From contig JAYTHE010000034.1 in assembly GCA_043732705.1 (NCBI GenBank), forward strand, positions 1 to 61,072: a stretch of DNA of 61,072 nucleotides. The letters are read 5' to 3'. The notes beneath the pieces are model-generated. The model did not search any database. It had not been told where the DNA came from and saw only the letters and a program-made list of their open reading frames with translations. This DNA is from Candidatus Omnitrophota bacterium. Its GTDB lineage: Bacteria; Omnitrophota; Omnitrophia; Omnitrophales; Aquincolibacteriaceae. Made by a program: the position numbers and the translations under genes. This document shows positions 1-61,072 of this stretch, one piece after another (the stretch's first letter is position 1; the number at the start of each line of letters is the position of its first letter).

Positions 1-116
1 GATCCTCCGAGGGTCTAAATAACGCATTCCACCATGCCCAAATGCTGAAGGGGACAATTCACGTGCTAATATCAGGGGACATTTCATTAGCTTATGACAA
101 AATTGTTTTAGGTCTG

Positions 117-144
117 TTGCCGACTGTCTGCTGTCTGTTATAAT
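117..144 (+). promoter_or_regulatory. Candidate sigma70-like promoter: TTGCCG (117-122), 16-nt spacer, TATAAT (139-144). The ATG at 151 lies 7 nt after the -10 element, which suggests a leaderless mRNA.
   Basis: Hexamers read directly from the sequence. There is no Shine-Dalgarno between the -10 and the ATG. Confidence 0.3.
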
Positions 145-150
145 TCTCGC

Positions 151-588
151 ATGTCAATGATTGCTGTTCCCAAAGCCAACGCGATGCTGATTTGTGATTA
201 TGTCATCACGGAACGCGGCACGAATAAAAAAAGCCTGATCGGTGTTTTTGAAAACATCGGCGCGGTTCAATTTCCTTGCACGCATTTCCAGCTCTCTGTT
301 TATATTAAACTGACTGACGCACAGGGGCAGTATCGCTTCCGTCTCGAACTTGTAGATCTCAAAACCGATACCATTACCGGTAAAAGCGAAATGCCCGAAT
401 CCATTTCCATTCTCAACCCTTTGATCACGCATGAGCTTGTTTTTAATTTGAGGGGTTTAAGGTTTCCGCGGGCCGGAGAATATGAATTCCGTATCTTTGC
501 GAATGACCGTATTTTTGGCCAAAAGTCTTTTATCGTGAATGAAATCAAGCCGGATGGACAGGCCCCCGGAACTGAATCTGGGCACTAA
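151..588 (+). CDS. Hypothetical protein, 145 aa, no recognisable motif
   Basis: Clean ORF with protein-like composition. The overlapping minus-strand ORFs are shorter and compositionally poor. Confidence 0.6.
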   Translation: MSMIAVPKANAMLICDYVITERGTNKKSLIGVFENIGAVQFPCTHFQLSVYIKLTDAQGQYRFRLELVDLKTDTITGKSEMPESISILNPLITHELVFNLRGLRFPRAGEYEFRIFANDRIFGQKSFIVNEIKPDGQAPGTESGH

Positions 589-744
589 ATATTCCCTTCT
601 CGACCCCCGGGAGTAGGAAGGACTCGCTGCTTGACCGAGTTGTCACACGAACCTACAATACTCCCACCGCACGCGCGTAACTCGGTCGAGCCCAAAGCTC
701 GGAGCAAAAATGTTACAGAACTTATATGAAATGAAGGAAGTTTT

Positions 745-1698
745 ATGAAAATTTATGACAGCATTGTAGATACGATCGGCAATACACCACTTGTGCGCCT
801 CAAACGCATTACCAAAGGGCTTTCTGCGGATGTTGTTTTGAAGCTTGAATTCTTTAACCCGATGGCCAGCGTGAAAGACCGCATCGGCGCGAATATGATC
901 GAAGATGCCGAGAAAAAAGGCTTAATCAATAAAGACTCTGTCATTATTGAGCCGACAAGCGGTAATACGGGTATCGCGCTCGCGTTTGTTTGCGCCGCGA
1001 AAGGTTATAAACTTATTTTGACTATGCCGGAAACGATGAGCATTGAACGTCGTTTGCTGCTTAAACTTTTGGGCGCGGATTTGGTCTTAACTCCCGGTGC
1101 AGAAGGCATGAAGGGCGCAATCGCAAAAGCCGAACAGCTTCTCAAAGAAACCAAGAATGGTTTTATTCCCCAGCAATTTAAAAATCCCGCGAACCCTGAA
1201 ATTCACCGCAAAACCACAGCGGAAGAAATTTGGAAAGATACGGACGGTAAAGTGGATATTTTAATTTCCGGCGTCGGAACCGGCGGAACAATCACCGGTG
1301 TCGCCGAAGTCATTAAGTCGCGCAAGCCCTCATTTAAGGCGATTGCGGTTGAGCCGAAAGAATCGCAGGTTCTGGCGGGCTGTGCGCCGGGCAAACATAA
1401 AATTCAAGGTATTGGCGCGGGTTTTGTTCCCGATGTTTTAAATACCAAATTGATCGATGAAATTGTGCCGGTTACCAGCGAAGAGTCCATCGTCATGGCA
1501 AAACGTTTGGCGCGTGAAGAAGGCGTGCTTTGCGGTATTTCTTCGGGAGCTGCGGTGCACGCGGCGGTTCAGGTCGCCTCACGTCCTGAAAATAAAGGCA
1601 AACTGATAGTGGTCATCATTCCGAGTTTCGGTGAAAGATACCTGAGCACTGTTTTAACAGATGAGTTTCGTCAGCAGGTTGCCTCAGCAACGGCATGA
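745..1698 (+). CDS. cysK: Cysteine synthase A (O-acetylserine sulfhydrylase), PLP-dependent
   Basis: Typical CysK sequence: [18 protein letters not shown] (PLP lysine), [36 protein letters not shown] upstream of the ATG. Confidence 0.95.
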
Positions 1699-1725
1699 GC
1701 CAGATGCGAATCAATTGATTATTTG

Positions 1726-1760
1726 AACCCCGAGGAGCAGTCCTCGGGGTTCTTTGCTTT
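1726..1760 (+). terminator. Rho-independent terminator after cysK
   Basis: Perfect 11-bp stem aaccccgagga / tcctcggggtt, loop gcag, followed by the T-rich ctttgcttt. Confidence 0.7.
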
Positions 1761-1809
1761 CTATAACATATTGTTATTCTCGATGAAGCTCGAATAACAT
1801 GAGGACAAA

Positions 1810-2376
1810 ATGCGCAAAGAAGCGTTGGTGATTTTAGCGGAAGGTTTTGAGGAAGTTGAGGCCGTGACGCCGGTTGATGTTTTGCGGCGTGCGGGGGTTA
1901 ATGTAGTTATGGCGGGTCTTGCTTCGAAAAATGTGCGCGGCTCGCGCCGTGTTGTTTATATTGCCGATATGCTCTTGTCGGAATATCAGGAGAATCCGGA
2001 TATTTTAATTTTGCCGGGAGGAGTGAAGGGCGCGGAAAACCTGCATCATTCCGCTCAGGTGACGCATTGGGTTAACCGTATGAATGATTCAAAGAAGTGG
2101 ATTGCAGCTATCTGCGCGGCTCCCGCCGCGGTATTGGCCCCAACCGGAGTGTTGGATGGAATTTCCGCGACTTGCTACCCGGGTTATGAAAAAGGCTGGG
2201 GCGCTTTAATTCAACATCAGAATCGAACCGTGGTTGTTGACCGCAATGTAATTACGAGCCAGGGTCCTGGAACAGCGCTTGATTTTTCATTTACGATTAT
2301 TGAAAAGCTTTTTGACCGCGCGATTGCGATTGATTTGGCGCAAAAAATGGTTTACTCCTACGCGGGCATTCCATGA
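1810..2376 (+). CDS. DJ-1/PfpI (ThiJ) family protein
   Basis: Start of the protein resembles DJ-1 (ALVILAEGFEEVE). Nucleophile-elbow AAICAAP and ITSQGPGTA motifs are present. Confidence 0.85.
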   Translation: MRKEALVILAEGFEEVEAVTPVDVLRRAGVNVVMAGLASKNVRGSRRVVYIADMLLSEYQENPDILILPGGVKGAENLHHSAQVTHWVNRMNDSKKWIAAICAAPAAVLAPTGVLDGISATCYPGYEKGWGALIQHQNRTVVVDRNVITSQGPGTALDFSFTIIEKLFDRAIAIDLAQKMVYSYAGIP

Positions 2377-2879
2377 AATCTTTCGAGATTGAGCAAAAAT
2401 ACCGCTGCCGCGATTTATCAAAAGTAAGGAAAAAATTAATCACGCTGAAGGCTAAATTGATTAATCAGGGCTTTGAACAAAATGAACTTTGGGACGTGTG
2501 CGGCAAACTCGCGCGTCAAAAATCTGTTCTGAGATTACGCCGTCACGGAAAAACCGTGGAGCTCACTTTTAAAGGCCCAAGATTGAAATCAAAATATTCA
2601 AAAAGAATTGAACTTCAGACGCATGCTGAATACGCGCCCACAAAAGCTATTTTGACGGCCTTGGGATATCGTGTCGTAAGGAAATATTCCAAAAAAAGAG
2701 AAGTGTATCAATGGGGGAAATTAATGGTGACGCTTGATGCTTTGCCGCACCTTGGCACCTTTGTTGAGCTGGAGGGATCGGTCCGAGATATTGCTCGTGC
2801 CGCCGCGCAGCTTGGGATTTCTGACCAGGATCGTGAAGAGCGTTCTTATCTTGCGATGCTGTTTAACCAACGGGGGTAA
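2373..2879 (+). CDS. CYTH-domain protein (class IV adenylate cyclase / triphosphatase family)
   Basis: N-terminal EIEQKY (the CYTH ExExK signature). The start ATG overlaps the upstream stop (ATGA). Confidence 0.8.
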   Translation: MKSFEIEQKYRCRDLSKVRKKLITLKAKLINQGFEQNELWDVCGKLARQKSVLRLRRHGKTVELTFKGPRLKSKYSKRIELQTHAEYAPTKAILTALGYRVVRKYSKKREVYQWGKLMVTLDALPHLGTFVELEGSVRDIARAAAQLGISDQDREERSYLAMLFNQRG

Positions 2880-2880
2880 T

Positions 2881-3171
2881 GTGAAAAAATTGACGCAAGA
2901 AGAAGTTCAAAAAAAGATAAAAACCGCCGGGCTGTGGCAGCTTGATCCCAAGCATTTAGCGATTCAAAAAGACTTTAAATTTGAAAATTTTACGGATGCG
3001 GTTTGCTTTTTAAATAAGGTCGCGGAAATCGCCGAAGAAGAAGATCATCACCCTGATTTCCATTTAACGAACTATAAATTTTTAAAAATTGTACTTTCTA
3101 CGCATGCGGCGGGCGGCTTAACGAATAGAGATTTTTTGGTGGCGCACAAAATCGATGAGGTGGCGGCATGA
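2881..3171 (+). CDS. 4a-hydroxytetrahydrobiopterin (pterin-4-alpha-carbinolamine) dehydratase
   Basis: The sequence FENFTDAVCFLNKVAEIAEEEDHHPDFHLTNYKFLKIVLSTHAAGGLT is the PCD core, including the HHPD motif. GTG start at 2881 sits 1 nt after the CYTH stop and has a GGGGG RBS. Confidence 0.85.
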   Translation: MKKLTQEEVQKKIKTAGLWQLDPKHLAIQKDFKFENFTDAVCFLNKVAEIAEEEDHHPDFHLTNYKFLKIVLSTHAAGGLTNRDFLVAHKIDEVAA

Positions 3172-3554
3172 AAAAACGCATTCTTGTGATTGATGATGAT
3201 CCTTTGGTGCGGAGATCGCTTCAAATGTTATTGAATCAGGCGGGGTATATTGTAGACTCCGCCGCGGATGGAATGCAGGGTTTAGAAAAACTTCCCGCCG
3301 GGCATTTCGACCTGGTGATGACCGATGTGCGTATGCCCGGCATGGACGGCTTTGCGGTCCTTCGCGCCATTCGCGAATATTGCGCGGCTGAGCACCGGCC
3401 GCCTTTTACGGAAGTTGTTTTGACCGGATTTAACGACGTGCATGCGCTTGAATCCGCGCAAAGTCTCGGGATTAAACATTTCGTTCTGAAGCCGTTTGAT
3501 ACTGACGAGTTGTTGGACGAAGTTCACCGGCTTTTAGAGGGATCGGCCGCTTAG
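3168..3554 (+). CDS. Single-domain response regulator (CheY-like receiver)
   Basis: ILVIDDD, the phospho-acceptor context DLVMTDVRMPGMDG, and the conserved K in LKPF. ATGA overlap with the upstream stop. Confidence 0.85.
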   Translation: MKKRILVIDDDPLVRRSLQMLLNQAGYIVDSAADGMQGLEKLPAGHFDLVMTDVRMPGMDGFAVLRAIREYCAAEHRPPFTEVVLTGFNDVHALESAQSLGIKHFVLKPFDTDELLDEVHRLLEGSAA

Positions 3555-3597
3555 ATTCTCGTTGCTCCAGCGGGGCGGTTAGGCTAAGATTTCTCCT

Positions 3598-3948
3598 ATG
3601 AAAAAGCGGGATTTAGATTTTGAGATCTCCTTCTTTGGGGGGATTGTCCGGCGGCGTCCGGATTATATCGAAGCGTTGATTCCTTTGGCGGAAGCCTATA
3701 CCCGAAAGGGCTTGCGCGAGCAGGGCTTGCGTATTGATCAGCGGCTTTCCCGTCTTTGCAAAGACGACCCGATTGTTTATTACAATCTTGCCTGCAGTTT
3801 AGCTTTGGCGGACCGCGCGGCCGAAGCGCTGAAAGCTTTGCACAAATCCATTCGCTTGGGTTACCGTGATTTTGCCTACATGAAAAAAGACCCCGACCTC
3901 AATTCTTTGTCCGCTCATCCTGAATTCAAAAAGATGCTTCGGGCGTGA
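3598..3948 (+). CDS. Small TPR-like protein (TPR end-of-group type helical repeat)
   Basis: YYNLACSLALADRAAEALKALHKSIRLGY...DPDLNSLSAHPEFKKML matches the C-terminal capping pattern of TPR arrays. Confidence 0.55.
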   Translation: MKKRDLDFEISFFGGIVRRRPDYIEALIPLAEAYTRKGLREQGLRIDQRLSRLCKDDPIVYYNLACSLALADRAAEALKALHKSIRLGYRDFAYMKKDPDLNSLSAHPEFKKMLRA

Positions 3949-3973
3949 TCAATACTTCTTTCCGCTCGTCTTT

Positions 3974-5062
3974 ATGAAAACACGAAAAATTAAGAAAAAC
4001 AAACGCGCTGGCAGTGTTGTCGCTGAAATAAGCACGATCGAAAGAAACGCGATCGAATTGCTGCGTTTTATCAAAGAGCGCGGCGCTCAATTTTCTCCGC
4101 TTTTGATTATGACACACAATTATCCCGATCCGGACGCGCTCGCGACTGCGGCTGCGCTGGCCTATCTCGCTGAGCAGGGTGCGCGCGTTAAGTCACGGAT
4201 TGTTTACGGCGGCAGTATCGGGCGTGGTGAAAATAAGGCGATGGTGCGGCATTTACGCATGCCTGTTTTTAAGCTCAAAAAATCAGACCTTAAAAAATAT
4301 GCGCATGTGGCATTGATTGATACTCAGCCTAATTTTGAAAATCACTCCTGTCCGCCCCGCAAGCATGTGACGATGGTGATCGACCAGCATCCTTCCATGA
4401 AAAAGCCCGAGGCGGATTTAGCGATTGTGAATCCTGATTGCGGAGCGACCAGCATTATCGTGACCAAGGCGCTTTTACTTGCGGGGCTTGAAATTCCCAA
4501 GCGCATCGCGACCGCACTAGTGTATGGGATTCTTTCGGATACGCAAGACCTTCATCGCGTTGAGAATCATGAAGTGATCGAAACCTATCTCGATATTCTT
4601 CCTTATTGCGATATGCGGATTTTAACTAAAATTCAAAACCCCGCGAAGTCGCTGACTTTTTTTAAGACATTGCGTTACGCGCTGAGCCAGGCCCAACTTT
4701 GCCGCGGGCTTGTGATGGTTCATTTGGGCTTTATTCCGCATCCTGATTTAGTGTCGGAAATTGCCGATTTTATTTTAGGCTCGAACGTTGCGACACGCGC
4801 GCTTTGCACGGGACGTTACCTTGATAAGCTGCATATTTCATTTCGAACCCGCCGGCCGGCGGATGATGCGCCTAAAATTTTGCGCGGCGCGGTGGAAGAC
4901 CCCGGTCAGGCAGGCGGGCATGATTCGATCGCGGGCGGCAATATAAAAGTGTCTTCGGATAGCCATTCGCCGCTTTGGCGTGAAAAAGAAAATAAATTAA
5001 CAAAAAGACTGCTTAAGCAATTGAAGATTCCGTCCGGGCAGGGTTTTTCCGCGGCTTTTTGA
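3974..5062 (+). CDS. DHH/DHHA1 family phosphoesterase (NrnA-like)
   Basis: HNYPDPDALATA (DHH motif I/II region), DQHP (DHH), and the C-terminal GGHDSIAGG (DHHA1 GGGH-type motif). Confidence 0.8.
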   Translation: MKTRKIKKNKRAGSVVAEISTIERNAIELLRFIKERGAQFSPLLIMTHNYPDPDALATAAALAYLAEQGARVKSRIVYGGSIGRGENKAMVRHLRMPVFKLKKSDLKKYAHVALIDTQPNFENHSCPPRKHVTMVIDQHPSMKKPEADLAIVNPDCGATSIIVTKALLLAGLEIPKRIATALVYGILSDTQDLHRVENHEVIETYLDILPYCDMRILTKIQNPAKSLTFFKTLRYALSQAQLCRGLVMVHLGFIPHPDLVSEIADFILGSNVATRALCTGRYLDKLHISFRTRRPADDAPKILRGAVEDPGQAGGHDSIAGGNIKVSSDSHSPLWREKENKLTKRLLKQLKIPSGQGFSAAF

Positions 5063-5112
5063 TGGAAATTAAAGGTTCTCAAAATACTATTAATTATGCC
5101 GAAATATAAGGT

Positions 5113-6861
5113 ATGATTTGTACCTATATGAATCGATTTAGCTCGGCCGGAAAGACATATTTACTCCGCCTATTTTTTTTTGGCGCTCTTACCGTTCTTC
5201 TTTTTCTGAGTACTGAGGCTCAAGCCGATAACAATAATGTTCGCCTGCCTGGAGGAGCATCCGCGGAAGTGATGGATGCTCAAATTCAAGAAAAAATGCG
5301 GGAAGAAAACAACCGCATTTCTACTCCTCAAAAAGTGACAATCGAGCAAGACGAAAAAAAAGCCCCCGCCATTGATTCCCGGCCTTTTTATGTAAAACAC
5401 ATCGCTCTTTCCGGCGATTTAATCATTCCCGAAGCGGAATACCTTCCGATTCTTAAATCTTACGAGGGGCGCGAATTGACGTTCAAAGATGTGCGCGATT
5501 TGATGGATAAAATAGAAGCCGTTTTTCGTGAGAAAGGTTACCTTGCGGTAGTGTCGCTGCCTCCGCAAAAGCTCGAGGCGCAGGAAATTAAAATGGAGTT
5601 GATTATCTCGCGCATGGGCGAGCTTACGGTGGAAGGCAACCGGTGGTTTAACGAACGTTTGGTCCGCCGGTATTGGAATATTCCGGCGGGGGAATATTTA
5701 AGATACGACGGTATTCGCGCGGCCGCCATAAAGATGAGCGGGAATCCGGACCGCCTTGTGCGGCCGGTTTTAAAGGCCGGAAAAGAAAAGCGAACGACGG
5801 ATATTGTTTTAAAAGTTGAAGATCATTTTCCGGGCCACGCCGATTTTACTTTTGATAATCAAGGCGTAAAGTTAACGGGTGAAAAGCGGCTTGGGTTTAT
5901 GGTAAGGCATAATAATTTTCTCGGACTCGACGACACCCTTTTAGTGGGGACATCATTCGGGTTGATCGGAAGATTTGGCGCATTATTCGCGAACTATGTG
6001 GTGCCGATTTCGCAGTTCGGCACTTCGTTTACTGCGAATTACAGCCATGCTCAAGTTAATCCAAAAAAAGAATTTGCGAGCCTCGGTATTAACAGCGTTT
6101 CCGATACCTACGGTGTTGGTTTGAAGCAGGATCTTTTTCAAACTGAGCATTTTTCAGCCAATCTGAATACCAACTTTAATTTTAAAGAAAAACATACGCG
6201 TATTTTGAGCGTAGTGACTTCTTGGGATAAAGAACGCGTATTGGATTTTGGCGGTTCCTTGCAGGAACGTGATTTTTTAGGTGGGACAAGTCTTGTTCAA
6301 GCGGTTTCATTTGGAATGCCTAACCGCGGTGATGGTTATCCGTTGGCATCACGCGGAGGCGAACATTCCTTTTTTAAATACCACGCGAATCTTTCACGCC
6401 AGCTTGTGTTGCCATGGAAAACTTATTTCTTGGCAAACGGGGAACTTCAACTTTCACCCGACCGGCTTTTGCCGCAGGAGCAGATTTTTATGGGTGGGGC
6501 GGAAAGTGTGCGCGGTTACCCTGAAAGTGATTATGGCGCGGATCAGGGCGCAATTTTGCAGTTGGAGTATTGGATTCCCACCAACTTTTTCCCTGAAACT
6601 TGGCATTTGCCGTACGACAAAACCGCCATTCGTAACCGGTTAAAGTTTCTCGCTTTTTTTGACCAGGGTTATGGCCGCGTTCGCAGTCCAACGAGTAGCG
6701 AGTTGAAATCAAGCTATCTCGTGGGTACCGGCTTTGGCGGTGATTTTGCTTTCCGTGATAATCTTTCGCTCCGCATTGAGTGGGGTTTTCGACTTGGAGA
6801 CCGCCCCGCAACTGAAGGCGGCGATAACCAGCTTCACTTCCGTCTCCGCTCCGGCATCTAA
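5113..6861 (+). CDS. ShlB/FhaC/HecB-type outer-membrane transporter (TpsB) of a two-partner secretion pair
   Basis: N-terminal signal-like segment. POTRA-like region (FYVKHIALSGDLIIPEAE..., LTVEGNRWF). C-terminal beta-barrel with alternating aromatic pattern and the FMGGAESVRGY motif. Sits directly upstream of a TPS-domain protein. Start could also be the ATG at 5128. Confidence 0.8.
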   Translation: MICTYMNRFSSAGKTYLLRLFFFGALTVLLFLSTEAQADNNNVRLPGGASAEVMDAQIQEKMREENNRISTPQKVTIEQDEKKAPAIDSRPFYVKHIALSGDLIIPEAEYLPILKSYEGRELTFKDVRDLMDKIEAVFREKGYLAVVSLPPQKLEAQEIKMELIISRMGELTVEGNRWFNERLVRRYWNIPAGEYLRYDGIRAAAIKMSGNPDRLVRPVLKAGKEKRTTDIVLKVEDHFPGHADFTFDNQGVKLTGEKRLGFMVRHNNFLGLDDTLLVGTSFGLIGRFGALFANYVVPISQFGTSFTANYSHAQVNPKKEFASLGINSVSDTYGVGLKQDLFQTEHFSANLNTNFNFKEKHTRILSVVTSWDKERVLDFGGSLQERDFLGGTSLVQAVSFGMPNRGDGYPLASRGGEHSFFKYHANLSRQLVLPWKTYFLANGELQLSPDRLLPQEQIFMGGAESVRGYPESDYGADQGAILQLEYWIPTNFFPETWHLPYDKTAIRNRLKFLAFFDQGYGRVRSPTSSELKSSYLVGTGFGGDFAFRDNLSLRIEWGFRLGDRPATEGGDNQLHFRLRSGI

Positions 6862-6975
6862 GCTTCCTCAATACGTTCCCTAAATAGGCATTTATCACTA
6901 ATAATGCTATAAATTACTATTCAAAGATAGTATTGGGATGCATTTGACCTGTTATATTTTAAGCAGGAAAAGTGT

Positions 6976-9900
6976 ATGCAAAATAAACAGGCTCGCTCTA
7001 CAAACAGGTTTTTAAGCTGTTGCACAATCATCGTTTTTTTTGTGTTCAGCGTGCTGCCCTTTCCCGGTTATGCCGAGGAGTGGAATGGCATCGACCGTAC
7101 TATCGGTGAAAATGGCAGCGTGATTTATACCGCAAACGGAGACCACACGATTGATTTGGATGCCTTCGATCAAGGCGCAACGGATCATTGGCAGTTTAAT
7201 CTGAACGGAAGTTTATTTTTTAATATTACAGGCTCAGGCGCCACAACCTGGAGCGGTAAGACGGATGTGTTCGGAGGATTGCTGGGACTTTTTAACAAGA
7301 ACGGAGTGCATTTCACAAGCGGTTCAGAAATTAATTTACACAATGCGGATTTCATCGGAGCGGCGCTGAAATCAGTGGATGGCATGCATTTTAAAGGCTA
7401 TGAGGGTGAAGGCGATAACAAAGTATTCTCAGGCGGGTATTTATTGAATGAAGGCAAGATCAGCGGAACAGGCAATGTGGGATTACTTGGCCGGGCCGTA
7501 GAGAACAAAGGCACGATTGATTTGCCTGCGAATAAAATTCATTTAGCCGCAGGTGATGCAATGACCGTTGGGTTGAGCGGTGATAATTTGGTGTCAGTCG
7601 TGGTGGATGAAGCTACGAGTTCAAGTGTGAAAGATTTTGAAAACAATACGCTGACAGATCAAATCAAAAACAGCGGCAAGATCACCGGACACAAAATCCG
7701 GCTGGACGCGAAGGGCGTGGATTCTGTTTTTGAAAAGGCCATCAACCTTTCCGGTGAAGTCAGAGCTGTGGATGTGGATGCGAATGACAAAGGCGAAATT
7801 GTAATGCTGTCGATGGATGATATTTATAGCAAAGCGATTTTGGATGCCTCCAAAATTTATATTCGTGCCGGTGCCGGCAATATTAAAACTTTGGGAGTTT
7901 TGCGTGCGCAAGAATTGGATGAGCAAGGCGGCAGTTTTGGAATCGGCGGTATTTACCATGTCGGGAAATCTCAACATAAAAATTTAGATCACGCTCTGAC
8001 CTATGAATATGACACGAATGTTTCCGGGCTTATTGACGATACGGATGACATTCGAATTAATTCCGGCGTGACCTTGACTCTTGATGCCGGCACTTACTTC
8101 AGCACGGGCGGCAATTTCTTAATGAGTTCCGGCGGGGTTATTGATGCGAGAGGTTATGACTTGGGTATCGCGACACACAATTACTATGGTAATACGCTTG
8201 GAAACATTGTGAATGCCGGCCGGGTGACTTTGGGTGGTCAGGGTGGCTCAAACGTATTTTATGGCGGAGGGCAAATTGTCGCGGCCGGAGATTTAATTTA
8301 TACGGGTCTTTCCAGTGCAAATATTACGATTACGAACGGACATGTTTTTCATAGTCTTGGATTGGACACATACAATAGTTTTGGCGGTGATGCGGTCGGG
8401 CGCATTGATGGTGATGGCAGCTTAACGGTTACGAGCGATCAAAATTTAGAAGTTACAACCCTTGTCAGTGGTTCAGCTGGGACCAACGTAATCTTTAACG
8501 GGTCCGGTTCAACTAAAGTTGATTATGGAATTAATAATAACGGAGGAACGGTTGTAAAAAATGGAACGGGAACATTGGAGGTTCTAAACTCAGCAACAAA
8601 TGGCGGAGTAACCAATGTAAATGTCGGCACGTTAATTTTTGATGGTCCTGGAATCGGTTCGGGTTTTGTTGTTGCCAATGGAGCATCGTTAGTTTACAGC
8701 GGATCGAGTAATTTTGGCGGTCCCACGATACCGATTACGATTAATGGTATGGGGGTAGGATCGGCCGGAGCCTTTCGCCAAACCGGTTATGGGAATTATG
8801 GCTACAACGGTGTGATTACTTTGGGAAGTTCAGCTGCGATTGGGGCCGGAATTTTAAGCAGTAGTGCAAGAATTACCGGAGGCAGTAATTACAATTTGAC
8901 CAAAGTCGGATCGGGAACACTCAATTGGCAGGGATCCGGAGGGATTGACATCGGAGGAGACTTAATTGTTTCGGCCGGGACATTTTTTGGTGCCGGTGTT
9001 AATAACTCCAATATCGTTATTCGCGGTGGGGATGTTACAGGCAATGGAATCATCAATGTGATTTACGGAAAATTTATTGTGAGTGGTACTGGGAACTTTG
9101 GCGGCAATACCAACTGGTCATTTCAGAACCTCACCTTCGGAGACGGCACCAATACTGGAGTTACCACAAAAACCGGCAATAACGCGATCACTGTTTTCGG
9201 CAATCTAGAAATTAAAAATCATGAGACGTTAAATGCCTCAAGTAGTACTTGGAATGTAGATAGAAACTGGACTAATGCTGGAACCTTTAATGGCGGAACA
9301 AGCACGGTCAATTTAACCAGACTGGACTTGTGCTGCGGCGGTAATACCGATCAGACCCTAACAAGCGGCTCGGGAAATTTTTATAATTTAAGACACACAG
9401 GCACCTCAAGAGTTACGCTAAAGGACAACTTGCTGGTTTCACATGACTTTCTTAACTCGAACGGAACTTTTGATGCGACCCAAAAAACAGTGACTGTGAA
9501 TGGTAATTTTTCCGTCACGGGAGGTAATTTTACCAACGCTTACGGGGGGAGTACGAGTGTGGGCGGCAATTTAAATTTGGGTGAGTACGGAAGTTTTAAT
9601 AGTTCGCGCGTGGATATTGCCGGTACGGTTGTTAACTCTCAAATCTATAACTCGTTTCAAAGATACATCAACATGGGGATAATGTCTTTTCATGACGGCA
9701 GTCTCAAAGATTTTCGGGTTGATACATCGCATTTGTTTGACGGGATTCGGCGGGCCCGCGATTTGAACGCGATGAATCTTTTTAACCATAAAAAACAATT
9801 GAATGCACAATCAATCACGGATGATATTTTAAGCCAATATGATTTTAAAAAGAAAAAGCTTAGCAGCGGAATCAATGAAATCATCGCGCAATCTCAAGAT

Positions 9901-10329
9901 ATCGAATTTGACCGCGGCATGGATCAATTCCGAACTGCCGTTTTTGGCGCGCAAGTTGAGCCATTGGAACAGCGCAACACCTTGGACCACACGTTGAAAA
10001 CAGGGACTAGAATTCAAAATATAAAAGGAAATGTACGCGTTGTTTCAAAGGATGGAAAAGTTTATAACGCGCGCGTTGGGATTGAATTGGAAGAAGGCGA
10101 TCAGGTGGTTACCGACAAATCATCAAAAGTGGAATTAACCAAGGGGTTAGATAAAGTGACTGTATCAGCGGACTCTGCCGTACAAGTTCAAAAACAAACC
10201 GAAGCAGGTAAGCCCGCTCAAGACTTATTGACGCTCGCATTCGGTAAGGTTTCCGTTGCTATTTCGGATGACAGCCTTTCATCCTTTGTGGTGCAAACTC
10301 CTAATGGTATGGCTGGTCTCCGCGGCTGA
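6976..10329 (+). CDS. TpsA-like secreted exoprotein: divergent TPS (haemagglutination-activity) domain, autotransporter-associated beta-strand (PATR) repeats, and a C-terminal FecR-like domain
   Basis: Signal peptide. WQFNLNGSLFFN...LFNKNGVHFTSGSEINLHNADFIGAAL resembles the TPS NPNG(I/V)xF region. GTGTLEVLNSATNGGVTNVNVGTLIF and KVGSGTLNW are PATR-like. GNVRVVSKDGKVYNARVGIELEEGDQVVTDKSSKVEL is FecR-like. Confidence 0.7.
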   Translation: MQNKQARSTNRFLSCCTIIVFFVFSVLPFPGYAEEWNGIDRTIGENGSVIYTANGDHTIDLDAFDQGATDHWQFNLNGSLFFNITGSGATTWSGKTDVFGGLLGLFNKNGVHFTSGSEINLHNADFIGAALKSVDGMHFKGYEGEGDNKVFSGGYLLNEGKISGTGNVGLLGRAVENKGTIDLPANKIHLAAGDAMTVGLSGDNLVSVVVDEATSSSVKDFENNTLTDQIKNSGKITGHKIRLDAKGVDSVFEKAINLSGEVRAVDVDANDKGEIVMLSMDDIYSKAILDASKIYIRAGAGNIKTLGVLRAQELDEQGGSFGIGGIYHVGKSQHKNLDHALTYEYDTNVSGLIDDTDDIRINSGVTLTLDAGTYFSTGGNFLMSSGGVIDARGYDLGIATHNYYGNTLGNIVNAGRVTLGGQGGSNVFYGGGQIVAAGDLIYTGLSSANITITNGHVFHSLGLDTYNSFGGDAVGRIDGDGSLTVTSDQNLEVTTLVSGSAGTNVIFNGSGSTKVDYGINNNGGTVVKNGTGTLEVLNSATNGGVTNVNVGTLIFDGPGIGSGFVVANGASLVYSGSSNFGGPTIPITINGMGVGSAGAFRQTGYGNYGYNGVITLGSSAAIGAGILSSSARITGGSNYNLTKVGSGTLNWQGSGGIDIGGDLIVSAGTFFGAGVNNSNIVIRGGDVTGNGIINVIYGKFIVSGTGNFGGNTNWSFQNLTFGDGTNTGVTTKTGNNAITVFGNLEIKNHETLNASSSTWNVDRNWTNAGTFNGGTSTVNLTRLDLCCGGNTDQTLTSGSGNFYNLRHTGTSRVTLKDNLLVSHDFLNSNGTFDATQKTVTVNGNFSVTGGNFTNAYGGSTSVGGNLNLGEYGSFNSSRVDIAGTVVNSQIYNSFQRYINMGIMSFHDGSLKDFRVDTSHLFDGIRRARDLNAMNLFNHKKQLNAQSITDDILSQYDFKKKKLSSGINEIIAQSQDIEFDRGMDQFRTAVFGAQVEPLEQRNTLDHTLKTGTRIQNIKGNVRVVSKDGKVYNARVGIELEEGDQVVTDKSSKVELTKGLDKVTVSADSAVQVQKQTEAGKPAQDLLTLAFGKVSVAISDDSLSSFVVQTPNGMAGLRG

Positions 10330-10377
10330 GGATTTTTTTGCGCTGCCCCGAAAGTTTGCTAGAATCTTGCCATGAAT

Positions 10378-10477
10378 CCCGCTAGAAACTTAAACAAATT
10401 AAATCAGTCAACCCCCATGAATCGGCACGTATCAAAAATTGACAGCTGTTTTCTTTTTTCGTGGAGTTTCTAACGGG
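10378..10477 (+). promoter_or_regulatory. 5' leader hairpin whose 3' arm covers the SD-to-ATG spacer of the aminotransferase gene. A second copy of this motif lies at 17488-17589.
   Basis: cccgctagaaact (10378-10390) pairs with agtttctaacggg (10465-10477). The ATG follows at 10478 and GGAG lies at 10463-10466. Confidence 0.35.
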
Positions 10478-11560
10478 ATGAATATTTGGCAGCAAATCCG
10501 CTCTGATTTTCCAATCACTCAGAAATATATTTATCTCGATCATGCCGCCGGCGGTCCGATTCCCAAACCTGTTTTGGAAGCGATTCAGCAATTTCAAAAA
10601 GAAAACGCGGAAGGCGGGGACTTTCACTGGCTTAAGTGGATGAAACGCCGGGATGAAGCGCGTCAAACCACGGCTGATTTTATCGGAGCGCAGCCGGAGG
10701 AAATCGCATTTACCTCAAGTGCTTCTCATGGAATGAATCTTGCCGCTGAATTACTGTCCGGCGAGGGTAACGTTTTATTGAATGAATCAGAGTTTCCTTC
10801 GAGTACGGTTCCCTGGCTTTGGCGCAATGCAAAGGTGGCGTGGGAAAAAGAAAGCGGCATCGGTTCCATTCCCGGCGATATCTCGACGATTGTGACGAGC
10901 TATGTTCAATACGCGACGGGGCGCAGGCAGGATATTCAGGCGCTTGGAAAAGAAAAAGGCTCGAAATTTTTAGTCGTCAACGCTACGCAAGGATTCGGAG
11001 TTTTACCCGTCAACGTTAAAAAGTGGAATGCTGATTTTATTTGCACGAACAGTTATAAATGGATGATGGCCGGTTATGGCGGCGGAATTTTGTATGTCCG
11101 CAAACCATTACTTGAGAAATTTCGTCCGGCAGGTGCGGGTTGGCGCAGTATGATCGGCTGTGATTTGATGCAAAATAAAAATCTTGAAATGAAAAAAGCC
11201 GGCGAAAGATATGAATGGGGCTGTCCCAATTTTGCGGCGATGTTCGGCTTTGCGGCCGCGATTCGTTATTTTTCAGGGATCGGGATGGACAAAATCGAGA
11301 AACGCGTGCTGGACCTGACTGATTTTTTAATCAAAGAATTGCAAAAGCGTGAATTTAAAATTCTTTCTCCTCTGGAGCCAGAAGCCCGTTCCGGAATTGT
11401 TGTTTTTGAGACCGAGCATGCCGTGAAAATTTGGAAGAAGCTTCTGGATCAAGGGGTGTATGTTTCGCCGCGAGGCGGAGGGATTCGCGTGGCACCTCAT
11501 TTTTATAATACCCACGAAGAAATCGACTTATTCCTGGAGAAGCTAGATGTGCTACTGTAA
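10478..11560 (+). CDS. Class-V aminotransferase-fold PLP enzyme (cysteine desulfurase / selenocysteine lyase-like)
   Basis: YLDHAAGGP, the ATQGFG region, and TNSYKWMMAGYGGG (PLP lysine context). The start is moved from the TTG at 10439 to the ATG at 10478, which has an upstream GGAG. Confidence 0.85.
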   Translation: MNIWQQIRSDFPITQKYIYLDHAAGGPIPKPVLEAIQQFQKENAEGGDFHWLKWMKRRDEARQTTADFIGAQPEEIAFTSSASHGMNLAAELLSGEGNVLLNESEFPSSTVPWLWRNAKVAWEKESGIGSIPGDISTIVTSYVQYATGRRQDIQALGKEKGSKFLVVNATQGFGVLPVNVKKWNADFICTNSYKWMMAGYGGGILYVRKPLLEKFRPAGAGWRSMIGCDLMQNKNLEMKKAGERYEWGCPNFAAMFGFAAAIRYFSGIGMDKIEKRVLDLTDFLIKELQKREFKILSPLEPEARSGIVVFETEHAVKIWKKLLDQGVYVSPRGGGIRVAPHFYNTHEEIDLFLEKLDVLL

Positions 11561-11649
11561 GTAGCCTCTTGAGGCCTTTTGATGTAGAATCTGCGCCGGT
11601 TTATGCCGACCCTTTCGAGGGACAACTTTTTAAGAAATGGAGAGAGGAA

Positions 11650-12960
11650 ATGTTGAAGAAGATTTTTTTCGGGATTTTGATTGTGTTGGTGCTTGTGCTT
11701 GTTTTTCACAGCTTTATTATTGGTACTGTGGTGAAGCCGCAAGCTGAGCAACAAATCTCCAAACTTCTCGGAACCGAAGTCAAAATCAATATTTTGAGCG
11801 TGCGTCTTTGGCCGGGAAGTGCCGCGGTTTATGGTTTAAAAATTAAAAACCCTTCCGGCTTTTCAGATAATTATTTATTGGATCTGGGAAGTTTTTCCGT
11901 GGCGCTTGACGTGCCGGGGCTTATGAAACAGTTTGCCGGCGGTGCGACAGGCCCCAAGAGTTTGGTGGTTGACCATATTAAAATTAAAGGACTCAAGCTG
12001 CTTGTTGAGCGCATTGCTTTGCCTAATGGCCCGCAGTCGAATCTTGAGAAACTGACGGAAAATTTAAATCGCCAGGCCAAGACTGAACCCGCCAAGTCGG
12101 CCTCTTCCGAGAAGGCTCCTGAATCCTCTAAAAAACAGCTTGATTTAAGCATCGAGCTAAAGCAATTCAGTTTTGTGGACGGGCAAGTTACGGTGCATGA
12201 TTCAACAATTGGTTCCGGTTTTGAATATGCCGTTGATAAAATTAATGTCGATGTGAAAAATATTTTCTATCCCGCGAAACCCGCCAATGAATTAGTTGAA
12301 ACATTGGATGTCTCCGCGCAGCTTGGCAGGGAGAATCCTGGTGCCGTGAGTTTTCAAGGCCGTTCTAATTTAATGTCCGGCGGCAATATGGACGCAAAAC
12401 TTTCGGTTAAAGATGTGGGTATCGCTGATTTCAATGCTTTTGTAACCGACCAGCCTTTCAAGATTGTCGCGGGCAAATTCGATTTGCAATCCACGATTAA
12501 AATTTTTGACAGTCAACTTCAGTCTCAGCATCAACTCAAATTGACTTCCATGGAGTTGGCGGGTAAGTCGCTTGGCACGGAACTTCTTGATTTACCGATG
12601 CAAACTTTGGTTTCGACATTAAGCCGCTTGCCCGCGATTGATGTGCCGTTTGAAGTTAACGGCAATTTAAAGAATCCCCAGTTTAAAATCACACAAGCTT
12701 TGAAAGCCGCGATTAGCAACGCCATTCAAAAAGTGCTTGCCGGCGGCCTCGGTGACGTAACAGGCGCCGCCAAACAACTGACAAGCGTCGCGAATAATGT
12801 GGCCGGACAAGCGCTTGGCGCCGTCGGCGGAGAAAATGCCGGGAAATTGACGGGTGATGCCACGAAGCTGGTCCAGGGCTTAGCCGGTGAAACCACAGAA
12901 TCCCTTGAAGGCGGACTCAAAAAACTTTCCGGTTTTTTAGCAAAGGCTAAGGAAAATTGA
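11650..12960 (+). CDS. AsmA-like membrane-anchored protein
   Basis: N-terminal TM helix (FFGILIVLVLVLVF), then an AsmA-type start (ISKLLGTEVKINILSVRLWPG...IKNPSGF), and C-terminal IDVPFEVNGNLKNPQFK. ATG at 11650 is preceded by GGAGAGAGG. Confidence 0.55.
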   Translation: MLKKIFFGILIVLVLVLVFHSFIIGTVVKPQAEQQISKLLGTEVKINILSVRLWPGSAAVYGLKIKNPSGFSDNYLLDLGSFSVALDVPGLMKQFAGGATGPKSLVVDHIKIKGLKLLVERIALPNGPQSNLEKLTENLNRQAKTEPAKSASSEKAPESSKKQLDLSIELKQFSFVDGQVTVHDSTIGSGFEYAVDKINVDVKNIFYPAKPANELVETLDVSAQLGRENPGAVSFQGRSNLMSGGNMDAKLSVKDVGIADFNAFVTDQPFKIVAGKFDLQSTIKIFDSQLQSQHQLKLTSMELAGKSLGTELLDLPMQTLVSTLSRLPAIDVPFEVNGNLKNPQFKITQALKAAISNAIQKVLAGGLGDVTGAAKQLTSVANNVAGQALGAVGGENAGKLTGDATKLVQGLAGETTESLEGGLKKLSGFLAKAKEN

Positions 12961-13862
12961 GCGCTATTAAAAAACCCGCGGTAATCAAGAAAAAAGCGGG
13001 CTATGTCACGATTATTGGCCGCCCGAATGTCGGCAAATCAACCCTGCTGAATTATTTGGTGGGACAAAAGTTGGCTGGAACTTCGGCGAAGCCTCAAACA
13101 ACCCGCGATGTCATTCGTGGCATTATGACTGAACCGCGCGGACAAATTGTTTTCATTGATACCCCTGGCGTACATCGCCCGCATGATTTGCTGGGTGAGA
13201 AAATGGTCAAAGGCGCCGAAAGTTCGCTTCGCGGCGCGGACATTATTTTCTTTATGATTGTGCCGCACTTTGCCGAGGAAGAAGAGCAGCGTATTCTGGC
13301 CTGGGTCAAGGCGCAGAAAGCCCCTGCCTTTCTTGTGATGAATCAAGTGGACCGTTTTCCGCGCGATAAGATACTGCCTGTGATCGAGAGCTATCAACAG
13401 CTGCATTCTTTTCAAGAATATATTCCCATCAGCGCCAAGCACGGAACGCAGATTCCGCTTTTGCTCGACAAGGCTTTTGAGAACTTACCCGTGGGGGAGC
13501 CTTTTTTCCCGGCGGATCAGCTATCCGACCAAAGCGAGCGCTTCCATGTTCAGGAAATGATTCGCGAGAAGGTTTTTCGCCGTCTTGGGCAGGAAGTGCC
13601 ATATTCCACGGCGGTGCGCATGGATTCTTTTAAAGAAGTCGCCGGCAAGAAAACGGAAATTCACGCGGCAATCGTTGTAGAGCGTGAGTCACAAAAGAAA
13701 ATCGTGATTGGCAACGGCGGCGAGAAAATCAAGCAAATCGGAATGGATGCTCGCGTTGACATTGAAAAATTTTTAGGACGCAAAATTGTTTTAAAGCTTT
13801 GGGTTCGTGTACGGGAGAATTGGAAAGATAATCCCGGTCTGCTCAAAGAATATGGCCATTAA
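12957..13862 (+). CDS. era: GTPase Era
   Basis: G1 GRPNVGKST, G3 DTPG, G4 NQVD, and a C-terminal KH domain (VERESQKKIVIGNGGEKIK). TTG start overlaps the upstream TGA. Confidence 0.95.
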   Translation: MSAIKKPAVIKKKAGYVTIIGRPNVGKSTLLNYLVGQKLAGTSAKPQTTRDVIRGIMTEPRGQIVFIDTPGVHRPHDLLGEKMVKGAESSLRGADIIFFMIVPHFAEEEEQRILAWVKAQKAPAFLVMNQVDRFPRDKILPVIESYQQLHSFQEYIPISAKHGTQIPLLLDKAFENLPVGEPFFPADQLSDQSERFHVQEMIREKVFRRLGQEVPYSTAVRMDSFKEVAGKKTEIHAAIVVERESQKKIVIGNGGEKIKQIGMDARVDIEKFLGRKIVLKLWVRVRENWKDNPGLLKEYGH

Positions 13863-13986
13863 AGAAAACGCTGAAAAAGTTCGGCTACGGCGTTGCAAAC
13901 GGCGCTTCCTTGTGCGGCGTATTGCCGCATACGGCAGTCTCGTCCGATTTATTTTTAAGACGAGACACAGCGCTGAGTATTGTTTT

Positions 13987-14008
13987 AAAAATGGCATTCG
14001 CCATTTTT
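13987..14008. terminator. Small A/T-flanked hairpin (bidirectional terminator-like) after era
   Basis: aaaaatggc attc gccattttt. Confidence 0.45.
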
Positions 14009-14087
14009 AAATATAAGGAAGCACTAGTCCGCGAGGCTTGTTCGCGCCTTGTATTCAAAGCTTTTTGAGCTGTTTTCACGGAATTTT

Positions 14088-14735
14088 ATGAAAAAAAAAT
14101 CTACCCCAAAGAAAACAGAAATTAAAACGGTGATATTTGATCTTGGCAATGTTTTGGCCTTGCATGACGCGCGTATTGCCGCGCGCCGTTACGCGAAAAT
14201 TACAGGCATGACATTCCAGGAAGTTTGGGATACGGTTTTAACCTCCAAAACTGAAAAAGCCTATACTCGCGGCGAAATCACAAGCTATCAGTTTTATCGT
14301 TACGCGAAGGGCCTCAGCAAGAAGCCGGACGTAAAAATGACCTATGCGGAATTCCGTGATATCTGGAATGAGATTTTTGTTGAGAATCAAGGCATGGAAA
14401 TTATCTTAAAAAATCTAAAAAAAAATTATCCGCTTTATTTGATTTCCAACACGAACGCGATGCATTGGAATTATCTTTTACCCAAATATAATCATTTGCT
14501 GAAGCATTTTCGCCGCCGGTTCCCATCGCATCAAGTCGGGCATCGCAAACCGAATCCAGAAATTTATCTCAAAGTTTTAAAACTCATCGGACGGTTTAAG
14601 CCAGAAGAAACTGTTTTTATCGATGATCATCCTGGTTTTATCGAGGGTGCCCGCTCAGTCGGCATGAACGCGATTCTTTTCAAAACTCCTGCTCAGCTTC
14701 TCAAAGATTTAAAAAAAATGGGTGTGAACTGCTAA
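14088..14735 (+). CDS. HAD-superfamily hydrolase, subfamily IA (YihX-like)
   Basis: Motif I VIFDLGNVL, ISNTN, and FIDD. The start is set to the ATG at 14088. Confidence 0.8.
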   Translation: MKKKSTPKKTEIKTVIFDLGNVLALHDARIAARRYAKITGMTFQEVWDTVLTSKTEKAYTRGEITSYQFYRYAKGLSKKPDVKMTYAEFRDIWNEIFVENQGMEIILKNLKKNYPLYLISNTNAMHWNYLLPKYNHLLKHFRRRFPSHQVGHRKPNPEIYLKVLKLIGRFKPEETVFIDDHPGFIEGARSVGMNAILFKTPAQLLKDLKKMGVNC

Positions 14736-14849
14736 GTTTTGCCTCTGGGCTTGCGCCCAACCGGCATATCCGTTCAAATCTTTCCATCCAATTGAAGGTT
14801 TTTCCTTTTACTGTCGTCAATCAATAGAGACATTGAGGGGGGGGGATTT

Positions 14850-15689
14850 ATGGGACATTTCATTCGGACGGCACTTTTGTTAGCAGTGCTCAGTTTATTG
14901 GTCCTGATGATGGGACAAGCTGTGGGCGGCCGCGCAGGTTTGACTGTGGCGCTTATCTTGACCTTCGTTATGAACTTCGGCAGTTATTGGTACGGCGATA
15001 AAATCGTTCTCGCCATGCACCGTGCGGTTCCGCTTTCACGCAAAAAAGCCCCCGAAATTTACGCGATTGCCGAAGAAATTGCCGGACGCGCCGCAATGCC
15101 GGTGCCCAAAATTTACTGGATCGCCTCAGCTTCACCCAATGCTTTCGCGACCGGACGCAATCCGCAAAACGCGGCGATTGTTGTAACGCAGGGGTTGGTG
15201 CAATCGTTGAATCAGGAAGAATTAAAAGGTGTCATCGGACATGAAATGGGCCATGTTTTGCACCGTGATACGTTGACATCGACTATTGTCGCGACACTTG
15301 CCGGAGTTGTGAGCTATGCGGCGATGGAGCTGCGTTCGTCTTTCATAATCGGACGTTCCCGCGGTCATCAAGCAAACCCCATTCTTTTGCTTGTCTTCGC
15401 GATTCTCATGCCGCTTGCCGCCGCAATGATTCAAATGGCGGTTTCAAGAACACGTGAATATGCCGCGGATGACAGCGGTGCGGAACTTGCCGGTAACCCG
15501 CTCTATTTGGCAAGCGCGTTGCAGAAAATTTCAATCGCGGGCCGCAAAACTCCGATGGCGGATGCCAATCCGGCCGCCGCACATTTGTTTATTGTCAGCC
15601 CGCTTTCAGGCGCTAATTTTTCGAGCCTTTTTTCAACTCATCCGCCGATTGAGAAAAGAATTGCCCGGCTTGAAGCGATGGCACGTTAA
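14850..15689 (+). CDS. htpX: M48 zinc metalloprotease HtpX
   Basis: Four hydrophobic segments, HEMGHV, and EYAADD. Purine-rich RBS GAGGGGGGGG. Confidence 0.9.
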   Translation: MGHFIRTALLLAVLSLLVLMMGQAVGGRAGLTVALILTFVMNFGSYWYGDKIVLAMHRAVPLSRKKAPEIYAIAEEIAGRAAMPVPKIYWIASASPNAFATGRNPQNAAIVVTQGLVQSLNQEELKGVIGHEMGHVLHRDTLTSTIVATLAGVVSYAAMELRSSFIIGRSRGHQANPILLLVFAILMPLAAAMIQMAVSRTREYAADDSGAELAGNPLYLASALQKISIAGRKTPMADANPAAAHLFIVSPLSGANFSSLFSTHPPIEKRIARLEAMAR

Positions 15690-15716
15690 GACGGAGTCTT
15701 AACGTTTCGTATCTTT
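15683..15716 (+). terminator. Terminator-like hairpin overlapping the htpX stop codon
   Basis: acgttaagac / gtcttaacgt 10-bp stem with a 3-nt loop, followed by ttcgtatcttt. Confidence 0.5.
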
Positions 15717-15730
15717 AGGAATCGCTTTTA

Positions 15731-15759
15731 TTGACGATAACCTCAGTCGTCGGTACAAT
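15731..15759 (+). promoter_or_regulatory. Candidate sigma70 promoter for the ferredoxin gene: TTGACG, 17-nt spacer, TACAAT
   Basis: Hexamers at 15731-15736 and 15754-15759. A GGGAG RBS precedes the ATG at 15798. Confidence 0.45.
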
Positions 15760-15797
15760 TCAGGAATTATCACGCACTTATTTTTAGGGAGTTATTT

Positions 15798-16112
15798 ATG
15801 TCGTATGTAATCGTAGAAAAATGTCTCGGTGAACGTTATGCTTCTTGCGTCGCTGTTTGTCCTGTGGATTGCATTTATCCCGGAGAATACAAGGGTGAAG
15901 CGTTCATGGTCATTGACCCGAATGTTTGCATTACCTGCGGCGCATGCTTGCCGGAATGCCCGATTGGCGCGATTGTTGAAAGTGAAGATTATTCGCCGGA
16001 TTGGGCTAAGATTAATGCTGAGCTTGCTCCCGGTTATCAGCCCAATCCTAAAGTTCCCGAGCGCCCGCGCGATGATAAGCCGCGCAAAGAAGGCAATAAA
16101 CTAGTCAATTAG
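15798..16112 (+). CDS. Ferredoxin (FdxA-like, 7Fe/2x[4Fe-4S] type)
   Basis: CxxxxxxxCxxxCP (CLGERYASCVAVCP) and CITCGACLPECP cluster motifs. Confidence 0.85.
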   Translation: MSYVIVEKCLGERYASCVAVCPVDCIYPGEYKGEAFMVIDPNVCITCGACLPECPIGAIVESEDYSPDWAKINAELAPGYQPNPKVPERPRDDKPRKEGNKLVN

Positions 16113-16128
16113 ACTGACGACTGAAGAC

Positions 16129-16166
16129 AAGCAGGGTCGCTTTTAAGCGACCCTGCTTTATTTTAT
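16129..16166 (+). terminator. Rho-independent terminator after the ferredoxin gene
   Basis: aagcagggtcgc / gcgaccctgctt 12-bp stem, followed by a T-run (tatttta). Confidence 0.75.
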
Positions 16167-16236
16167 AAAGAGAGCGGTGAGTCTGTGGTCTTTAGTCTAT
16201 GGTCTATAGTCTGTTTGCGCTGTAGAATATGCGTCT

Positions 16237-17451
16237 ATGGAAAAACCCACATCCGGCATTATCCGCACCAGTTTTGGGCTTCAGTCGTCAATTAAGCCGC
16301 AGCTTGAGCAAAGCTATTCGAGCGCGCTGATTGAAAGTTTAAGGTCCAATGGATTCATGCGCGAAGAGGGCCGCGTCAAACTTTTTTTAGCGGAAGAGTT
16401 TGGCTTTTGTTACGGCGTGGACCGTGCGATTGATTACGCTTATCAAACCCGCGCCCAATTTCCTGATCGCCGTATTTTTCTTACCAATGAAATTATTCAT
16501 AATCCGCGCGTTAATACCGAACTTTCAGAAATGGGAATTGAGTTTTTACCACCGCTTGCAGGCGGAAGCTGTGACGTCAGCGGGCTGAGCAATAAAGATG
16601 TTGTTTTGATGCCGGCGTTTGGAACTACCGTTGAATTACAAAAGAAGCTGGAAGATATCGGCTGTGTAATTGTGGATACCACTTGTGGCTCCGTGATGAG
16701 TGTTTGGAAGCGCGTGGAGTCTTATAGCCGCGATGGATTTACCTCGGTTATCCACGGAAAATACAACCATGAAGAAACGCTTGCGACAAGTTCGCGCGCT
16801 TTAAAATATCCTGCGGGTAAATATCTGGTTGTGCGTGATAAGGCTGAGGCCCAAAAAGTTTGCGATTATATCGAGGGCCGCGGCAATCCGGATGTTTTTT
16901 TAAAAGAGTTTTCCTGGTGTGCGTCCGAAGGTTTCAATCCCGACCGGGATTTAGAGAAAGTCGGTTGCGCAAATCAAACCACCATGCTTTCTACGGAATC
17001 TTTGGAGATTGCAAACATGCTTAAAGACTCGATCGCAAAACGATACGGAGAAGCAAGTTTGCCGGCGCGTTTCCGCCACTTTGATACGATTTGCTCCGCG
17101 ACTCAGGACCGTCAGGATGCTGTGATGCGTCTTATGCAAAAGAAAATTGATTTGATGTTGGTGGTGGGCGGATACAACTCGAGCAATACGGGGCATCTTG
17201 CGGAAATGTCCGCCGAATATTGCCCGTCTTATCATGTGAAAGACGCGTCTTGCCTCAAATCGGCGGATGAAATTGAATACAAAGTTATTTTCAAAGAGGA
17301 TATTCGCGTTGCCACGAACTGGCTGGCGAAGGGGGATTTGAAAGTCGGAATTACAGCCGGTGCGTCAACTCCGAACCGTGTGATCGAAGAAGTGATTCAA
17401 CGTTTATTTGAACTCGCGAATCAAGATTTTAAAACCCCCGAGGTTGGGTGA
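16237..17451 (+). CDS. ispH: 4-hydroxy-3-methylbut-2-enyl diphosphate reductase (long-form IspH/LytB)
   Basis: FGFCYGVDRAI, IIHNP, TTCGSV, ANQTT, TICSATQDRQ, and the VVGGYNSSNT motifs. Confidence 0.9.
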   Translation: MEKPTSGIIRTSFGLQSSIKPQLEQSYSSALIESLRSNGFMREEGRVKLFLAEEFGFCYGVDRAIDYAYQTRAQFPDRRIFLTNEIIHNPRVNTELSEMGIEFLPPLAGGSCDVSGLSNKDVVLMPAFGTTVELQKKLEDIGCVIVDTTCGSVMSVWKRVESYSRDGFTSVIHGKYNHEETLATSSRALKYPAGKYLVVRDKAEAQKVCDYIEGRGNPDVFLKEFSWCASEGFNPDRDLEKVGCANQTTMLSTESLEIANMLKDSIAKRYGEASLPARFRHFDTICSATQDRQDAVMRLMQKKIDLMLVVGGYNSSNTGHLAEMSAEYCPSYHVKDASCLKSADEIEYKVIFKEDIRVATNWLAKGDLKVGITAGASTPNRVIEEVIQRLFELANQDFKTPEVG

Positions 17452-17473
17452 ACCCATCCTCGGGGGTTAATTC
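17435..17473 (+). terminator. Hairpin overlapping the ispH stop; the T-tract is weak
   Basis: cccccgagg (17435-17443) pairs with cctcggggg (17458-17466). Confidence 0.35.
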
Positions 17474-17487
17474 AGGTAAATATGAGT

Positions 17488-17589
17488 CCCGTTAGAATCT
17501 TAACCGGCAGTGAATTATGAATTTGCTAATGTTTATGGTGAGGATGTTGATTTTAAACAGCACTATGTATTTTGGGAGATTCTAACGGG
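17488..17589 (+). promoter_or_regulatory. 5' leader hairpin whose 3' arm covers the SD-to-ATG spacer of the glutaredoxin gene. Same motif as at 10378-10477.
   Basis: Perfect 13-bp inverted repeat: cccgttagaatct (17488-17500) and agattctaacggg (17577-17589). ATG at 17590, GGGAG at 17574-17578. Confidence 0.35.
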
Positions 17590-17838
17590 ATGAAAGAAGT
17601 CAAAGTTTATAGCACGAACTATTGTCCGTATTGCACGCGTGCCAAACAGCTTCTCAAGTCGAAGAACATTGCTTTTCAGGAAATCGATCTTACGAATGAC
17701 GCTGAATTGCGTGAAAAAATTTCCACGCAAACCGGCCACCAAACCGTCCCCATGATTTTTATCGGTGAAAAGTTCATCGGCGGCTTTGATGATTTGAACC
17801 GCTTAAATCAAGCCGGTGAATTAGACTCCTTGGCCTGA
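17590..17838 (+). CDS. grxC: Glutaredoxin (Grx3-like)
   Basis: Active site YCPYC, TVPMIFIG, and the GGFDD motif. The start is set to the ATG at 17590. Confidence 0.9.
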   Translation: MKEVKVYSTNYCPYCTRAKQLLKSKNIAFQEIDLTNDAELREKISTQTGHQTVPMIFIGEKFIGGFDDLNRLNQAGELDSLA

Positions 17839-17873
17839 CCAATCTCAGTTCCGTAACTCTTGCCTGCCTGGAA

Positions 17874-17906
17874 AAACCTGTCCACTTCCGGGAGGTGGAC
17901 AGGTTT
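17874..17906 (+). terminator. Terminator-like hairpin after grx
   Basis: aaacctgtccac / gtggacaggttt 12-bp stem with a 9-nt loop. Confidence 0.45.
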
Positions 17907-18091
17907 GAGGAAGGGCACTTTCTGCGTTTGTTTAAATTTGTTCATTTTTGATGCTAGCCCATTGCTCCCACCCAAAACATTAATCGCCAATTTATAGCAG
18001 GTTTAATCAGGTGATTTGCAATATAACCATGGGGCGGGCAAGGTTCCTCTAACGACTTTTAGAAACTTCAACCTTTATAAAAGTCGCCACT

Positions 18092-18634
18092 ATGCGCAAA
18101 AAACAAGGTACCTACTCTCGAATTTTGGCGGGAATACTTGCCTTTGTTTTCACTTTAAATTCGATCTTGCCCAATGCTTCGGCGGGGCAAATTCTATTTG
18201 AAGCACGAAAGCAAAGCGAGCTTCCCGATATGGCAAATATCTGGCTTCCTCCGGAGCTGGGACACGTTACTTCTGCCTTCCGCGGCCAATCCGGCCGTAT
18301 GCTGTTTCATCTCGAAGACGCGCACGGCAATTACGAAGCTCAAATCCGCCTCGTCGAACTCATTGATTTTCTTAACAAACATTATGGCGTGAAGCAAGTT
18401 TATCTCGAAGGCGCGACACAGAAAATTAATCCTAACCTCTACCGTTTTTTCGAAGAGAAAAAGCCGGCGTTTCAGGCTGGGCGGAAATTGCTCGAAATGG
18501 GCGAATTAACCGGCGCTGAAATTTTTCTTTTAAAACAGGAATTACTGCAAAATTGCGGACGGCTTTGCGTTCAAGCGGAAGGGATTGAATCCGCGTCGCT
18601 TAGTGTTTTGCCGCAATACCGAGGTGCTTTTTAA
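18092..18634 (+). CDS. Secreted 180-aa protein paralogous to residues ~45-170 of the giant ORF. It may be a stand-alone N-domain or the remnant of a second giant gene.
   Basis: Signal peptide (ILAGILAFVFTLNSILPNASA). HLEDAHGNYEAQIRLVELIDFLNKHYGVKQVYLEGATQKINPNLYRFFEEKK...ELTGAEIFLL aligns with MLIEDAHTSMEAQIRIRDLVGFLNQKEKIKTILFEGAAHPLKPSLYHFYHDPKK...ELTGGELALF in the giant ORF. Confidence 0.6.
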   Translation: MRKKQGTYSRILAGILAFVFTLNSILPNASAGQILFEARKQSELPDMANIWLPPELGHVTSAFRGQSGRMLFHLEDAHGNYEAQIRLVELIDFLNKHYGVKQVYLEGATQKINPNLYRFFEEKKPAFQAGRKLLEMGELTGAEIFLLKQELLQNCGRLCVQAEGIESASLSVLPQYRGAF

Positions 18635-18819
18635 CGCATCTTATTGTCTGGCCTAGCGATGTATTAATTAGCGTTTTTTAATTCTAAAACTATCAATAAC
18701 TAGCAATGGCTATCTTTAATATTTGCTTAAATTATTTTCATCAGTTAACTTCTAGTTGTATGTTTCTCAATATATATAGAGGAGAGCTGTTTGCGGATGG
18801 ATTCTAAGTAAAAAGACTT

Positions 18820-21800
18820 ATGCTATTTCAACATTGCGTCTTTAAAAAGTGGGTTTCGGCGTTTGTCGCGCTTGTGATGTTTTTTAATTTCCAGGTTCCG
18901 TCTGCCTGGAGCGGCCCTGCTTTGCCGGTTTTGAATTTGCCCGAACATTTGGGCATGCTTAAAAAAGTCTCGCGCGGTCTTTCTTCCGGAAGATCCTCAA
19001 AAACGGTGATGCTGATTGAAGACGCGCATACCAGTATGGAAGCGCAAATCCGTATCCGTGATTTGGTCGGATTCTTAAATCAAAAAGAAAAAATCAAAAC
19101 CATTTTATTTGAAGGCGCGGCGCATCCGCTCAAACCGTCGCTTTATCACTTCTACCATGATCCCAAAAAACAAAATACTTTTTTGCAGAATTTATTGCAG
19201 CAGAGTGAACTCACTGGCGGCGAGTTGGCGCTCTTTGATTCCATTACAGGCAAACCGAACGCGCTGCGTGGAATCGGCATGGAAAACGCGGATGATTTTA
19301 TCCGCAATTTGCAAGCCGCGAAAAAGCTGTTTCGCAATCAAGGCGCGGTTCAGGCCGCGTTGGAAAAATTAGAGCAGGTGCGTGATAGAAAATGGCGCGG
19401 GCATGTATCCAAAGAATTAGAGGATCTGATTCGTGGGCATGAGTCATTCCGTCGCGGACAAACGGATTGGTTTGCTTATCTGGATTTTTTAAATGCTGCT
19501 GCCAAATCGACGTTGCATCTTGACCTGTCCAATCCGCGCTATCAGTTTGAATATCCGATGCTTGTCCGCGCGGCGCTTCTGAAAAACTCCGAAAAAGAAA
19601 TGAAGCCGGAAATAATCGAGCAGGACCAGGCGCGGTTAGCGGCTTGGCTTCGATCCCACGGTTTTAAAGATTGGGCGGGTCAAATCGAAACCAGCAAAAT
19701 TGAAACGGGTGAAATTCGTTCCGAACTCGAACAGCTTTATTCCGATGCCGCAAAGAAGGGACTTAATTTTGAAAGCTATCCGGCTTGGTCGCGCTGGATG
19801 GGTTTGAAAGGATTGGAACAGGAGCTCGACGCAGCGCTTTTTGAGAAGGAAATGAAAAAGCTGTTTAAGCAGCTCGTGAACCAATCTCTTCAAAATTCGG
19901 ATGAGCGTGAATTTGTGAAAGCATCGCAGGACTTGTGGAAGACGCATGACTTGCTCGAATTAAAATTATCCCGTTCCGCATGGCAGAAATTAAAAACCTC
20001 CGGGGTTATCCTGAACCAGGGGACTGACCCCGGTGGGTCTGTCCCCAATGCTTCCTCTGCGTCATTGCAAGGAGCGCAGCGACGAAGCAATCTGACACGA
20101 AGTGTCATCCCCGACTCGATCGGGGATCCAGCTCTGGATTCCCGCCTGCGCGGGAATGACAAAAAGCATCAGATCGCCGCGCCTTCTTCGATGGTTCGCG
20201 ATGACGAGCGAGGTGGGTCTGGCCCCAATGCTTTCTCTCAAAAGCTGGTTACCGAGCTTGCCGGGAATGATGCGTCGCTTGCGGCGGCCATTCAAGCTGC
20301 TTGGGAGTTTTATGACGCGGCGGAAAAGCGTGAAGCCGGATTTATTGCCGCAGCATTAAAACAACTTCAAACCGAAAACAAAATGGCCGTGATTGTCGGT
20401 GGTTTTCACAGCGATGCTTTGCGGGATGCGCTTGCCAAAAATAACGTCACAGTATTTGAAATTACGCCTCGCATCACGCGGCTTGATTTTAAAGAAGGCG
20501 AGGCGAAGTATCAGCGCGCCTTGCTCGAAGATTCCGCCTTGCAGCATATATTGCGAACGGATCTGGATTTAATACCTGTCAATGCAGCTTTCCGTTTGAG
20601 TGCAATAAACAAAGCCATGCCTGGAACTCCCGACAACAACCAGCTTTTGACTCAACTTTCTGGTGTTAGGTTTGCGGAACTCAAGACTCAAGACGCACGA
20701 CTCGCGACCAGTAAGCGTTCCGAATCCCGCGTGTCGTATGCCAAGCCAAAAAATTTACAGGAAGGACTTGGGCGTTACTATGGCATGAAGCTCGAAATGT
20801 GGAATGCGTTAAATACCGATGATGCGGATTTATTCCGTGCAGTACTCGTTGACTTTCGTTTGCTTGTAAAAGACACGAATGACCTTGCCCGGAAATTAGC
20901 GGATGAGAAGGCCGCGCAAATGGCAAGACAGGTTTATGCGATGCTTCTGCAAGGGGAGAAACCCTACCCTCAATTTTTGATTGATTTTCAAGATCCGCGG
21001 CTCATGTTGGTTGAGATCAGAGTATTACAAGATGCGGGAGATAGGGATTTTTTTAAATTGCGATCGACAATTATTGAGGAGATGGCCGGTGAGTTTTTTC
21101 CGACGGATGATGAAAAACCGAAACGGGAAGAATTAATTGATTTGCTGAGTTCTAAAATCGGCACCAATCATATTGATGAACGTTTTCCCGAAAAAGCTTT
21201 TGAAGGGGATATGCACGAATGGAAAAAATTCGCACAATCGGCGGTTGTGAATTTAAGTTCGAGAGCGACGGCGCATGGCAGCTATTCACCTCGCACGAAA
21301 AAAATTTATGTCAATCCTCATCCTATTTCAATCAAAGATTTTAAGCCTGTTGCTGCGGAGGAACGTGAAATTGTTTTGCGTTCAACGATTAAGCATGAAG
21401 CGACTCACTTAATTTCGGATCGTGACTTGGGTGAGAAACGGGTGCTCAAGGTGCCGGAGCGCTGGGAAACTTTGACATGGGCGCTGGATGTGATTGAACG
21501 TGTGAATATTTTAACCGGCAAACGTGCGCTTGATGAAATGGGTGCGAAAGAGCGTGAGGCTGCTCTGGAAAAACTGCAAAGCTACAACGAAGAGTTTGGT
21601 GAGCCGGCATTACGTGCTCTTTTTGAAGTTGGCCGCGAAATGGGCAAAAACAAAGAATATGGATTTTTGATTCTTCCGCACATTGATTCCGAAGCCGGTT
21701 ATTTTTTTATTGAGCCGTTGATTGAAAAAGCAAAAACAGTTTACGGTAAGCTGGGATTTCCGCTGCTTAATTTGGATGATCAATACACGCGTGAGCGCGC

Positions 21801-24800
21801 GGCAGCCATCATTTTAGGCGGAATTTTAACCACGCATGAAGACACGAAAAAAAATCCTGCTAAAGCTTTGAAGGATTTTTTTGACAGTTTGTATGAGATG
21901 TATGGGGCGCATGAAAATCCGGCGGTGATGGCAAGAGTCGCTGAGAATATCCGGTATGTAATGAATGCGCTCGTTGAAAAGCTCGCGGTGCGTGGTACGG
22001 ATATTGTTTCAGCGGGTTTTTGGAAATATGATCGTGGTGACCGCGTGGCGGGAAGACGGCCCACTTTTTATTATAACGAATCTGATTTTTTACCGCGTGC
22101 GTATGACATGCCCGCGGAGCTGCGTGAAAAACCCGTCGAAGCCATGGAAGCAGCTTTGCTGGCGGCGCGTGAACGCGGGCTTGGTAATGCTCATTTAGCT
22201 TTTGCTTATGAAAATATTGTGCATGGTGAGTTTGATGAAGCAGCACGCACGCTTCCTGAACACCGCCTTTTATGGCAAATGTTGTGGACTCCTCAAATTT
22301 ATGCATCGGAGCTCATGGAAACCGGCCACAAATCAGTTTTGCAGGTGGCTCAAGACCGTTTGATTAATGATTTGCGCGGCGGCGCGCGCTGGCTGACGCG
22401 CGTTTTTCGCGAGCGCTATAACCCCAGCGTTAATCTGATGGCTGCCCGCGCCCGGTTGGCGTCTTTACCGCTGCATTTACAGTATTTAGATTCCATGCTC
22501 TATGTTTTTTCAAATGAACTTCCTGCGGATTCCAAGCAGTCCGCTGATCCACGGCTTACTAATTCTGATGTGATTGCGGCGCTAAAAGCCACGCATGGTG
22601 ATTATGCTAAAAATCCAGGCTGGCTGCGCGCGATGATCGGCTGGAGACCTGAAGACGCGAATACACCCGCGAAATCGCAAGCCATGCTGGCTGAAGTTGC
22701 GGAATCGATTTGGCCGGTTTACAAAAAACTTTATGACAAAGCGGTCGAACAAATGCGTAAAGAAATTTTAGAACGTGCGGCGAACCGCGAATTGGAAGAT
22801 CAAGAAGTTCTGCAAATGTTAGGGGATATGACTCCGGCTGAACAGCAATTGCTAGAACAAATCCTGCAGCAAATGATGCAACAGTCCGAGCAGCAATTTG
22901 CTTCGGGCAATCAATCTCAAAACCAATCATCCATGCAGTCACCGCAGCAGCAATCCGGTCAACAAAGTGGCAGTCAACAACCCGGAGGACAACAGAGTGG
23001 TGAATCGCAAGCAGGTGGACAGCCTAGTTCAGGACAAGCGGGCGGCGGCGCGCAAAAGAGTAGTCAAGGAAATCCTGGGAGTGGTGGGCAGTCCGCAGGT
23101 GCGAGTCAGGGTAAGCAAGGTGCTTCTCAACCGGGCAGTGGATCGCAAACGGGCGGACAGCCGAGCAATCAAGGTAGTCCAAGCGGTGCGAAAGCGAGCG
23201 GCGGAAATCCAGGGGCTATGCAATCAGGCAATACGCCGGGATCAAACGCCGTTTCCAAGTTACAGGCAGCATTGCAAAATTTACAAAACTTAATGGGGAC
23301 TTTAGGCAGCCAAGTTCAAAATCTTGCTGCTCAGGCCGCACAAGTGAAACAGCAATTACCGCAAGTTGCGGGCGCGGCTGGGCAAGTCGGCGATGCTTCT
23401 CAGCAAGCAAAGAAAGCCGGAGCAGAGACAGCACAAAGCGGACAAAAAACTGAGCCGGGTTCGCAGGCTTCAGATTCCGGTACGCCGAACGCACAATCGG
23501 CAGCTGAAGCGGCCGCCGAAAAATTAAATCAAATGGCTCAAAGCATTCAGAACGAAGCCGCGAGCGCACTGAATCAAGCGAAGGATTTGGAAAATCAATC
23601 GTCTGCGGCACAAAATGCCGGCAATCAAATTCACAATCAAATGCCATGGAAAAATCCCCAGGTTGAGGCCGGGCAAATTGCCGCTCAAGCGCAGGCAATG
23701 AAAAAGAGCGCTGAGCAGCTGATGAAGCTCGCGAACCAAATGGCTGAAAAGGCAGCGCAAATATCAAACGAGGCCGGAGCGCAAAATCCGGAAGCAGCAA
23801 AATTAAAAACGGACGCGGAAACTATGACGCAAATGGCGCAGCAAATGAAGGCGAATGCCGACGATATCGTTCATGGTACGCGTCAAACCGAAGAAAGCAT
23901 TGCAGAGGCTGAGAAATCTGTAGCAGATGCGGCAAACGCGATTCAAAAAGCGCAAGCGTTGATCGAGAAAATGGATGCTGCCAAACAACAAGCCAAAACG
24001 GATTCCGGGAACGAAGTCAAACAGCCCAAGGGCAGTTCTCAAAAGACAAGTGAAAGCCAGGGAGGAAAAGGTACAGGGAAAAGCGAGGCCGGCGGCAGCA
24101 GTAGTGCGGGCCGCGGCATTGAGGCCTCCGGACAGCTTTCTGATTTACCGAAGCCGCCGACTTCTTTTGGTATGCGGGAAATGATGAAACTGGGTGATAA
24201 CACAAACGGGAACGCCAATACCGGCAAGCCTATAGCAGGTATTGATTTTCAGCCGGATGATTATGCGGGGCTGGCAGCGGCACTTAAAAAAGTAAAAAAA
24301 CTCAATGCGGCAGAAAAAAAAGAATATGACAGTTGGTTTTCCGACAAGGTGCATGACCCGGACGGTGAGAAAGTTACGGTGCGTGACATTATCGATGAAA
24401 TTGTATTTTTTCTGAACAGTACGCTTAAAGAATCGCGCGGAATTGATAAGGTGGACGCGCCGCACGGAGCTGTGCTCGCGAATGTGGTTAAAGCGGTTAA
24501 CGGTGCCGCGGGCGGCTGGGCCAATGTGGACTTCACTAAAATCCCCGAACTTTATTTAGCTTTGCTTGTTGATGCTAGCGGTTCGATGGGAACCGAATTT
24601 TATGGAAAAACAAAAACCCAAATCGCGCAAATGGTGGCGTTTATTCTGATGGAAGCGATTTATGAACACAATCTTGAACGCCGCAAGCTTGCATTGCCCG
24701 TAATTAAAATGGAGATTGGGATTTTTCAAAGCGCGGTTGATTTATTGGTGAGTCATGAACAGTTTGAAAATATGGATGACCGGGAAAAAGAATATTTTAT

Positions 24801-27800
24801 TTATCATTCCATCAAGAAGTTTGAAGAAGGCGGCAGTACGGAATACTCGTACGCGGTTAAACGTTATTTTGAACATGTCGCCAGCCTTGGCTTTGAAAGG
24901 AAAGTTCAAAACGATGTTTTTGTGGTCACCGATGAAGCTGTTGGAGAAACTCAAAAAAAGGAAGTTCAAGGTGCGGTTACTTTCGCAAAAGATGAAAATG
25001 TCGGCTTCCATATTGTTCCACTCGGTGATGACGATGAAATCGAAGCATCCAAGCAACTTCATGGTTCCGAACTTGTAATTGATCCGCGCACGCTTGAGAA
25101 ACGTGTTGAATTGCTGCCTTATGTCATGATCGCGCGCATGATGGGCCGGCTTGCCAAAGAGTATCGCATTGCATTGCCGCCGCGCTTTGCGCGTTATGTG
25201 GCGGAGACTGACGCCGCCACTCGCTCTGAAGCGCGTGTATCTGTGGATCTCAAAAAATTGCGCGATATTCCGGGATATCAATTTTTCAAAGACTACACAG
25301 ACGCCGATGGACGTGAGTTTTTAGTTTGGCTGCGCGCGGGTGAAACTATGGCTTGGCAAAAAGGCGTGGGCGGCAGCGAAGTGCCGCGTAACCGGCCCGC
25401 GATGACTCCCGAAAACGAAATTATTCTGTACGGTTTATTAAGCAAACTCTACACGCCAGATGTGATTTATACGTCGATTAACGCTGACCGGCGTTATTTT
25501 ATCCGTGAAGCGCAGAACGGAAAAACCGAACTTTTTTTCCGTGAGAAAGAAGAGGACGGGTGGAAAAGTGCTGCGAAATGGGGGATCCAAAATCGTCCGG
25601 TTGTGGATGGAGAACGGTTTCGCGGCGCGAACGGTGTGACCTGGAAAGCGGCGAATTCGGGGAAGGTCGAAGTCAGTTTGGAAAACGGCACATCTTTTAA
25701 AGTTGATTTGCCCGAAGGGGTCGCGGTGGACAAAGTTTATTTTGAACAAGCTGGCGACGAGGATACGGTTTATTTATTTCAATCCGGGCGCGCGGCGCGA
25801 GTCCAAGTTTTTAAAAAAACGGGGACAGTCTGGAAGCAAGCGGCAGACATGCAGATGGAGACTTGGACAAAGGCCGATGAACCCTTAAAAAAAGTTTTGA
25901 ATGCGACGGGTCTTCCCGGACTTGGCAAAGGCGTGCTTTTGCGTGAAATGGCGCGCATGATGAATTTGGAATATTACAAACTTGCCGCGGACGAAAAAGT
26001 GCATCCGGAGGAATTGGCGGCAAATCGCGCTCTTCGCGATGGTGTCTCCGCTGACGATCCTTCCTCATGGACGCAAGCCCGTCACCTGGGAGCTTTATTT
26101 GTCGTGGATGAAGCGCATAAACTTTCCAAAGAAACCATGAATTCAATGAAATCGCCGATTGCCTCAGGTTTGCATGAATGGGTTTACATTACTCAGGATG
26201 GGCAGTATAAAAAAATGACCGTACCCAACAGCGCGATGGCGCGCATTGTTTTCACTTCTAATACATTAGTTCAGGGAATTACCGGCTCCGCCCTGACGGA
26301 TTTGGATCCCGCCATGCGTAGCCGCATTATCCTGCAGCAATTTAATTGGCAAAGTCCGGGCGCTGAAAAGAGGCGTCTCATGTTGCATGCTGAAAAATTT
26401 GTGCGGGATAATCCCGGCCTCCAGCTGCCGTCAGACTTGAATGAAACGGTCAACCGGTTAATGAAAGCTGCCGCGGGTTTGCGTATTGCTTATTTGGGGG
26501 GAGATAAAGATGACATTGATGCCGCCATGCAAACGAGCGATGGAATTAATTATCCGTATTGGGAAAGAAAAATTGAGGAATTATCCCGCAAATTTAAAAC
26601 GCCGGGTATTTTACGCGCGCCTTCCGCCCGTGTTTTGCAAATGATGATGGAACATTTTATCCGCTTTCCGCTGGATGCAAAATATAGAAAATGGTCGGTG
26701 GTCCACCGTATTTTTAATTTTCGCGCCGAAGACGATCGTAAGAAAAGCTATGAAACCGTGGAAGCCGCTTTCCAGAAATTTTTTGAAAATGATCCCGCTG
26801 CCGGTGCGCGCAAACCGCATTTTGATCTTAAACATTCTTTTCAGGTTGTGCGCCGCGGCCAAGACGCCGAAAGCCTTCCTCTTTACAGTTTGCAGGTCAC
26901 GGCTACGGGCCCTGACGGCAAGCCCGATCCGTTTTTTGATACGTTTGAAGTTCCAATTCACCGCGATAGCGAGATGGTTCAGCAATTTGAGCAGGGCGAA
27001 ACACCCGAATTGCCCGCCGCATTTCAATTCCTTTTACGTTATCCGCAAAATCACGAATTGCTTTATCAAATGCTGCAGGCTTATGCCAAAGACCGTGATG
27101 TTATTTTGGTGGGGCCCGCTTCCACGGGTAAAACGGTGATCGGTACCACGGTCCAGGAATTGGTGGGCGGCCGTGGAGTGACTGTTGAAGCAATGTATGA
27201 AGGCGTAACGCCGGAAACATTATTTTATTCGCCCGGAATCGGACTTGACGGAAGAAGATGGGAAAGCGGATTTTCTGCCGGCTCAGTGATCAAAGCCATG
27301 CTGGAAGGTAAGCCGATTGGCTTTGATGAAACAACGCAGGCGGAAGCGCATGTCATCGGCAAATTGAATGAAGTTACCGAGCAGCGCGAATATGAGCACC
27401 CCGGCACGCATGAAAAAATTCATGCGACTCGCGGTTTTTGGTCATTGCATTACATCAATCCTCCTGATGGCTATGACACCGGCACAGCGTCAGCGGAATG
27501 GTATGAACGGCATGACATTTTATGGGTGGATGCTTTACCTATTCAGGAATCCATGGAACTTTCGGCTTCTGCGGGAGATCTTGGCGATAAACAAATCAAT
27601 CCCAAATTAATTGGCTTGGCTGCTTTGCAACGCGGAGAATCCAAGGGATTGGTAGCGCTTATGGAATGGTCGCGTCAAGCGGCGCGGGGAACAGCGACAG
27701 GCAAAGCCAAAGACTTTACCAAGAAAATCAAAAACGAAATTGAAATTCGGCGCATGATTGAAGCGATAAAAGCCATTGCGCAGAGATTCGAAACAGAATT

Positions 27801-30800
27801 TGCCCTGCAAAATCGCAATTGGGTTTTGGAAGCCGTTAAGTGGGGGATTTTCGGGAAAAATCGTGACCCCGAAACCGTAACGGCCACCGAAATTCGGCTG
27901 GTGATGAATGCCTGGATGCGCGATGAACACGCCGATTGGAAAAATCAGAAAATAGGCATGGGAGATAAAACGCGGCATGATTTTACGATCGAAGTGCTGC
28001 GTAAACCGCAGGAAGTTTTGCTGGATTTAATTAATCAGAATTATCAATTTCAATTTCCCGAGTGGCATGAAGTATTAGTCGACGGTCTCAAGCAGGCAGG
28101 CCTTTGGAAAGACGAATGGAATCAAGACGGTATTACGGAGCTCTTGAATGGCGAAGATATTGTGCTCGAGCTTCTTCCGCTTTTACCAAACGGCAAGCCT
28201 AAATTAGACGGCACGGAATTCAATGAACCTGTGTTGCAGGACGTGCTCGAATATATTGAACGTAACGTTGATGGCGCGGCACTGCAGGAAAAAATAAAGT
28301 GGCTTCAGACAAAAATATCAGAACTTTACGCGACTCATAAAGACCCGGCTAAAGCGGTTAATATCTGGAACAAACTCGATTTTGAGACTCGGCTTAAGCG
28401 GCTTGCGGTTCTTTCCGAAATTTACCGCATTTTGAATTTAACAGTGACATTGCGTGGGTATGGAGTAAAAGGGCGCACCCACAATGAAGCCAATACCAAA
28501 GTGCTGCGTTCCTATCTCGATAATATTGAACGTGCTATCGAAGCCCGCGATTGGCCGGTGGCGGCGCTGAAGGACGCAGAAAATCCTGAGTTTGATGCGG
28601 TCAAAAAACTCGAGGGCTGGCTCGCGGAATATAAATTCAGGAAGTATACAATTCTTCCGACTGGTAAGAGTGCGATTGACGGTTTTGGAAGCGAAGAAGC
28701 GCAGGATTTGGGCGCGCGGGCTTTTGTTTTGGGGAGTCAGTATCCCGATTATACAAAGATCATCGTTCCGAAATTGCAACTTGCAAGGCAACAAAAACCA
28801 CCGCAAGCAAAACGTTCCGAAGTCCGTAGGGGTCTGTCCCAAGCAGTGCGCGGGACTGATCCCAATGCTCCCGTTACAGCAGTCTTTGGTCTTTCTAGAA
28901 ACCATAAGGGTCAGTCCCCATTCGAGGACAGACCCTCCCGACGTTCCGAAGCGCGATTCGATGATGCGATCCTTGAGCTCGCTACCGCCCAACAGGGGTT
29001 GAGCTCAGCACGAGCGCTTCAAGATTCGATTGGCGGAAGTGAAAGTATCGTTGCCGCCGCGCAAAGACAAGTTGAAGCTTTAGAAGTTGAAGTAGAGAGA
29101 CTCAAACCAAATGGCTTTGATGTGGCCGCCGCGCTTGTAGTTGCGAACCAAGCTGCATCTGCGACTCAACAAGTTGCGACGCCTGCTCCCGCACCTGTTG
29201 CGGCTCCAAAAACTGTGGTGAGTAATGCAATTCTAAAACATTCAAATATTATCGATTATGCGTCGTCATTGGGTTTGGGAAAAGGCACGGAAAAGTATTG
29301 GGATCAGTTAAAGTACCCGGGATTTTTTCAAAAAAAATGGATAAGTTTCGGCTATTTGCTTCTCTGCAACCTTTATATTTATCTGGATTATGTTTTATTG
29401 TTTTGGAATACATTTACCGGTCTTCTCGAACGCGGACTCTTGAAGGATGAGCAACCGCCCGCTCTTTACATGGCGGAACGTCATATGAGAAGTCTCGTAT
29501 TGGATGTCCAAATTGCGACAAAAGATGTGGATGCGCCTGAGAGTAGAGAGGCTGTGCGTGTTGAACTTGCTTTAGAACAAAAGATAAAAGCATTTCGCGA
29601 TAAGTGGAAATTTAAAAATAAATTTCTTAATTATTTTACCACGGGCATTTTGGAGCTCTACCTTCCGATTTGGAGAAATGCCACCGCTGTTGCGTGTCTT
29701 AGCGAAGTGAAAGAATGGCTTAAATACCCGCAGCGAAAAGCTAATCAAATGTCGCGCGATGCTTTTAATAAATTCATGGCGGCTGAAATAGGCAAAGAGT
29801 CAGTGCAAGGGTTATTCGGCAGATTGGTTGAGCTCACCCCAGATTATTATGACACTCAGACTAGCTCGGGATGGTTGGCGGTTCTGTTATGGCACAGAGC
29901 TTACGCGTCTAAAAGAGATGATCCTAACACTCAAACGACACCGTATATTCCCAAGCCTGAAATAACACTTATTGATTTAATGCGTGAAAACCGGCGTGAC
30001 ACGCAAAAAGCACTGTCCGATGAAGAACGAAGAACGCTGAGTGTAACGGCAGGAATTTTATCGCAAAGATTTTGGCTGGAAATGGCTTATGAATTCCGTG
30101 AAGTCTCGCGAAATGGATTTTACTTCGCGGAACACATGCTCGATGCCGGATCCGTCACTGCGCAAACAATAAAAAAATCACAACAGGATTTAGCGCTGAT
30201 GAAACAGGGGCTGGACGCGGATGTCGTCACTGACGAAGAGCTCGCAGAGATTTCAAATAAAACGCGAGCTATTTTATTTGATGACTTCGGGCAATATCCA
30301 AACTTTCAGTACTCCCATTTAATTTGGAATATGATCGAGCCGCTTCTGCAAAAAGAGGTTGATGCGGATGAGCGGCGATGGGGCTATGCTGATTTTGTGA
30401 GTGTTATTCAGCAAGCGCTGGGCCACCAACTTCAATCCCGCTGGGTCGCGCAGCCTGATGATGCCGCGTTTTTGGCGGTGATATCAAATCGGTACAGACA
30501 TTTTTTTAATATCAGAATGTCGCTATCTAAAAACCAAGCGCATTTCGATGACGAAGCACGAAAACGACTAAAAGAACCTGAGCCGATTATTTTAAGAAAC
30601 AGGCTTGCGACCATGAATCGATGGTTTGTGGAGGAAGAACCAGACAACGAGGAAGTTGAAGCGAACTCTAATGACGAATTAGCCGACATCGTCGCACGCT
30701 CTGAAGTTCGTGGAAACCACCCGCACCCCAGGGGTGCGGCCCGGGTCAGCACCCCTGGGTTGTGGGTGGGGCAAGACGCGGCACTATCTTCACGTTCCGA

Positions 30801-33800
30801 AATGCGCGAACAAACAACGGTAGAAGAGGCGCTTCAAAAGACGCGTGAAGAGCATTCAAAACTAGTCCAGCAACATTCCAGCATGGAAGCCTTGGCTGAA
30901 TCGCTCGGAGACGCAATTGACCTGACTATGACTGCGGGTCCCGTTGCTGTCGCGGCTGAGGTCATTCAATTGCTTGAAAAGGAATTACGGGAAATCATCG
31001 CCGCGGAAGAAGCCAGAAAAGCCGCTCTCGCCGCGCAAGGCGGGAAACTTGATCTCGCTAAGTTGCTCGCAGATACAGAAGCGGAACTTGCTGATCTCAA
31101 GGGGACTGGCGCCGGTGTGCCTGTCCCCGATGCGGATTCGGAAACTATCCCCAGCGTAAAGCCCACACAACAAAAATATAAATTTGTTCGAAGAGAGAAA
31201 AAAAACATTCGGGCAGGGATAGCAAATAAAAACTTTGCTGGAATAACAGTCTCCGCTAGCAAAGACCGGCTTTATGTTGGCCACAAAAATCTGCCAGATT
31301 ATTTAGTGGAGTTTATAGCTCGCCCTGACAAGGCAGGTTTGCCCAATACAGTAATATTTATTAACGGCGGTGCGCACAGGTCTGACAATCATATTCTGGA
31401 TTTTGCAATCACAGGTTTTCAGAAAAAAGATAAAAAATATATTTACGAAATAACACTTATTGCAGAAAATAAAAATTACACGCCCGAGAAGCCGCAAATA
31501 ATTCGTAAGGGCAATGCTCTATTTGTAGTCAAAACCTTCTCTCAATCCGAAGCTGAAGATCGCGGCGACGAGCTTCAAAAGTATTTCAAATTTGAGAAGG
31601 TTGGCGATGAATCAGTAGTTTCAACGATTCCAAAATGGAATACGAATCAAGATTTGATGATCGCTTCCCCAAATGGAAAAGGTGTGATCCGATTTGAATT
31701 TCAGACCGAGGGGCGGTTAGGAAAACATGCCTTGGGGGTTAAAGGAAAAATATTTTCTGATGAAAAAAGTAAAAAAGAGGAACATTGGAACGCTGAAAAT
31801 GTGGGTGTAACCATCGCTGGCTTTGTGACAGCGATTTTTGATCCGGCGGATAAGACGCTTTGGATCGTTAGTGATGAATGGAATGATGGGAGCATCAAGG
31901 CTGTTCCGGCTAAAGCAAAATCCGAGCAAGTCACTCATTTAGAGCTGCATCCCAAGACCGGAAACCCGATTATTATTCCTATCCGCCGTATCGGAACCAA
32001 AGAAGTTCTTGCCAATTGGGATAAATTTAAAAATCTCTTACCGCAAGACGCAGAGGCGAATTCAAAATCGATCGTGACGGCGTGGGTAAGTGAGCTTATA
32101 GATTCATTGCCAAAAGGTAAGACCGTTTCAATGAGGCCTAACGTCGTATCTGGATTTGCCAGTGATGAACAGCTTACAAGACTTAAACAAGCTTTAGGCC
32201 TTCAAACCGCCCCGCACAAAGATGCTGTTTTTGGATATGGCGAAGAAATGCGTAGTGACTATCTGATTTTTAACGTTACCGTAGGTTCAGGGGGTAGCGC
32301 GAAGGAAGAATTGGTTTTATGGTATCAAAAAGACGGTAAAGAGTATTGGCTTTGGCTGAAAGGAATTAGTAAAACAAAACTCATTACCAATCTGGGCGTT
32401 TTTGCATTAACAGGGCAGTTCCATCCCTCCATTTTGAAGCAGTGGCTGGAAAAAAGAAATTCAAAATCGCTTGCAATGGATATTTTGAAAAACCTTCCAG
32501 GCAACTGGACAGATAGCACTTGGGAGGGGGCGCCTTCTACAAAACACAAAACCATGTGGTTTGGCAAAGAAGCAAAATCAACGGATGTTAGCTTTATGGC
32601 CAAGGAAGAGAATGATCAGGATAATGGTGATTGGGAATTAACTGTTAATGCAGGCGAGCTTAGAATCTATTGGCATCAGGATCGGAATATTTTGGAAATA
32701 GGCGGCGAAGACGTATCTCTTCCAAATAATCCGCTTGTGGATGTGACGTATGACAAAGACCAAAAAACGGCAACATTGGTTTTAGATGAAGATGCCAAAG
32801 TTGCAATTGCAACGACATTGGACGTAAAAGATTCCGTCAGAAAAACACGTGTCATGGCCTCACGTGGAAAATTGGGTTTTAAACTTGCATTTGCCGATTC
32901 CGCAACTTACCAATCTCCGAATCAATCACAGAAACGTTCTGAGCTTCGAAGTCGTCAGTCCTCAGTATTCAGTTTTCAGGCGGCGTTGAATTTTTATCCG
33001 GCTTTGGTTTCGAGTCTGCTCAGTCGTGAGTTAATGGGGGGAAGCGCAACGCGAACCACGTCTTTAAGAGATTCAACACTGGTTTCAACGCGTGACAAGC
33101 GATCTTTGACATCGCGCATATCTTCGCGAAGCGGAACAACGACTTCGGTTAGTAATTGGATCTTGGTTTCAATGTTCTCAAGCATGGCGCCGACTTCGGT
33201 CGTTGTGAATGTATTCTTCATGATTGCTTATCCAACTTTTGTTTCGAGCTTTGTCAGCCGCAAGTTGATAGCGGGAATGGCAGAGTTAATGGAGGGAATG
33301 CCAACGCGCACAACATCTTCAAACGAGCCGACACGTGTTTCAAGCCGTTCAAGCCGATTTTCAACAGCGGAAAGCCGCTCTGGAAGTGGGGCAACAACTT
33401 CTATAACGACACGAAAATCCGCGCGCAAACTTTCAATGAGCGTTGCTACTTCACCGGACGTAAATTTATCTTCGGACATTCTTTTTTCCTCCAAATGGAA
33501 GGTCAATATGCCGCAAAATAGCGGTCTTGTAAATATATATTTATCATATAATATTATTGTGTTATTTGCATATTTAGCTTTTGCAAGTCTTCAGCGCTTA
33601 GCGTCCAGCGTTAAGCATTCTTCGGGCCTTCGGTCTCGCCTGCTTGCCGATCAGGCAGGGGGCTTGGGCCTATTTCAGCGCTCGGAAGTGCGTACGGCTG
33701 CTGAAATTGAGACGCGCATCGCCGAGCTCGAAGAGCGCAAGGCTTGGATTTTGGAAGCAATGGCACTTGAAAATACCGAGTACCAAGTACCGAGTACCGC

Positions 33801-36800
33801 GGCAACGGGGACTGGCGCCGGTGTGCCTGCCCCCAATCGTTTCAGCGAATTGGATGAATTTCATTTGCCCCAGCTAACCAAGATGGAATCGGCTAGCTCT
33901 ATTTTGGAATATGGCAAACTTCCTGAAAAAATGAATGGGGGCGATGGAGGAGTGCAGGTGTTGGTTAATTTAGGTAATGGCCTCGCTCTGGCAGGAACAT
34001 CTGAAGGCAGTGTTGCTTTAATTAGGGCCAAGTTGAAAGGGGTGAATGAGAATGAGCCGATCGTAGTAATTGAAGAATTGAATTTAGATACGAATGATAG
34101 GGTGAGTTCTCTGACTTACTTGGGTGATGGCCTAGTCTTGGCAGGAACGAATGAAGTAAAAATTTATTTAGTAAAAATTGATCCTCAAGCAAAAAAGAGA
34201 CAGCGGCTTAAAAAGATTGGAGATTTGTCCCTGTCATCCGGAATCGTACAATCTTTAATTTATTTAGGCAATGGCTTTGCGTTGGCAGGCACAGGGAGTA
34301 AAGAGCTTTTCTTAATCAAAGTTCATTCGAGCGCCGAGAAGAAGCACCAGCTTGAAGTGATCGAAACACTCAGTGAAGTAGCGAATGGCTGGATAAATGC
34401 TCTAACTTATTTGGGAGATGGTTTTGTCTTAGGGGGCAGCAGAAAACCTGACGGCCAAGTCTTTTTAGTTAAAATCAATCCTGAGGCTGAAGCAGGTAAA
34501 CGTTTTCAAAAGATCGCAACATTGGGCAGAAGTTCGGATGAGAGTGTGACGGCTTTGACGGACTTGCGTAATGGCTTTGCCTTGATGGGATTAGGGAAAA
34601 AAATTTCTTTAATTAAGGTTAGTCCTAGTGCGGGTGAGAAACAGCGGCTTCAAGTGATTGAGAGTTTGCCCAAAAATTTTTACGGATCGGTGAGAACGTT
34701 GACGCATCTAGGCAATGGCTTTGTTTTGGCGGGGATGGATGATGGGAAAATTTGCTTGATTGGGGCCAATCCTAAAGCAAGAAAGGGGCAACGGCTTAAA
34801 GTGATTGAAAGTTTGTCCGGGGATATAGAAAGCGATGTGCGGGCTTCAGCTTATTTGGGGGATGGCTTTGCGTTGATGGGGACGGGGAGGGGGCGGCGAG
34901 GGGAGAACCAAATTTTTGTAATTAAGATTCAGGGAAAAGTCGAAGCTTCGAAAGTTGCTGGGACCCATTCGGCAAGCTCAGGGCAGACTGGCGCCGGTGT
35001 GCCTGTCCCCAGTGAGTCGACATACAAAATTATAAAGCCGCGCGGGGCAAAATCAATTGCTATGGAAAACGGCACCCTTGTTTTTCGTCCAGATATGAGA
35101 CCTGTACACATTCAGTATTATTATACTTTTCAGGGAGACCCATCGAGGCAGGATACGAATTTCCCAGGCATTGAAGATTTTATCAATGCATTTAAGGTGG
35201 GAAAGAAAGTTTATGCAATCGTGAAAAATGGTTCCCAAACGAAAGATGAAAAAAAATATCCAAAAAAAGCCGGGAGCGCCAGAAAAGGGAAAGACCAAAT
35301 TTCTCTTGTTTACTGGACCGAATCTGAAGCGCTAATACCCGAAAATGTGGCGAAAGTCAAAGCCGCCGTTAGCCCCGAAGTTTTCAATGAAATTTATAAA
35401 CCGGTGGAGACCCATTCGGCAGGCTCAGGGCAGGCTGGCGCCGGTGTGCCTGTCCCCGTTGTTGTCTCCGATCAGAAAGCATTGAAACCCATCATCGAAG
35501 AAAAGACCGCCAAACTTAACGCGCAAGTTGATATTCATGCCGAGTACAGCGTGGTCCTAGGCGATGGCAGAATTAAGATCTGGACACAGCCGCGTAAGTC
35601 TTTTGTGCTTAACAACAAATTTAAAAATGTTTTGGGCATGGAATGGATTCCAACCGGAAAAAAAGATAAGCCATGGATGTTGGTTGTCATTGGAAGAGAT
35701 GATAATTGGACGATCCTAGTGGATCAAAGAGGACAGCCGCAATCAACCGAACGCCCTTTATTTCAAAATCCAGCAAAGAACGTTAAAAATTACAAAATTT
35801 ATAAACATGCCACGAACAAGAATCACTACGGACTGGCTTTAATACAGGCAGACGGCAAGGTCAAGATTTGGAATTTGGTGCGAGGCGATGTGACCAGTAA
35901 TGAACTTATAACGACGGATTTAAAAGACGTTCCGGAATATAAAAATGGATTAGTTTCACAAATGAAAGTTAAAAAAGCCCTCGCGCCTTCGGCCTCCGGC
36001 CGCGGGGCTACTCCTGCACCCATCGTCGAGCCTAAAGAAGTTAAGCTTCTTCAGGGCCTTTTAAATGCGCGCGCGGAATACGATCCGGCTACAGGAGATG
36101 TCAATCTTGCCATAGTAGACATGACTGCGGTTCCTGCCAGAGTTGTCGGAGAGGGCCGAGTTACCCGATTAGAATCATTGTTAGGTTTGGAATGGGCTCC
36201 ATTTCAAGTAACCGAACCGGTGGGGAAGGAAATATTGCTCATGATTGCGGAAGGTAATGTCGCAACGGTCATGGTGAACCCCGACGGCAATTTAGGAGGG
36301 TTGCAAACCGTGCCCTTTTTGGCTGACAAACCTATTCAAAATTATAAGCTTTATGCATACAGCGATACTGAAGTCGCAGTGCAAATTAATTTTGAAGATG
36401 GTTCAAATCATATTTTAATCATGAAAAACAATGGTTTCTTATATGAACCTAAAACCGCAATCAATTTGACCGGTAAAAAGCCGATTTCACACCCCATGAA
36501 AGTTGCGCCTCCTCCGTTGCCGGTATCTGCGCCAAAAGCAATTTCCAAAACAACAACTTTTGCAGGGAAACGCTTTACGGCTTCGGTTGATCAAAACAAT
36601 GCTGATACGGTTCATATTCAAGTTGGTGCGAGAGAGCATTTTTTTGGGGCTGGAAATGTTCAGGCCTTTGAGTGGATTGTTTCAAAGATTGATAAAACAC
36701 CGCCGGTCGAACAAATAGGATTGCTCATTGTTGGTAAAAAGGAATTTGATTTTATATTTTTTAATACTCAAACCTCCTTACCATTTTCCCCTCATCATCA

Positions 36801-39800
36801 TGAGTTTGACCAAGCAATTACAGGATATGAAATATTAAAAATATCGGCGGAAACGCATGCGGTTATTTTGAAATTTCAAGATGGATCACGAAGCGCGTGG
36901 AAAATAACGACTGATGCAATTGTTTTTGAGCAAGAAGTGACGGCGATGGATCTCGCTCAAGTGCCGAAAGGTAAACCGATTTATCAAGGTAATTTTCAAC
37001 CAGCCACTTCAACCGCCGCGGTTGCATCCACACCGGGGACAGACCCCGTTCCCAAACCTGCTCTCGGGTCTCCGGTCTCGGGTCTCCGGTCTAACATTAG
37101 TGATTGGCAAAAAGAAATTTACGAAACCCTGATCGATCTGATTCAGACAGACATTGCGTTGGACGAAAGACAACAGCCGGACGGCACAAAAGCGCATTTG
37201 CCTGAATCTGGGTTAATTTCAAAAAGCGGGGCAGTGCCAAAATACCATGTAAAAGAATGGAATGGCGAGAGCGTTTATATTGATAGACCTGCGCCGAGGT
37301 ATAGCCACAACAGTCAATATGGGCTTAAGCAGTCGGACTCCGGTCATATTTATATTCACCCCACTTGGGATATGAGCGACACGTATGATTTTAGAAAAAA
37401 AATTCATCGCTCTGATATTTTACAGGTAATTAATCGTGAAGAGAAAGGAGACGAAGGTAAGCACGAATTGTATGTTGTTATCAAGGACAACGTTTTAATA
37501 GATGGTTGGCCAAGAAAATTTGGATGGTTACATACTGAATGGAAAGTCCATTATGTAACCGAAGCTGAAGCGGTCAAGGATTATGAAAAATATAAAAAGC
37601 TGGGCATTAGGTTTAAGGAAATCCCGGCACAGCAGACCAACGACTACCGACTACCGACTACCGACACATCGACGGCGGGCCCGCCGGCACAAAAGTCTTT
37701 AGTCGTTAGTCCTCAGTCTGTAGTCTTAGCGAAGCGCAAAGCGCTTTTGCTTGAAAAACTCGCGATTGAAAAAGAACTTGCTACGCAGGTATCAGACACG
37801 ACGGCGGTGGTGCCTGACACCTATGCGCCTATTGCTTCGACAACGCTTGCGGATCTACAAGCACGTCTTGATGCTGTTAATAAACAAATTCAAAAGAAGC
37901 ACCAATTTATTGAGAAAACAGGCTCAACAGGCAGAAGAGATGAAGCTCTTGTAATTTTGCATGAGTTAGAAGCCGAGCAAAAAGAGCTTCTTGAGAAAAT
38001 CTCGGCAATGAGTTCTGCAACCCGTCCACCTCCCGGTGGTGGACAGGCTTTTCAATTTCCGCCGGAATTTCGCGTGGAGCCGAAACAGAAATTGGAATTT
38101 GAGATCGAATCCAATTCTAAATCTTGGGTGCTCGTTAAACAGGCTGAATTGGATTTTTTTGGCGACAAAAGTGCGCTTCCAATCTCTAACAACGAGATGG
38201 ATATAGAAATCCCCATGGAATTTCGTCTCAAGTTTATTCACATTGCTTTTGACGGGAAAAATACGGTTTATGTGGTTGTTCCGGATGGTTCGAATTTAAA
38301 GGGTGTCGGGCAATATTACAAAACCGAAATTGAATTTAAAAAGCCTCAAAAAAATTTACATCTTGAATACATGACGGAGTCCCAAGCCATTGCTAATAAA
38401 TCCAAGCTTGAAAAATGGATCGAGTTTAAAGAAGCCTCCGCTGCTTTGGGGCGACCTTGGAAGCAGTTGCAATTACAGGGGCTGACGCCGATTGTTTTCA
38501 TGGAAGGAAAAGACGGAGATCAAATGGCTGTTTCAGTGCACTTTTCCAATAATCTCTATTTGCATTTGATGAAAGATGGTAGAACGCATAGCCTGCGTGA
38601 CACCCAGATTCTCGCAAAAGATGTCGCGCAGATTTTCTATGATGTTAAAAATAATAAAACCTGCGTTATCGTGAAAGATGGTGTTTTAAAACCTGCTTCC
38701 ACAAACGCAATTACTTTTTTAACTGAAGATGAAGCCGTTCAAATGCTTGCTGCCACGGCAGGGGACAGAGCCCTGGTCGCTGGCTCTGTCCCCCATGGTT
38801 CCAAGGAAACATCCGAGTCTCCGGTCTCCAGTCTCATTCAGCGCCGCGAAGAAATTATCGCTGCACTTGCGAGGTTAGATTCTTCCGGGGTCAGAGCTCT
38901 GGTTGGCAGCTCTGTCCCCAATGCTTCACTCGGTACTAAACAACATGCGCTGAATGTTTTAAATAGTTTGTCGGAAGCAATTTGGGAGAAGACTGATATA
39001 GAGGGTGCGGCTGCCTATGGCGCACAAATGAGGGAAGAGGTCAAAAGAGGCCTGCTTGGTTTTGTGGCTGAAAAAGAAAGTGAGTCGAATTTTGGAAAGT
39101 GGGCGCTCCAAACTGCAGGCGGCGGCCCCAAAATTAGCGAGATGTTGAATTACTACTATGTTTGGCACCCGACATCATCCGAGTTTCATATTTTAGAAAC
39201 GGAAATCAAGCTTTCTCAAGACCCGCTTGTGGATGTGGTTTATGACGAAAACACTAAAACCGCAAAACTCATTTTAGATCAGTCGGCCGAAGCTCAAATT
39301 CGAAAAGCCATGACCGGCAAGGAAGGCCTGACTCTTTCACCGACAGATAAAAATTTTGGCATTGAACTTGTTTTTGTTAGCCCCGCCACTTACGTTTCGC
39401 CGAATAATGCTAAGCCTTCGCCGATTGTTGTACCTTTCACATTCGGAGCCAAAGAGCATGCGATGAATGTATTTAAATCTCTCCCCCAAGTTTGGGAAAA
39501 ATCAAAAGATACGGAAGGTTATGACCAGGCGCGTGAAGTAGAGAAGGGTCCTTGGATTACGAAGATGTTTGTTATGGATTCAAAGCAGGGGGCATTGGGG
39601 AACTGGAGATTAAAAAAAGGACATGTGAATAGGGGATATAGCGTTTTTAAATGGGATGAAGCTTTGAGCGAGTTAGACCTGAGTTTTGATGGCAGTGAGA
39701 AAGTGAAACTCAGCCAAAATCCTTTGATTGATGTTGTCACTCAAGATGGCACCGTGAAGCTGGTTTTGGACATAGCAAGTAAATTGCCAATTGATAAGCT

Positions 39801-42800
39801 TAGAGGGAAAAATAATCCGATTGAAAGAGTAAACACCCCAAAATCTGCTGACACAAATATAGGATTCGAAATTGTCTTTGCGGATCCCGCCACTTATGTT
39901 TCGCCGAATGCCGCGCGTTCTGAACTTCGAAGTCGTCAGTCTTTAGTCGTCAGTCTTCAGTCGGCTCGCAGTGAAATGCGTGAACAAACAACCGTAGAAG
40001 AGGCACTGCAAAAGGCGCGTGATGAGCATTCCCAACTAGTTCAGCAACATTCCAGCATGCAAGCATTGGCTGAATCGCTCGGAGACGCAATTGACCTAGC
40101 TGTGACCGCGGGTCCGGTTGCTGTGGCAGCGGAAGCTATTCGATTGCTTGAAGATAAATTGCGCGAAATTATCGAAGCAAAGAACAAAGTTCCCGGGGCC
40201 GAACGCTGGATTACACTCCTCGCCGCGAAAGAAAAAGAACTTGCGGAATTGAAAGCCTTGTTGGGGACTGACCCCAATGCCGGTTTGGGAACGGGGTCTG
40301 TCCCCAACGCTCAACCCAAAACGGTAGTTGCCGCAGAACCTCAGCCGATCATTGAAGATAAATATGCAAAACTTAATGGAATAAATAACGCGCGGGCGAG
40401 TTATTCTCACGACTTTTCAGTAATCTCAATAACTGTGATTGACGATATCCCAACGTTAATAAGCGGGTCGCACACTATTCCCGGTAAATTTGAAAATGTC
40501 CTTGGAATGGAATGGCTTCCGACGGGGAAAACGGATAGGCCCTGGATGCTTGTCGTGATTGGTAAGGAGGAGTTTTGGACAATTCTTGTGGATGGAAAAG
40601 GTGCGCCGCAATCGCCTGTCTCACATACTCCCGTACAAACTGGGCACGTAATTAAAAACTGGGAGATTTATAAACAAAATTTAGAGCAAGGGTCTCCAAA
40701 TAAACATAGTTTTTTACTCGTTTTTGATGGAAATGCCCGGAAAGTTTTGACCTACTACAGCGTCGTCGATGGCGACGTGAGATTTGTCAATAATGGGGTG
40801 GTTGGCCCAAAACATGAGCTTTTCGCAAAAATGAAAGTTGCGCAGGAGAAGCTAGAGCCTGAACCGATTATTGAAATTAAGATGGCGGATCTTAATGCGA
40901 CACAGCAAGTGCGGACGGATTATTGGGCCACTAAAATAAGTTTGAATGTGTTAAACAATGGTAAGAGAGTGGCTCGGCATGAAATTCCTGGGGCATTTGA
41001 AAATATTCTTGGTATGGAATGGCTTCCGACGGGGAAAACGGATATGCCATGGATGCTTGTCGTGATTGGTAAGGAGGAGTTTTGGACAATTCTTGTGGAT
41101 AAGGCAGCTGTGCCGCAATCACCGGAATCCCATGCGCTCACCTCCGAGGGTGTCCAATACAAGAACTGGGAAATTCGTCAATGGAACCACGGGCCCCAAA
41201 ATTATTTTCTGATGCTAAAAGACAGTGCGGGAAAAAATTTGCCTTATGCTTTTATTGATGGCCAAGTGAACCCTTACAACAGCGAGGCAAACTTAGGTCC
41301 CCATCATTCTCTATACACAAAAATGAAGGTTGCGGATGTCGCGGCATCGGATGCAGTTCTCAGCGCTGCACCGCAAAAAAGATTAATGCCCTTAGGCGCT
41401 TTGCCGATTTATTTGCGACCCAAAGTGACAGTAGGTTCAGGTGAAGAATTAATTTTGTCCGGCAGCAAAGATGATGACGCGCTTTTACTTGTTTTTAAGC
41501 AAGTTGGAGCTGTTCCCAACTCCGAATCTATCGAGGCGCTTCAAGACAAGCGTGATTTAATTCAAGCGGGTTATGATCCGGCGCAAAATAAAGTTTATAT
41601 CGTTGTTTCCAATCAACCGCGTGTTCAAAATCAAAGTCAGGTTGCCGCGAAATCAAGTACGACAACATGGGGCACCACGATAGAATATTTAACTCAATCT
41701 GAGGCGCTCAAACGCCACGATGAATTTAAAAGTAAAAATATTCTGAAATACGTAGAGGTTCCTACAGAAGCCATGGCCGCTTCCTCCCTCGGTTCTCCGG
41801 CCTCGGGCCTCCGGTCTCGTATCGCTGCGTTAGAAACAGAAATCGCGCGTCTCAAAGATTTGATCGCCACATATGAAAAACGCGCGAAGGTTATCAATGA
41901 AATGACCGCCCTTGAAGCGCGAATCACCGGGGACAGAGCTCTGGTCGGCAGCTCTGTCCCAAATGTTCCCTCCGCTGTCGCACCTCAAAAGCAATTGAAA
42001 AAATGGGATGGTAAGGATACAGGTCTGGTCAAGAAAAAGGGCAATACAATTACGATCAAAAGCGTCGTGAATGTGAAAATTCGTCCAGATCAAATTGCCC
42101 AACTGCATGATGATAAGGTGGGTGCGCTGACGATTGTTGTGGCAGACGACGTTGTTACGACTGATTTTCCTCAAGGAGTAGATGGCTATGTCATTAGGTG
42201 GATTAAGGAGGAAGAAGTTAGAAATCATCCGGAACAATTTTCATATCTTGCTTTTGAAAGTGGCCCGATCGCGGGCGCAACCCAAAAGCAACTTATTAAA
42301 TGGGATGGTGAGACGCTGGTTAAAATTGCAACCAATTGGGATTTGACCTATGCTTCTCCCGGAGTTGGGGAGATTGTAAATAGCATGGGCAGTAGGTTTG
42401 AGTTGCCCGTGCCTCTTCAAAGTATTTTGCAGGTTAAGCCTGATCGATCGACCAATGACTTTGTTGTTTTAGTGGACGAAGCAGTGGATATTGCAAACTT
42501 ACCTGCCTCGATTCATGCCAAAAATAACTCGACCTCAATTACAGTGCGTTGGATAAAACCCAGACAGCTTGAAACCCTCGAAGATGGACGTTTGGCAGCG
42601 CCATCCATGGCGACAGGCCCACTGGCCGAATATGCTGAACGAGTCGTATTTGATACTGAAGATGTTTCTGTTGAACCCACAGGGGACAGAGCTCTGGTCG
42701 ACAGCTCTGTCCCCGATGCTGTCGTTGCCACTCAAAAACGATTAATACCGATGCCGCGGGATGGTAAGAAGCAAGTTCTGGGTTCAACTAAGACGGGCAT

Positions 42801-45800
42801 CGAACTCTTTTTTTACATGATGGCTTCCGGCGACATTATTTTTTACGACAGCGGGAATGACAATGACATCATTTATTATAAAGGAACAACGCAAAAACAA
42901 TTAAATGAAAAAGATGTTGTTCAAATTAAATTTGATAGAAGCAAAACTGAAATTTATATTATTTTAAAAAATGATGTAGTTGGTCGGTTTGGAGAGATGG
43001 TTAATCTTGCGGGGCAATCTATTGCGGTGAAATATCTTTATGAAAAAGACTGGAATCGAGACACCGAACAATATCCCAATATTTTTGAATGGGAAGATGT
43101 TCCGGTCGCTGTAAGTGCTTTGGGGACAGACCCTGTTCCCGAAATTGCGCTGGGGTCAGTCCCCAAAGCAAAGCGTCTTACGCATCTTAAAGATGTTTCA
43201 AGTATTCTCGACGATAAAATCCGCATGCTTGAAGCATTGCTTGGTGGAACCGAAGACCATGGGGGACAGAGCCTGCCTACCGGTCAGGCAGGCAATATTG
43301 CTCTGTCCCCAACGCCCTCTGTCATTCCCGCGCAGGCGGGAATCCAGTCTTCAGTCTCTGGTCTCTTGTCTCCTGACTCTAATAAGATCGAACTTTCCGA
43401 CGGTATTTTTGTTGGGTTTGGAAAATGGAAATGGGGTGTAGGCCAAATCGATCAGGACGGCCAATTTCTTACGGGCACTGAGTGGTATGGCAGATTTGAT
43501 AATATCCAAAAAATAGAGGTTCACGGTACGGGTGAAAAGCGCATTTTATTCATTACAGATGAAACAAGAATCGTCGCGGTTGAACTCATTCAAGAAACCG
43601 ACAGCGCCGGCGAATCAACCTTTCATTTTTGGCATCCCGGTCATGTCATTTTAGACCAAGAAATTAGCGCGCCCATTCAAAATTCACGCATACATGCTTT
43701 TGCTGATTGCGTATTGTGGACAGGTTGGTTTCAATCCCCTGAAGGCCCAAGATTCTTTAAGTATGAAATCAATTTGGTGGATGGAAGTGTAACAGGTCCA
43801 CCGCCGAGTCTATTGGGTCCGAATTTTCATGGCTTAAATTACTATCAAATCGGAAGCGAAGAATATATTTTTCAAAGCTTTGGAAATAATTCCGCGTTTC
43901 AACTTGATAAAGTCTTGGAAACCGAGGCAGGCATTGTCATCGATGGGGTGAACCATGTTCGCTGGGCAGATTTGGGCATCAAACCTGCTCTGGGTGATTT
44001 TAAGTCTGGGAATCCGATTCAAATCGGCGGGGAATGGTATTTGCAAATTGAATCACAAATTCCGGGAACTTCGAACGGTAAATACTTTAGTTTGAAAAAG
44101 TTAGAACATTCGTTTAAAGAAGACAGAGTTGCCTTCGTCTATCAACTTGATTTAACGACTACAATCCAGGCTTTGACGGCAAATTTTTCATCGGAAGTCA
44201 GCGTAAAATCCGTTAAAAATAAAGATGACAAAACCATCGTCCGCTTAGCGGGTTTTCCTGATGGTGAATCTGAACGTGATTATGAGTGGGTGAAGCAAGG
44301 CAACGAAATTAAATTTGTTCCTGTCCCCGGTGTTGCGCCCAATACGCCACCACCTACCATAAAAAGCGCTGTCAGGCTGGACGAAAAATATTGGGTGGGT
44401 TTAACGGATCATGGGATTCAAATCGCTTACAACCCCAAACCAGGAGAGGTGGGTATTCAAAATAATAAGCCGTTGGCGGATATTCTCAAATTTGAATATA
44501 AAATTATTTCCGGAAAGCCCTATTTATTTATCACAACTAAGACGCGTTTATTATTGGTTCCGTTTGATTCCAATTTAGGGTTTAAAGCGTTTGGTGCGCC
44601 TGTATGGGAAAAGACATTCGATCCCGCTCAGCCGATTGCCGACTCCAAAGTTGCAGTTCTTGATCCGATTGGTGAAAACGGCAATTTGGCTGGGCGTTGG
44701 ATAATTTACGCCGCAGAAGCCGCGGGGCACAAAGCGTTAACTCAAAACATCGATATTTATTTTGAGCCGACCGGAGCTGTAGATCATGTGGTTCCTCAAG
44801 ATCCGGTTCGATTTACGCATTCGGATGCCCAAATCGGATTTTACGAAATCGACGGCGAATTTTATAAATTTATGGGCAATCCTTATTTATTTGAGATTCG
44901 TCAAATTGTTCGATCAACAACTGATGGTTCGATCCATGAAGAACAAGTTGGTGGCCGGAGCTGGAAAGACATGGGCTATGGAGACAGTAGCGGCGGAATT
45001 TTTGTCGCGGCGAATGTCATTCGAATTGATTCGCCATTAAAAACGGATGATGAAAATTGGAATACGGATCTTTTTCTTTCGGTTGCGTATTACTATGATG
45101 GGGCTGGTGCCGCGGAAACCAAATTCGCTCTGTATCCAATCAAAACGGAAAAACGATTAAAAGCCACAGGACACGGCAATACATTTATTGATCGAAAAAC
45201 CCACAAAGTTTTGACGGCCCCCAGTTTGGTGCCAATTAATGCTTCACCACTTCCCGGTTATTACAAAATCGGCGGATCTACTGGCAATAAAATTCAAGCC
45301 AGCATCGAAATAAGTGGGGTTGCGGAAAATTATATTCTTGAATGGCAATTACAGGCGGACGGCAAAACTTTCAAATTGGTCCAGACGCCTAGGGTGACAC
45401 AGCAATTTAAACTCAGAAGATCTAAAACTAATTTTGTGGGAAGAACTCTGGTTTGGGGTGACTCAGACGGAACGGGTATTGATTTGCGTGTTAGTGGTGA
45501 CGCAGTTTCTCTTGAACATCATTCTCTTGCGGATAATGGAGACTCTTCGACCGATGGAGTTCATGAGTTTACCGTCGATGTTCATGGTCTTGAAGCTTCA
45601 AACTTGGTTAGTGTGAAGTACGATTCAGCGACCGATAAGATTTATTTTGTTGTTAACGGGTTATCTCAAATGTCCAAAAAGCCAACTGTTGAGGAACCAT
45701 GGAAAAAAGTTATTTGGATTGATCTGGACGAAGCTCAAAGCGCAGAAGGCTACGCGAAATACAAAGATATTTTGGATTACGAACCTGCCTCTCTGCCCTC

Positions 45801-48800
45801 AAAGGTTTTCCCTGTCTCCGGTCTCTTGTCTCCTGTCCCTGCCTCGCCGGCAGGCAGGTCTAGTCATGAGAATGCGCCTGCGCTTCTCAAACGTCTGAGT
45901 TTCCTCGACCGTTTATTAGCTCTTCTCGAACAGCATTGGGAGTTATCCATTGCTGGCAGCGTTGGATTGGGCGCAGAAGCAACGGAAACAGTTTCCTCGG
46001 GCCTCGGTATCAATGAATTAGAAAAGCAGCTTGCAGAAGTTCAAGCTGAGCTAAAAGCAAATTGGGAAATGAAGCAAGGTCTAAGCACAGCCGGTAATCC
46101 ACGAATGACTATTCGTCATATACCATCGAATCAAAGTGTGGCGTGGTGGTTTGGCACTTTGGGAGAGGTTCCCGAGTCTGAGGATGATGAAGATACAGAT
46201 CTGAAAGTGCGTGATTCAACCCTTCTCACTCAATACCAAGCCTTAAAGAAAAAAGAAGCGGAGTTAACCCAGGCTATCGCTGTTGCGGAAAAATCAGCAC
46301 CCTCGGTTCTCGGTCCTTCGGCCTCGGGCCTAATTGGATTAGTTGCCAAGGAAATCCGTTTAATCAAAAAATGGCTCAGACTGGATACGCTCTTTGAAAC
46401 TTTGAAAGCAAGACTCGCCGCATTCATGGAGCGAGTTTCCTCGGGCCTCCGGCCTCCGGCCACGGTTCCTGTTTCCGCACAGCCGCCGCTTTGGGACGCA
46501 GGGGAATTTTATGCAAGATTGCCTTGGGATATTGATTCAAACTCAAACGGACTGGTTAAGAATATTAATTTTCAAGATGCCGGCTGGAGCTCGATGAAAT
46601 ATAGCCCTGATTACTGGACGCTCAGACTTAAATATAAAAAGGCAAGTGATGACCCTTCCGTAGTGCATGAATTTACAGTTCAAGGTATCCGCGAAGGAAC
46701 AAAATCCAGGCTTATGGTTTGGGGTAAAAAAATCTCTGAAGACATGAGCGTGCTTTTAGATGTGAGTTATGATGCCATTGAGCAAAGGCTATTTTTAACG
46801 TTTGACAGCTCAGTTGAACAGTCCGTAAGAGATGCGCTGAAGCATGCTGATCTTGAAAACAATGAGTTAGGAATAAAATTTAAAATCCAATTCTCAACCC
46901 GTGAAAAAGTCATCGCCGCGAAAGCCCAAAAACTTGAACGCTGGGCTCCCTTATACGGAGATATCAATACAGACAAAGGGGGGCGCAGACTAACTGCGGG
47001 CCCGTTCCAAGAGAAAATGTCATTTAAAGTGGGTGTTCAGAATTGGCAGACAGAAATTCCAAGCAGTCCTATTGTTCAAATTCGCGGGAGCATAGATCTC
47101 AAAAAAATTGTGATTGTTGTCGAAGATGGAACTATTACGAGCGATGTCGCGACATTCATTCGAGAGATTGAGCTTGATGGTGAGAAATATGACATCGTTT
47201 ACATCCAAGATAAAGATGTTGTTCGCGTCGAAGACCAATCCATTTTTAAATTTGAGCCCGCGGTATTGGAGAAATACACGATTGTGAATATTGCGAAAGA
47301 CACGCCCACAGAATATTTTTTGGGTGGGCAAGAGAGCATTTTATTTTTCCCGGAGGGCAAGAAGGTAGTTGTTGCTGAGACAAAAAAAGGTGGAATTGTA
47401 GAAGCATTTGGCTGGCCGGGTTTACACGATAACTTCATCAACTACTTTTTGGATCATGATGATTTGGGAAGAAAGAAGTTGGTCATTATTGTAAAGGAAA
47501 AGACCGACTTCTCGAAATATCCAATACATATGAAATTGCTAAATTTGGATGTTGAATACTGGGAGGGGTCGGTTGCATTAAAACCCGAAAATATCTCAAA
47601 GATAAAAAATGCTCTTGGCAACAAAGCAAATTTAGTTCTTCAGGCAATGGAGACTGTCACCGCGCCCGCAACCGTTGTTCAAAAACAAAAGGCAATTCAC
47701 CCCACGTCAAAAGCTGAAGTTGAAATGAGACTCAGTTCGGATCACAAAGTGCAGATAGTGGGTGCCGATTGGAATATGCCGCATAGAGCTGATACTTATC
47801 AGCTTCCTGACGACGTGATTCACGCTAATATTTTTTATTGGTTAGACCAGCTCTATTTGCTGACATTTTCAAAAGATAGAACAGGGCCTGGTACGGCGAT
47901 TAGACTTTATATGCCCACACAAGGTCAGTTAGGACGGACAACTGATGAGCCCTATAGATCACCGCTTCCAGTAAAAGGTTATCAATTGGTGCAACCAACG
48001 GGTGCTTTATCTGATTATTATTTAAACCTGGAGATGGAGTCGGGAGCGATTGCCACGCAGAGTGGACCGGTTTCTGCCCTGCAATTAAATTTTCCGCTAG
48101 CAACTTTGGATTATTACGCAAGTATCGCCCAAGGCGGTGAAAAGATTATCGACGTAACAGCTCTTACCGATGTTTTTCAACCCGCCGCCGCGCCATCATT
48201 AGAACATTGGGATGGCAATGAAATGAAGTTGGATGGGACCAACTTATTATTTAAAAAAGAAAATGGGTTGGTTTTATATAAGGCAGAAGGTAAATGGTGG
48301 ATTCTTCAAAATAATGAGCCACAGAGAGTTCCGGCAGATGCGGTGATTCAAATTACCACAAGGCGTGCTGGAGACTTGAGAGAGCCGCCCGAGCCCGATG
48401 AAAAGACAATGGTTGTTTTTGTTCTAAGAGATGATTATGGGCATGCGATTAATTTTAATACGTTGGGTGGATATCAAACAACGAGTTATACAGAAACTGG
48501 GGCAATTAAGGCCATTGCTGCCGGCGTTGATTTTTTCAAATTTGCTTCGAAAAAATCTGCAACAAAAACGCGGATTAAGCCGCAGACGACAGGTAGTTAC
48601 AATTTGGGTAAAAACCATGAGGGGGCGAGAGTTGAATTCTCCAGATTGGACGAAATTAGCATGGCTTTTTTTGCGCATTACCCTGGTGGTGGCGCATATC
48701 AACACAATGTTTATCATAAAGGTGGTGTTGACCAATTGAGCCCCAAAGATATTTTGCAAACCAAACTTGTTAATGAACATGGTTCTTTGTCTGTCTATAT

Positions 48801-51800
48801 GGCCGTGAAAAATGGTGCGGATATTTCTAACTATCCCACAAGCATACTTTTGGACAAGAGCGATGCCGGCACGAAATCGGGACCGGGATTTGCGAGAATT
48901 TATTACGTTGAAGAATCTAACTATTTAAAAGAACCTGAGAAATATCCGTCCGGATTATTCGAAACCGAAACCGTGCAGTTGAAACCGATGCCGGCGGGTG
49001 ATGTTGAAATTGGAGAAATGAATGACGGTAGTAAAGTAATCTTGGCGCAGGTAAACGGATTTTATTTTACAGTTGAATCGCAACCTGATGTGACCGGCAA
49101 ATTTGAATTTACAAGACAAGACATTTTGCAGGTAAAAATTCACGATAATAAATTTTATATTGTCGCCCAAGCAGGCATTGATTTCAGCGGTTGGTCCCTT
49201 GAAGGCGAATCGCTTCCGGCAGGGCACACTTACCACGCAGTGATTTTGACACCCGAACAGGCTGTGAGTCCGCGATACGCCGGAATTTTCGAATTCGAAC
49301 CGGTTTCCAACGAGGCCGGAGGCCGGAGTCCCGAGGCTCAAGGCGAAGCCATTGAGCATAGAGCGATTGCTCCGTCTTCTGCGGCGGTTGTGATTCACGC
49401 ACAAATGCAGCAAGTCGGAGAGCAACGCGCTGCAGTTGAAGCTCAGATCAAGGCATTGCCCCCGTCGGGGACTGACCCCCATGACGGCTCGGGTACGGGG
49501 TCTGTCCTCGATACTGCGAAATGGCGCGTTGCGCCGTGGGTTCAGTCAAATGAAATTTTAGCCGAGCATTTTATAGATGCCGCTCAGGGAATAGCTATAG
49601 AACTTGATCCGGGTAGCATGCAAAGCACGGGGCGAATTTTTATTAAGACTACTGCCATTCAACAAGACGGAACTGGGAAATGGCGTAAAACTACGCTCGC
49701 AGAGCATATTAAAAAATTCGATATAAATTTGGCCGAGGCAAATTTTATTGCAATGGGCTACGATTCGAAGAGCAGAAACTTACTAGTTATCGTAAAAGCC
49801 AAACCAGACAATGCCCAAACGTCTTTATTGGTTTATGCTCCCTTGACGCGGCTAAACATAGAATATTTAACTGAAGCCGAAGCGCTTAATCCCTCTCGCC
49901 GCGAGGAACTCGAAAAAGCGGGAATTGTGTTTGAATCTATTGCTGCGGTTACGCAATTCAAAGTAGTGTCGGATCCACGTCTCAAACAAGGCACTGTTGA
50001 TATTCAGCATGTCGGTAGCATTGAACATGGTGGTGATACTTACAATTTGATGCTTGAATCCGGTGCAGCAAGGCCTGAGGGTCAGACGCTCTTGGTTAAG
50101 ATGCAGCGTAACGCGGAGACACCTACAATAGAATTGTTCCTTTTGAAAGATGAACTTTTGGCCTATGGGTTTGATGCATCCCAAGTTCCCGCAAAGCTCG
50201 TTTTTGTTTATAAAGAAAATACAGATCTTTCCGGGCGAGGCAGCAAAATAGAAGCAGTGGGCTCAGCTAAGATCGCTGATGTTAAGCATTTAACCGAATC
50301 TCAGGCTCTTGCCCCCGCCCGCCGCAAAGAACTCGAGAAAGCGGGAATTAAGTTTAAACAAGTTTCGACCGGATTTGACGCAAAAGAATTATTTAATAGT
50401 TTGCCGTGGACTTCAGTTCCCATGCAAACGGGATTGAGTATAAAAGTTTTTGATGAATCGGATACGCGGAAAGGCCGCATGGTTTGGCATGAAAACGGAG
50501 ATTTTGATTTGTTTGCGGGGAAAATCAGGGTGCGAACTAAGCCCGGCAGCTCTGATCGAATTGAATTGATGAATGCAGACAATTCGATTGTAACGGAGTT
50601 GCCTTCAAAGTGGCTGTTAAAAGTTCGGTATGATGCTGCCGCAAAGAAGTTTACATTTGTTTTTGATAAGGCCGCTCAAGACGAGGTGTTAGCGCATATG
50701 GTGAAAGCAGGTCTTGCCGGAATAATACCTGACACCACCCTGGATTCAAAAATTGAGTTTGAGGAATCGTCTCCGTCGAATGAGCCCAAACTTGCGCTAT
50801 GGCCGACTGATGACCAGACTGCCAGCGTCAAAATTGCGGGCGTGAATATTGTTGCATCGGTTTCCGGAACAGGAACTATAGTTCTTACCGAGAGAGTGCC
50901 GGTGGGAAGTGCTCGCGGCGGAGCTCCGAATTTGATTCCGAATACGTATATTCCCCTCGATGATTTTGTTACCCTGGGCGTGGATCCGGATGGCGTGAGC
51001 GCTATGGGTGGAAGGGTGCAAACGCTTGTGATTGTTTTGAAAGATAATCCCTCATTTCAGAAGCCGAGTGATGTCGAAATACAAATTGGCAGTGAAGTGG
51101 TTTTGATTAAGTATGAGCAAGAGTCGGATGTGCTTAAGCATTATTCTGATTATGCTCATGTTTTGAAATCAACCGGCTTGGCCGCGCGCGCGGAATTTTT
51201 GGCGAAATGGAATGCGATTCATACAACCGATCCGATTAAGCCCGAAGATATCGTCCTTGATAAATTAAGTGCGGACGGAACGATTGCGATTTTTGCAAGT
51301 GTTCGACCTGTTGTAGGCATGCCAAAGGAGAAGCAAATATCTTTTTATCGATATAATATTCAAAGCGGTGAAATAGACTATTTCCACCAGCAAAGGCCTG
51401 TTTATATTCCGAATGACCAGGTAGTCGTTGATATTGCCATTTCTCCGAATAACAAGGTTTACTTTTTAAAAATGAAAGAACGAGACGGAGATATTATTAC
51501 TTTTGGTTCAGATAGGACGAAATCCTCTAGCGCGGCTTTCATTGATCCGAAGTTTGATCAAACATTTGAAAATATTTCATATCACATATTTCTTGCGGGA
51601 GGCAGTTCTCATTTCCAAACCGTTAATCTAGGTGGGCCGGTTGTTTTGCGTTCGGAAATCAGAGTCAACCACCGCTCGGCATCCAGTCATCGCGAGGAGT
51701 CCCTCAAGGACGACGTGGCGATCTCTCGCAGAAGAAGTGAGATTGCTTCGCCTAAGGCTCGCAATGACATTAAACCCTTGGGCCCCGGGGCTCCGGCCTC

Positions 51801-52491
51801 CGGCCTTCGTGAAACTCAGTTAGCTGTAACATTCGGTGTGACATTCGGTGTTTTTGCTCCGGGCTTGCCACCTATGTTAATTCCGCAGGCAAGGCTTGAA
51901 TTAAGAGCGCGTCTGCCAAAACTTTTCGCGGATGAAAAAGCGATGCGGATTGATTCTCGCGCGTTGACCGGGAATGCTTCAGAAATGCCCGTTAAAGTAG
52001 GCCGTATATATAGTGTCCTGCCAAAGGTGCAAAGCCCCGAATTTGAATTTTTGGCGGATGATTTGGCGGTCAATGTCAGACATCAACTTTACTTCTCTTT
52101 CGCGGGACAAAAATCCGACGCGGATTCTTTCCGTAAAGCTTTGACCCAACGCGTAAGTGAAATTCGCAAAGATAAAAATATTGCCAGAAAGGGCATTGAT
52201 GTCGCATTTTTAGATTTCGCGTCGGCCGTTTTTGAAACGGTTAATCATACCGGTCTGAGTGGGCTTATTTTTAGCGATGACTTGAAGTTGGGCGGTACGG
52301 TTCTCAGCGGTATTGTTGCGATTCACAATACTTCGAATAAGCCGGAAGAAGTTGTGGCAGGGCTTGCGGCTGCTATCAAAGAACTTTCCAATTCTCATCG
52401 CAGAGAAGGTTGGCGCAGCCTCGCGGACCTACTTGCCGGGTACCTTGAATTGGCTCAGCAAGTTCAGGCGATTATTTCCGCCTCCGCCTAA
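18820..52491 (+). CDS. Giant multidomain protein, 11,223 aa. Predicted secreted or N-terminally anchored. Contains vWA plus 2 AAA+ (MoxR/AAA_5-like) domains, an HExxH motif, propeller-like repeats and many novel repeated modules.
   Basis: No stop codon for 33,672 nt in one frame while the other frames are riddled with stops. ATG start and an N-terminal hydrophobic segment (WVSAFVALVMFFNF...SAWS/GP). Recognisable catalytic motifs. Extensive internal paralogy with conservative substitutions. Stem-loop immediately after the stop. Caveat: 32981-33678 looks non-native (see findings). Confidence 0.75.
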   Translation: MLFQHCVFKKWVSAFVALVMFFNFQVPSAWSGPALPVLNLPEHLGMLKKVSRGLSSGRSSKTVMLIEDAHTSMEAQIRIRDLVGFLNQKEKIKTILFEGAAHPLKPSLYHFYHDPKKQNTFLQNLLQQSELTGGELALFDSITGKPNALRGIGMENADDFIRNLQAAKKLFRNQGAVQAALEKLEQVRDRKWRGHVSKELEDLIRGHESFRRGQTDWFAYLDFLNAAAKSTLHLDLSNPRYQFEYPMLVRAALLKNSEKEMKPEIIEQDQARLAAWLRSHGFKDWAGQIETSKIETGEIRSELEQLYSDAAKKGLNFESYPAWSRWMGLKGLEQELDAALFEKEMKKLFKQLVNQSLQNSDEREFVKASQDLWKTHDLLELKLSRSAWQKLKTSGVILNQGTDPGGSVPNASSASLQGAQRRSNLTRSVIPDSIGDPALDSRLRGNDKKHQIAAPSSMVRDDERGGSGPNAFSQKLVTELAGNDASLAAAIQAAWEFYDAAEKREAGFIAAALKQLQTENKMAVIVGGFHSDALRDALAKNNVTVFEITPRITRLDFKEGEAKYQRALLEDSALQHILRTDLDLIPVNAAFRLSAINKAMPGTPDNNQLLTQLSGVRFAELKTQDARLATSKRSESRVSYAKPKNLQEGLGRYYGMKLEMWNALNTDDADLFRAVLVDFRLLVKDTNDLARKLADEKAAQMARQVYAMLLQGEKPYPQFLIDFQDPRLMLVEIRVLQDAGDRDFFKLRSTIIEEMAGEFFPTDDEKPKREELIDLLSSKIGTNHIDERFPEKAFEGDMHEWKKFAQSAVVNLSSRATAHGSYSPRTKKIYVNPHPISIKDFKPVAAEEREIVLRSTIKHEATHLISDRDLGEKRVLKVPERWETLTWALDVIERVNILTGKRALDEMGAKEREAALEKLQSYNEEFGEPALRALFEVGREMGKNKEYGFLILPHIDSEAGYFFIEPLIEKAKTVYGKLGFPLLNLDDQYTRERAAAIILGGILTTHEDTKKNPAKALKDFFDSLYEMYGAHENPAVMARVAENIRYVMNALVEKLAVRGTDIVSAGFWKYDRGDRVAGRRPTFYYNESDFLPRAYDMPAELREKPVEAMEAALLAARERGLGNAHLAFAYENIVHGEFDEAARTLPEHRLLWQMLWTPQIYASELMETGHKSVLQVAQDRLINDLRGGARWLTRVFRERYNPSVNLMAARARLASLPLHLQYLDSMLYVFSNELPADSKQSADPRLTNSDVIAALKATHGDYAKNPGWLRAMIGWRPEDANTPAKSQAMLAEVAESIWPVYKKLYDKAVEQMRKEILERAANRELEDQEVLQMLGDMTPAEQQLLEQILQQMMQQSEQQFASGNQSQNQSSMQSPQQQSGQQSGSQQPGGQQSGESQAGGQPSSGQAGGGAQKSSQGNPGSGGQSAGASQGKQGASQPGSGSQTGGQPSNQGSPSGAKASGGNPGAMQSGNTPGSNAVSKLQAALQNLQNLMGTLGSQVQNLAAQAAQVKQQLPQVAGAAGQVGDASQQAKKAGAETAQSGQKTEPGSQASDSGTPNAQSAAEAAAEKLNQMAQSIQNEAASALNQAKDLENQSSAAQNAGNQIHNQMPWKNPQVEAGQIAAQAQAMKKSAEQLMKLANQMAEKAAQISNEAGAQNPEAAKLKTDAETMTQMAQQMKANADDIVHGTRQTEESIAEAEKSVADAANAIQKAQALIEKMDAAKQQAKTDSGNEVKQPKGSSQKTSESQGGKGTGKSEAGGSSSAGRGIEASGQLSDLPKPPTSFGMREMMKLGDNTNGNANTGKPIAGIDFQPDDYAGLAAALKKVKKLNAAEKKEYDSWFSDKVHDPDGEKVTVRDIIDEIVFFLNSTLKESRGIDKVDAPHGAVLANVVKAVNGAAGGWANVDFTKIPELYLALLVDASGSMGTEFYGKTKTQIAQMVAFILMEAIYEHNLERRKLALPVIKMEIGIFQSAVDLLVSHEQFENMDDREKEYFIYHSIKKFEEGGSTEYSYAVKRYFEHVASLGFERKVQNDVFVVTDEAVGETQKKEVQGAVTFAKDENVGFHIVPLGDDDEIEASKQLHGSELVIDPRTLEKRVELLPYVMIARMMGRLAKEYRIALPPRFARYVAETDAATRSEARVSVDLKKLRDIPGYQFFKDYTDADGREFLVWLRAGETMAWQKGVGGSEVPRNRPAMTPENEIILYGLLSKLYTPDVIYTSINADRRYFIREAQNGKTELFFREKEEDGWKSAAKWGIQNRPVVDGERFRGANGVTWKAANSGKVEVSLENGTSFKVDLPEGVAVDKVYFEQAGDEDTVYLFQSGRAARVQVFKKTGTVWKQAADMQMETWTKADEPLKKVLNATGLPGLGKGVLLREMARMMNLEYYKLAADEKVHPEELAANRALRDGVSADDPSSWTQARHLGALFVVDEAHKLSKETMNSMKSPIASGLHEWVYITQDGQYKKMTVPNSAMARIVFTSNTLVQGITGSALTDLDPAMRSRIILQQFNWQSPGAEKRRLMLHAEKFVRDNPGLQLPSDLNETVNRLMKAAAGLRIAYLGGDKDDIDAAMQTSDGINYPYWERKIEELSRKFKTPGILRAPSARVLQMMMEHFIRFPLDAKYRKWSVVHRIFNFRAEDDRKKSYETVEAAFQKFFENDPAAGARKPHFDLKHSFQVVRRGQDAESLPLYSLQVTATGPDGKPDPFFDTFEVPIHRDSEMVQQFEQGETPELPAAFQFLLRYPQNHELLYQMLQAYAKDRDVILVGPASTGKTVIGTTVQELVGGRGVTVEAMYEGVTPETLFYSPGIGLDGRRWESGFSAGSVIKAMLEGKPIGFDETTQAEAHVIGKLNEVTEQREYEHPGTHEKIHATRGFWSLHYINPPDGYDTGTASAEWYERHDILWVDALPIQESMELSASAGDLGDKQINPKLIGLAALQRGESKGLVALMEWSRQAARGTATGKAKDFTKKIKNEIEIRRMIEAIKAIAQRFETEFALQNRNWVLEAVKWGIFGKNRDPETVTATEIRLVMNAWMRDEHADWKNQKIGMGDKTRHDFTIEVLRKPQEVLLDLINQNYQFQFPEWHEVLVDGLKQAGLWKDEWNQDGITELLNGEDIVLELLPLLPNGKPKLDGTEFNEPVLQDVLEYIERNVDGAALQEKIKWLQTKISELYATHKDPAKAVNIWNKLDFETRLKRLAVLSEIYRILNLTVTLRGYGVKGRTHNEANTKVLRSYLDNIERAIEARDWPVAALKDAENPEFDAVKKLEGWLAEYKFRKYTILPTGKSAIDGFGSEEAQDLGARAFVLGSQYPDYTKIIVPKLQLARQQKPPQAKRSEVRRGLSQAVRGTDPNAPVTAVFGLSRNHKGQSPFEDRPSRRSEARFDDAILELATAQQGLSSARALQDSIGGSESIVAAAQRQVEALEVEVERLKPNGFDVAAALVVANQAASATQQVATPAPAPVAAPKTVVSNAILKHSNIIDYASSLGLGKGTEKYWDQLKYPGFFQKKWISFGYLLLCNLYIYLDYVLLFWNTFTGLLERGLLKDEQPPALYMAERHMRSLVLDVQIATKDVDAPESREAVRVELALEQKIKAFRDKWKFKNKFLNYFTTGILELYLPIWRNATAVACLSEVKEWLKYPQRKANQMSRDAFNKFMAAEIGKESVQGLFGRLVELTPDYYDTQTSSGWLAVLLWHRAYASKRDDPNTQTTPYIPKPEITLIDLMRENRRDTQKALSDEERRTLSVTAGILSQRFWLEMAYEFREVSRNGFYFAEHMLDAGSVTAQTIKKSQQDLALMKQGLDADVVTDEELAEISNKTRAILFDDFGQYPNFQYSHLIWNMIEPLLQKEVDADERRWGYADFVSVIQQALGHQLQSRWVAQPDDAAFLAVISNRYRHFFNIRMSLSKNQAHFDDEARKRLKEPEPIILRNRLATMNRWFVEEEPDNEEVEANSNDELADIVARSEVRGNHPHPRGAARVSTPGLWVGQDAALSSRSEMREQTTVEEALQKTREEHSKLVQQHSSMEALAESLGDAIDLTMTAGPVAVAAEVIQLLEKELREIIAAEEARKAALAAQGGKLDLAKLLADTEAELADLKGTGAGVPVPDADSETIPSVKPTQQKYKFVRREKKNIRAGIANKNFAGITVSASKDRLYVGHKNLPDYLVEFIARPDKAGLPNTVIFINGGAHRSDNHILDFAITGFQKKDKKYIYEITLIAENKNYTPEKPQIIRKGNALFVVKTFSQSEAEDRGDELQKYFKFEKVGDESVVSTIPKWNTNQDLMIASPNGKGVIRFEFQTEGRLGKHALGVKGKIFSDEKSKKEEHWNAENVGVTIAGFVTAIFDPADKTLWIVSDEWNDGSIKAVPAKAKSEQVTHLELHPKTGNPIIIPIRRIGTKEVLANWDKFKNLLPQDAEANSKSIVTAWVSELIDSLPKGKTVSMRPNVVSGFASDEQLTRLKQALGLQTAPHKDAVFGYGEEMRSDYLIFNVTVGSGGSAKEELVLWYQKDGKEYWLWLKGISKTKLITNLGVFALTGQFHPSILKQWLEKRNSKSLAMDILKNLPGNWTDSTWEGAPSTKHKTMWFGKEAKSTDVSFMAKEENDQDNGDWELTVNAGELRIYWHQDRNILEIGGEDVSLPNNPLVDVTYDKDQKTATLVLDEDAKVAIATTLDVKDSVRKTRVMASRGKLGFKLAFADSATYQSPNQSQKRSELRSRQSSVFSFQAALNFYPALVSSLLSRELMGGSATRTTSLRDSTLVSTRDKRSLTSRISSRSGTTTSVSNWILVSMFSSMAPTSVVVNVFFMIAYPTFVSSFVSRKLIAGMAELMEGMPTRTTSSNEPTRVSSRSSRFSTAESRSGSGATTSITTRKSARKLSMSVATSPDVNLSSDILFSSKWKVNMPQNSGLVNIYLSYNIIVLFAYLAFASLQRLASSVKHSSGLRSRLLADQAGGLGLFQRSEVRTAAEIETRIAELEERKAWILEAMALENTEYQVPSTAATGTGAGVPAPNRFSELDEFHLPQLTKMESASSILEYGKLPEKMNGGDGGVQVLVNLGNGLALAGTSEGSVALIRAKLKGVNENEPIVVIEELNLDTNDRVSSLTYLGDGLVLAGTNEVKIYLVKIDPQAKKRQRLKKIGDLSLSSGIVQSLIYLGNGFALAGTGSKELFLIKVHSSAEKKHQLEVIETLSEVANGWINALTYLGDGFVLGGSRKPDGQVFLVKINPEAEAGKRFQKIATLGRSSDESVTALTDLRNGFALMGLGKKISLIKVSPSAGEKQRLQVIESLPKNFYGSVRTLTHLGNGFVLAGMDDGKICLIGANPKARKGQRLKVIESLSGDIESDVRASAYLGDGFALMGTGRGRRGENQIFVIKIQGKVEASKVAGTHSASSGQTGAGVPVPSESTYKIIKPRGAKSIAMENGTLVFRPDMRPVHIQYYYTFQGDPSRQDTNFPGIEDFINAFKVGKKVYAIVKNGSQTKDEKKYPKKAGSARKGKDQISLVYWTESEALIPENVAKVKAAVSPEVFNEIYKPVETHSAGSGQAGAGVPVPVVVSDQKALKPIIEEKTAKLNAQVDIHAEYSVVLGDGRIKIWTQPRKSFVLNNKFKNVLGMEWIPTGKKDKPWMLVVIGRDDNWTILVDQRGQPQSTERPLFQNPAKNVKNYKIYKHATNKNHYGLALIQADGKVKIWNLVRGDVTSNELITTDLKDVPEYKNGLVSQMKVKKALAPSASGRGATPAPIVEPKEVKLLQGLLNARAEYDPATGDVNLAIVDMTAVPARVVGEGRVTRLESLLGLEWAPFQVTEPVGKEILLMIAEGNVATVMVNPDGNLGGLQTVPFLADKPIQNYKLYAYSDTEVAVQINFEDGSNHILIMKNNGFLYEPKTAINLTGKKPISHPMKVAPPPLPVSAPKAISKTTTFAGKRFTASVDQNNADTVHIQVGAREHFFGAGNVQAFEWIVSKIDKTPPVEQIGLLIVGKKEFDFIFFNTQTSLPFSPHHHEFDQAITGYEILKISAETHAVILKFQDGSRSAWKITTDAIVFEQEVTAMDLAQVPKGKPIYQGNFQPATSTAAVASTPGTDPVPKPALGSPVSGLRSNISDWQKEIYETLIDLIQTDIALDERQQPDGTKAHLPESGLISKSGAVPKYHVKEWNGESVYIDRPAPRYSHNSQYGLKQSDSGHIYIHPTWDMSDTYDFRKKIHRSDILQVINREEKGDEGKHELYVVIKDNVLIDGWPRKFGWLHTEWKVHYVTEAEAVKDYEKYKKLGIRFKEIPAQQTNDYRLPTTDTSTAGPPAQKSLVVSPQSVVLAKRKALLLEKLAIEKELATQVSDTTAVVPDTYAPIASTTLADLQARLDAVNKQIQKKHQFIEKTGSTGRRDEALVILHELEAEQKELLEKISAMSSATRPPPGGGQAFQFPPEFRVEPKQKLEFEIESNSKSWVLVKQAELDFFGDKSALPISNNEMDIEIPMEFRLKFIHIAFDGKNTVYVVVPDGSNLKGVGQYYKTEIEFKKPQKNLHLEYMTESQAIANKSKLEKWIEFKEASAALGRPWKQLQLQGLTPIVFMEGKDGDQMAVSVHFSNNLYLHLMKDGRTHSLRDTQILAKDVAQIFYDVKNNKTCVIVKDGVLKPASTNAITFLTEDEAVQMLAATAGDRALVAGSVPHGSKETSESPVSSLIQRREEIIAALARLDSSGVRALVGSSVPNASLGTKQHALNVLNSLSEAIWEKTDIEGAAAYGAQMREEVKRGLLGFVAEKESESNFGKWALQTAGGGPKISEMLNYYYVWHPTSSEFHILETEIKLSQDPLVDVVYDENTKTAKLILDQSAEAQIRKAMTGKEGLTLSPTDKNFGIELVFVSPATYVSPNNAKPSPIVVPFTFGAKEHAMNVFKSLPQVWEKSKDTEGYDQAREVEKGPWITKMFVMDSKQGALGNWRLKKGHVNRGYSVFKWDEALSELDLSFDGSEKVKLSQNPLIDVVTQDGTVKLVLDIASKLPIDKLRGKNNPIERVNTPKSADTNIGFEIVFADPATYVSPNAARSELRSRQSLVVSLQSARSEMREQTTVEEALQKARDEHSQLVQQHSSMQALAESLGDAIDLAVTAGPVAVAAEAIRLLEDKLREIIEAKNKVPGAERWITLLAAKEKELAELKALLGTDPNAGLGTGSVPNAQPKTVVAAEPQPIIEDKYAKLNGINNARASYSHDFSVISITVIDDIPTLISGSHTIPGKFENVLGMEWLPTGKTDRPWMLVVIGKEEFWTILVDGKGAPQSPVSHTPVQTGHVIKNWEIYKQNLEQGSPNKHSFLLVFDGNARKVLTYYSVVDGDVRFVNNGVVGPKHELFAKMKVAQEKLEPEPIIEIKMADLNATQQVRTDYWATKISLNVLNNGKRVARHEIPGAFENILGMEWLPTGKTDMPWMLVVIGKEEFWTILVDKAAVPQSPESHALTSEGVQYKNWEIRQWNHGPQNYFLMLKDSAGKNLPYAFIDGQVNPYNSEANLGPHHSLYTKMKVADVAASDAVLSAAPQKRLMPLGALPIYLRPKVTVGSGEELILSGSKDDDALLLVFKQVGAVPNSESIEALQDKRDLIQAGYDPAQNKVYIVVSNQPRVQNQSQVAAKSSTTTWGTTIEYLTQSEALKRHDEFKSKNILKYVEVPTEAMAASSLGSPASGLRSRIAALETEIARLKDLIATYEKRAKVINEMTALEARITGDRALVGSSVPNVPSAVAPQKQLKKWDGKDTGLVKKKGNTITIKSVVNVKIRPDQIAQLHDDKVGALTIVVADDVVTTDFPQGVDGYVIRWIKEEEVRNHPEQFSYLAFESGPIAGATQKQLIKWDGETLVKIATNWDLTYASPGVGEIVNSMGSRFELPVPLQSILQVKPDRSTNDFVVLVDEAVDIANLPASIHAKNNSTSITVRWIKPRQLETLEDGRLAAPSMATGPLAEYAERVVFDTEDVSVEPTGDRALVDSSVPDAVVATQKRLIPMPRDGKKQVLGSTKTGIELFFYMMASGDIIFYDSGNDNDIIYYKGTTQKQLNEKDVVQIKFDRSKTEIYIILKNDVVGRFGEMVNLAGQSIAVKYLYEKDWNRDTEQYPNIFEWEDVPVAVSALGTDPVPEIALGSVPKAKRLTHLKDVSSILDDKIRMLEALLGGTEDHGGQSLPTGQAGNIALSPTPSVIPAQAGIQSSVSGLLSPDSNKIELSDGIFVGFGKWKWGVGQIDQDGQFLTGTEWYGRFDNIQKIEVHGTGEKRILFITDETRIVAVELIQETDSAGESTFHFWHPGHVILDQEISAPIQNSRIHAFADCVLWTGWFQSPEGPRFFKYEINLVDGSVTGPPPSLLGPNFHGLNYYQIGSEEYIFQSFGNNSAFQLDKVLETEAGIVIDGVNHVRWADLGIKPALGDFKSGNPIQIGGEWYLQIESQIPGTSNGKYFSLKKLEHSFKEDRVAFVYQLDLTTTIQALTANFSSEVSVKSVKNKDDKTIVRLAGFPDGESERDYEWVKQGNEIKFVPVPGVAPNTPPPTIKSAVRLDEKYWVGLTDHGIQIAYNPKPGEVGIQNNKPLADILKFEYKIISGKPYLFITTKTRLLLVPFDSNLGFKAFGAPVWEKTFDPAQPIADSKVAVLDPIGENGNLAGRWIIYAAEAAGHKALTQNIDIYFEPTGAVDHVVPQDPVRFTHSDAQIGFYEIDGEFYKFMGNPYLFEIRQIVRSTTDGSIHEEQVGGRSWKDMGYGDSSGGIFVAANVIRIDSPLKTDDENWNTDLFLSVAYYYDGAGAAETKFALYPIKTEKRLKATGHGNTFIDRKTHKVLTAPSLVPINASPLPGYYKIGGSTGNKIQASIEISGVAENYILEWQLQADGKTFKLVQTPRVTQQFKLRRSKTNFVGRTLVWGDSDGTGIDLRVSGDAVSLEHHSLADNGDSSTDGVHEFTVDVHGLEASNLVSVKYDSATDKIYFVVNGLSQMSKKPTVEEPWKKVIWIDLDEAQSAEGYAKYKDILDYEPASLPSKVFPVSGLLSPVPASPAGRSSHENAPALLKRLSFLDRLLALLEQHWELSIAGSVGLGAEATETVSSGLGINELEKQLAEVQAELKANWEMKQGLSTAGNPRMTIRHIPSNQSVAWWFGTLGEVPESEDDEDTDLKVRDSTLLTQYQALKKKEAELTQAIAVAEKSAPSVLGPSASGLIGLVAKEIRLIKKWLRLDTLFETLKARLAAFMERVSSGLRPPATVPVSAQPPLWDAGEFYARLPWDIDSNSNGLVKNINFQDAGWSSMKYSPDYWTLRLKYKKASDDPSVVHEFTVQGIREGTKSRLMVWGKKISEDMSVLLDVSYDAIEQRLFLTFDSSVEQSVRDALKHADLENNELGIKFKIQFSTREKVIAAKAQKLERWAPLYGDINTDKGGRRLTAGPFQEKMSFKVGVQNWQTEIPSSPIVQIRGSIDLKKIVIVVEDGTITSDVATFIREIELDGEKYDIVYIQDKDVVRVEDQSIFKFEPAVLEKYTIVNIAKDTPTEYFLGGQESILFFPEGKKVVVAETKKGGIVEAFGWPGLHDNFINYFLDHDDLGRKKLVIIVKEKTDFSKYPIHMKLLNLDVEYWEGSVALKPENISKIKNALGNKANLVLQAMETVTAPATVVQKQKAIHPTSKAEVEMRLSSDHKVQIVGADWNMPHRADTYQLPDDVIHANIFYWLDQLYLLTFSKDRTGPGTAIRLYMPTQGQLGRTTDEPYRSPLPVKGYQLVQPTGALSDYYLNLEMESGAIATQSGPVSALQLNFPLATLDYYASIAQGGEKIIDVTALTDVFQPAAAPSLEHWDGNEMKLDGTNLLFKKENGLVLYKAEGKWWILQNNEPQRVPADAVIQITTRRAGDLREPPEPDEKTMVVFVLRDDYGHAINFNTLGGYQTTSYTETGAIKAIAAGVDFFKFASKKSATKTRIKPQTTGSYNLGKNHEGARVEFSRLDEISMAFFAHYPGGGAYQHNVYHKGGVDQLSPKDILQTKLVNEHGSLSVYMAVKNGADISNYPTSILLDKSDAGTKSGPGFARIYYVEESNYLKEPEKYPSGLFETETVQLKPMPAGDVEIGEMNDGSKVILAQVNGFYFTVESQPDVTGKFEFTRQDILQVKIHDNKFYIVAQAGIDFSGWSLEGESLPAGHTYHAVILTPEQAVSPRYAGIFEFEPVSNEAGGRSPEAQGEAIEHRAIAPSSAAVVIHAQMQQVGEQRAAVEAQIKALPPSGTDPHDGSGTGSVLDTAKWRVAPWVQSNEILAEHFIDAAQGIAIELDPGSMQSTGRIFIKTTAIQQDGTGKWRKTTLAEHIKKFDINLAEANFIAMGYDSKSRNLLVIVKAKPDNAQTSLLVYAPLTRLNIEYLTEAEALNPSRREELEKAGIVFESIAAVTQFKVVSDPRLKQGTVDIQHVGSIEHGGDTYNLMLESGAARPEGQTLLVKMQRNAETPTIELFLLKDELLAYGFDASQVPAKLVFVYKENTDLSGRGSKIEAVGSAKIADVKHLTESQALAPARRKELEKAGIKFKQVSTGFDAKELFNSLPWTSVPMQTGLSIKVFDESDTRKGRMVWHENGDFDLFAGKIRVRTKPGSSDRIELMNADNSIVTELPSKWLLKVRYDAAAKKFTFVFDKAAQDEVLAHMVKAGLAGIIPDTTLDSKIEFEESSPSNEPKLALWPTDDQTASVKIAGVNIVASVSGTGTIVLTERVPVGSARGGAPNLIPNTYIPLDDFVTLGVDPDGVSAMGGRVQTLVIVLKDNPSFQKPSDVEIQIGSEVVLIKYEQESDVLKHYSDYAHVLKSTGLAARAEFLAKWNAIHTTDPIKPEDIVLDKLSADGTIAIFASVRPVVGMPKEKQISFYRYNIQSGEIDYFHQQRPVYIPNDQVVVDIAISPNNKVYFLKMKERDGDIITFGSDRTKSSSAAFIDPKFDQTFENISYHIFLAGGSSHFQTVNLGGPVVLRSEIRVNHRSASSHREESLKDDVAISRRRSEIASPKARNDIKPLGPGAPASGLRETQLAVTFGVTFGVFAPGLPPMLIPQARLELRARLPKLFADEKAMRIDSRALTGNASEMPVKVGRIYSVLPKVQSPEFEFLADDLAVNVRHQLYFSFAGQKSDADSFRKALTQRVSEIRKDKNIARKGIDVAFLDFASAVFETVNHTGLSGLIFSDDLKLGGTVLSGIVAIHNTSNKPEEVVAGLAAAIKELSNSHRREGWRSLADLLAGYLELAQQVQAIISASA
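18950..20560 (+). other. N-terminal domain of the giant protein. Tentatively TraB/GumN/ChaN/Tiki-like (two GxxH-type motifs), interrupted by a repeat insertion.
   Basis: IEDAH (19018-19029) near the start of the domain, and VIVGGFHSDALRDAL (GGFH at 20398-20409) near its end. This is pattern-level resemblance only. Confidence 0.25.
20061..20205. repeat. Nested palindromic (MITE/REP-like) elements inserted in frame in the giant ORF
   Basis: Outer arms are gtcattgcaaggagcgcagcgacgaagcaatct ... agatcgccgcgccttcttcgatggttcgcgatgac. Inner pair is gtcatccccgactcgatcggggatccag / ctggattcccgcctgcgcgggaatgac (20104-20160). Flanked by 27-nt direct repeats at 20032-20058 and 20212-20238. Confidence 0.75.
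21394..21408 (+). other. HExxH (zincin-type) motif in the giant protein
   Basis: LRSTIKHEATHLISD. This is the motif only; the fold was not verified. Confidence 0.3.
22861..24130 (+). other. Q/G/S-rich low-complexity region followed by a long A/Q/K/E-rich predicted coiled coil
   Basis: SGNQSQNQSSMQSPQQQSGQQSGSQQPGGQQSGESQAGGQPSSGQAGGG..., then AQAAQVKQQLPQVAGAAGQ...AEKSVADAANAIQKAQALIEKMDAAKQQ. Confidence 0.7.
24541..25080 (+). other. von Willebrand factor A (vWA) domain with a MIDAS motif
   Basis: LLVDASGSMG (DxSxS, 24571-24585), downstream GGSTEY (Thr), and VFVVTDE (Asp). Confidence 0.7.
25880..26350 (+). other. AAA+ ATPase domain 1 (MoxR/AAA_5-like) with a degenerate Walker A
   Basis: GLPGLGKG (25909-25932; Gly in place of the Ser/Thr after the Lys). 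Walker B FVVDEAH (DE at 26107-26112). IVFTSN and LDPAMRSRI are sensor-like. Confidence 0.6.
27080..27560 (+). other. AAA+ ATPase domain 2 (MoxR/AAA_5-like) with canonical motifs
   Basis: Walker A VILVGPASTGKT (27112-27135). Walker B PIGFDETT (DE at 27325-27330). Spacing is typical of the CbbQ/NorQ/MoxR type. Confidence 0.7.
28829..28935. repeat. Two GGGGTC/GGGAC-type hairpin pairs between a pair of RSExR sites
   Basis: ggggtctgtccc...gggactgatccc and gggtcagtcccc...ggacagaccc. Confidence 0.6.
30717..30769. repeat. 53-nt imperfect palindrome between RSEVR (30697) and RSEMR (30793)
   Basis: ccacccgcaccccaggggtgc ... gcacccctgggttgtgggtgg. Confidence 0.6.
32994..33221 (-). CDS. Small coiled-coil-like protein (75 aa), antisense within the giant ORF; paralog of 33228..33479
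   Basis: ATG lies 6 nt after the stop of the upstream paralog. E/L/R/V heptad-like composition. Ends LETKAG like its neighbour (LETKVG). Confidence 0.45.
   Translation of the reverse strand: MKNTFTTTEVGAMLENIETKIQLLTEVVVPLREDMRDVKDRLSRVETSVESLKDVVRVALPPINSRLSRLETKAG
33228..33479 (-). CDS. Small coiled-coil-like protein (83 aa from MSEDKF), antisense within the giant ORF
   Basis: GGAGG lies 8 nt upstream of the ATG at 33479. An AT-rich spacer lies upstream at 33507-33600. Clear paralogy with 32994..33221. Confidence 0.5.
   Translation of the reverse strand: MSEDKFTSGEVATLIESLRADFRVVIEVVAPLPERLSAVENRLERLETRVGSFEDVVRVGIPSINSAIPAINLRLTKLETKVG
33940..34935 (+). repeat. Seven tandem ~47-aa repeats (propeller-blade-like) in the giant protein
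   Basis: L(T/I)YLG(D/N)GF(A/V)LAG...(I/V)(F/Y)L(I/V)K(I/V)...(K/R)(Q/H)(R/Q)L(K/Q/E)VIE(S/T)L is repeated 7 times. Confidence 0.7.
34963..35010 (+). repeat. 48-nt direct repeat, copy 1 (contains a GGGCAG..CTGTCCCC hairpin)
   Basis: acccattcggcaagctcagggcagactggcgccggtgtgcctgtcccc. Copy 2 at 35410-35457 differs at 2 positions. Confidence 0.85.
35410..35457 (+). repeat. 48-nt direct repeat, copy 2
   Basis: 46/48 identical to 34963-35010, exactly 447 nt (149 codons) downstream. Confidence 0.85.
38761..38793. repeat. In-frame hairpin element GGGGACAGAGCC-N9-GGCTCTGTCCCC
   Basis: Perfect 12-bp stem. Relatives at 38887-38919, 41929-41960 and 42682-42714. Confidence 0.85.
43262..43347. repeat. 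Composite of a nested hairpin (ggggacagagc[ctgcct..aggcag]..gctctgtcccc) and one GTCATTCCCGCG..GCGGGAATCCAG unit, in frame
   Basis: Read directly from the sequence. Translates as GGQSLPTGQAGNIALSPTPSVIPAQAGIQ. Confidence 0.75.
51686..51768. repeat. Palindromic element (GTCATCGCGAGG...GCGATCT / AGATTGCTTCG...CTCGCAATGAC) in frame near the C-terminus of the giant ORF
   Basis: Same family as 20061-20205 and 55454-55556. Confidence 0.7.
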
Positions 52492-52520
52492 CCGATCCCA
52501 ACCTCGTAGGTTGGGATCGG
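52492..52520 (+). terminator. Stem-loop immediately after the giant ORF stop
   Basis: ccgatcccaacc tcgt aggttgggatcgg. The following sequence is only moderately T-rich. Confidence 0.5.
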
Positions 52521-52568
52521 CAGAGTTCCTAGTTCTTGTTTTCGACGCCCGATTCGGTAGAATAGCTC

Positions 52569-53300
52569 ATGAAGCTTTCTGGGAAAAACATCCTAATTAC
52601 AGGCGCGGCGAAACGCATCGGCCGTGCGATTGCGCTTGAATTGGCCGCTCATGGCGCAAATATTCTCATTCATTACAATTCATCCGCCAAAGATGCCCGG
52701 TCGCTTAAAAGCGAAATTGAAGCTAGGGGCGCCAAAGCTTATCTGTGTCCGTTGAATTTGGCGGGGATTACGCTGCTTAAAATCCGGAGCTTCGTTAAAA
52801 GACTGCCGGTTAAAGTGGATGTGCTTGTGAACAGCGCTTCCGCTTTTTACCCCGTTCCAGTTGGAAAAATAAATGATCAAAATTGGGAAGACTTTATGTC
52901 CGTGAATTTAAAAGCCGCTGTATTGCTTTGTCAGGAAATTGGTTTGCAGATGAAAAAGCGCGGCATAGGCCGAATCGTCAACATGGGTGATTTGATGGGT
53001 GAATGCCCACAGCATAATTTTCTGCCGCATTCAATTTCAAAAGCGGGACTCATGCTCGCGACCAAAGGTTTTGCCAAAGAATTGGCGCCCGAAGTATTGG
53101 TGAATGCAATTTCGCCCGGGCCGATTTTAGAGCCGCCTTTTGGAATGTCATCAGCGGCAAGAAAGAAAACAGCGGATGCGACTTTATTGAAACGTTTTGG
53201 AAAGCCTGAAGATATCGCGCATACCGTGCGTTATTTAATTGAAACAGAGTATGTGACTGGACAAATTATCCGCGTCGACGGCGGCAAATCAATTGCTTAG
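52569..53300 (+). CDS. SDR-family oxidoreductase (pteridine-reductase-like)
   Basis: NILITGAAKRIGRAIA (TGxxxxxG with the AKRIG typical of pteridine reductases), NSAS, and the catalytic SISKAG region (the usual Tyr position reads differently). The neighbour is a queD/PTPS-like gene. Confidence 0.8.
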   Translation: MKLSGKNILITGAAKRIGRAIALELAAHGANILIHYNSSAKDARSLKSEIEARGAKAYLCPLNLAGITLLKIRSFVKRLPVKVDVLVNSASAFYPVPVGKINDQNWEDFMSVNLKAAVLLCQEIGLQMKKRGIGRIVNMGDLMGECPQHNFLPHSISKAGLMLATKGFAKELAPEVLVNAISPGPILEPPFGMSSAARKKTADATLLKRFGKPEDIAHTVRYLIETEYVTGQIIRVDGGKSIA

Positions 53301-53307
53301 TGACGCA

Positions 53308-53370
53308 GTCATCCCCGCGAAGGCGGGGATCCAGATTTTTAAACTAGATTCCCGCTTTCGCGGGAATGAC
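53308..53370. repeat. Intergenic copy of the GTCATCCCCGCG..GGGGATCCAG / CTAGATTCCCGC..GCGGGAATGAC palindromic element
   Basis: Two hairpin units in inverted orientation. Same unit as at 20104-20160 and 43321-43347. Confidence 0.75.
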
Positions 53371-53387
53371 AAACCTTAAAAGGTTTT

Positions 53388-53789
53388 ATGTATCAAGTGA
53401 CCAAGGAAATTCATTTTAGTTATGGCCACCGTTTGGTGGGCCATGCGGGTAAATGCCGCCATGTGCACGGTCATAACGGCCGTGTGCAAATTGAAGTTGC
53501 GGCAGACAAGCTTGATAAGCTCAATATGGTGGTTGATTTTTCTGAAATCTCGCGCACGATCGGAAAATGGATTGATGAGAATTTTGACCATGTTTTAATT
53601 TTGTGGGACAAAGACCCATTGACGCCGGTTTTAAAAGAAAAAGGCGAAAAAATTTTGGTGGTTGAGGAAAACCCGACAGCTGAATTTCTTGCGCGCCGTA
53701 TCTTTGAAGAGGCCCGCAAATTCAAGCTTCCGATCGCTAAGGTTACGGTTTGGGAAACGAATGACAGTTCTGCCTCATATGCCGGCTAG
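53388..53789 (+). CDS. queD: 6-carboxy-5,6,7,8-tetrahydropterin synthase / 6-pyruvoyl-tetrahydropterin synthase family (QueD-like)
   Basis: FSYGHRL, GKCRHVHGHN (the CxxxHGH zinc/catalytic motif), and WETN near the C-terminus. Confidence 0.85.
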   Translation: MYQVTKEIHFSYGHRLVGHAGKCRHVHGHNGRVQIEVAADKLDKLNMVVDFSEISRTIGKWIDENFDHVLILWDKDPLTPVLKEKGEKILVVEENPTAEFLARRIFEEARKFKLPIAKVTVWETNDSSASYAG

Positions 53790-53829
53790 GCTTCAAAGGG
53801 AAGTATCCCTAACCCTTCTCTTTGTCCTC

Positions 53830-53906
53830 CGCGGCCGGACGGGCCGCGCAATCTTGTCCGGCGCTCAGACAGTCCTCGCTTCGCTGCGGAACTCGCGGCG
53901 GACAAG
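53830..53906. repeat. Two GC-rich hairpins in the queD-addB spacer
   Basis: cgcggcc ggac gggccgcg, and cttgtccggcgc ... gcggcggacaag (53853-53864 / 53895-53906). Confidence 0.4.
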
Positions 53907-53938
53907 ACTGCTGAATCACAAAAGTAGAGCTCTTGTCG

Positions 53939-56900
53939 ATGGTTAAGTCTCCGGTCTCCGGTCTCCGGTCTCGGGTCTTGTTCGTGGGTCCCGCCGGTTG
54001 CGGAAAATCCGAGCAGTTGCTTAAAATTTTTGAAGAACGGCTGGCCGTCGAAAACCCCCTCGATCCGCAATCTTATTTTATTGTTCCGTCGCGCGAGCAT
54101 GCCGAGCGCGTTATTAAACGCCTGATTATCCGTGGGTCACCCGGATTTTTTTCAAGCCGCGTCACAACTTTGGATGATTTAATCGAACAAAGTTTTGAAG
54201 TTCCGAATCCGCCCGCCGCGTCCAATTTGACGAAGATTGCGATTGTCCGCCAATTGTTGAATGAAGATTGCGGCGCTTATTTTGAAAAGATCCGTGGGCA
54301 GCCTGGTTTTCTGAATCTCGTACTTAACTTTTTAAGTGAGCTCAAGGACTCTTGCTGGACATCGCAAGCCTTTCGCCTTGAAATGAGCCGTCTTAAAAAG
54401 TTGGAACCGGATGCGGCAATTAAATATGAAGCTTTAGCCGGAATTTATGAGCGATATGAAACGGCATTACAACAACTAGGATTGAGAGATAAGCGCGATA
54501 CGTTGATTCTGTATCGCTCTCGCTCCGCGCCATCTGCACGAACGCTAAGTTTTCATACGCTTTGCCTTGACGGATTTTTTGATTTTACTCCGGTCCAAAT
54601 GGAGTCAGTTGCAGAACTAGCCAAAGCTGCGGAGTACTTTTCCGCAGCGCTGACCTGGGATGCCGCGCATGCTTCAGTTTTTGAACCCGTGACAGCCACG
54701 AAAAAAATGTTTGAAGCTCTCGGCTTTCAAATTCAAAACACCGGCAAAGATTTACCGCGTTTTACTCATTTGGATTTAGCGCATATCAGCCAAAACCTTT
54801 TCCGGGTTGATGCTAAGGTAAAGAAATTTGAGAACGGAATTGATTGGTTTGAAGCCCCGGACACCGAAGCCGAAGCGGAAATGATTGCGCGCCGCATCTT
54901 GCATTGGATTAACGAAAAATCTTGCCGTCCGAGCGATATCGCGGTTCTGCTACGTTCGGTGCGGCCTTACCGCGCTATTTTTGAAACTGTGTTCCGGCGC
55001 TTTAACATTCCCTTCGAAATTCATGAGCGTGAACGTCTTTCGGACAGCGAATGGATTCAAACCGCGGCAAGGCTTGTCCGTATCTTTAGAGAAAGTTGGA
55101 AAAAAGAAGATTGGATGGGGTTTTTGAGGTCATCTTTTGTCGTTAAAATCGCGGAGCAACAGAAAGAGGACCGCTTGCTGCATGCGTTTGAAACCCGTTT
55201 GAGAAAAAAAGGCGTTCGTGAAGGAGTTGAAAATTGGAACAAAGCTTTTTCTGAAACAGGCGGGAAAGAAGCGGACGACGAAGCGATGCGCGGTATTTTT
55301 CTTTTTTTTACAAAGACGGAAACGGAGTGGCGCGCGGCCAAAACTACGGCGGAATGGACGCGCATTTTTAAACACTTGCTTTTTCGTGAATTTGGGATGT
55401 TGGAGTTCCTGAAAGCAGATGGGCGTAGTAGCAGTCGGCTAGAGTTTCCTGCTGAGATTGCTTCGCTTCCTGCGGTCGCTCGCAATGACCAGCAAGGGGA
55501 GAAGGGCGCTCGCAATGACGGGTCATTGCGAGGAGGCAAAGCCGACGAAGCAATCTTCCATTCCCAATCAAGTTTTCTAGGCGCTGAGTCAGCGGCGCCG
55601 GCGCGTTTTGAGAAAATCCTGGAGGAAATGGAGCGCGCCGCGGAACGGGATGCGGGTGAGCAGGCTTTCGAGAAGTTTGCGGATGATTTTTTACACCTTG
55701 TCGAACTAGATTTGTTTTCCTTGCCGCATCTCAACCAAAATACGGTTCAGATTTACGATGTTTCGCTGGCGCGCCAAAAAGAGTACGAAGTGGTTTTTGT
55801 AGCGGGTATGGCTGAAAAACAATTTCCGCTGCAGGTGCGCGAGGATGCGCTGCTTTCGGATTGGGAGCGGCGGTTGATTCAAGCCAAGCCCTATGGGCTG
55901 CCGGAGCGCAAAGCGCGTCAACAGCTTGAAAAATATTTATTTTATCTCGCTGTGACTCGCGCGCGCCGTCACGTTTGTTTGAGTCATGCGCGGCGCGATG
56001 AAGAGGGGAAACCGATTTTGCCCTCGTTTTATTTGGAAGAAGCCAGTGGGCTTTTTGAAGGCGGGCTAAAACCGCAAATCAAAAAAGATACTCAGCCCTA
56101 TCCGGCATTCAATGAGATTTTGACTGATTCGGATTTGCGCCGCGCCAGCGTGGGCGCGCTTTTTAACCCATGGGAAAACCCCCAGCCCGATGAAACTGTT
56201 TTGGCAGCACTTTTGAGGTTGGCATTAAACGACCGGGGTATGCGTTCCGATTTGCGGAAAGCGCTGGCCGGGAATGAAGCCAAGCTAGCGGATGAACGCA
56301 TTCTGGCGCGCGATGTTTTTCGTCCTGCCGCACCCAGCCCCACACGGCTTGAAGCCTACGGCAAATGCGCCTATCAATATTTTTCCGAAAGAGTTCTTAA
56401 GCTGCAAATGACAGAAGAAGATACGCGGGCGCGTGATCAGGGAAAGATTATGCATGGTGTCTTGGAAGATTTTTTTAAAGGTCCCTGGCAAAAAGTTGTT
56501 GAGACTGAGCTGGAAAATCTGATTGATCAATCAATTGAGAAATGGATGTCAATCGAAACGCTTGATTTGGGGCCTTATCAAACTAATTTGGCGTATATCG
56601 AAATGAAAAATATTTTGATGCGTTTTATTCCTTTTGAAATAGAAAGGCTGCGCAAGTCCGCATTTCTGCCGCGCTATTTTGAATGGTCCGTAACGGCGGA
56701 TGATAATAAGCCCACGGAAATTGAATGGGGCGGCATCAAGTTAGGACTTAAAGGGTTTGTGGATCGCCTCGATGTCGATGCGGAAAATAAACACGCAATT
56801 GTTTCCGATTACAAGCGCGCCAAAAGTTTTAAAGCCGGCACGCTTGAAGACGGAACGGCTTTGCAATTGCCGCTTTATCTTTTAGCCGCAAAAAAAGTTT

Positions 56901-57202
56901 TGGGATTGGAGCCGGCCGGCGGGCAATTGCTCAATCTTAAAGAAGGCAAAGCGGGCGGTTTCTATACCGAACAGGCTCAGGTTAAAAAACATTTGGGACA
57001 AGAAGAGTTTGACGCGGTCTTGACGCGCGCGATGCGTTTTTCGCGCCGTTATTTGGATGAACTTGCAAGCGGCCGCATTGCCGTTCAACCGCGTGATTGC
57101 CGCAAAGGCTGCGGGTATGTTTCCGTTTGTCGAATAGAAAAATGGAAGTTGCCGGAGATTGCGGAAAAGATTCGCGCAGAAGATAAAAAATTAGGATTTT
57201 AA
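53939..57202 (+). CDS. addB: AddB-like helicase-nuclease subunit (PD-(D/E)XK nuclease with an Fe-S Cys cluster)
   Basis: N-terminal Walker A GPAGCGKSE. C-terminal nuclease motif GFVDRLD...VSDYKRAK. Four Cys (AYGKCAY...CRKGCGYVSVC). Start is ATG 53939 (TTG 53933 is also possible). The first 12 codons are a GTCTCCG simple tract. Confidence 0.8.
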   Translation: MVKSPVSGLRSRVLFVGPAGCGKSEQLLKIFEERLAVENPLDPQSYFIVPSREHAERVIKRLIIRGSPGFFSSRVTTLDDLIEQSFEVPNPPAASNLTKIAIVRQLLNEDCGAYFEKIRGQPGFLNLVLNFLSELKDSCWTSQAFRLEMSRLKKLEPDAAIKYEALAGIYERYETALQQLGLRDKRDTLILYRSRSAPSARTLSFHTLCLDGFFDFTPVQMESVAELAKAAEYFSAALTWDAAHASVFEPVTATKKMFEALGFQIQNTGKDLPRFTHLDLAHISQNLFRVDAKVKKFENGIDWFEAPDTEAEAEMIARRILHWINEKSCRPSDIAVLLRSVRPYRAIFETVFRRFNIPFEIHERERLSDSEWIQTAARLVRIFRESWKKEDWMGFLRSSFVVKIAEQQKEDRLLHAFETRLRKKGVREGVENWNKAFSETGGKEADDEAMRGIFLFFTKTETEWRAAKTTAEWTRIFKHLLFREFGMLEFLKADGRSSSRLEFPAEIASLPAVARNDQQGEKGARNDGSLRGGKADEAIFHSQSSFLGAESAAPARFEKILEEMERAAERDAGEQAFEKFADDFLHLVELDLFSLPHLNQNTVQIYDVSLARQKEYEVVFVAGMAEKQFPLQVREDALLSDWERRLIQAKPYGLPERKARQQLEKYLFYLAVTRARRHVCLSHARRDEEGKPILPSFYLEEASGLFEGGLKPQIKKDTQPYPAFNEILTDSDLRRASVGALFNPWENPQPDETVLAALLRLALNDRGMRSDLRKALAGNEAKLADERILARDVFRPAAPSPTRLEAYGKCAYQYFSERVLKLQMTEEDTRARDQGKIMHGVLEDFFKGPWQKVVETELENLIDQSIEKWMSIETLDLGPYQTNLAYIEMKNILMRFIPFEIERLRKSAFLPRYFEWSVTADDNKPTEIEWGGIKLGLKGFVDRLDVDAENKHAIVSDYKRAKSFKAGTLEDGTALQLPLYLLAAKKVLGLEPAGGQLLNLKEGKAGGFYTEQAQVKKHLGQEEFDAVLTRAMRFSRRYLDELASGRIAVQPRDCRKGCGYVSVCRIEKWKLPEIAEKIRAEDKKLGF
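55454..55556. repeat. Palindromic element inserted in frame in addB
   Basis: gagattgcttcgcttcctgcggtcgctcgcaatgac ... gtcattgcgaggaggcaaagccgacgaagcaatct. Translates as EIASLPAVARND...SLRGGKADEAI. Confidence 0.7.
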
Positions 57203-57915
57203 AAAGATAGTTTTCGAGAGAAGAACCGGAAGAACATCAATCTACTCAGACAACCGATGCTATGCTCGGAACTCGTAGCTTGATACTCTTCCGGTTCTTT
57301 TTCTCGCAATGTTGTGTGGTGGGCAAAAATAATGAGAAGCTAGGAAATAAATACCGAATGCCTCGAAAAGCTTTCATTTTGACTTGATAATTCCGGCCTC
57401 GAATATCAACATAGCTTCCCATTATATCTTTTTCCATTTAGACGCCGTCAAAATGGAAAAATAAATTTAAACGCTTTTCCTGGTGCTGCTTTGCAGAATC
57501 AGGAAAAGGTAGGGTGGTGAAGCTAGATGGCTGAGGTTGAAGCAGGTTGTGGCGAATTAAATATAAGAACTTTCGACAAAATTAGATTTCTCTAACTTGT
57601 TTCTCCATTTCTTGCCCCCACACCCTACTGCGATGAAAGCTTGGAAATAAGTATTCAGTCGGCGAGTTCGCCGCCTCTGGACGGCGTTGCTTGAGCGGGC
57701 GGAATACTTATTCAAAGCTCAAATTCATGCTGATATTAATAACAGAGTGCAGTTAAATTTATAAACGCGAAGCTGTTTTTAGCATCAGATGGACTTTGGA
57801 ACTCTGATATGCCCCCACATTGCGCTCCTTTATGCTAGTAGGAGATAGTTTAAATTCAATAAAAGTATTTTATGTAACTGTTTACTGTATATGCAATTAA
57901 ATACTTTTTAAACTA

Positions 57916-57944
57916 TTGACAAATGTATTAAATCCATCTAATGT
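57916..57944 (+). promoter_or_regulatory. Candidate sigma70 promoter: TTGACA, 17-nt spacer, TAATGT
   Basis: Hexamers at 57916-57921 and 57939-57944, followed by GGGAGG (57978-57984) and the ATG at 57989. Confidence 0.5.
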
Positions 57945-57988
57945 TCAAATAGATGAAAATATTTAAACAAATCTCTTCGGGAGGCAAT

Positions 57989-60964
57989 ATGAATCGGCAA
58001 AATGATTATAAAAAAGCAGTGAGTGCAGTGGTTACTTTTTTTCTTCTTATGCCGCCTGCCTTTTCGGGAGAAGCCATTACTTTGGTGAACAATCAGCCCG
58101 TTGCCGTTGTTTCAGCGACAGGGACTACTCAAGCGAGTACATCACCCGTGGTATCGGCAGCAGATCCGTCCGCAGCCGGACCGCTTTCTGCTGCAACAAT
58201 TCCGCCGCTTCCTACGGGATTTGTGCGTGCGGCATCGAATGTGAATTTTGCGTTTCAAACTACGGCAACAAACACAGGCACAACCAAGTTAAATCTCATG
58301 AACTTGACAACGGGAATTGTGCAGACTTTGGTTGAAGTTAACACCGCTGCGGGTCTCAGCATTAGCAATGTTCGTGATGTTTCGGCGGACGGGAAGACAG
58401 TCGTGTACGGTTACACGGGTAGCAGTTCCACTGATTATCTGACGGTAGTTCAAGATTTGACTTCACCCGTAAAAAAAAGAACTTTGAATGGCAATCTCCA
58501 AACGATTGAGTTTTTATCGGTAAGTGGAAATTATGGAAATAGTCCTTATCCCGGAATGCTGATTCGGACTACGTATGCTGTGGGGGGAGTAACACAAACG
58601 AGCAGCGTGGATACCTATACTATTAATGTTCTCGAATCCCTCGACAAAAAAGCGAGTTATGAGGTGGTGACGAATGGCTATGCGTATTTTGTCATAGCTG
58701 GCTCGGCTGTAACGGTTGATCAGTCGGCAAGCCGCGGTCACGACTCATTTATTGAGTCATCGATAGTCAATGGAAATATTTATCTTCACTTTAGCTATTA
58801 TTCATCCTACACCACAACAGCATTTTTTCACGCTTACAACACGACTACTAAACAGTGGCGAGAAGATGTAACTCAAGAGGAGTTCGTGCAAACCATGTTG
58901 CCGTCGCAGCTTCCCACAGGTTGGACGCGCGCGACGTCGAATGTGAATTTTGCATTTCAAACGGCGGCAACCAATACTGGCACGACCAAGTTGAATCTTA
59001 TGAATTTAACAACCGGAAGTGTGCAGACCTTGGTTGAAGTTAATTCTGCGGCGGGGCTTAGCATCAGCAGTATTCGTGATGTTTCTGCGGATGGAAAGAC
59101 AGTTGTATATGGTTATACGGGCAACAACCCCACGGATTATTTAACGGTAGTCCAAGATCTGACTTCGCCTGCAAAAAAAAGAACTTTGACTGGCAATTTC
59201 CAGACAATTGCTTTTCTTCCAGTGAGCGGGAATTGGGGAAACAGTCCTTATCCCGGAATGCTGGCTCGGATTACATATGTTGCCGCAGGAGTAACACAGA
59301 CGAGCATCGTAGATACTTTTACGATAAACACTTTAACGTCTATCAATAAAGAAACGGGCTATGAGCTTCAAACGAATGGGTATGCATATTTTCTTATGGT
59401 GGGATCGGATGTAACAGTTGTTCCGAGTGTCAGTCTCACGCATCCCGATTTATTTGTCGAATCCGCGATGGTGAATGGCAGTATTTTTCTTCAATTTAAC
59501 TATCCCAATGCGGCGTTCTACAGCGCAATGTTTTCATTTCCGGTCTATGACACGGTTGCTAAGCAATGGAGAATGACGGCACTAGAGGAGTTTGTGGCGG
59601 CGCTTTCTCCGGAAAAACGAGCCGTCTTTCAATTTTATGGCGGTTTCTTACCAGTGGGAGCGAAGATTACCGGCGTAAGAGCGACAAGCTCTCCGGATTA
59701 CCTGCATGTGGATGTCGTATTTTCCTCTGTAACATCAATACCTACCGGACTTGTTCCTGCTCTTATTCCTGTTGGAACGAAGAGGCAGAGTGTGGGCATT
59801 GCCAGAGTGGGAGCTGATTGGCGGGTTGTCGATGTTGTTTCTTATAACGCGGCAGATCAAGTGTTGCAGCAAGTGCTTTATAGTTACGCGCCCATTAGCA
59901 ATTATCCTGATCACTATTATTATTCCGCTACTTCGTCATCGCGAATCACTTATTATCCGAACGGCGCCTACAAAACACAAATTTTTGAAACCTACGGCGG
60001 GAATGTAGTTAAGTTTGTTTCAAAATCCGAGACTAGGGGATTTGATGAAAGCGGAAAAGTCATTCTGGAAGATAATATTGAATACAACAGCACCGGCGTA
60101 GTGATTAAGAGGCTTAAGAAGGAGTATTGGAATAATGGACAGGTGCGGAGCCAAACTGAATTTCCGTATTATGGCAGCACGGCCTATCAAACGATTGAAC
60201 TTACCACCGAATTTGATGTAAATGGTGTTATTCAGAAACGTATTGTTCAAAAACGAAATAGTGCAGGGGTTCTTATTGAATCCATAATACAGAATACTTA
60301 TCCAAACGGATTAGCTCGCGAGAATTGGGATTACATTTATGTGAATGGTGTTTTAACAACACTTTATTATACTCAGAGTAATTCTGCCGGCACGGTCACT
60401 CGGACATTGACTCAAACTTATTATGCCAATGGAAAAACGGGAGAGGTGTGGGATTACAGCTATGTGAATGGTGTTGCGAATAAGCTTAATTATGCCTCGT
60501 ATAATTCAAGCGGTGTCATCACACGTATCCTCGTTCAGACTTTTTATGGGGATGGAAAAACGACAGGAGAGATTTGGGACTATCGCTATGTGAATGGAGT
60601 GGCGAGCACGCTTAATTATGCTGCATACAATTCAAATGCGACGATTGCACGAATTATTGTACAGACTTATTACACGAACGGAAAAATTGGAGAATCGTGG
60701 GATTATCGCTATGCCAATGGATCTACAATTGCGAGCGTACTTTATTATGGGCAGTACGACGCCAACGGAACTGTTTTGAGAGCACTCACTCAAACTTATT
60801 TCGGTAATGGGGTAGTCTATCAATCATGGGATTACCGGTATACCAATGGAGTGGTATCGGCTTTGTATTATGCTCTCTACGACGTGTATGGAAGATTACG
60901 TACTTATCTTTGGCAGACTTACTATTATGGCTGGCTCACCGGCTCGGGTGTGTATTATTGGTAA
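57989..60964 (+). CDS. Secreted repeat protein (991 aa): tandem ~234-aa duplication plus about six C-terminal ~41-aa Tyr/Asn/Gly-rich repeats (MORN/YwqK-like pattern)
   Basis: Signal peptide (VVTFFLLMPPAFSGEA). Repeats at 58208-58908 and 58909-59600. QTYYxNGKxGExWDYRYVNGV units at 60230-60964. The start is moved to the RBS-supported ATG at 57989. Confidence 0.8.
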   Translation: MNRQNDYKKAVSAVVTFFLLMPPAFSGEAITLVNNQPVAVVSATGTTQASTSPVVSAADPSAAGPLSAATIPPLPTGFVRAASNVNFAFQTTATNTGTTKLNLMNLTTGIVQTLVEVNTAAGLSISNVRDVSADGKTVVYGYTGSSSTDYLTVVQDLTSPVKKRTLNGNLQTIEFLSVSGNYGNSPYPGMLIRTTYAVGGVTQTSSVDTYTINVLESLDKKASYEVVTNGYAYFVIAGSAVTVDQSASRGHDSFIESSIVNGNIYLHFSYYSSYTTTAFFHAYNTTTKQWREDVTQEEFVQTMLPSQLPTGWTRATSNVNFAFQTAATNTGTTKLNLMNLTTGSVQTLVEVNSAAGLSISSIRDVSADGKTVVYGYTGNNPTDYLTVVQDLTSPAKKRTLTGNFQTIAFLPVSGNWGNSPYPGMLARITYVAAGVTQTSIVDTFTINTLTSINKETGYELQTNGYAYFLMVGSDVTVVPSVSLTHPDLFVESAMVNGSIFLQFNYPNAAFYSAMFSFPVYDTVAKQWRMTALEEFVAALSPEKRAVFQFYGGFLPVGAKITGVRATSSPDYLHVDVVFSSVTSIPTGLVPALIPVGTKRQSVGIARVGADWRVVDVVSYNAADQVLQQVLYSYAPISNYPDHYYYSATSSSRITYYPNGAYKTQIFETYGGNVVKFVSKSETRGFDESGKVILEDNIEYNSTGVVIKRLKKEYWNNGQVRSQTEFPYYGSTAYQTIELTTEFDVNGVIQKRIVQKRNSAGVLIESIIQNTYPNGLARENWDYIYVNGVLTTLYYTQSNSAGTVTRTLTQTYYANGKTGEVWDYSYVNGVANKLNYASYNSSGVITRILVQTFYGDGKTTGEIWDYRYVNGVASTLNYAAYNSNATIARIIVQTYYTNGKIGESWDYRYANGSTIASVLYYGQYDANGTVLRALTQTYFGNGVVYQSWDYRYTNGVVSALYYALYDVYGRLRTYLWQTYYYGWLTGSGVYYW

Positions 60965-61031
60965 TGCATTTAGCTTAGCTCCGCAGATTTAACGCAACAC
61001 TTGTGGGATAAAATACCCGCAAGGAGTTGTT

Positions 61032-61072
61032 ATGGGAAGCAAAAAGAAAGTTGTTTATAAGCGGTTACGTGC
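61032..61072 (+). CDS. 5' end of an unidentified CDS (MGSKKKVVYKRLR...), truncated by the window edge
   Basis: AAGGAG lies 7 nt upstream of the ATG. Too short to classify. Confidence 0.3.
   Translation, partial: MGSKKKVVYKRLR

What the first reader, a model, noticed from the sequence alone, without database searches (positions are those of the whole stretch)
18820..52491. Single 33.7-kb ORF encoding an 11,223-aa modular protein of largely unknown function
One frame stays open for 33,672 nt while all others close frequently, and stops are read normally in all flanking genes. The product would be among the largest bacterial proteins.

Readable content:
- N-terminal signal/anchor;
- a domain shared with the upstream small ORF;
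- an HExxH motif;
- a ~420-aa disordered/coiled-coil region;
- vWA-MIDAS plus two AAA_5/MoxR-like ATPase domains;
- a helical segment with one strongly hydrophobic stretch (29338-29430);
- a 7-blade-like repeat;
- more than 25 copies of at least four novel module types;
- a unique ~200-aa C-terminal domain.

More than 80% of the protein has no motif I can name. An ATPase-plus-MIDAS engine attached to a very long modular fibre suggests a surface adhesion or contact machine of the kind proposed for giant proteins of predatory or epibiotic ultra-small bacteria.
Basis: partly seen in the sequence, partly recalled or inferred. Interest (0 to 1): 0.9.

Follow-up and report, generated by a model that had tools for sequence, protein, structure and literature searches.

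The report
Giant Omnitrophota protein with midasin-like head
The 33.7-kb reading frame is a real single gene of an uncultured Omnitrophota bacterium, and it encodes a signal-peptide-bearing, almost cysteine-free giant protein that joins a conserved 3,300-residue head containing a midasin/MoxR-type ATPase and a metal-site adhesion domain to a 7,800-residue tail of modules seen nowhere else that was searched.

Summary
The ORF (18820-52491, 11,223 aa) is confirmed. It has no in-frame stop, against 369-898 stops in the other five frames, and host-like codon usage in 220 of 223 windows. It holds no long near-identical DNA repeats.

The contig is from Candidatus Omnitrophota (Era 93% identical to an Omnitrophota MAG). 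Three related genomes have IspH-glutaredoxin-SDR adjacent, so the 180-aa ORF plus the giant gene is a 34.7-kb lineage-specific insertion.

An exhaustive search found about 45-60 relatives of 2-7.5 kaa, annotated only as "AAA family ATPase" in Omnitrophota and Elusimicrobiota. They share only the first ~3,300 residues:
- a signal peptide;
- a new N-domain;
- an invariant HExxH-x19-E domain;
- a low-complexity spacer;
- a MIDAS vWA domain, a beta domain and two AAA_5 modules (midasin E=3e-50; Foldseek hits to dynein, Rea1 and NorQ-NorD).

The tail is not shared with any relative. It holds a 7-blade repeat, 16 copies of a new ~90-aa module and smaller module families.

The most likely function is an exported MIDAS-plus-AAA+ "grab and pull" head on a long variable fibre, possibly processed at recurrent RSE[VMLIA]R linkers. 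How it gets ATP is unresolved.

Extras are an antisense two-gene cassette inside the ORF and in-frame palindromic insertions. I rate it a new variant of the known Omnitrophota giant proteins.

The parts
18820..52491 (+). Giant ORF, 11,223 aa, ATG to TAA
   Evidence: 0 in-frame stops against 369-898 in the other frames; codon usage favours this frame in 220 of 223 windows
18820..18915 (+). Sec-type signal peptide (aa 1-32; KK, hydrophobic core, SAWS|G)
   Evidence: read from the sequence; the same kind of N-terminus is in nearly all complete family members. No signal-peptide predictor was available.
18916..20679 (+). Conserved N-domain (aa 33-620) with IEDAH, EG and GGFH motifs; a mixed alpha/beta core with a large helical insert
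   Evidence: homology to P0001, P0002, P0004 and P0005; AF2 pLDDT 80-93; only weak Foldseek hits to BcR135/erythromycin esterases (E 0.4-7); no Pfam or PDB sequence hit
20017..20298 (+). In-frame insertion (aa 400-493) built from palindromic DNA ('GTDPGGSVPNA', 'QRRSNL', 'DSRLRGND'), absent from all homologues
20680..22839 (+). Conserved HExxH region (aa 621-1340), mostly helical
   Evidence: AF2; no PDB sequence hit; weak Foldseek hit to the minigluzincin selecase (E 4-8)
21394..21468 (+). H859-E860-x-x-H863 ... E883 (HExxH-x19-E), invariant in 7 family members
22840..24321 (+). Q/G/S/A-rich low-complexity and coiled-coil spacer (aa 1341-1834), not conserved in sequence
   Evidence: weak SMC-like coiled-coil hit
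24532..25164 (+). vWA domain with a complete MIDAS motif (D1918-x-S-G-S ... T ... D invariant)
25285..25854 (+). All-beta domain (aa 2156-2345) between vWA and AAA1, preceded by a low-confidence linker that carries RSEAR (aa 2135)
   Evidence: AF2 model
25894..26715 (+). AAA_5 module 1 with helical lid (aa 2359-2632). Walker A reads GxxGxGK-G (no Ser/Thr), so it is possibly degenerate.
27097..27624 (+). AAA_5 module 2 (aa 2760-2935). Canonical Walker A is GPASTGKT. The Walker B Glu, N976 and R993 are invariant in the family.
27625..28959 (+). Helical extension (aa 2936-3380), the last part conserved in the family
28960..52488 (+). Tail (aa 3381-11223): no similarity to any of the 61 related proteins collected
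   Evidence: Pfam, NCBIfam and PDB searches negative
29338..29430 (+). Borderline hydrophobic stretch (aa 3507-3537)
   Evidence: Kyte-Doolittle 1.62
32994..33506 (-). Antisense cassette: two paralogous coiled-coil ORFs (32994-33221, 75 aa; 33228-33506, with ATG at 33479 after a GGAGG). Both end in LETK[AV]G followed by a stop. The giant frame stays open through them and reads as S/T/R-rich and 'TM-like' sequence (aa 4726-4924).
33925..34953 (+). Seven 49-aa repeats (aa 5036-5378), propeller-like
   Evidence: (weak Beta-prop_RSE1 hit)
35131..51186 (+). Zone holding 16 copies of the new ~90-aa 'M' module (...D-x-x-Q-x-x-x-D...K-Y-V-V-K... Y-x-T-E-x-E-A...), interspersed with C modules (4 copies of 165 aa), A modules (2 of the 3 copies of 178 aa), E modules and H coiled coils
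   Evidence: no Pfam or PDB hit
51847..52488 (+). C-terminal ~210 aa with no match and no recognised sorting signal
18092..18634 (+). 180-aa ORF: signal peptide plus the first ~140 aa of an N-domain. It is closer to P0005 (40.6% identity) than to the giant (30.6%), so it is probably a 5' remnant of another family member.
17874..17906 (.). Hairpin just inside the left edge of the 34.7-kb insertion (about 17840-52565) relative to related genomes
52492..52520 (.). 13-bp-stem hairpin immediately after the giant's stop codon, near the right edge of the insertion

Best explanation
SHOWN. This is one intact gene, maintained by selection, in a Candidatus Omnitrophota genome. Close relatives lack it at this site. 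Its first ~3,300 residues are the conserved 'head' of a rare protein family found in Omnitrophota and Elusimicrobiota MAGs. The head consists of:
- a Sec-type signal peptide;
- a new alpha/beta N-domain;
- an invariant HExxH-x19-E (gluzincin-type motif) domain;
- a low-complexity spacer;
- a vWA domain with a complete MIDAS site;
- a beta domain;
- two midasin/MoxR-type AAA+ modules, the second with all catalytic residues conserved.

The remaining ~7,800 residues are a tail shared with none of the relatives collected. It appears to have been built by amplification in place of new ~50-180-residue modules. The modules are joined by linkers, many of which are encoded by GC-rich palindromic DNA.

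INFERRED MECHANISM. The head would work like midasin/Rea1 and the MoxR-vWA pairs NorQ-NorD and CbbQ-CbbO. The MIDAS metal site would grip an acidic residue of a partner protein. The AAA+ modules, probably assembled into a six-module ring from three copies, would use ATP to pull on or remodel that partner. The signal peptide and the near-absence of cysteine suggest the protein leaves the cytoplasm. The tail would then serve as a long, fast-evolving reach-and-bind fibre toward a host or prey cell. The zincin domain, together with the ten RSE[VMLIA]R motifs in exposed linkers, suggests proteolytic processing into pieces. Where the ATP comes from is unresolved.
For: Real gene:
- No in-frame stop, against 369-898 in the other frames.
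- Host-like codon usage throughout.
- The longest internal DNA repeats are 202 nt at 86% and 140 nt at 88% identity, so repeat collapse is unlikely.
- An independent Logan assembly reproduces the upstream genes and the first 1.3 kb.

Taxon and insertion:
- Era is 93%, 90% and 87% identical to Omnitrophota MAGs.
- IspH-glutaredoxin-SDR-AddB are contiguous in all three relatives.

Family:
- 60 hits among 1.84 billion representatives, 35 of them at E<1e-30, with lengths of 2-7.5 kaa.
- Similarity covers aa 8-3380 only.
- P0005 (3,312 aa, inside a 215-kb contig) is head-only.

Engine:
- Pfam AAA_5 at 69 bits.
- Family profile against PDB sequences: midasin E=3e-50; CbbQ, NorQ and CobS about 1e-7.
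- AF2 pLDDT 71.6.
- Foldseek: dynein and Rea1 rings at 1e-11 to 1e-9; NorQ hexamer and the NorQ-NorD vWA complex at 1e-9, TM 0.55.
- MIDAS and AAA2 catalytic residues are invariant.

Zincin motif: H, E, H and E invariant.

Export:
- Signal-peptide-like N-termini occur across the family, with no TM segment before the engine.
- 6 Cys in 11,223 aa, and the mature head has none, against 0.88% in neighbours.

Processing motif:
- RSE[VMLIA]R occurs 10 times against 0.04 expected. It also occurs 5 times in P0004 and 4 times in P0005.
- Two occurrences are at homologous domain boundaries.
- The Arg and Ser codons vary, which argues for selection at the protein level.
- One motif lies in a linker with pLDDT below 50.

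Tail: 16 M, 4 C and 3 A modules plus 7 blades, none found in relatives.
Against: - An AAA+ ATPase outside the cytoplasm has no known ATP supply, so export of the head and ATPase function conflict.
- No signal-peptide or topology predictor could be run.
- AAA1 lacks the Walker A Ser/Thr, and only two AAA modules are present, so ring formation is an assumption.
- The vWA Pfam score is below its cut-off.
- The N-domain and the HExxH domain have no significant structural match.
- No tail module resembles a known adhesin.
- No expression, proteomic or read-level data were available.
Its uniqueness is therefore shown only against 61 relatives, Pfam, NCBIfam and PDB.
Confidence: 0.5

Rival explanations
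1. Intracellular or membrane-anchored conflict (immunity-type) system. The fused vWA-MoxR-peptidase head would be a regulated NTP-dependent switch. The hypervariable tail would be a sensor array that diversifies in an arms race with viruses or other invaders, rather than a surface fibre.
For: - The gene is accessory and sits in a variable spot: it is absent from three related genomes, and a remnant of a second family member lies beside it.
- Tails differ completely between relatives.
- From my own knowledge, vWA-MoxR modules joined to peptidases are a recurrent theme in predicted bacterial conflict systems (work of Kaur, Burroughs, Iyer and Aravind). PMC8195603 turned up, but I did not read it.
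- This reading solves the ATP problem.
Against: - A Sec-type signal peptide is conserved in the family, with no following TM segment.
- Cysteine is almost absent.
- No effector, STAND or nuclease domain was detected.
- The PADLOC library was not searched.
Confidence: 0.2
2. A polyprotein. The ORF is translated once but acts only as many separate pieces, cut at the RSE[VMLIA]R linkers by its own zincin or N-domain, so the 'giant protein' never exists as a working unit.
For: - Ten RSE[VMLIA]R motifs against 0.04 expected. They sit at domain boundaries and are shared with P0004 and P0005.
- The HExxH-x19-E motif is invariant.
- One motif lies in a low-confidence linker.
- Self-cleavage has been proposed for other Omnitrophota giants that carry C39 or S8 peptidases (10.1101/2023.11.21.568195).
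Against: - No cleavage data exist.
- Most of the 16 M modules are not separated by the motif.
- The more distant family members lack the strict motif.
- This reading is compatible with the main explanation rather than exclusive of it.
Confidence: 0.2
3. The gene is interrupted. The antisense two-gene cassette at 32994-33506 is a recent insertion that has inactivated or split the giant gene, and the open frame across it is luck.
For: - These are the only three windows where the opposite strand has better codon usage.
- There are two paralogous minus-strand ORFs with conserved C-termini and stops, plus a GGAGG-ATG start.
- The plus-strand translation there is S/T/R-rich and atypical.
Against: - The giant frame has no stop across the cassette or across the AT-rich stretch next to it. 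Only 1.3% of synonymous resamplings of the two minus ORFs, and 7% of shuffles of the AT-rich part, stay open.
- Codon usage downstream remains fully gene-like for another 19 kb, which argues for continued selection on read-through.
Confidence: 0.07
4. Assembly or gene-calling artefact: a chimeric contig or collapsed repeats that create a false long frame.
For: The contig is a metagenome-assembled sequence, and no reads were available to me.
Against: - A chimera would not keep 11,223 codons free of stops.
- Codon usage is uniform.
- There are no long near-identical repeats.
- The head is collinear with independent relatives over 3,300 aa.
- The 5' end was reproduced in a separate assembly.
Confidence: 0.03

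Closest known systems
Giant proteins of Omnitrophota (Archaeovorin and Dockerin types of West-Roberts et al. 2023, bioRxiv 10.1101/2023.11.21.568195; the catalogue of Nielsen & Lui 2026, bioRxiv 10.64898/2026.06.07.730766; Seymour et al. 2023, PMC10066038)
   Same: - Same phylum.
- Longer than 10 kaa, mostly unannotated and unique in sequence.
- Has a signal peptide or membrane signal.
- Lies in a variable genomic spot.
- Proposed role in contact with host or prey.
   Different: - It has no SecA_DEAD, dockerin/TSP3, C39 or S8 peptidase, CAZyme or metabolic-enzyme domains, and no series of TM helices.
- Instead it has a conserved head with MIDAS-vWA and two AAA_5 modules.
- A text search of the Nielsen & Lui and Seymour papers for AAA, MoxR, vWA and (in the former) midasin found nothing. 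In West-Roberts, AAA_5 appears only in a supplementary figure legend.
- There are no type II/IV secretion or glycoside hydrolase neighbours within the window.
Midasin / Rea1 (Mdn1), the eukaryotic ribosome-assembly AAA+ protein
   Same: - A MIDAS domain and dynein-related AAA_5 modules sit in one very large polypeptide.
- It is the best sequence-profile match in the PDB (E=3e-50).
- Consecutive AAA modules superpose on its ring.
- A long low-complexity spacer is present.
   Different: - Two AAA modules, not six.
- MIDAS lies before the AAA modules, not at the C-terminus.
- It has a signal peptide.
- It is bacterial.
- It has an added zincin-motif domain and a 7.8-kaa tail.
Bacterial MoxR-vWA chaperone pairs (NorQ-NorD, CbbQ-CbbO, CobS-CobT, RavA-ViaA)
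   Same: - Same AAA_5 clade and the same ATPase-with-MIDAS-vWA partnership.
- From established knowledge of these systems, the likely common logic is that MIDAS holds the client while the ring remodels it.
   Different: Those are separate small cytoplasmic proteins that form homohexamers. Here both parts are fused in one exported-looking giant chain, with tandem non-identical AAA modules.
Giant repetitive surface adhesins of Gram-negative bacteria (LapA, SiiE, MpIBP; type I secreted)
   Same: - A very long chain of small repeated modules.
- Almost no cysteine.
- An accessory gene.
   Different: - No BIg or cadherin repeats.
- No RTX repeats or C-terminal type I signal.
- No retention module.
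- It has an N-terminal Sec signal and an ATPase head.
Rickettsia palindromic elements (selfish palindromic DNA inserted in frame into genes; from my own knowledge, Ogata et al. 2000)
   Same: Short palindromic DNA sits inside open reading frames without breaking them. This is shown here for AddB (a 47-aa insertion absent from orthologues) and for the giant's N-domain (aa 400-493).
   Different: The sequence families and the phylum are different. Mobility was not shown. The GGGGACWG...CWGTCCCC hairpins were seen only inside the giant gene.

Membership tests
AAA+ ATPases, AAA_5 (MoxR/midasin/dynein-related) clade | Match to Pfam PF07728 above the gathering score | tested here: met
   69.4 bits against a cut-off of 22, two stretches; 52.6 bits for module 1 alone
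AAA+ ATPases, AAA_5 (MoxR/midasin/dynein-related) clade | Walker A GxxxxGK[ST], Walker B acidic pair, sensor and arginine residues | tested here: met
   Met for module 2: GPASTGKT and FDET, with the family-invariant residues G861, G866, K867, E933, N976 and R993. Module 1 has GK-G without Ser/Thr, so it may be degenerate.
AAA+ ATPases, AAA_5 (MoxR/midasin/dynein-related) clade | AAA+ alpha/beta fold with lid, superposable on known rings | tested here: met
   AF2 pLDDT 71.6; Foldseek hits to dynein, Rea1 and NorQ at E 1e-11 to 1e-9
AAA+ ATPases, AAA_5 (MoxR/midasin/dynein-related) clade | Assembly into a six-module ring and ATP hydrolysis | not testable with these tools
   Needs biochemistry or cryo-EM.
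von Willebrand A domain with MIDAS | D-x-S-x-S ... T ... D metal-site motif | tested here: met
   D1918-A-S-G-S; positions D14, S16, G17, S18, T103 and D134 are invariant in 6 family sequences
von Willebrand A domain with MIDAS | Pfam VWA/VWA_2 above the gathering score | tested here: not met
   VWA_2 23.1 bits against 27; VWA 19.1 against 23.8. The profile against PDB gives vWF A domains at E=0.007. The AF2 model shows alternating beta/alpha. This is a divergent member, not a clean hit.
Midasin (Rea1/Mdn1) family | Six tandem AAA modules in one chain forming the ring | tested here: not met
   Only two AAA_5 modules were found.
Midasin (Rea1/Mdn1) family | MIDAS domain at the C-terminus after the linker and an acidic region | tested here: not met
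   MIDAS (aa 1905-2115) precedes the AAA modules (aa 2359-2935).
Archaeovorin-type Omnitrophota giant proteins | SecA DEAD-like domain and numerous transmembrane helices | tested here: not met
   No SecA_DEAD hit at E<=0.5. Only 3 borderline hydrophobic stretches, two of them inside the antisense cassette.
Dockerin-type Omnitrophota giant proteins | Dockerin, TSP3 or discoidin repeats | tested here: not met
   None found in Pfam scans of the whole protein.
Gluzincin metallopeptidases | HExxH plus a downstream Glu as third zinc ligand | tested here: met
   H859, E860, H863 and E883 (HExxH-x19-E) are invariant in 7 sequences.
Gluzincin metallopeptidases | Zincin fold | tested here: inconclusive
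   AF2 is confident locally, but the best zincin match is selecase 4qhi at E 4-8, TM 0.25. No Pfam or PDB sequence hit.
Erythromycin esterase / ChaN / TraB / Tiki superfamily (for the N-domain) | Shared fold with His-bearing motifs after the first strand and near the C-terminus | tested here: inconclusive
   The motifs IEDAH and GGFH are conserved. BcR135 (3b55, 2rad) and EreC appear five times among the top 50 Foldseek hits, but only at E 0.4-7.5. No sequence-level hit.
Type I secreted RTX giant adhesins | C-terminal RTX nonapeptide repeats and secretion signal; BIg-like repeats; N-terminal retention module | tested here: not met
   No such Pfam or NCBIfam hits.

The most novel reading that the evidence does not exclude
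The family is an exported midasin-like mechano-enzyme. In this reading a MIDAS-plus-AAA+ motor leaves the producer cell on a hypervariable fibre and works at, or inside, a host or prey cell, drawing on the victim's ATP. It is cut into working pieces at RSE[VMLIA]R sites by its own metallopeptidase. The gene additionally hosts an independently expressed antisense two-gene cassette that is kept compatible with read-through.
Probability: 0.1. Interest if true: 0.9.

Novelty: new variant of a known kind. Interest (0 to 1): 0.6.

Why it matters
Giant genes are a hallmark of Omnitrophota, but they are almost entirely unexplained, and most are singletons with nothing to compare them to. This one belongs to a family with a conserved 3,300-residue head whose parts can be named: a MIDAS site, a competent AAA+ module and a zincin motif. 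Its catalytic residues are known, which gives concrete mutations and assays.

The head-plus-variable-tail layout, the presence or absence of the gene among close relatives, and a head-only relative (P0005) together offer a natural experiment on how such genes grow.

The conflict between export signals and an ATPase raises a sharp question about where these proteins act.

The in-frame palindromic insertions and the antisense cassette bear on how a 33-kb frame is kept open while being invaded.

Tried and rejected
- Whole-protein and 5,000-aa database searches failed on length limits or a time-out.
- Word-indexed searches with the engine region returned nothing, and with a family profile returned only P0003. 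The prefilter was swamped, and only the exhaustive search worked.
- The engine segment found no locus in the GTDB species genomes, so placement came from Era.

Searches that returned nothing:
- PDB sequence searches with single 5,000-aa pieces.
- NCBIfam: one weak, sub-threshold coiled-coil (SMC) hit for the giant, and no hit for its C-terminal 1,223 aa.
- Rfam found no RNA family, including introns, in the window.

Alignment and modelling problems:
- A three-block chimera for structure prediction that included an M module was abandoned because MAFFT scattered the M rows.
- A natural aa 33-1232 alignment misplaced the N-domain rows.
- The M module was therefore never modelled.

The antisense cassette:
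- It has no relative in phage or plasmid records.
- The single metagenome hit was a spurious match to a pseudouridine synthase tail.
- Promoter-like sites next to it are not above chance.

Ideas rejected:
- That the RSE[VMLIA]R motifs are just translated DNA repeats. The codons differ (including AGT against TCN for Ser), and the motif recurs at homologous sites in proteins only ~30% identical.
- That the hydrophobic stretches at aa 4781-4924 are membrane helices. They lie in the antisense cassette and its AT-rich flank.


Full report

The frame from ATG 18820 to TAA 52491 is open for 11,223 codons. The same stretch has 530 and 898 stops in the other two forward frames and 369-489 in the reverse frames. 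The preceding in-frame stop ends at 18807. All three stop codons terminate neighbouring genes, so no altered genetic code is needed.

A codon-usage model built from the flanking genes scores the ORF frame best in 220 of 223 sliding windows. At the DNA level the gene holds only three short internal repeats: 202 nt at 86%, 140 nt at 88% and 49 nt at 96% identity. Collapsed-repeat misassembly is therefore unlikely.

A separate Logan assembly (SRR23617244) reproduces the upstream genes and the first 1.3 kb of the ORF. The window is an entire 61,072-bp NCBI contig. I could not map reads.

2. ORGANISM AND LOCUS

The Era GTPase of the window is 93% identical to that of 'MAG: Candidatus Omnitrophota bacterium GFS_12873', 90% to 'Candidatus Omnitrophica bacterium UBA2337' and 87% to a third MAG. 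In all three genomes the genes Era-HAD-M48-IspH-glutaredoxin-SDR-AddB are contiguous. The glutaredoxin stop lies next to the SDR start.

In the window, about 34.7 kb lies between glutaredoxin and SDR (about 17840-52565). It holds a hairpin just inside its left edge (17874-17906), a 180-aa ORF, the giant gene, and a hairpin immediately after the giant's stop codon (52492-52520). The giant is thus an accessory, lineage-specific gene.

In the third relative, a family member (P0005, 3,312 aa) begins just after AddB. The 180-aa ORF is a signal peptide plus the first ~140 residues of an N-domain. It is closer to P0005 (40.6% identity) than to the giant's own N-terminus (30.6%). It therefore looks like the 5' remnant of another family member, and it suggests gene turnover at this spot.

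The neighbours are housekeeping genes, plus a two-partner-secretion pair that two of the relatives also lack.

3. A FAMILY DEFINED BY THE HEAD

Pfam names only a weak vWA domain (aa ~1914-2075) and two AAA_5 domains (aa 2364-2502 and 2760-2871). Everything else is blank in Pfam, NCBIfam and PDB sequence searches.

Word-indexed searches failed. An exhaustive HMMER search of 1.84 billion representatives with aa 1700-2899 found 60 proteins, 35 of them at E<1e-30. Most are 2,000-7,500 aa long. The few with names are called 'AAA family ATPase' (Omnitrophica, Elusimicrobiota) or 'MoxR-like ATPase'.

BLAST of the giant against them shows collinear similarity over aa 8-390, 470-615, 620-1340, 1835-2950 and 3060-3380, and nothing beyond aa ~3380. 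P0005, complete inside a 215-kb contig, ends about there. So the family is a ~3,300-residue head with a free-varying C-terminal extension.

4. ANATOMY OF THE HEAD

(a) Signal peptide. aa 1-32 form a Sec-type signal peptide: two Lys, a hydrophobic core and SAWS|G. Nearly all complete relatives have the same kind of N-terminus and no hydrophobic segment before the ATPase.

(b) N-domain. aa 33-620 is a new domain with conserved IEDAH, EG and GGFH motifs. AlphaFold2 on a 12-row alignment gives pLDDT 80-93 for it. The first row of that alignment was an artificial joining of aa 33-399, 494-620 and 700-1200. Foldseek finds no significant match. Erythromycin-esterase-like proteins (3b55, 2rad, EreC) recur among the top 50 at E 0.4-7.5, which fits my motif-based guess of an EreA/ChaN/TraB/Tiki-like fold but does not prove it.

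(c) HExxH region. aa 621-1340 is mostly helical. H859, E860, H863 and E883 are invariant (HExxH-x19-E, the gluzincin spacing). The structural support is weak (selecase, E 4-8).

(d) Spacer. aa 1341-1834 is Q/G/S/A-rich low-complexity and coiled-coil sequence.

(e) Engine. aa 1905-2935 was modelled with six sequences at pLDDT 71.6. It contains:
- a vWA domain;
- a low-confidence linker;
- an all-beta domain;
- AAA1 with a lid;
- a small beta unit;
- AAA2.

The MIDAS residues D-x-S-G-S, T and D are invariant. AAA2 has canonical Walker A and B, plus conserved Asn and Arg. AAA1 has GK-G instead of GK[ST]. The family profile hits midasin at E=3e-50 in five stretches, and CbbQ, NorQ and CobS at about 1e-7. 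Foldseek places the model on dynein and Rea1 rings (1e-11 to 1e-9) and on the NorQ hexamer and the NorQ-NorD vWA complex (1e-9, TM 0.55).

(f) Helical extension. aa 2936-3380 is the last part conserved in the family.

5. THE TAIL

The tail holds:
- seven 49-aa repeats at aa 5036-5378 that look like a seven-bladed propeller (weak RSE1-propeller hit);
- a new ~90-aa 'M' module found 16 times between aa 5438 and 10789 by iterated HMM search (alignment);
- a 165-aa 'C' module (4 copies);
- a 178-aa 'A' module (3 copies);
- three 2-copy families (E, G and H), including a coiled coil that is 85% identical over 61 aa between aa 3990 and 7048. Two further 2-copy hits are not counted as separate families: D overlaps two M copies, and F lies inside the antisense cassette.

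The profile of the M module hits nothing in PDB or Pfam. None of the module HMMs hits any of the 61 relatives.

The modules were evidently amplified within this gene. I did not get to search the tail against the large protein libraries, and I could not model a tail module because the structure jobs were capped at two.

6. LINKERS

RSE[VMLIA]R motifs. The motif occurs ten times, against 0.04 expected. It also occurs five times in P0004 and four times in P0005. Two occurrences sit at homologous domain boundaries across proteins only ~30% identical (consensus lines). The codons for Arg and Ser differ between copies. One copy (aa 2135) lies in the model's least confident linker. I read this as a protein-level signal, most simply a processing site. 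This is inference.

Palindromic DNA. Many linkers ('GDRALVGSSVPNA', 'GTGAGVPVP', 'GTDPVP...GTGSVP') are translations of GC-rich palindromic DNA of the form GGGGACWG...CWGTCCCC. Perfect hairpins with stems of 9 bp or more number 12 in the gene, against 1-4 in codon-shuffled controls. The pattern occurs nowhere else in the window or in ~70 kb of related genomes.

In-frame insertions. A different palindromic sequence forms a 94-aa in-frame insertion in the N-domain (aa 400-493) that all homologues lack. A similar one forms a 47-aa in-frame insertion in AddB that the orthologues lack. This genome therefore tolerates, or suffers, palindromic elements inside genes, as Rickettsia does (my own knowledge).

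7. THE ANTISENSE CASSETTE

The only three windows where another frame beats the ORF frame are 32920-33520, and there the minus strand wins. Two minus-strand ORFs lie there (32994-33221 and 33228-33506). They are 48% identical to each other, both end in LETK[AV]G followed by a stop, and the upstream one has GGAGG eight bases before an ATG at 33479. They encode coiled-coil-like peptides with no relatives that I could find.

The giant frame runs through them, and through the AT-rich stretch beside them, without a stop. It reads as S/T/R-rich sequence, and as the two 'membrane-like' hydrophobic stretches at aa 4781-4924.

The third codon positions of the two strands coincide here, so stops can be removed from one strand without changing the other protein. 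Only 1.3% of synonymous resamplings of the minus ORFs leave the giant frame open, and 7% of shuffles do so for the AT-rich part. Read-through therefore appears to be maintained by selection. Whether the small genes are expressed is unknown. Promoter-like matches are at chance level.

8. WHERE DOES IT ACT?

The protein has 6 cysteines in 11,223 residues (0.05%). One is in the signal peptide and none is in the mature head. Cytoplasmic-type neighbours have 0.88%, and other predicted surface proteins of the window have 0-0.36%. With the conserved signal peptide, this points to life outside the cytoplasm for the whole chain, ATPase included.

That conflicts with the conserved catalytic residues of AAA2, because ATP is not available there. 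The possible resolutions are:
- action inside or against a host or prey cell;
- an unrecognised topology that keeps the head inside;
- ATP-independent use of the fold.

West-Roberts et al. noted similar implausible 'extracellular' placements for other giants. I leave this unresolved.

9. MOST LIKELY MECHANISM AND ITS RIVALS

Best reading (confidence about 0.5): a MIDAS-plus-AAA+ 'grab and pull' head of the midasin/MoxR kind, carried with a zincin-motif domain, is exported on a long, quickly evolving modular fibre and is possibly cut at RSE[VMLIA]R linkers.

Rivals:
- an intracellular conflict system whose tail is a sensor array (0.2);
- a polyprotein that works only as pieces (0.2, compatible with the main reading);
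- a gene split by the cassette (0.07);
- an assembly artefact (0.03).

10. COMPARISON WITH WHAT IS KNOWN

Giant ORFs are well documented in Omnitrophota (PMC10066038; 10.1101/2023.11.21.568195). A 2026 preprint counts 5,761 proteins of 10 kaa or more, 80% of them singletons at 30% identity (10.64898/2026.06.07.730766). The size is therefore ordinary for the phylum.

This protein fits neither described type. It has no SecA_DEAD domain, no many-TM layout, no dockerin or TSP3 repeats and no enzyme clusters. The Nielsen & Lui and Seymour papers do not mention AAA, MoxR or vWA at all, and West-Roberts mentions AAA_5 only in a supplementary figure legend. A further text search found no paper on such a family.

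It works like midasin and the MoxR-vWA pairs, but it fails midasin's defining layout: two AAA modules rather than six, and MIDAS placed first. It is not an RTX adhesin.

Verdict: a real feature, and a new variant of a known kind. Interest 0.6.

Noticed in passing
window 32994-33506 (minus strand), with the AT-rich flank 33507-33620: Two paralogous small coiled-coil ORFs with their own Shine-Dalgarno sequence and start lie antisense inside the giant ORF. Their codon usage is better than that of the giant frame, yet the giant frame stays open through them. Only 1.3% of synonymous resamplings keep it open.
   Followed up: partly
window ~55445-55590, inside AddB (53933-57202): AddB carries a ~47-aa in-frame insertion made of palindromic DNA (CTCGCAATGAC...GTCATTGCGAG; 'EIASLPAVARND...ARNDGSLRGGKADEAI'). 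The AddB orthologues of two related Omnitrophota genomes lack it.
   Followed up: yes
window 20017-20298 (giant aa 400-493): A 94-aa in-frame insertion in the conserved N-domain is built from similar palindromic sequences ('QRRSNL', 'DSRLRGND') and a GGGACTGACCCC...GGGTCTGTCCC hairpin. It is absent from all four homologous N-domains.
   Followed up: partly
window 31102, 33808, 34990, 35437, 38761, 38890, 40260-40308, 41930, 42682, 43116-43170, 49468 (approximate starts): GC-rich hairpins of the form GGGGACWG...CWGTCCCC encode inter-module linkers. They are about five times enriched over codon-shuffled controls and were seen only inside the giant gene. They may mark recombination or insertion sites used in module shuffling.
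   Followed up: partly
window 32935-32990 and 39916-39965: After two RSELR motifs there is a run with 7-nt periodicity (…GTCGTCAGTCCTCAGTATTCAGTTTTCAG…). It reads as 'SRQSSVFSFQ' in one copy and 'SRQSLVVSLQS' in the other. Its origin is unknown.
   Followed up: no
window 18092-18634: The 180-aa ORF is more similar to the N-terminus of family member P0005, from a related genome, than to the adjacent giant. It looks like a truncated remnant of a second family gene.
   Followed up: yes
L005 19741-20388 (contig CAZLTL010000001.1): In a related Omnitrophota genome the head-only family member P0005 (3,312 aa) starts just downstream of AddB. That is the same neighbourhood as in the window but a different insertion point.
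   Followed up: partly
window 5113-10329: There is a two-partner-secretion-like pair: a ShlB/FhaC-type transporter and a 1,117-aa beta-helix-like protein. The C-terminus of the latter weakly matches the LapA retention module (34 bits, below its cut-off). The pair is absent from two of the three related genomes.
   Followed up: partly
window 57953-60964: A 1,003-aa protein with a signal peptide and no cysteine. It has an internal ~230-aa duplication and C-terminal 'YxYVNGV'-type repeats. It has no family match.
   Followed up: no
giant aa 2135, 3332, 3375, 3960, 3992, 4706, 4954, 7033, 7050, 10944: RSE[VMLIA]R pentapeptides occur ten times against 0.04 expected. They sit at domain boundaries and are shared with relatives P0004 and P0005. 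They may be a processing or recognition motif.
   Followed up: partly

Follow-up and report, generated by a model that had tools for sequence, protein, structure and literature searches.

A short R-S-E-x-R motif recurs at the module boundaries of a giant Omnitrophota protein: a candidate recognition site for polyprotein processing

We found that one short motif, R-S-E-(aliphatic)-R, recurs in the predicted inter-module linkers of a giant bacterial protein and is kept in its relatives. On balance, we lean towards the view that it serves as a short linear recognition motif in exposed inter-module linkers, most likely for site-specific endoproteolysis of a polyprotein. The protein is encoded by the plus strand of the window (the whole analysed stretch of 61,072 nucleotides) at positions 18820..52491; it comprises 11,223 aa, has a hydrophobic signal or anchor at its N terminus, and has homologous giant counterparts. 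An initial sequence-only reading had listed 11 in-frame copies of RSExR, and our recount gave identical codon starts: 20716, 25222, 28813, 28942, 30697, 30793, 32935, 33679, 39916, 39967 and 51649.

The same reading had guessed that chance would yield well under one copy. This proved right, the expectation under independent residues being 0.116 vs. the 11 observed, while a permutation test with 2,000 residue shuffles gave a mean of 0.125 and a maximum of 2. RSE.R ranks first among all 4-of-5 and 4-mer patterns of the giant protein, with a Poisson P of about 1e-18 that holds after correction for about 6e5 patterns. Two pairs of sites are paralogous (aa 3992 with aa 7050, and aa 4706 with aa 7033); discounting them leaves about nine independent sites and a P that is still about 1e-14. 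Conservative variants, with K, T or D in place of a fixed residue, are absent within the giant protein, the motif is missing from every other real ORF in the window, and about 12,000 non-giant residues of the window and two homologous loci contain 0 sites. The residue following the motif is S, T, A or G in 30 of 43 sites vs. a background of 0.27 (P 9e-9), and the flanks are rich in P, S, A and Q.

Synonymous codon variation was observed just as described earlier, the final Arg additionally using CGA and AGA. Across 25 RSExR sites from five genomes, four codons serve for the first Arg, five for Ser (AGT included), both for Glu, and all six for the Arg at position 5. Codons thus vary both across sites and across genomes, which argues for selection on the peptide and not on the DNA, as had been proposed; judged from these sequences, RSExR is under peptide-level selection.

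The sites divide the protein into blocks of 632, 1497, 1192, 580, 709, 2074, 3889 and 275 aa (given before as rounded values), and the idea that the motif marks module boundaries is borne out by its coincidence with domain joints both here and at the equivalent joints of homologs. The ORF combines several independent functional modules, which relatives combine in other orders and contexts: an N-terminal domain is followed by an HExxH module (with a coiled coil and a vWA domain), a double AAA+ module, several modules without assigned function, and a conserved C-terminal module (51664-52488). Boundary B1, where the N-terminal domain gives way to the HExxH module, is marked by RSESR at 20716..20730 (aa 633; all features lie on the plus strand unless stated otherwise). 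In the HExxH module (module 2), HEATH (aa 859-863) together with Glu883 makes up a candidate zincin active site (21394..21468), and the vWA domain bears a MIDAS-type DxSxS sequence, DASGS (aa 1918; 24571..24585), conserved in homologs. Boundary B2, at the passage from the vWA module to the AAA module, has RSEAR at 25222..25236 (aa 2135); the two AAA+ domains (AAA / AAA_5, dynein/MoxR-related) span 25906..27432. A Pfam scan of the entire giant protein in overlapping 1,000-aa pieces returned only AAA families (AAA_5 at E 1.9e-20) and a weak VWA_2 match (E 0.0035) that falls short of Pfam's cut-off. The predicted AAA_5-type ATPase has the Walker A sequence GPASTGKT, and with the DxSxS-bearing vWA it makes up both halves of a MoxR/midasin-like architecture. 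The last single site, RSEIR (aa 10944; 51649..51663), stands ahead of the conserved C-terminal module. Against a processing role, the 3,889-aa block has many domains inside and zero RSExR sites.

The remaining sites form four close pairs enclosing spacers of 38, 27, 243 and 12 aa, the contents of which (a palindrome, an inverted repeat, antisense small ORFs and a simple tract) agree with the earlier description. Boundary B3, located after the AAA domains (28813..28956), consists of RSEVR (28813), a 38-aa spacer (28828-28941) encoded by a long palindrome (z -3.4), and RSEAR (28942). In the second pair (30697..30807), RSEVR (30697) and RSEMR (30793) enclose the 27-aa spacer, whose coding sequence is a 26-nt inverted repeat (30717-30769), and RSEMR opens a module starting with EQTTVEEALQK, a paralog of which starts at aa 7050. 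In the third (32935..33693), RSELR (32935) closes an 'ADPATY.SPN' domain and is separated from RSEVR (33679) by the S/T/R-rich 243-aa spacer (32950-33678); L003, in its second giant ORF, likewise has an 'ADPATY.SPN' domain followed by RSEMR. The fourth pair (39916..39981), where RSELR (39916) and RSEMR (39967) flank a 12-aa AGTC-rich simple tract, brings an end-of-module motif next to a start-of-module one. Terminal motifs seem to belong to the modules themselves, RSELR ending the 'ADPATY' domain and RSEMR starting the 'EQTTVEE' module, so that a pair would result wherever two such termini adjoin. The 'ADPATY' domain bears the motif in its terminal copies but not in a tandem internal copy.

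The sequence-only reading had staked its polyprotein hypothesis on the conservation of RSExR in homologs, and the motif was indeed found at equivalent boundaries of distant ones. A HMMER search yielded 72 matches, 35 of them below 1e-30, representing a family of proteins of 2,000-7,500 aa from Omnitrophota-like MAGs, the bins belonging to Omnitrophota, Auribacterota and Planctomycetia. The consensus across relatives is R-[S/A]-E-(V/A/M/L/I)-R. It is enriched in P0003 (5 sites vs. 0.06 expected), P0004 and P0034 (4 each), and P0046, L011 and L012 (2 each), while L015 has RAE[AV]R 10 times (0.08 expected). Four or five boundaries are shared: before the HExxH module, at the vWA/AAA joint, after AAA (often paired) and before the C-terminal module. 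The domains flanking them share only 25-47% identity; outside the motif, the linkers cannot be aligned. The B1 equivalents are RSEMR (P0003), RSEAR (P0004), RSELR (L011), RAEVR (L015) and KSEMR (P0001); the B2 equivalent bears the motif in P0002, P0003, P0004, P0024, L011, L015 and P0001; the B3 equivalent has a motif pair in P0004, L012 and L015 and a degenerate pair in L011; and the C-terminal-module boundary has RSELR (P0003) or RSEVR (P0034). Spacers of paired motifs are unconserved in relatives. Motifs flank an inserted Metallophos module on both sides in P0003 and the AAA module on both sides, in a differing context, in P0046. These comparisons show that orthologous boundaries have kept the motif across deep divergence.

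In other lineages, the same boundaries bear GFG[A/T] (10 sites vs. 0.24 expected for GFG[AT]), D-x-A-M or GARL (3 sites vs. 0.08 expected) instead of RSExR, and these replacements keep the boundary position even when the module order is permuted (P0017). Such lineage-specific motifs at fixed boundaries resemble, by analogy, the protease/site co-evolution of viral polyproteins.

Should the motif act as a processing site, the ORF would give rise to a single precursor of about 1.2 MDa, which would then be cut at the motifs into about eight mature products, the short peptide between closely paired motifs being released and lost. The step from recognition to cleavage is our extrapolation, and the HExxH domain may be the protease. 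This in-cis domain is a candidate: its H, E, H and downstream Glu are invariant in all nine homologs aligned, and the aliphatic residue of the motif would suit the P1' preference of a zincin, with a cut between Glu and the aliphatic residue. Alternatively, an Arg-specific enzyme could cut between the final Arg and the small residue after it. The AF2 model of the HExxH module has a pLDDT of 76, and Foldseek, Pfam and PDB searches gave no significant match. A second candidate cis protease is the N-terminal domain, with the pattern D-x-H / E / R / GG-x-H and weak Foldseek matches to erythromycin-esterase-like folds (E 0.2-1). For neither candidate was a known peptidase family found, the best Foldseek E being 0.2-1 and the Pfam, NCBIfam and PDB sequence searches empty. 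Relatives whose junction is hydrophobic and TM-like, and which lack a recurrent motif, also have the HExxH module; hence the presence of this module does not predict the motif. The giant gene is surrounded by housekeeping genes, and no trans-acting protease gene is conserved beside it in the window or at the P0003 and P0004 loci; protease-like neighbours comprise an M48 peptidase in the window and an S24-like gene at the P0003 locus, with none at the P0004 locus.

We consider it unlikely, though worth serious attention, that the motif is instead a docking peptide that leaves the chain intact, being bound in the linkers by the protein's own vWA MIDAS metal site or AAA+ (MoxR/midasin-like) motor so that the modules can be folded, assembled or remodelled. 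A vWA with DxSxS and a double AAA_5 module are present here and in every relative. MIDAS sites are known to take a ligand carboxylate, as integrin I-domains do with GFOGER and midasin with Rsa4/Ytm1. The invariant Glu and Arg of the motif would be equally apt as a ligand of such a metal site, an acidic residue lies in or usually after the motif classes (RSE, GFGA-E/D, D.AM), and paired motifs could raise avidity. However, docking does not need placement exactly at module ends or on both sides of every shuffled module, as seen in P0003, P0046 and P0017; nor does it require a small residue at +1, and GARL occurs without an acidic residue. Removal also gives a simpler account of the unconserved spacers between pairs.

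It is rather improbable that the motif is a mere mark of junctions, that is, a linker or helix-cap sequence which travels with duplicated and shuffled modules and is read by no enzyme. Modules do bring their terminal motifs into differing orders and contexts, and predicted helices follow several sites. Yet four positions are invariant despite flank identity of only about 25-30%, free synonymous change and unalignable linkers, so that the exact residues would have to be under strong purifying selection; moreover, a shared structural requirement is hard to reconcile with other lineages, in which the same joints bear entirely different motifs.

Least credible, and already refuted for the most part by codon usage, is an origin at the DNA level, with the motif as the end or target-site duplication of a palindromic MITE/REP-like element, or as a recombination site, and the peptide as a by-product. 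In its favour, CGTTCCGAA is almost self-complementary, and the outer stem of a 144-nt palindrome is built from the motif-coding 10-mers around spacer 1, which are identical (CGTTCCGAAG). Against it, the remaining pairs differ at 6-7 of 15 bases, one site encodes Ser by AGT, hairpins are absent from solitary sites, the motif is absent from most hairpins, relatives such as L012 (z 0.0) have the B3 pair but no significant hairpin, and codon use across genomes is fully degenerate.

Several more specific explanations were considered and rejected. A MITE/REP target-site duplication does not account for the pairs, since only the pair around spacer 1 shares 10 identical bases and the B3 pair is kept in lineages with unrelated spacers. 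Translational bypass of the T4 gene 60 or mitochondrial byps type was discarded, the four spacers (114, 81, 729 and 36 nt) being multiples of 3 and stop-free in frame. Inteins do not fit spacers of 12-243 aa that are low-complexity or palindrome-encoded and have no splicing-block residues (N-terminal C/S/T; HN + C/S/T), and the giant protein gave no Pfam Hint or intein matches. A MARTX-type autoprocessing toxin was dismissed, as the Pfam scan of the entire protein revealed neither CPD (peptidase C80) nor RTX repeats.

MARTX toxins nevertheless offer a parallel for the processing that we favour: their cysteine protease domain (CPD) acts in cis to autoprocess unstructured inter-module linkers at short sites. 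Both systems involve a very large bacterial multi-module precursor, short linker sites and a protease in cis, here a candidate only. In the present protein, however, Pfam reveals no CPD (C80) or RTX repeats, R-[SA]-E-phi-R (phi, aliphatic) takes the place of Leu-(A/S/G) sites, the sole candidate protease is an unclassified HExxH domain, and cleavage is predicted. Viral polyproteins (nidovirus pp1ab with 3CLpro; flavivirus NS3 sites R|S/G/A) are similar in that about ten copies of a short motif bound functional units, a small residue is favoured after the site, and the motif varies by lineage while the boundaries stay; unlike them, ours is the product of a bacterial chromosomal gene amid housekeeping neighbours, and no viral-type protease fold was found in it. 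Bacterial surface precursors such as gingipains (HRgpA/Kgp) and Mycoplasma adhesins are cut into several pieces at Arg/Lys or S/T-X-F|X-D/E. They share with our protein the defined cut residues or motifs (the cuts here being predicted), but lack homology to it, are 10-20 times smaller and have known proteases. Giant proteins of at least 10,000 aa have been described from Omnitrophota-like MAGs and suspected of post-translational cleavage, with C39 and S8 peptidase domains named and the cleavage points stated as unknown (West-Roberts et al. 2023 preprint, 10.1101/2023.11.21.568195). That preprint makes no mention of a vWA, MoxR or midasin-type architecture, whereas the present family combines an N-terminal domain, HExxH, vWA and AAA_5.

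RSExR is the first concrete, testable candidate for the cut points of such giant proteins. A motif so sharply defined provides exact predicted cut sites, targets for mutation and rational module borders for structure prediction, and the differing motifs at the same joints point to a processing or recognition system of the family that is general and has yet to be described. We tentatively suggest, as a possibility going further, that giant Omnitrophota-type proteins may be true polyproteins whose lineage-specific motifs (R[SA]E-phi-R, GFG[AT], DxAM, GARL) are cut by an as yet unclassified zincin-like domain in cis or by some other dedicated enzyme and co-evolve with that enzyme as in RNA viruses, while doubled sites would excise disposable spacers and let palindromic elements and an antisense two-gene cassette settle in frame.

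This cassette lies in spacer 3, between the 32935 and 33679 sites, and consists of two small ORFs on the minus strand. ORF 1 (33228..33506; 83 aa from the ATG at 33479) carries a GGAGG 7 nt ahead of it and a promoter-like, AT-rich stretch at 33505-33580; its paralog ORF 2 (32994..33221; 75 aa) is coiled-coil-like with a C-terminal LETKxG. Substitutions between the two are distributed over codon positions as 27/18/45.

The earlier suggestion that excisable spacers became safe havens for selfish DNA holds in part. Two hairpin elements do lie within motif pairs, but most of the approximately 13-16 in-frame hairpin elements of the giant ORF lie outside, including a cluster in the N-terminal domain: an insertion of about 78 aa of palindromic repeats (20011..20244), which has no flanking RSExR, is missing from homologs and is modelled at pLDDT <50. 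Moreover, the 28813/28942 pair is, by its distribution, an ancient paired boundary common to four other lineages and not a by-product of hairpin insertion. The hairpins, as distinct from RSExR, are like Rickettsia palindromic elements (RPEs) in being palindromic repeats that are in frame, stop-free and translated as extra loops or linkers, with no sequence similarity to RPEs. Within the 61-kb window, the palindromic repeats are restricted to one gene.

The giant ORF (18820..52491, plus strand) is a single reading frame of 11,223 codons. Its product contains the pentapeptide RSE.R at 11 in-frame sites, with codon starts at 20716, 25222, 28813, 28942, 30697, 30793, 32935, 33679, 39916, 39967 and 51649, exactly as the sequence-only reading had listed them. 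The rough estimate that chance would give well under one copy was borne out by an iid expectation of 0.116 and by 2,000 shuffles (mean 0.125, maximum 2), and with 11 sites observed a chance origin is ruled out. No other 4-mer or 4-of-5 pattern in the giant protein is as over-represented as RSE.R. Allowing K for R, T for S or D for E yields no further site in this protein, and the free position is S, A, V, M, L or I without exception. No copy was found in the other real ORFs of the window, nor in about 12,000 residues outside giant ORFs in the window and two homologous loci. Every fixed position varies synonymously in its codons, as had been stated, and the same holds for the block sizes (roughly 630, 1500, 1190, 580, 710, 2075, 3890 and 275 aa) and for the four short intervals between paired sites, with their hairpin repeats, simple tracts or antisense cassette.

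Self-comparison of the giant protein revealed paralogous modules. The module 'EQTTVEEALQK...' opens with RSEMR at both aa 3992 and aa 7050, and the domain '...FADPATYVSPN' closes with RSELR at aa 4706 and aa 7033. This domain also occurs at aa 6690-6865, in a third copy that bears no motif and is followed directly by another copy, not by a new module. This tandem copy indicates that RSE.R is a property of the joint and not of the domain; the 39916/39967 pair is simply the place where an end-motif adjoins a start-motif.

No homolog emerged from word-indexed searches that used aa 3300-5000, aa 2140-3331 or the HExxH region as the query. An exhaustive HMMER search with aa 1801-3000 as the query retrieved 72 relatives (35 at < 1e-30), mostly of 2,000-7,500 aa, and in most of them one continuous match covered vWA and AAA. 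The MAG bins of family members belong to Omnitrophota, Auribacterota and Planctomycetia; a metagenome scan contributed two loci only. Conservation in homologs, proposed earlier as a check, was found: R[SA]E-phi-R (phi, an aliphatic residue) stands at equivalent boundaries in linkers that are unalignable apart from the motif, between domains that are 25-47% identical. The enrichment is strong in part of the family, with five sites in the homolog P0003 (0.06 expected), five in P0004 together with its continuation ORF, four in P0034, two each in P0046, L011 (a Ca. Omnitrophota MAG) and L012, one each in P0002 and P0024, and ten of the form RAE[AV]R in locus L015 (0.08 expected).

At the joint between the N-terminal domain and the HExxH module (B1), the motif lies about 20 residues ahead of the module start 'YY.LK..M' in the window protein, P0003, P0004, L011 and L015, the homolog P0001 having KSEMR. 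At the vWA/AAA junction (B2), it lies about 16 residues ahead of 'GY.FF' in the window protein, P0002, P0003, P0004, P0024, L011 and L015, with RAELR in P0001. The end of the AAA module (B3) is marked by a pair in the window protein, P0004, L012 and L015, by a degenerate pair in L011, and by a single motif in P0003, P0034 and P0001. The motif also precedes the C-terminal module (window protein, P0003, P0034) and follows the 'ADPA.Y.S.N' domain, twice in the window protein and also in the second ORF of the P0004 locus, L003. Furthermore, an inserted Metallophos module in P0003 and an AAA module placed in a different context in P0046 are each bracketed by motifs, two in the case of P0003. In the P0004 genome (GCA_964562525.1, contig CAZLTL010000001.1) the homologous giant gene is split into ORFs of 3,312 aa and at least 4,405 aa lying 30 nt apart (L003 19939-19969); the break, about 130 aa past the paired B3 motif, could be either a real split or a sequencing error.

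In other lineages the joints are the same but the motifs differ. P0006 has ten copies of GFG[AT] (0.24 expected), including one at B1 and a doubled one at B2, and P0009, P0011 and P0021 have D.AM at B1, B2 and ahead of the C-terminal domain (3-6 copies per relative). In P0017, where the module order is permuted, GARL occurs three times (0.08 expected), each time preceding a module: AAA, HExxH or C-terminal. Many further relatives possess a hydrophobic, TM-like segment at B2 without a recurrent motif. The lineages thus differ in the tag used at the same joints, so that the boundaries are conserved and the short tag is lineage-specific.

Over 43 sites, P, S, A and Q abound in the motif flanks, and residue +1 is S, T, A or G in 30 of the 43 (background 0.27, P 9e-9). 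Four invariant residues and a +1 preference within free linkers, the flanking of modules wherever they have moved, and the swapping of tags between lineages suggest that the motif is most likely a site recognised by an enzyme or by a binding partner. We favour proteolytic processing and consider it somewhat probable, because every recognisable functional unit is delimited by sites and because the pattern mirrors that of viral polyproteins and, in bacteria, of MARTX toxins. A rather unlikely alternative is docking without cleavage, in which the motif would serve, for instance, as a carboxylate ligand of the MIDAS site in the same protein's vWA domain or as a handle for the AAA+ motor; this is compatible with the invariant Glu and Arg and with the vWA and AAA+ architecture of the family. 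Removal is also the simplest account of the doubled sites and of the unconserved spacers (12-243 aa) between them, which again favours proteolysis. A purely structural role or a scar of shuffling is improbable, as it fits poorly both the exact residue invariance and the unrelated motifs at the same joints. An origin as a DNA-level repeat or target-site duplication is contradicted by the codons, which are fully degenerate over the 25 RSExR sites compared among five genomes (Ser codons include AGT, and Arg codons AGA and AGG), and by relatives in which the pair occurs but no hairpin does; a conserved RNA hairpin between motif pairs is ruled out (z 0.0 in L012), and translational bypassing and inteins at the pairs were rejected.

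If processing occurs, the HExxH domain would be the candidate protease in cis. Nine aligned homologs all retain H859, E860, H863 and, 15-20 residues further downstream, a Glu; these residues lie on consecutive predicted helices following a small sheet (AF2 model, pLDDT 76). Were this domain a zincin, the always-aliphatic fourth motif residue would fit P1', with the cut between E and phi; alternatively, an Arg-specific enzyme might cut between R and the small residue. Sequence profile and Foldseek searches matched the HExxH domain to no known peptidase family, PDB sequence searches (module 2, N-terminal profile, HExxH profile) gave no match, and Foldseek with both AF2 models gave no significant one. 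The N-terminal domain has the invariants D-x-H, E, R and GG-x-H; its best Foldseek matches are erythromycin-esterase-like (3b55 and EreC, E 0.2-1), and it may tentatively be regarded as TraB/Tiki/erythromycin-esterase-like.

Taken as a whole, the idea of a polyprotein processed at RSExR is partly supported, the underlying observation being confirmed. As a mechanism, polyprotein processing is of a known kind; a search with the motif strings returned nothing relevant, and the literature searched does not describe, for bacterial giant proteins, a boundary motif that is both conserved and lineage-specific. The cleavage points of giant Omnitrophota proteins have been described as unknown (10.1101/2023.11.21.568195), and the motif is a concrete, testable lead toward such points.

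Spacer 1 (between 28813 and 28942) is a 144-nt palindrome whose outer stem consists of the two motif-coding 10-mers. P0004, L012, L015 and L011 share the B3 pair across unrelated spacers of 17-37 aa, which argues that the pair is ancient and that the palindrome moved in later. Spacer 3 (between 32935 and 33679) houses a tandem pair of paralogous small ORFs (83 and 75 aa; 32994-33506, minus strand), antisense inside the giant ORF. Their products are coiled-coil-like with a C-terminal LETKxG; a GGAGG Shine-Dalgarno sequence lies 7 nt ahead of the first ATG, with an AT-rich promoter-like stretch upstream, and substitutions between the two ORFs are distributed 27/18/45 over the codon positions. 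The giant frame is stop-free over all 243 codons of this spacer vs. 15 and 7 stops in the other plus frames, and synonymous resampling of the small proteins' codons left the plus frame open in 6% of trials. Searches revealed no convincing Pfam or PHROG family for them, no viral relatives and no other relatives.

The giant ORF also contains a family of short, in-frame, G+C-rich hairpins, either GGGGACWGACCCC ... GGGGTCTGTCCCC (at least 13 elements of this type) or GGGGACAGAGCTC...AGCTCTGTCCCC, located at 20019-20058, 20212-20238, 31101-31140, 33807-33846, 34983-35022, 35430-35469, 37035-37070, 38761-38818, 38887-38944, 40260-40317, 41929-41986, 42682-42739, 43119-43166 and 49464-49510; the remaining 27 kb of the window have none. 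Among the linkers they encode are GTDP..GSVP and GDRALV.GSVP. Their stems match perfectly in nucleotide sequence, which suggests that DNA or RNA, not the peptide alone, is selected or mobile. The proposal that excisable spacers became havens for such DNA is partly supported: two elements lie between motif pairs, the others outside. One cluster forms a disordered 78-aa insertion inside the N-terminal domain, homologs being without it. Hairpin DNA is tolerated by linkers generally, beyond excisable spacers. A 28-nt palindromic sequence occurs at 20134-20161 and 43320-43347 in opposite orientation with 100% complementarity, and Logan short-read contigs from the same sample break exactly at both copies. 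Its translations, LDSRLRGNDK and VIPAQAGIQ, may resemble those of a repeat widespread in uncultured bacteria.

The neighbours of the giant ORF are ordinary bacterial chromosome genes (ShlB/FhaC transporter, aminotransferase, AsmA, Era, M48 peptidase, IspH/LytB, SDR, AddB). The region 5113-10329 comprises the ShlB/FhaC-type two-partner-secretion transporter and, after it, a protein of 1,117 aa with a C-terminus that weakly resembles a LapA retention module (E 2.5e-8 in NCBIfam, below the cut-off). Pfam and NCBIfam scans gave almost no domains, Rfam had no match within the window, and the sole match in exact-protein look-ups was Logan SRR23617244, from the same sample, at 100% identity. Between the HExxH part and vWA (22900-23500, about aa 1420-1560), a long low-complexity tract rich in Q, G and S is followed by coiled-coil-like sequence, a kind of stretch preserved family-wide. 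At 33959-34889, a unit of about 147 nt (49 aa, 'YLGDGFALAGT...') occurs seven times in tandem; the repeats resemble beta-propeller blades, with a weak Pfam match to the RSE1/DDB1 propeller (E 0.0012). Simple (CTCCGG/CTCGGG)n-like tracts at 35978-36009, 37047-37092, 41786-41831, 46300-46331, 46438-46469 and 51775-51806 encode ..SGLRS.. and ..PASGLRS..; SGLR and SGL.S rank among the top enriched peptides behind RSE.R.

Follow-up and report, generated by a model that had tools for sequence, protein, structure and literature searches.

The window examined here, a 61,072-nt stretch of DNA from an uncultured Omnitrophota bacterium, contains a giant ORF with an mRNA of 33.7 kb (Table 1). No orthologue of this gene was found in any collection searched, nor were homologues of three of its parts (aa 6401–8200, aa 7101–8200, and the C-terminal 1000 aa) found in the collections searched, and the sequence was present in one DNA run only. 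The closest relatives do not have the giant gene at the syntenic locus. In these relatives, the genes for a glutaredoxin and an SDR are adjacent, and the giant gene represents a 34.7-kb addition between them. The giant gene is young and lineage-specific, and a recent addition at its locus.

Within the giant ORF there are 15 hairpin loci built from the palindrome GGGGACWG...CWGTCCCC, and every locus listed in an earlier note on this DNA was present at its coordinates. GGGGACWG matched 24 times on both strands of the window, versus 1.46 times in dinucleotide shuffles (maximum 5) and 1.94 ± 1.3 times in synonymous-codon shuffles of the ORF (maximum 7), and all 24 matches lay at 20019–49474, within the ORF. 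The elements are discrete units of 28–49 nt, or 118 nt in the case of one nested composite. The remaining copies comprise the GDRALV sub-family (four copies), the GTGAG sub-family (four copies), the GTDP...GSVP sub-family (five or six copies), and one frame-shifted copy. Single arms with no partner were observed at 25821 and 44321. The composite is flanked by a perfect 11-nt direct repeat, ACGTTCCGAAG (28812–22 and 28941–51), that also encodes RSE, the degenerate copy at 37035 continues as a tandem array of a heptamer, (GGTCTCS)n, and the copy at 43262 is followed directly on its 3' side by a palindrome of another family (family A, 43321–43347).

Table 1. The giant ORF, its hairpin copies, and palindromes of other families in the window.
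Feature	Position	Strand	Fold z	Remarks
Giant ORF, 11,223 codons, host of all copies	18820..52491	+		N-terminus signal-peptide-like; AAA_5 domains; otherwise orphan
Hairpin GGGGACTGACCCC-ggt-GGGTCTGTCCCC, peptide GTDPGGSVP	20019..20046	+	-3.1	Covariance model 34 bits
Block of palindromes of families A (GTCATCCCCGACTCGATCGGGGATCC / GGATTCCCGCCTGCGCGGGAATGAC) and B (CGACGAAGCAATC...) between direct repeats	20032..20238	+		Context
Composite nested palindrome	28823..28941	+	-4.5	Four arms read GLS / GTDP / GQSP / DRP
GTGAGVPVP sub-family hairpin	31101..31128	+	-3.9	G.U wobble, sense strand
GTGAG sub-family	33807..33834	+	-1.6	3' arm decayed (CTGCCCCC)
GTGAG sub-family	34981..35010	+	-1.1	5' arm one codon altered (GGGCAGACTGG)
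GTGAG sub-family	35428..35457	+	-1.4	5' arm altered
Degenerate copy	37035..37075	+	-0.7	5' core GGGGACAGACCCC intact, partner decayed
GDRALV sub-family	38761..38793	+	-4.4	Perfect 12-bp stem
GDRALV sub-family (GGGGTCAGAGCT...)	38887..38919	+	-4.2	
GTDP...GSVP hairpin	40260..40308	+	-5.5	Palindrome reaches into flanks (GTTGGGGAC...GTCCCCAAC)
GDRALV sub-family	41929..41961	+	-4.5	
GDRALV sub-family	42682..42714	+	-5.0	Perfect 12-bp stem
GTDP...GSVP hairpin	43116..43170	+	-6.4	Arms of 18 nt (TGCTTTGGGGACAGACCC / GGGTCAGTCCCCAAAGCA)
Third-frame copy (GGQSLPTGQAGNIALSP)	43262..43310	+	-5.4	Second hairpin nested in loop
GTDP...GSV hairpin	49464..49512	+	-3.0	One change in 3' arm (GTCCTC)
Family-A palindrome pair, intergenic	53308..53370	.		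Same family as in-ORF 20103-20165, 43321-43347
Family-B palindrome translated in frame within AddB (EIASLPAVARNDQQGEKGARNDGSLRGGKADEAIF)	55450..55560	+		Context

Folding of the copies bore out most of the stems listed in the earlier note. Eleven of the 15 loci (20019, the composite at 28823–28941, 31101, 38761, 38887, 40263, 41929, 42682, 43122, 43262, and 49467) had z-scores of -3.0 or lower, to -6.4, against dinucleotide shuffles, with energies of -21 to -47 kcal/mol; the single-copy mRNA hairpins had energies of -16 to -34 kcal/mol. Four loci (33807, 34981, 35428, and 37035) are weak or decayed, with z-scores of -0.7 to -1.6. Perfect hairpins of at least 10 bp numbered 10 in the ORF versus 1.4 ± 1.2 in synonymous shuffles. 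No copy was found among 15 terminator-like sites in the 30.5–50 kb region in a test for intrinsic terminators, defined as GC-rich hairpins with a T run behind them.

Comparison of the copies supports the view that conservation is at the level of the nucleotides or of the structure they form. Identity between elements was 0.88–0.92, versus 0.28–0.35 in the 40-nt flanks; the borders are sharp and the flanks are unrelated. In the aligned stems, 92.5% of cells were paired and 12 cells had changed on both sides, which none of 500 shuffles reached. The outer 8 bp of the stem do not vary, and the covariation between sub-families lies in the inner 4 bp. The copy at 38761 differs from its siblings by two changes that compensate each other, T>C and A>G, at the cost of a Ser>Gly change. 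Mispairs read on the sense strand were G.U in three lineages versus A.C in one, and half of the copies have a mispair at the central W.W position. Within sub-families the loops are conserved to the same extent as the stems, which argues for recent copying rather than for selection on structure alone. All copies of every sub-family have the same orientation.

The reading frames and codons of the arms bear on whether the elements could instead be a protein-level linker motif (G-T-D-P...G-S-V-P-N-A) whose codons are complementary by chance. The 3' arm is read as SVP or VPVP in nine of 11 copies, and it often precedes N/D-A, encoded by a semi-conserved RAYGC tail that lies outside the palindrome; these features would suit such a motif. 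However, the 5' arm occurs in all three reading frames, these being frame 2 ("GT", seven copies), frame 0 ("GDR" or "GVR", four copies), and frame 1 ("GGQ", one copy). The earlier note had the motif used in all three frames, which holds for the 5' arm but not for the 3' arm, as the latter is read in two only ("SVP/VPVP" and, in two copies, "LSP/QSP"). The arms are also built from one fixed set of codons that are otherwise unfavored in the ORF (GTC 19.5% and CCC 26.6% ORF-wide). GTC-CCC encodes 10 of the 52 VP dipeptides versus about 5% expected, and nine of those ten belong to 3' arms. Both motif and stems are abolished by synonymous shuffling, in contrast to which RSExR, a peptide-level motif of the same ORF, has varied codons. 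The three frames, the shuffles, and the codon usage contradict a protein-level motif, and we consider its chance of being correct to be very small.

The earlier note placed all copies at module junctions. Such a location is faintly suggested by the slightly lower hydrophobicity of the flanks (0.275 versus 0.312, P about 0.03) and by four copies that fall in predicted coil in a low-confidence model (pLDDT 41). Paralogous module junctions occur both with and without a hairpin, many of them without. One possibility is that the hairpins are joints of module assembly, either as sites of recombination and shuffling or as relics of intergenic palindromes captured when genes fused. This would be in keeping with the recent addition of the 34.7-kb giant gene and with the intergenic location of the palindrome core in other genomes. 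In addition, the paralogous segments at aa 3990–4094 and aa 7048–7148 end at hairpins of different sub-families, and pairs of RSExR motifs flank palindromes and an antisense-coding block. Against this, the window has no recombinase gene, in-frame relics of start codons or ribosome-binding sites were not found 3' of the hairpins, tandem paralogous modules have no hairpins between them, and the single assembly examined held no variant module arrangements. Overall, we regard a role in module assembly as quite improbable.

The statement that the 27 kb of the window outside the ORF contain no copy was confirmed by both a regular-expression search and the covariance model, which was run with its filters off and gave 30 hits at E ≤ 10, all inside the ORF. 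All 15 loci lie in the 33.7-kb ORF, and the remaining 27.4 kb, of which 5.5 kb is intergenic, has none. The covariance model found no copies in the 33 kb of sequence taken from the closest relatives, and no sub-family copies were found in JGI metagenomes. Elsewhere in the source metagenome there were no sub-family copies at 80–90% likeness, a level at which copies with divergent loops would escape; the sole other contig matching the copy at 43122 represented the copy at 40263 in the same gene. Read depth over the GGGGACWG (family C) copies was normal. The simple copies have no target-site duplications, as the longest flanking direct repeat averaged 3.6 nt versus 3.5 nt in the null.

These searches bear on the possibility that the hairpins belong to an ordinary genome-wide REP or REPIN family, mobilized in trans (e.g., by a RAYT-type transposase) and seen inside a long gene by chance. 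The size and shape of the palindromes, their BIME-like nested and compound forms, and the lack of target-site duplications fit such a family, as does the wide occurrence of the core in other genomes. Family A in the window behaves in just this way, with intergenic and in-ORF copies and an approximately 100-fold excess of metagenome depth. The restriction of all 15 loci to the ORF, the normal depth of family C, its absence from the relatives, and the lack of a GTAG-type head make a genome-wide family improbable. Confinement to one gene also speaks against a selfish element, which would be expected to spread further. Of the three roles proposed in the earlier note, a REP- or MITE-like element tolerated in linkers nevertheless fits best, based on the other in-frame palindrome families and the presence of the core in many phyla, and the elements are probably not a generic, genome-wide REP. 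None of the findings points specifically to the other two roles, ribosome pausing and module shuffling.

The same data can be read in terms of RNA, with the hairpins as selected structures on the 33.7-kb mRNA that pause ribosomes after a module, block 3'–5' decay, or mark sites of processing. Stable stems, covariation, compensatory change despite its amino-acid cost, the favoring of G.U over A.C, and the restriction of copies to one gene would be consistent with this, and the single orientation of each sub-family also fits an mRNA function. Many of the copies also follow E/A/L/K-rich, coiled-coil-like helices, and some lie in predicted coil. However, the loops are as conserved as the stems, four copies are decaying, half of the copies have a mispaired central W.W, the hairpin is missing at many paralogous junctions, and no orthologues were found that could show long-term conservation. 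Selection for RNA structure is unlikely, yet it deserves some weight. A broader form, in which the hairpins, built on a core found in many bacterial phyla, are kept between modules as functional punctuation of the 11,223-codon mRNA that paces or protects translation or provides in-frame joints for module exchange, has a low probability; if true, such hairpins would be intragenic cis-elements of a new class that is specific to giant genes.

Palindromes of other families also lie within genes of this genome. Near the start of the ORF, a 180-nt block of family A and B palindromes is bounded by 27-nt direct repeats (20032–58 and 20212–38) that are 93% identical and 180 nt apart, the first of which includes the 3' arm of the hairpin at 20019. 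The sole homologue of the N-terminal domain of the giant ORF has a gap of about 56 aa exactly at this block. The insert of roughly 45 aa in AddB is missing in all orthologues, including those 67–71% identical, and the AddB gene of another Omnitrophota bacterium contains in-frame GGGGTCAGACCCC palindromes. In the source metagenome, family A has a very high copy number (depth of 1230x versus about 13x). Judged by these sequence comparisons, the sister families A and B have demonstrably been inserted in frame in genes of the same genome.

The reading we favor, to which we give about an even chance, is that the hairpins represent REP/RPE-like DNA palindromes that were copied within the gene and are tolerated in frame in its linkers. 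A palindrome with the core GGGGAC(A/T)GACCCC would have entered a linker of the gene and then spread from linker to linker by homology-driven ectopic gene conversion or duplication. Classical cut-and-paste transposition is unlikely because there are no target-site duplications, one orientation per sub-family, and no copy outside the gene. Against the favored reading as a whole, no gene for a transposase or recombinase was found in the window. The complementarity of the arms may have been maintained by templated quasi-palindrome correction. The palindromes would be tolerated because they are located in linkers and are free of stop codons, as is the case in five to six of six frames for most elements, and they may persist because the peptides they specify, which lie between folded modules, are small and G/T/D/P/S/V/A-rich. 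On this view, the strong hairpins in the mRNA would be a by-product that might have side effects on translation.

Beyond this genome, the 13-nt core GGGGACAGACCCC heads palindromes in many bacterial phyla. Of 133 matches, 97 were GGGGACAGACC...GGTCTGTCCCC, and the three remaining palindromes permitted by the pattern had 4, 3, and 1. In the low-GC genomes, in which ORFs can be judged, the copies are not within long ORFs and appear intergenic, whereas the window copies are all intragenic; in other genomes the core has been located between genes. No Rfam family matches these palindromes, and in the literature searched the core sequence was printed only as primers. The unnamed palindromes with GGGGACAGACC(C/A/T)C cores share the core and its complement with the copies at 20019, 37035, 40263, 43122, and 49467 and with the composite, and they resemble the GTDP-type copies in having a variable inner stem and loop. 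In the GDRALV and GTGAG types, the likeness is limited to the outer 8 bp (GGGGACWG/CWGTCCCC). The link between window copies and the widespread core extends over 13 nt, and on sequence grounds it could reflect convergence.

Among named systems, the window elements resemble REPs, BIMEs, and REPINs in their length of about 30–50 nt, their imperfect stem-loop palindromes, sub-families, and compound nested forms, and in having no target-site duplication. Work by Nunvar et al. in 2010 and by Bertels and Rainey in 2011 is reported to describe REPs as extragenic by definition, dispersed, and numerous, linked to a RAYT gene, and marked by a conserved head of the GTAG type. In contrast, the window copies are all inside one gene, with none in the 5.5 kb of intergenic DNA; no window ORF has a RAYT (Y1 transposase) domain and no conserved GTAG-like 5' head was found in the element flanks. 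MITEs (e.g., Correia/NEMIS and ERIC) have inverted arms, are non-autonomous, and occasionally lie inside ORFs, where in-frame fusions are possible (PMC10969869). The window elements share the inverted arms, the lack of autonomy, and the in-frame location, but they are far shorter, have no known parent IS, and, in the simple copies, no target-site duplications; the composite alone has an 11-nt flanking repeat, which also encodes the RSE motif. RPEs are palindromic repeats of about 100–150 bp that lie in frame within protein-coding genes, adding a short peptide and keeping the ORF (PMC10969869). They differ from the window elements in their length (about 150 bp versus 28–49 nt, or 118 nt for the composite), in occurring in many unrelated genes rather than one, and in their phylum. 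The likeness, drawn from the description of RPEs, is that the window elements are also palindromic repeats in frame in a preserved ORF, and the sister families show RPE-like behavior in the AddB insert and in the giant ORF's 180-nt block. Palindromes in coding sequence look like a known kind of oddity, found here in an unusual setting.

Searches of both strands of the window for the arm motif GGGGACWG gave 24 matches, compared with 1.46 expected from dinucleotide shuffles, and all of them fell within positions 20019–49474. These matches pair into exactly the 15 hairpin loci listed in an earlier note on this DNA (family C, GGGGACWG...CWGTCCCC; loci are named by start coordinate), with those at 25821 and 44321 being single arms. 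That note also placed every copy in the window inside the giant ORF. This was borne out by a covariance model (12-nt arms from 11 copies, run without filters), whose 30 matches in the window at E ≤ 10 were all on known loci, with none outside the ORF. Applied to the DNA of the closest relatives, L122 and L123, the model found no matches, and at a more distant Omnitrophota locus its matches were all weak, at 15 bits or below. Folding against shuffled sequences supported RNA structure at 11 of the 15 loci (z-scores of −3.0 to −6.4), but not at 33807, 34981, 35428 and 37035 (z of −0.7 to −1.6), which look like decaying copies.

Giant genes in Omnitrophota are a recent discovery, and we found no mention of palindromes or hairpins in the papers on such genes that we consulted. 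The nearest relatives of the AddB-like gene beside the giant ORF are Candidatus Omnitrophota, and the window sequence was present in one run only, a sediment metagenome. In the closest two relatives with DNA fetched, L123 (AddB 71% identical) and L122 (AddB 60%), the gene order is M48 peptidase, ferredoxin, LytB, glutaredoxin, SDR, PTPS and AddB. Glutaredoxin adjoins SDR in both, whereas 34.7 kb separates the two genes in the window, and this insertion contains the giant ORF and a 180-aa ORF. An exact-sequence look-up of the window LytB returned no matching record. The giant protein is an orphan: a homology search with aa 6401–8200 gave no matches, a complete HMMER search of 1.84 billion representatives gave no homologues of aa 7101–8200, and the C-terminal 1000 aa had none in JGI metagenomes. 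The sole match to its N-terminal domain (aa 1–1300) was a 1573-aa protein, 25% identical. A second lineage-specific insertion (5113–10329) was seen between DHH and aminotransferase genes that adjoin in L122; it holds a 1117-aa ORF lacking Pfam hits together with a gene for a ShlB/FhaC-type transporter, and the two may be a two-partner secretion pair.

Features of the window, with their coordinates
Feature	Coordinates	Strand	Description
Glutaredoxin gene	17572–17838
Insertion relative to L122 and L123	17840–52570		34.7 kb
180-aa ORF	18092–18634		Truncated paralogue of giant protein N-terminus
Giant ORF	18820–52491	+	Single ORF of 11,223 codons amid ordinary housekeeping genes
SDR gene	52569–53300
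AddB-like gene	53933–57202
Family A, giant ORF	20103–20165; 43321–43347		Palindrome GTCATTCCCGCGCAGGCGGGAATCC
Family A, intergenic pair	53308–53370		Palindrome GTCATTCCCGCGCAGGCGGGAATCC
Family B, AddB insert	55450–55560		GAGATTGCTTCGC...GCTCGCAATGAC; roughly 45 aa, in frame, EIASLPAVARNDQQGEKGARNDGSLRGGKADEAIF
27-nt direct repeats	20032–58; 20212–38		93% identical
Heptamer (GGTCTCS)n	37063–37090; 38817–38840; 43350–43375; 45810–45835; 53944–53985		Tandem
Heptamer variant GGCCTCS	41795; 46320; 46440; 51790

The conservation of family C is at the nucleotide level. The earlier note had stated that the motif is used in all three reading frames, and this is the case for the 5' arm, which is read as G|GGG|ACW ("GT") in seven copies, GGG-GAC/GTC-AGA ("GDR/GVR") in four and GG-GGA-CAG ("GGQ") in one. 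The 3' arm, however, is read in two frames, TCW-GTC-CCC ("SVP", nine copies) and CWG-TCC-CC ("LSP/QSP", two copies). GTC accounts for 19.5% of Val codons in the giant ORF and CCC for 26.6% of Pro codons; GTC-CCC encodes 10 of its 52 VP dipeptides, and 9 of these 10 lie in 3' arms. When synonymous codons were shuffled among identical residues, neither the motif (1.9 ± 1.3 matches vs. 24 observed) nor perfect stems of 10 bp or more (1.4 ± 1.2 vs. 10 observed) were reproduced. In contrast, the codons of RSExR, a peptide motif of the same ORF, vary freely (CGT/CGC, TCC/TCT/TCG/AGT, GAA/GAG), as the note had suggested. Because the codons of family C are fixed and synonymous shuffles abolish both motif and stems, a motif conserved at the protein level was rejected and is, in our estimation, extremely unlikely.

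Within the hairpins, the outer 8 bp (GGGGACWG/CWGTCCCC) are almost invariant, and the next four pairs vary by sub-family with complementarity kept (GACC/GGTC, GAGC/GCTC, and GGCG/GTGC with a G.U pair). Across the stems 92.5% of cells are paired and 12 cells have changes on both sides, a result reached in 0 of 500 shuffles. In copy 38761, for example, one arm has T>C and the other A>G relative to the sibling copies, a double change that leaves the 12-bp stem perfect at the cost of Ser>Gly. Such paired stems might be selected as functional mRNA hairpins, but we consider this unlikely. This is because loops are as conserved as stems, with identity, loops included, of 0.88 among the four GDRALV copies and 0.92 among the four GTGAG copies; four copies show decay; and many junctions lack a hairpin. 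In addition, the central pair is often broken: half of the copies have a mispair at this W.W position, which is synonymous in both arms in the commonest frame. The 40-nt flanks on each side are at background identity (0.28–0.35). Intrinsic terminators were rejected, as none of the copies has a T run 3' of the hairpin, and so were −1 frameshift stimulators, as inspection revealed no slippery heptamer upstream of paired copies. Rfam gave no match at gathering score in the window and only sub-threshold miRNA-like hairpin matches at other loci, and a homologous hairpin was looked for but not found at the equivalent site of P0063.

The earlier note had all hairpins at module junctions. Paralogous modules are recognisable in the giant protein, and hairpins precede, e.g., the modules at aa 5556 and 7173, but junctions between tandem module copies (aa 7346 and 5729) are without one, so that junction placement is plausible, not proven; that the hairpins are joints of module assembly or relics of fusions is very unlikely. 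Many copies come after E/A/L/K-rich helix-like stretches, ahead of the next block, and the hydrophobic fraction of their flanks is slightly lower than at random positions (0.275 vs. 0.312, P about 0.03). The four copies covered by a predicted structure are all in coil, in a low-confidence AlphaFold model (single sequence, no alignment, pLDDT 41) of which the coil/helix pattern alone was used.

One locus, 28823–28941, is a nested composite of four arms. The perfect 11-nt direct repeat on its two sides also forms RSE codons, and so does no more than hint at a target duplication. Pairs of RSExR were observed to bracket inserted-looking sequence at 28812–28951, 30673–30831 and 39892–40005, containing, respectively, this composite, a different palindrome with 26-nt arms (30717–30769) and a short direct repeat; these motifs may delimit spacer segments. 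RSELR and RSEVR also bracket an S/T/R-rich stretch at aa ~4715–4940 (32960–33640) that looks wrong-frame and is antisense to two tandem small coiled-coil-like minus-strand ORFs (33228–33506 and 32994–33221).

In the source metagenome the family C copies were at normal depth. At 80% likeness the only other contig matching copy 43122 was the carrier of copy 40263, and a 53-nt query from copy 42682 retrieved copy 41929 alone; these searches are blind to copies with different loops and thus rule out further copies of the same sub-families rather than every relative. The GDRALV pattern had no matches in JGI metagenomes. An ordinary REP, dispersed genome-wide, we consider decidedly unlikely. Our favored interpretation, to which we give roughly an even chance, is that family C consists of REP- or RPE-like short palindromes living in frame in linkers. 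Stop codons are absent from five or six of the six frames in most copies. They are unusual in being confined to one young gene and in forming sub-families. Together with an orientation that is uniform within each sub-family and the absence of target duplications (flanking direct repeats of simple copies are no longer than chance), these features suggest copying within the gene, which may proceed by recombination or conversion between linkers. Complementary arms would then be maintained by templated quasi-palindrome correction, with no need for selection. A transposase seems a less likely means of spread.

Three further nucleotide-level repeat families occur in frame in genes of this genome: families A and B and a heptamer repeat. 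Family A, read as VIPAQAGIQ or LDSRLRGND, is a true high-copy REP, as its copy at 43321–43347 had 1230x depth compared to about 13x elsewhere, and hundreds of source-metagenome contigs end in or carry it. The family B insert in AddB is missing from every orthologue, including those 67–71% identical. In the giant ORF, a block of family A and B palindromes is flanked by 27-nt direct repeats whose starts are 180 nt (60 codons) apart, and the 3' arm of hairpin 20019 falls within the first of these repeats. With the sole homologue of this domain, the alignment breaks off at aa 408 and picks up again at aa 494, leaving ~56 extra residues in the window exactly at the block. Based on the repeats and this gap, the block is an insertion and hairpin 20019 is older than it. 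In the giant ORF and at the N-terminus of AddB the heptamer is read as SPVSGLRS, and its 7-nt unit could shift frame by slippage. The AddB gene of another Omnitrophota locus, L121, has two in-frame copies of AAAAGGGGTCAGACCCCTTTT (peptide KRGQTPFPDKKGSDPF) and a further in-frame palindrome, PLPKGEG...SLSPGERLGEG; its palindromic inserts (8313–8351 and 8650–8720) are both absent from orthologues.

A scan of one genome per species with the pattern GGGGACWGASC-N(2-32)-GSTCWGTCCCC gave at least 133 matches at no fewer than 120 loci (L001–L120), the window's own genome not being among the matches listed. Those listed came from Burkholderiales, other Proteobacteria, Clostridia (26–31% GC), Planctomycetota, Poribacteria, Treponema, Actinomycetes and Bacteroidota. 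The pattern admits four perfectly palindromic versions, and among the matches listed GGGGACAGACC/GGTCTGTCCCC accounted for 97 and the other three for 4, 3 and 1 (25–100 times rarer); this is therefore a real family and not a generic hairpin background. These palindromes are of the GGGGACAGACCNC type, and their consensus extends beyond the core as gGAAAtA-GGGGACAGACC-(C/A/T)C-(G/A)nTTT. In low-GC genomes no long open frames cross the copies, which in L010 lie between genes. Long open frames span the elements in the high-GC loci L023 and L006, but these frames are without Pfam support and were not counted as intragenic cases. The GTDP-type copies 20019, 37035, 40263, 43122 and 49467 share the 13-nt core, and the GDRALV and GTGAG types have only its first 8 nt in common. 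No Rfam family matched the core palindromes, we found the core in the literature only as primers (coincidental) and no description of the palindromes, and plasmid BLAST with the consensus element gave nothing useful. Comparison with control patterns in viral contigs gave 3 matches vs. 0 and 1, numbers too small to build on. The sharing of one 13-nt core by palindromes from Clostridia to Burkholderiales deserves separate study.

If our interpretation is correct, part of what appears to be "linker" in this giant gene would be in-frame repeat DNA, without any protein selection. Several repeat families would be living in frame in one genome, housekeeping AddB included, with one multiplied within the giant gene only, which would bear on how giant ORFs grow and on their share of functional protein. 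In annotation terms, GTDP..GSVP, VIPAQAGIQ, ARNDGSLRG and similar peptides are translated repeats. Palindromic repeats in frame within genes are known from Rickettsia (RPE) and, occasionally, from MITEs (PMC10969869). New aspects here are that the host is a giant gene from Omnitrophota, that the elements are very small and restricted to one ORF, that several translated repeat families are present together in one genome, and that sequence likeness suggests a link to a palindromic core recurring in different phyla.
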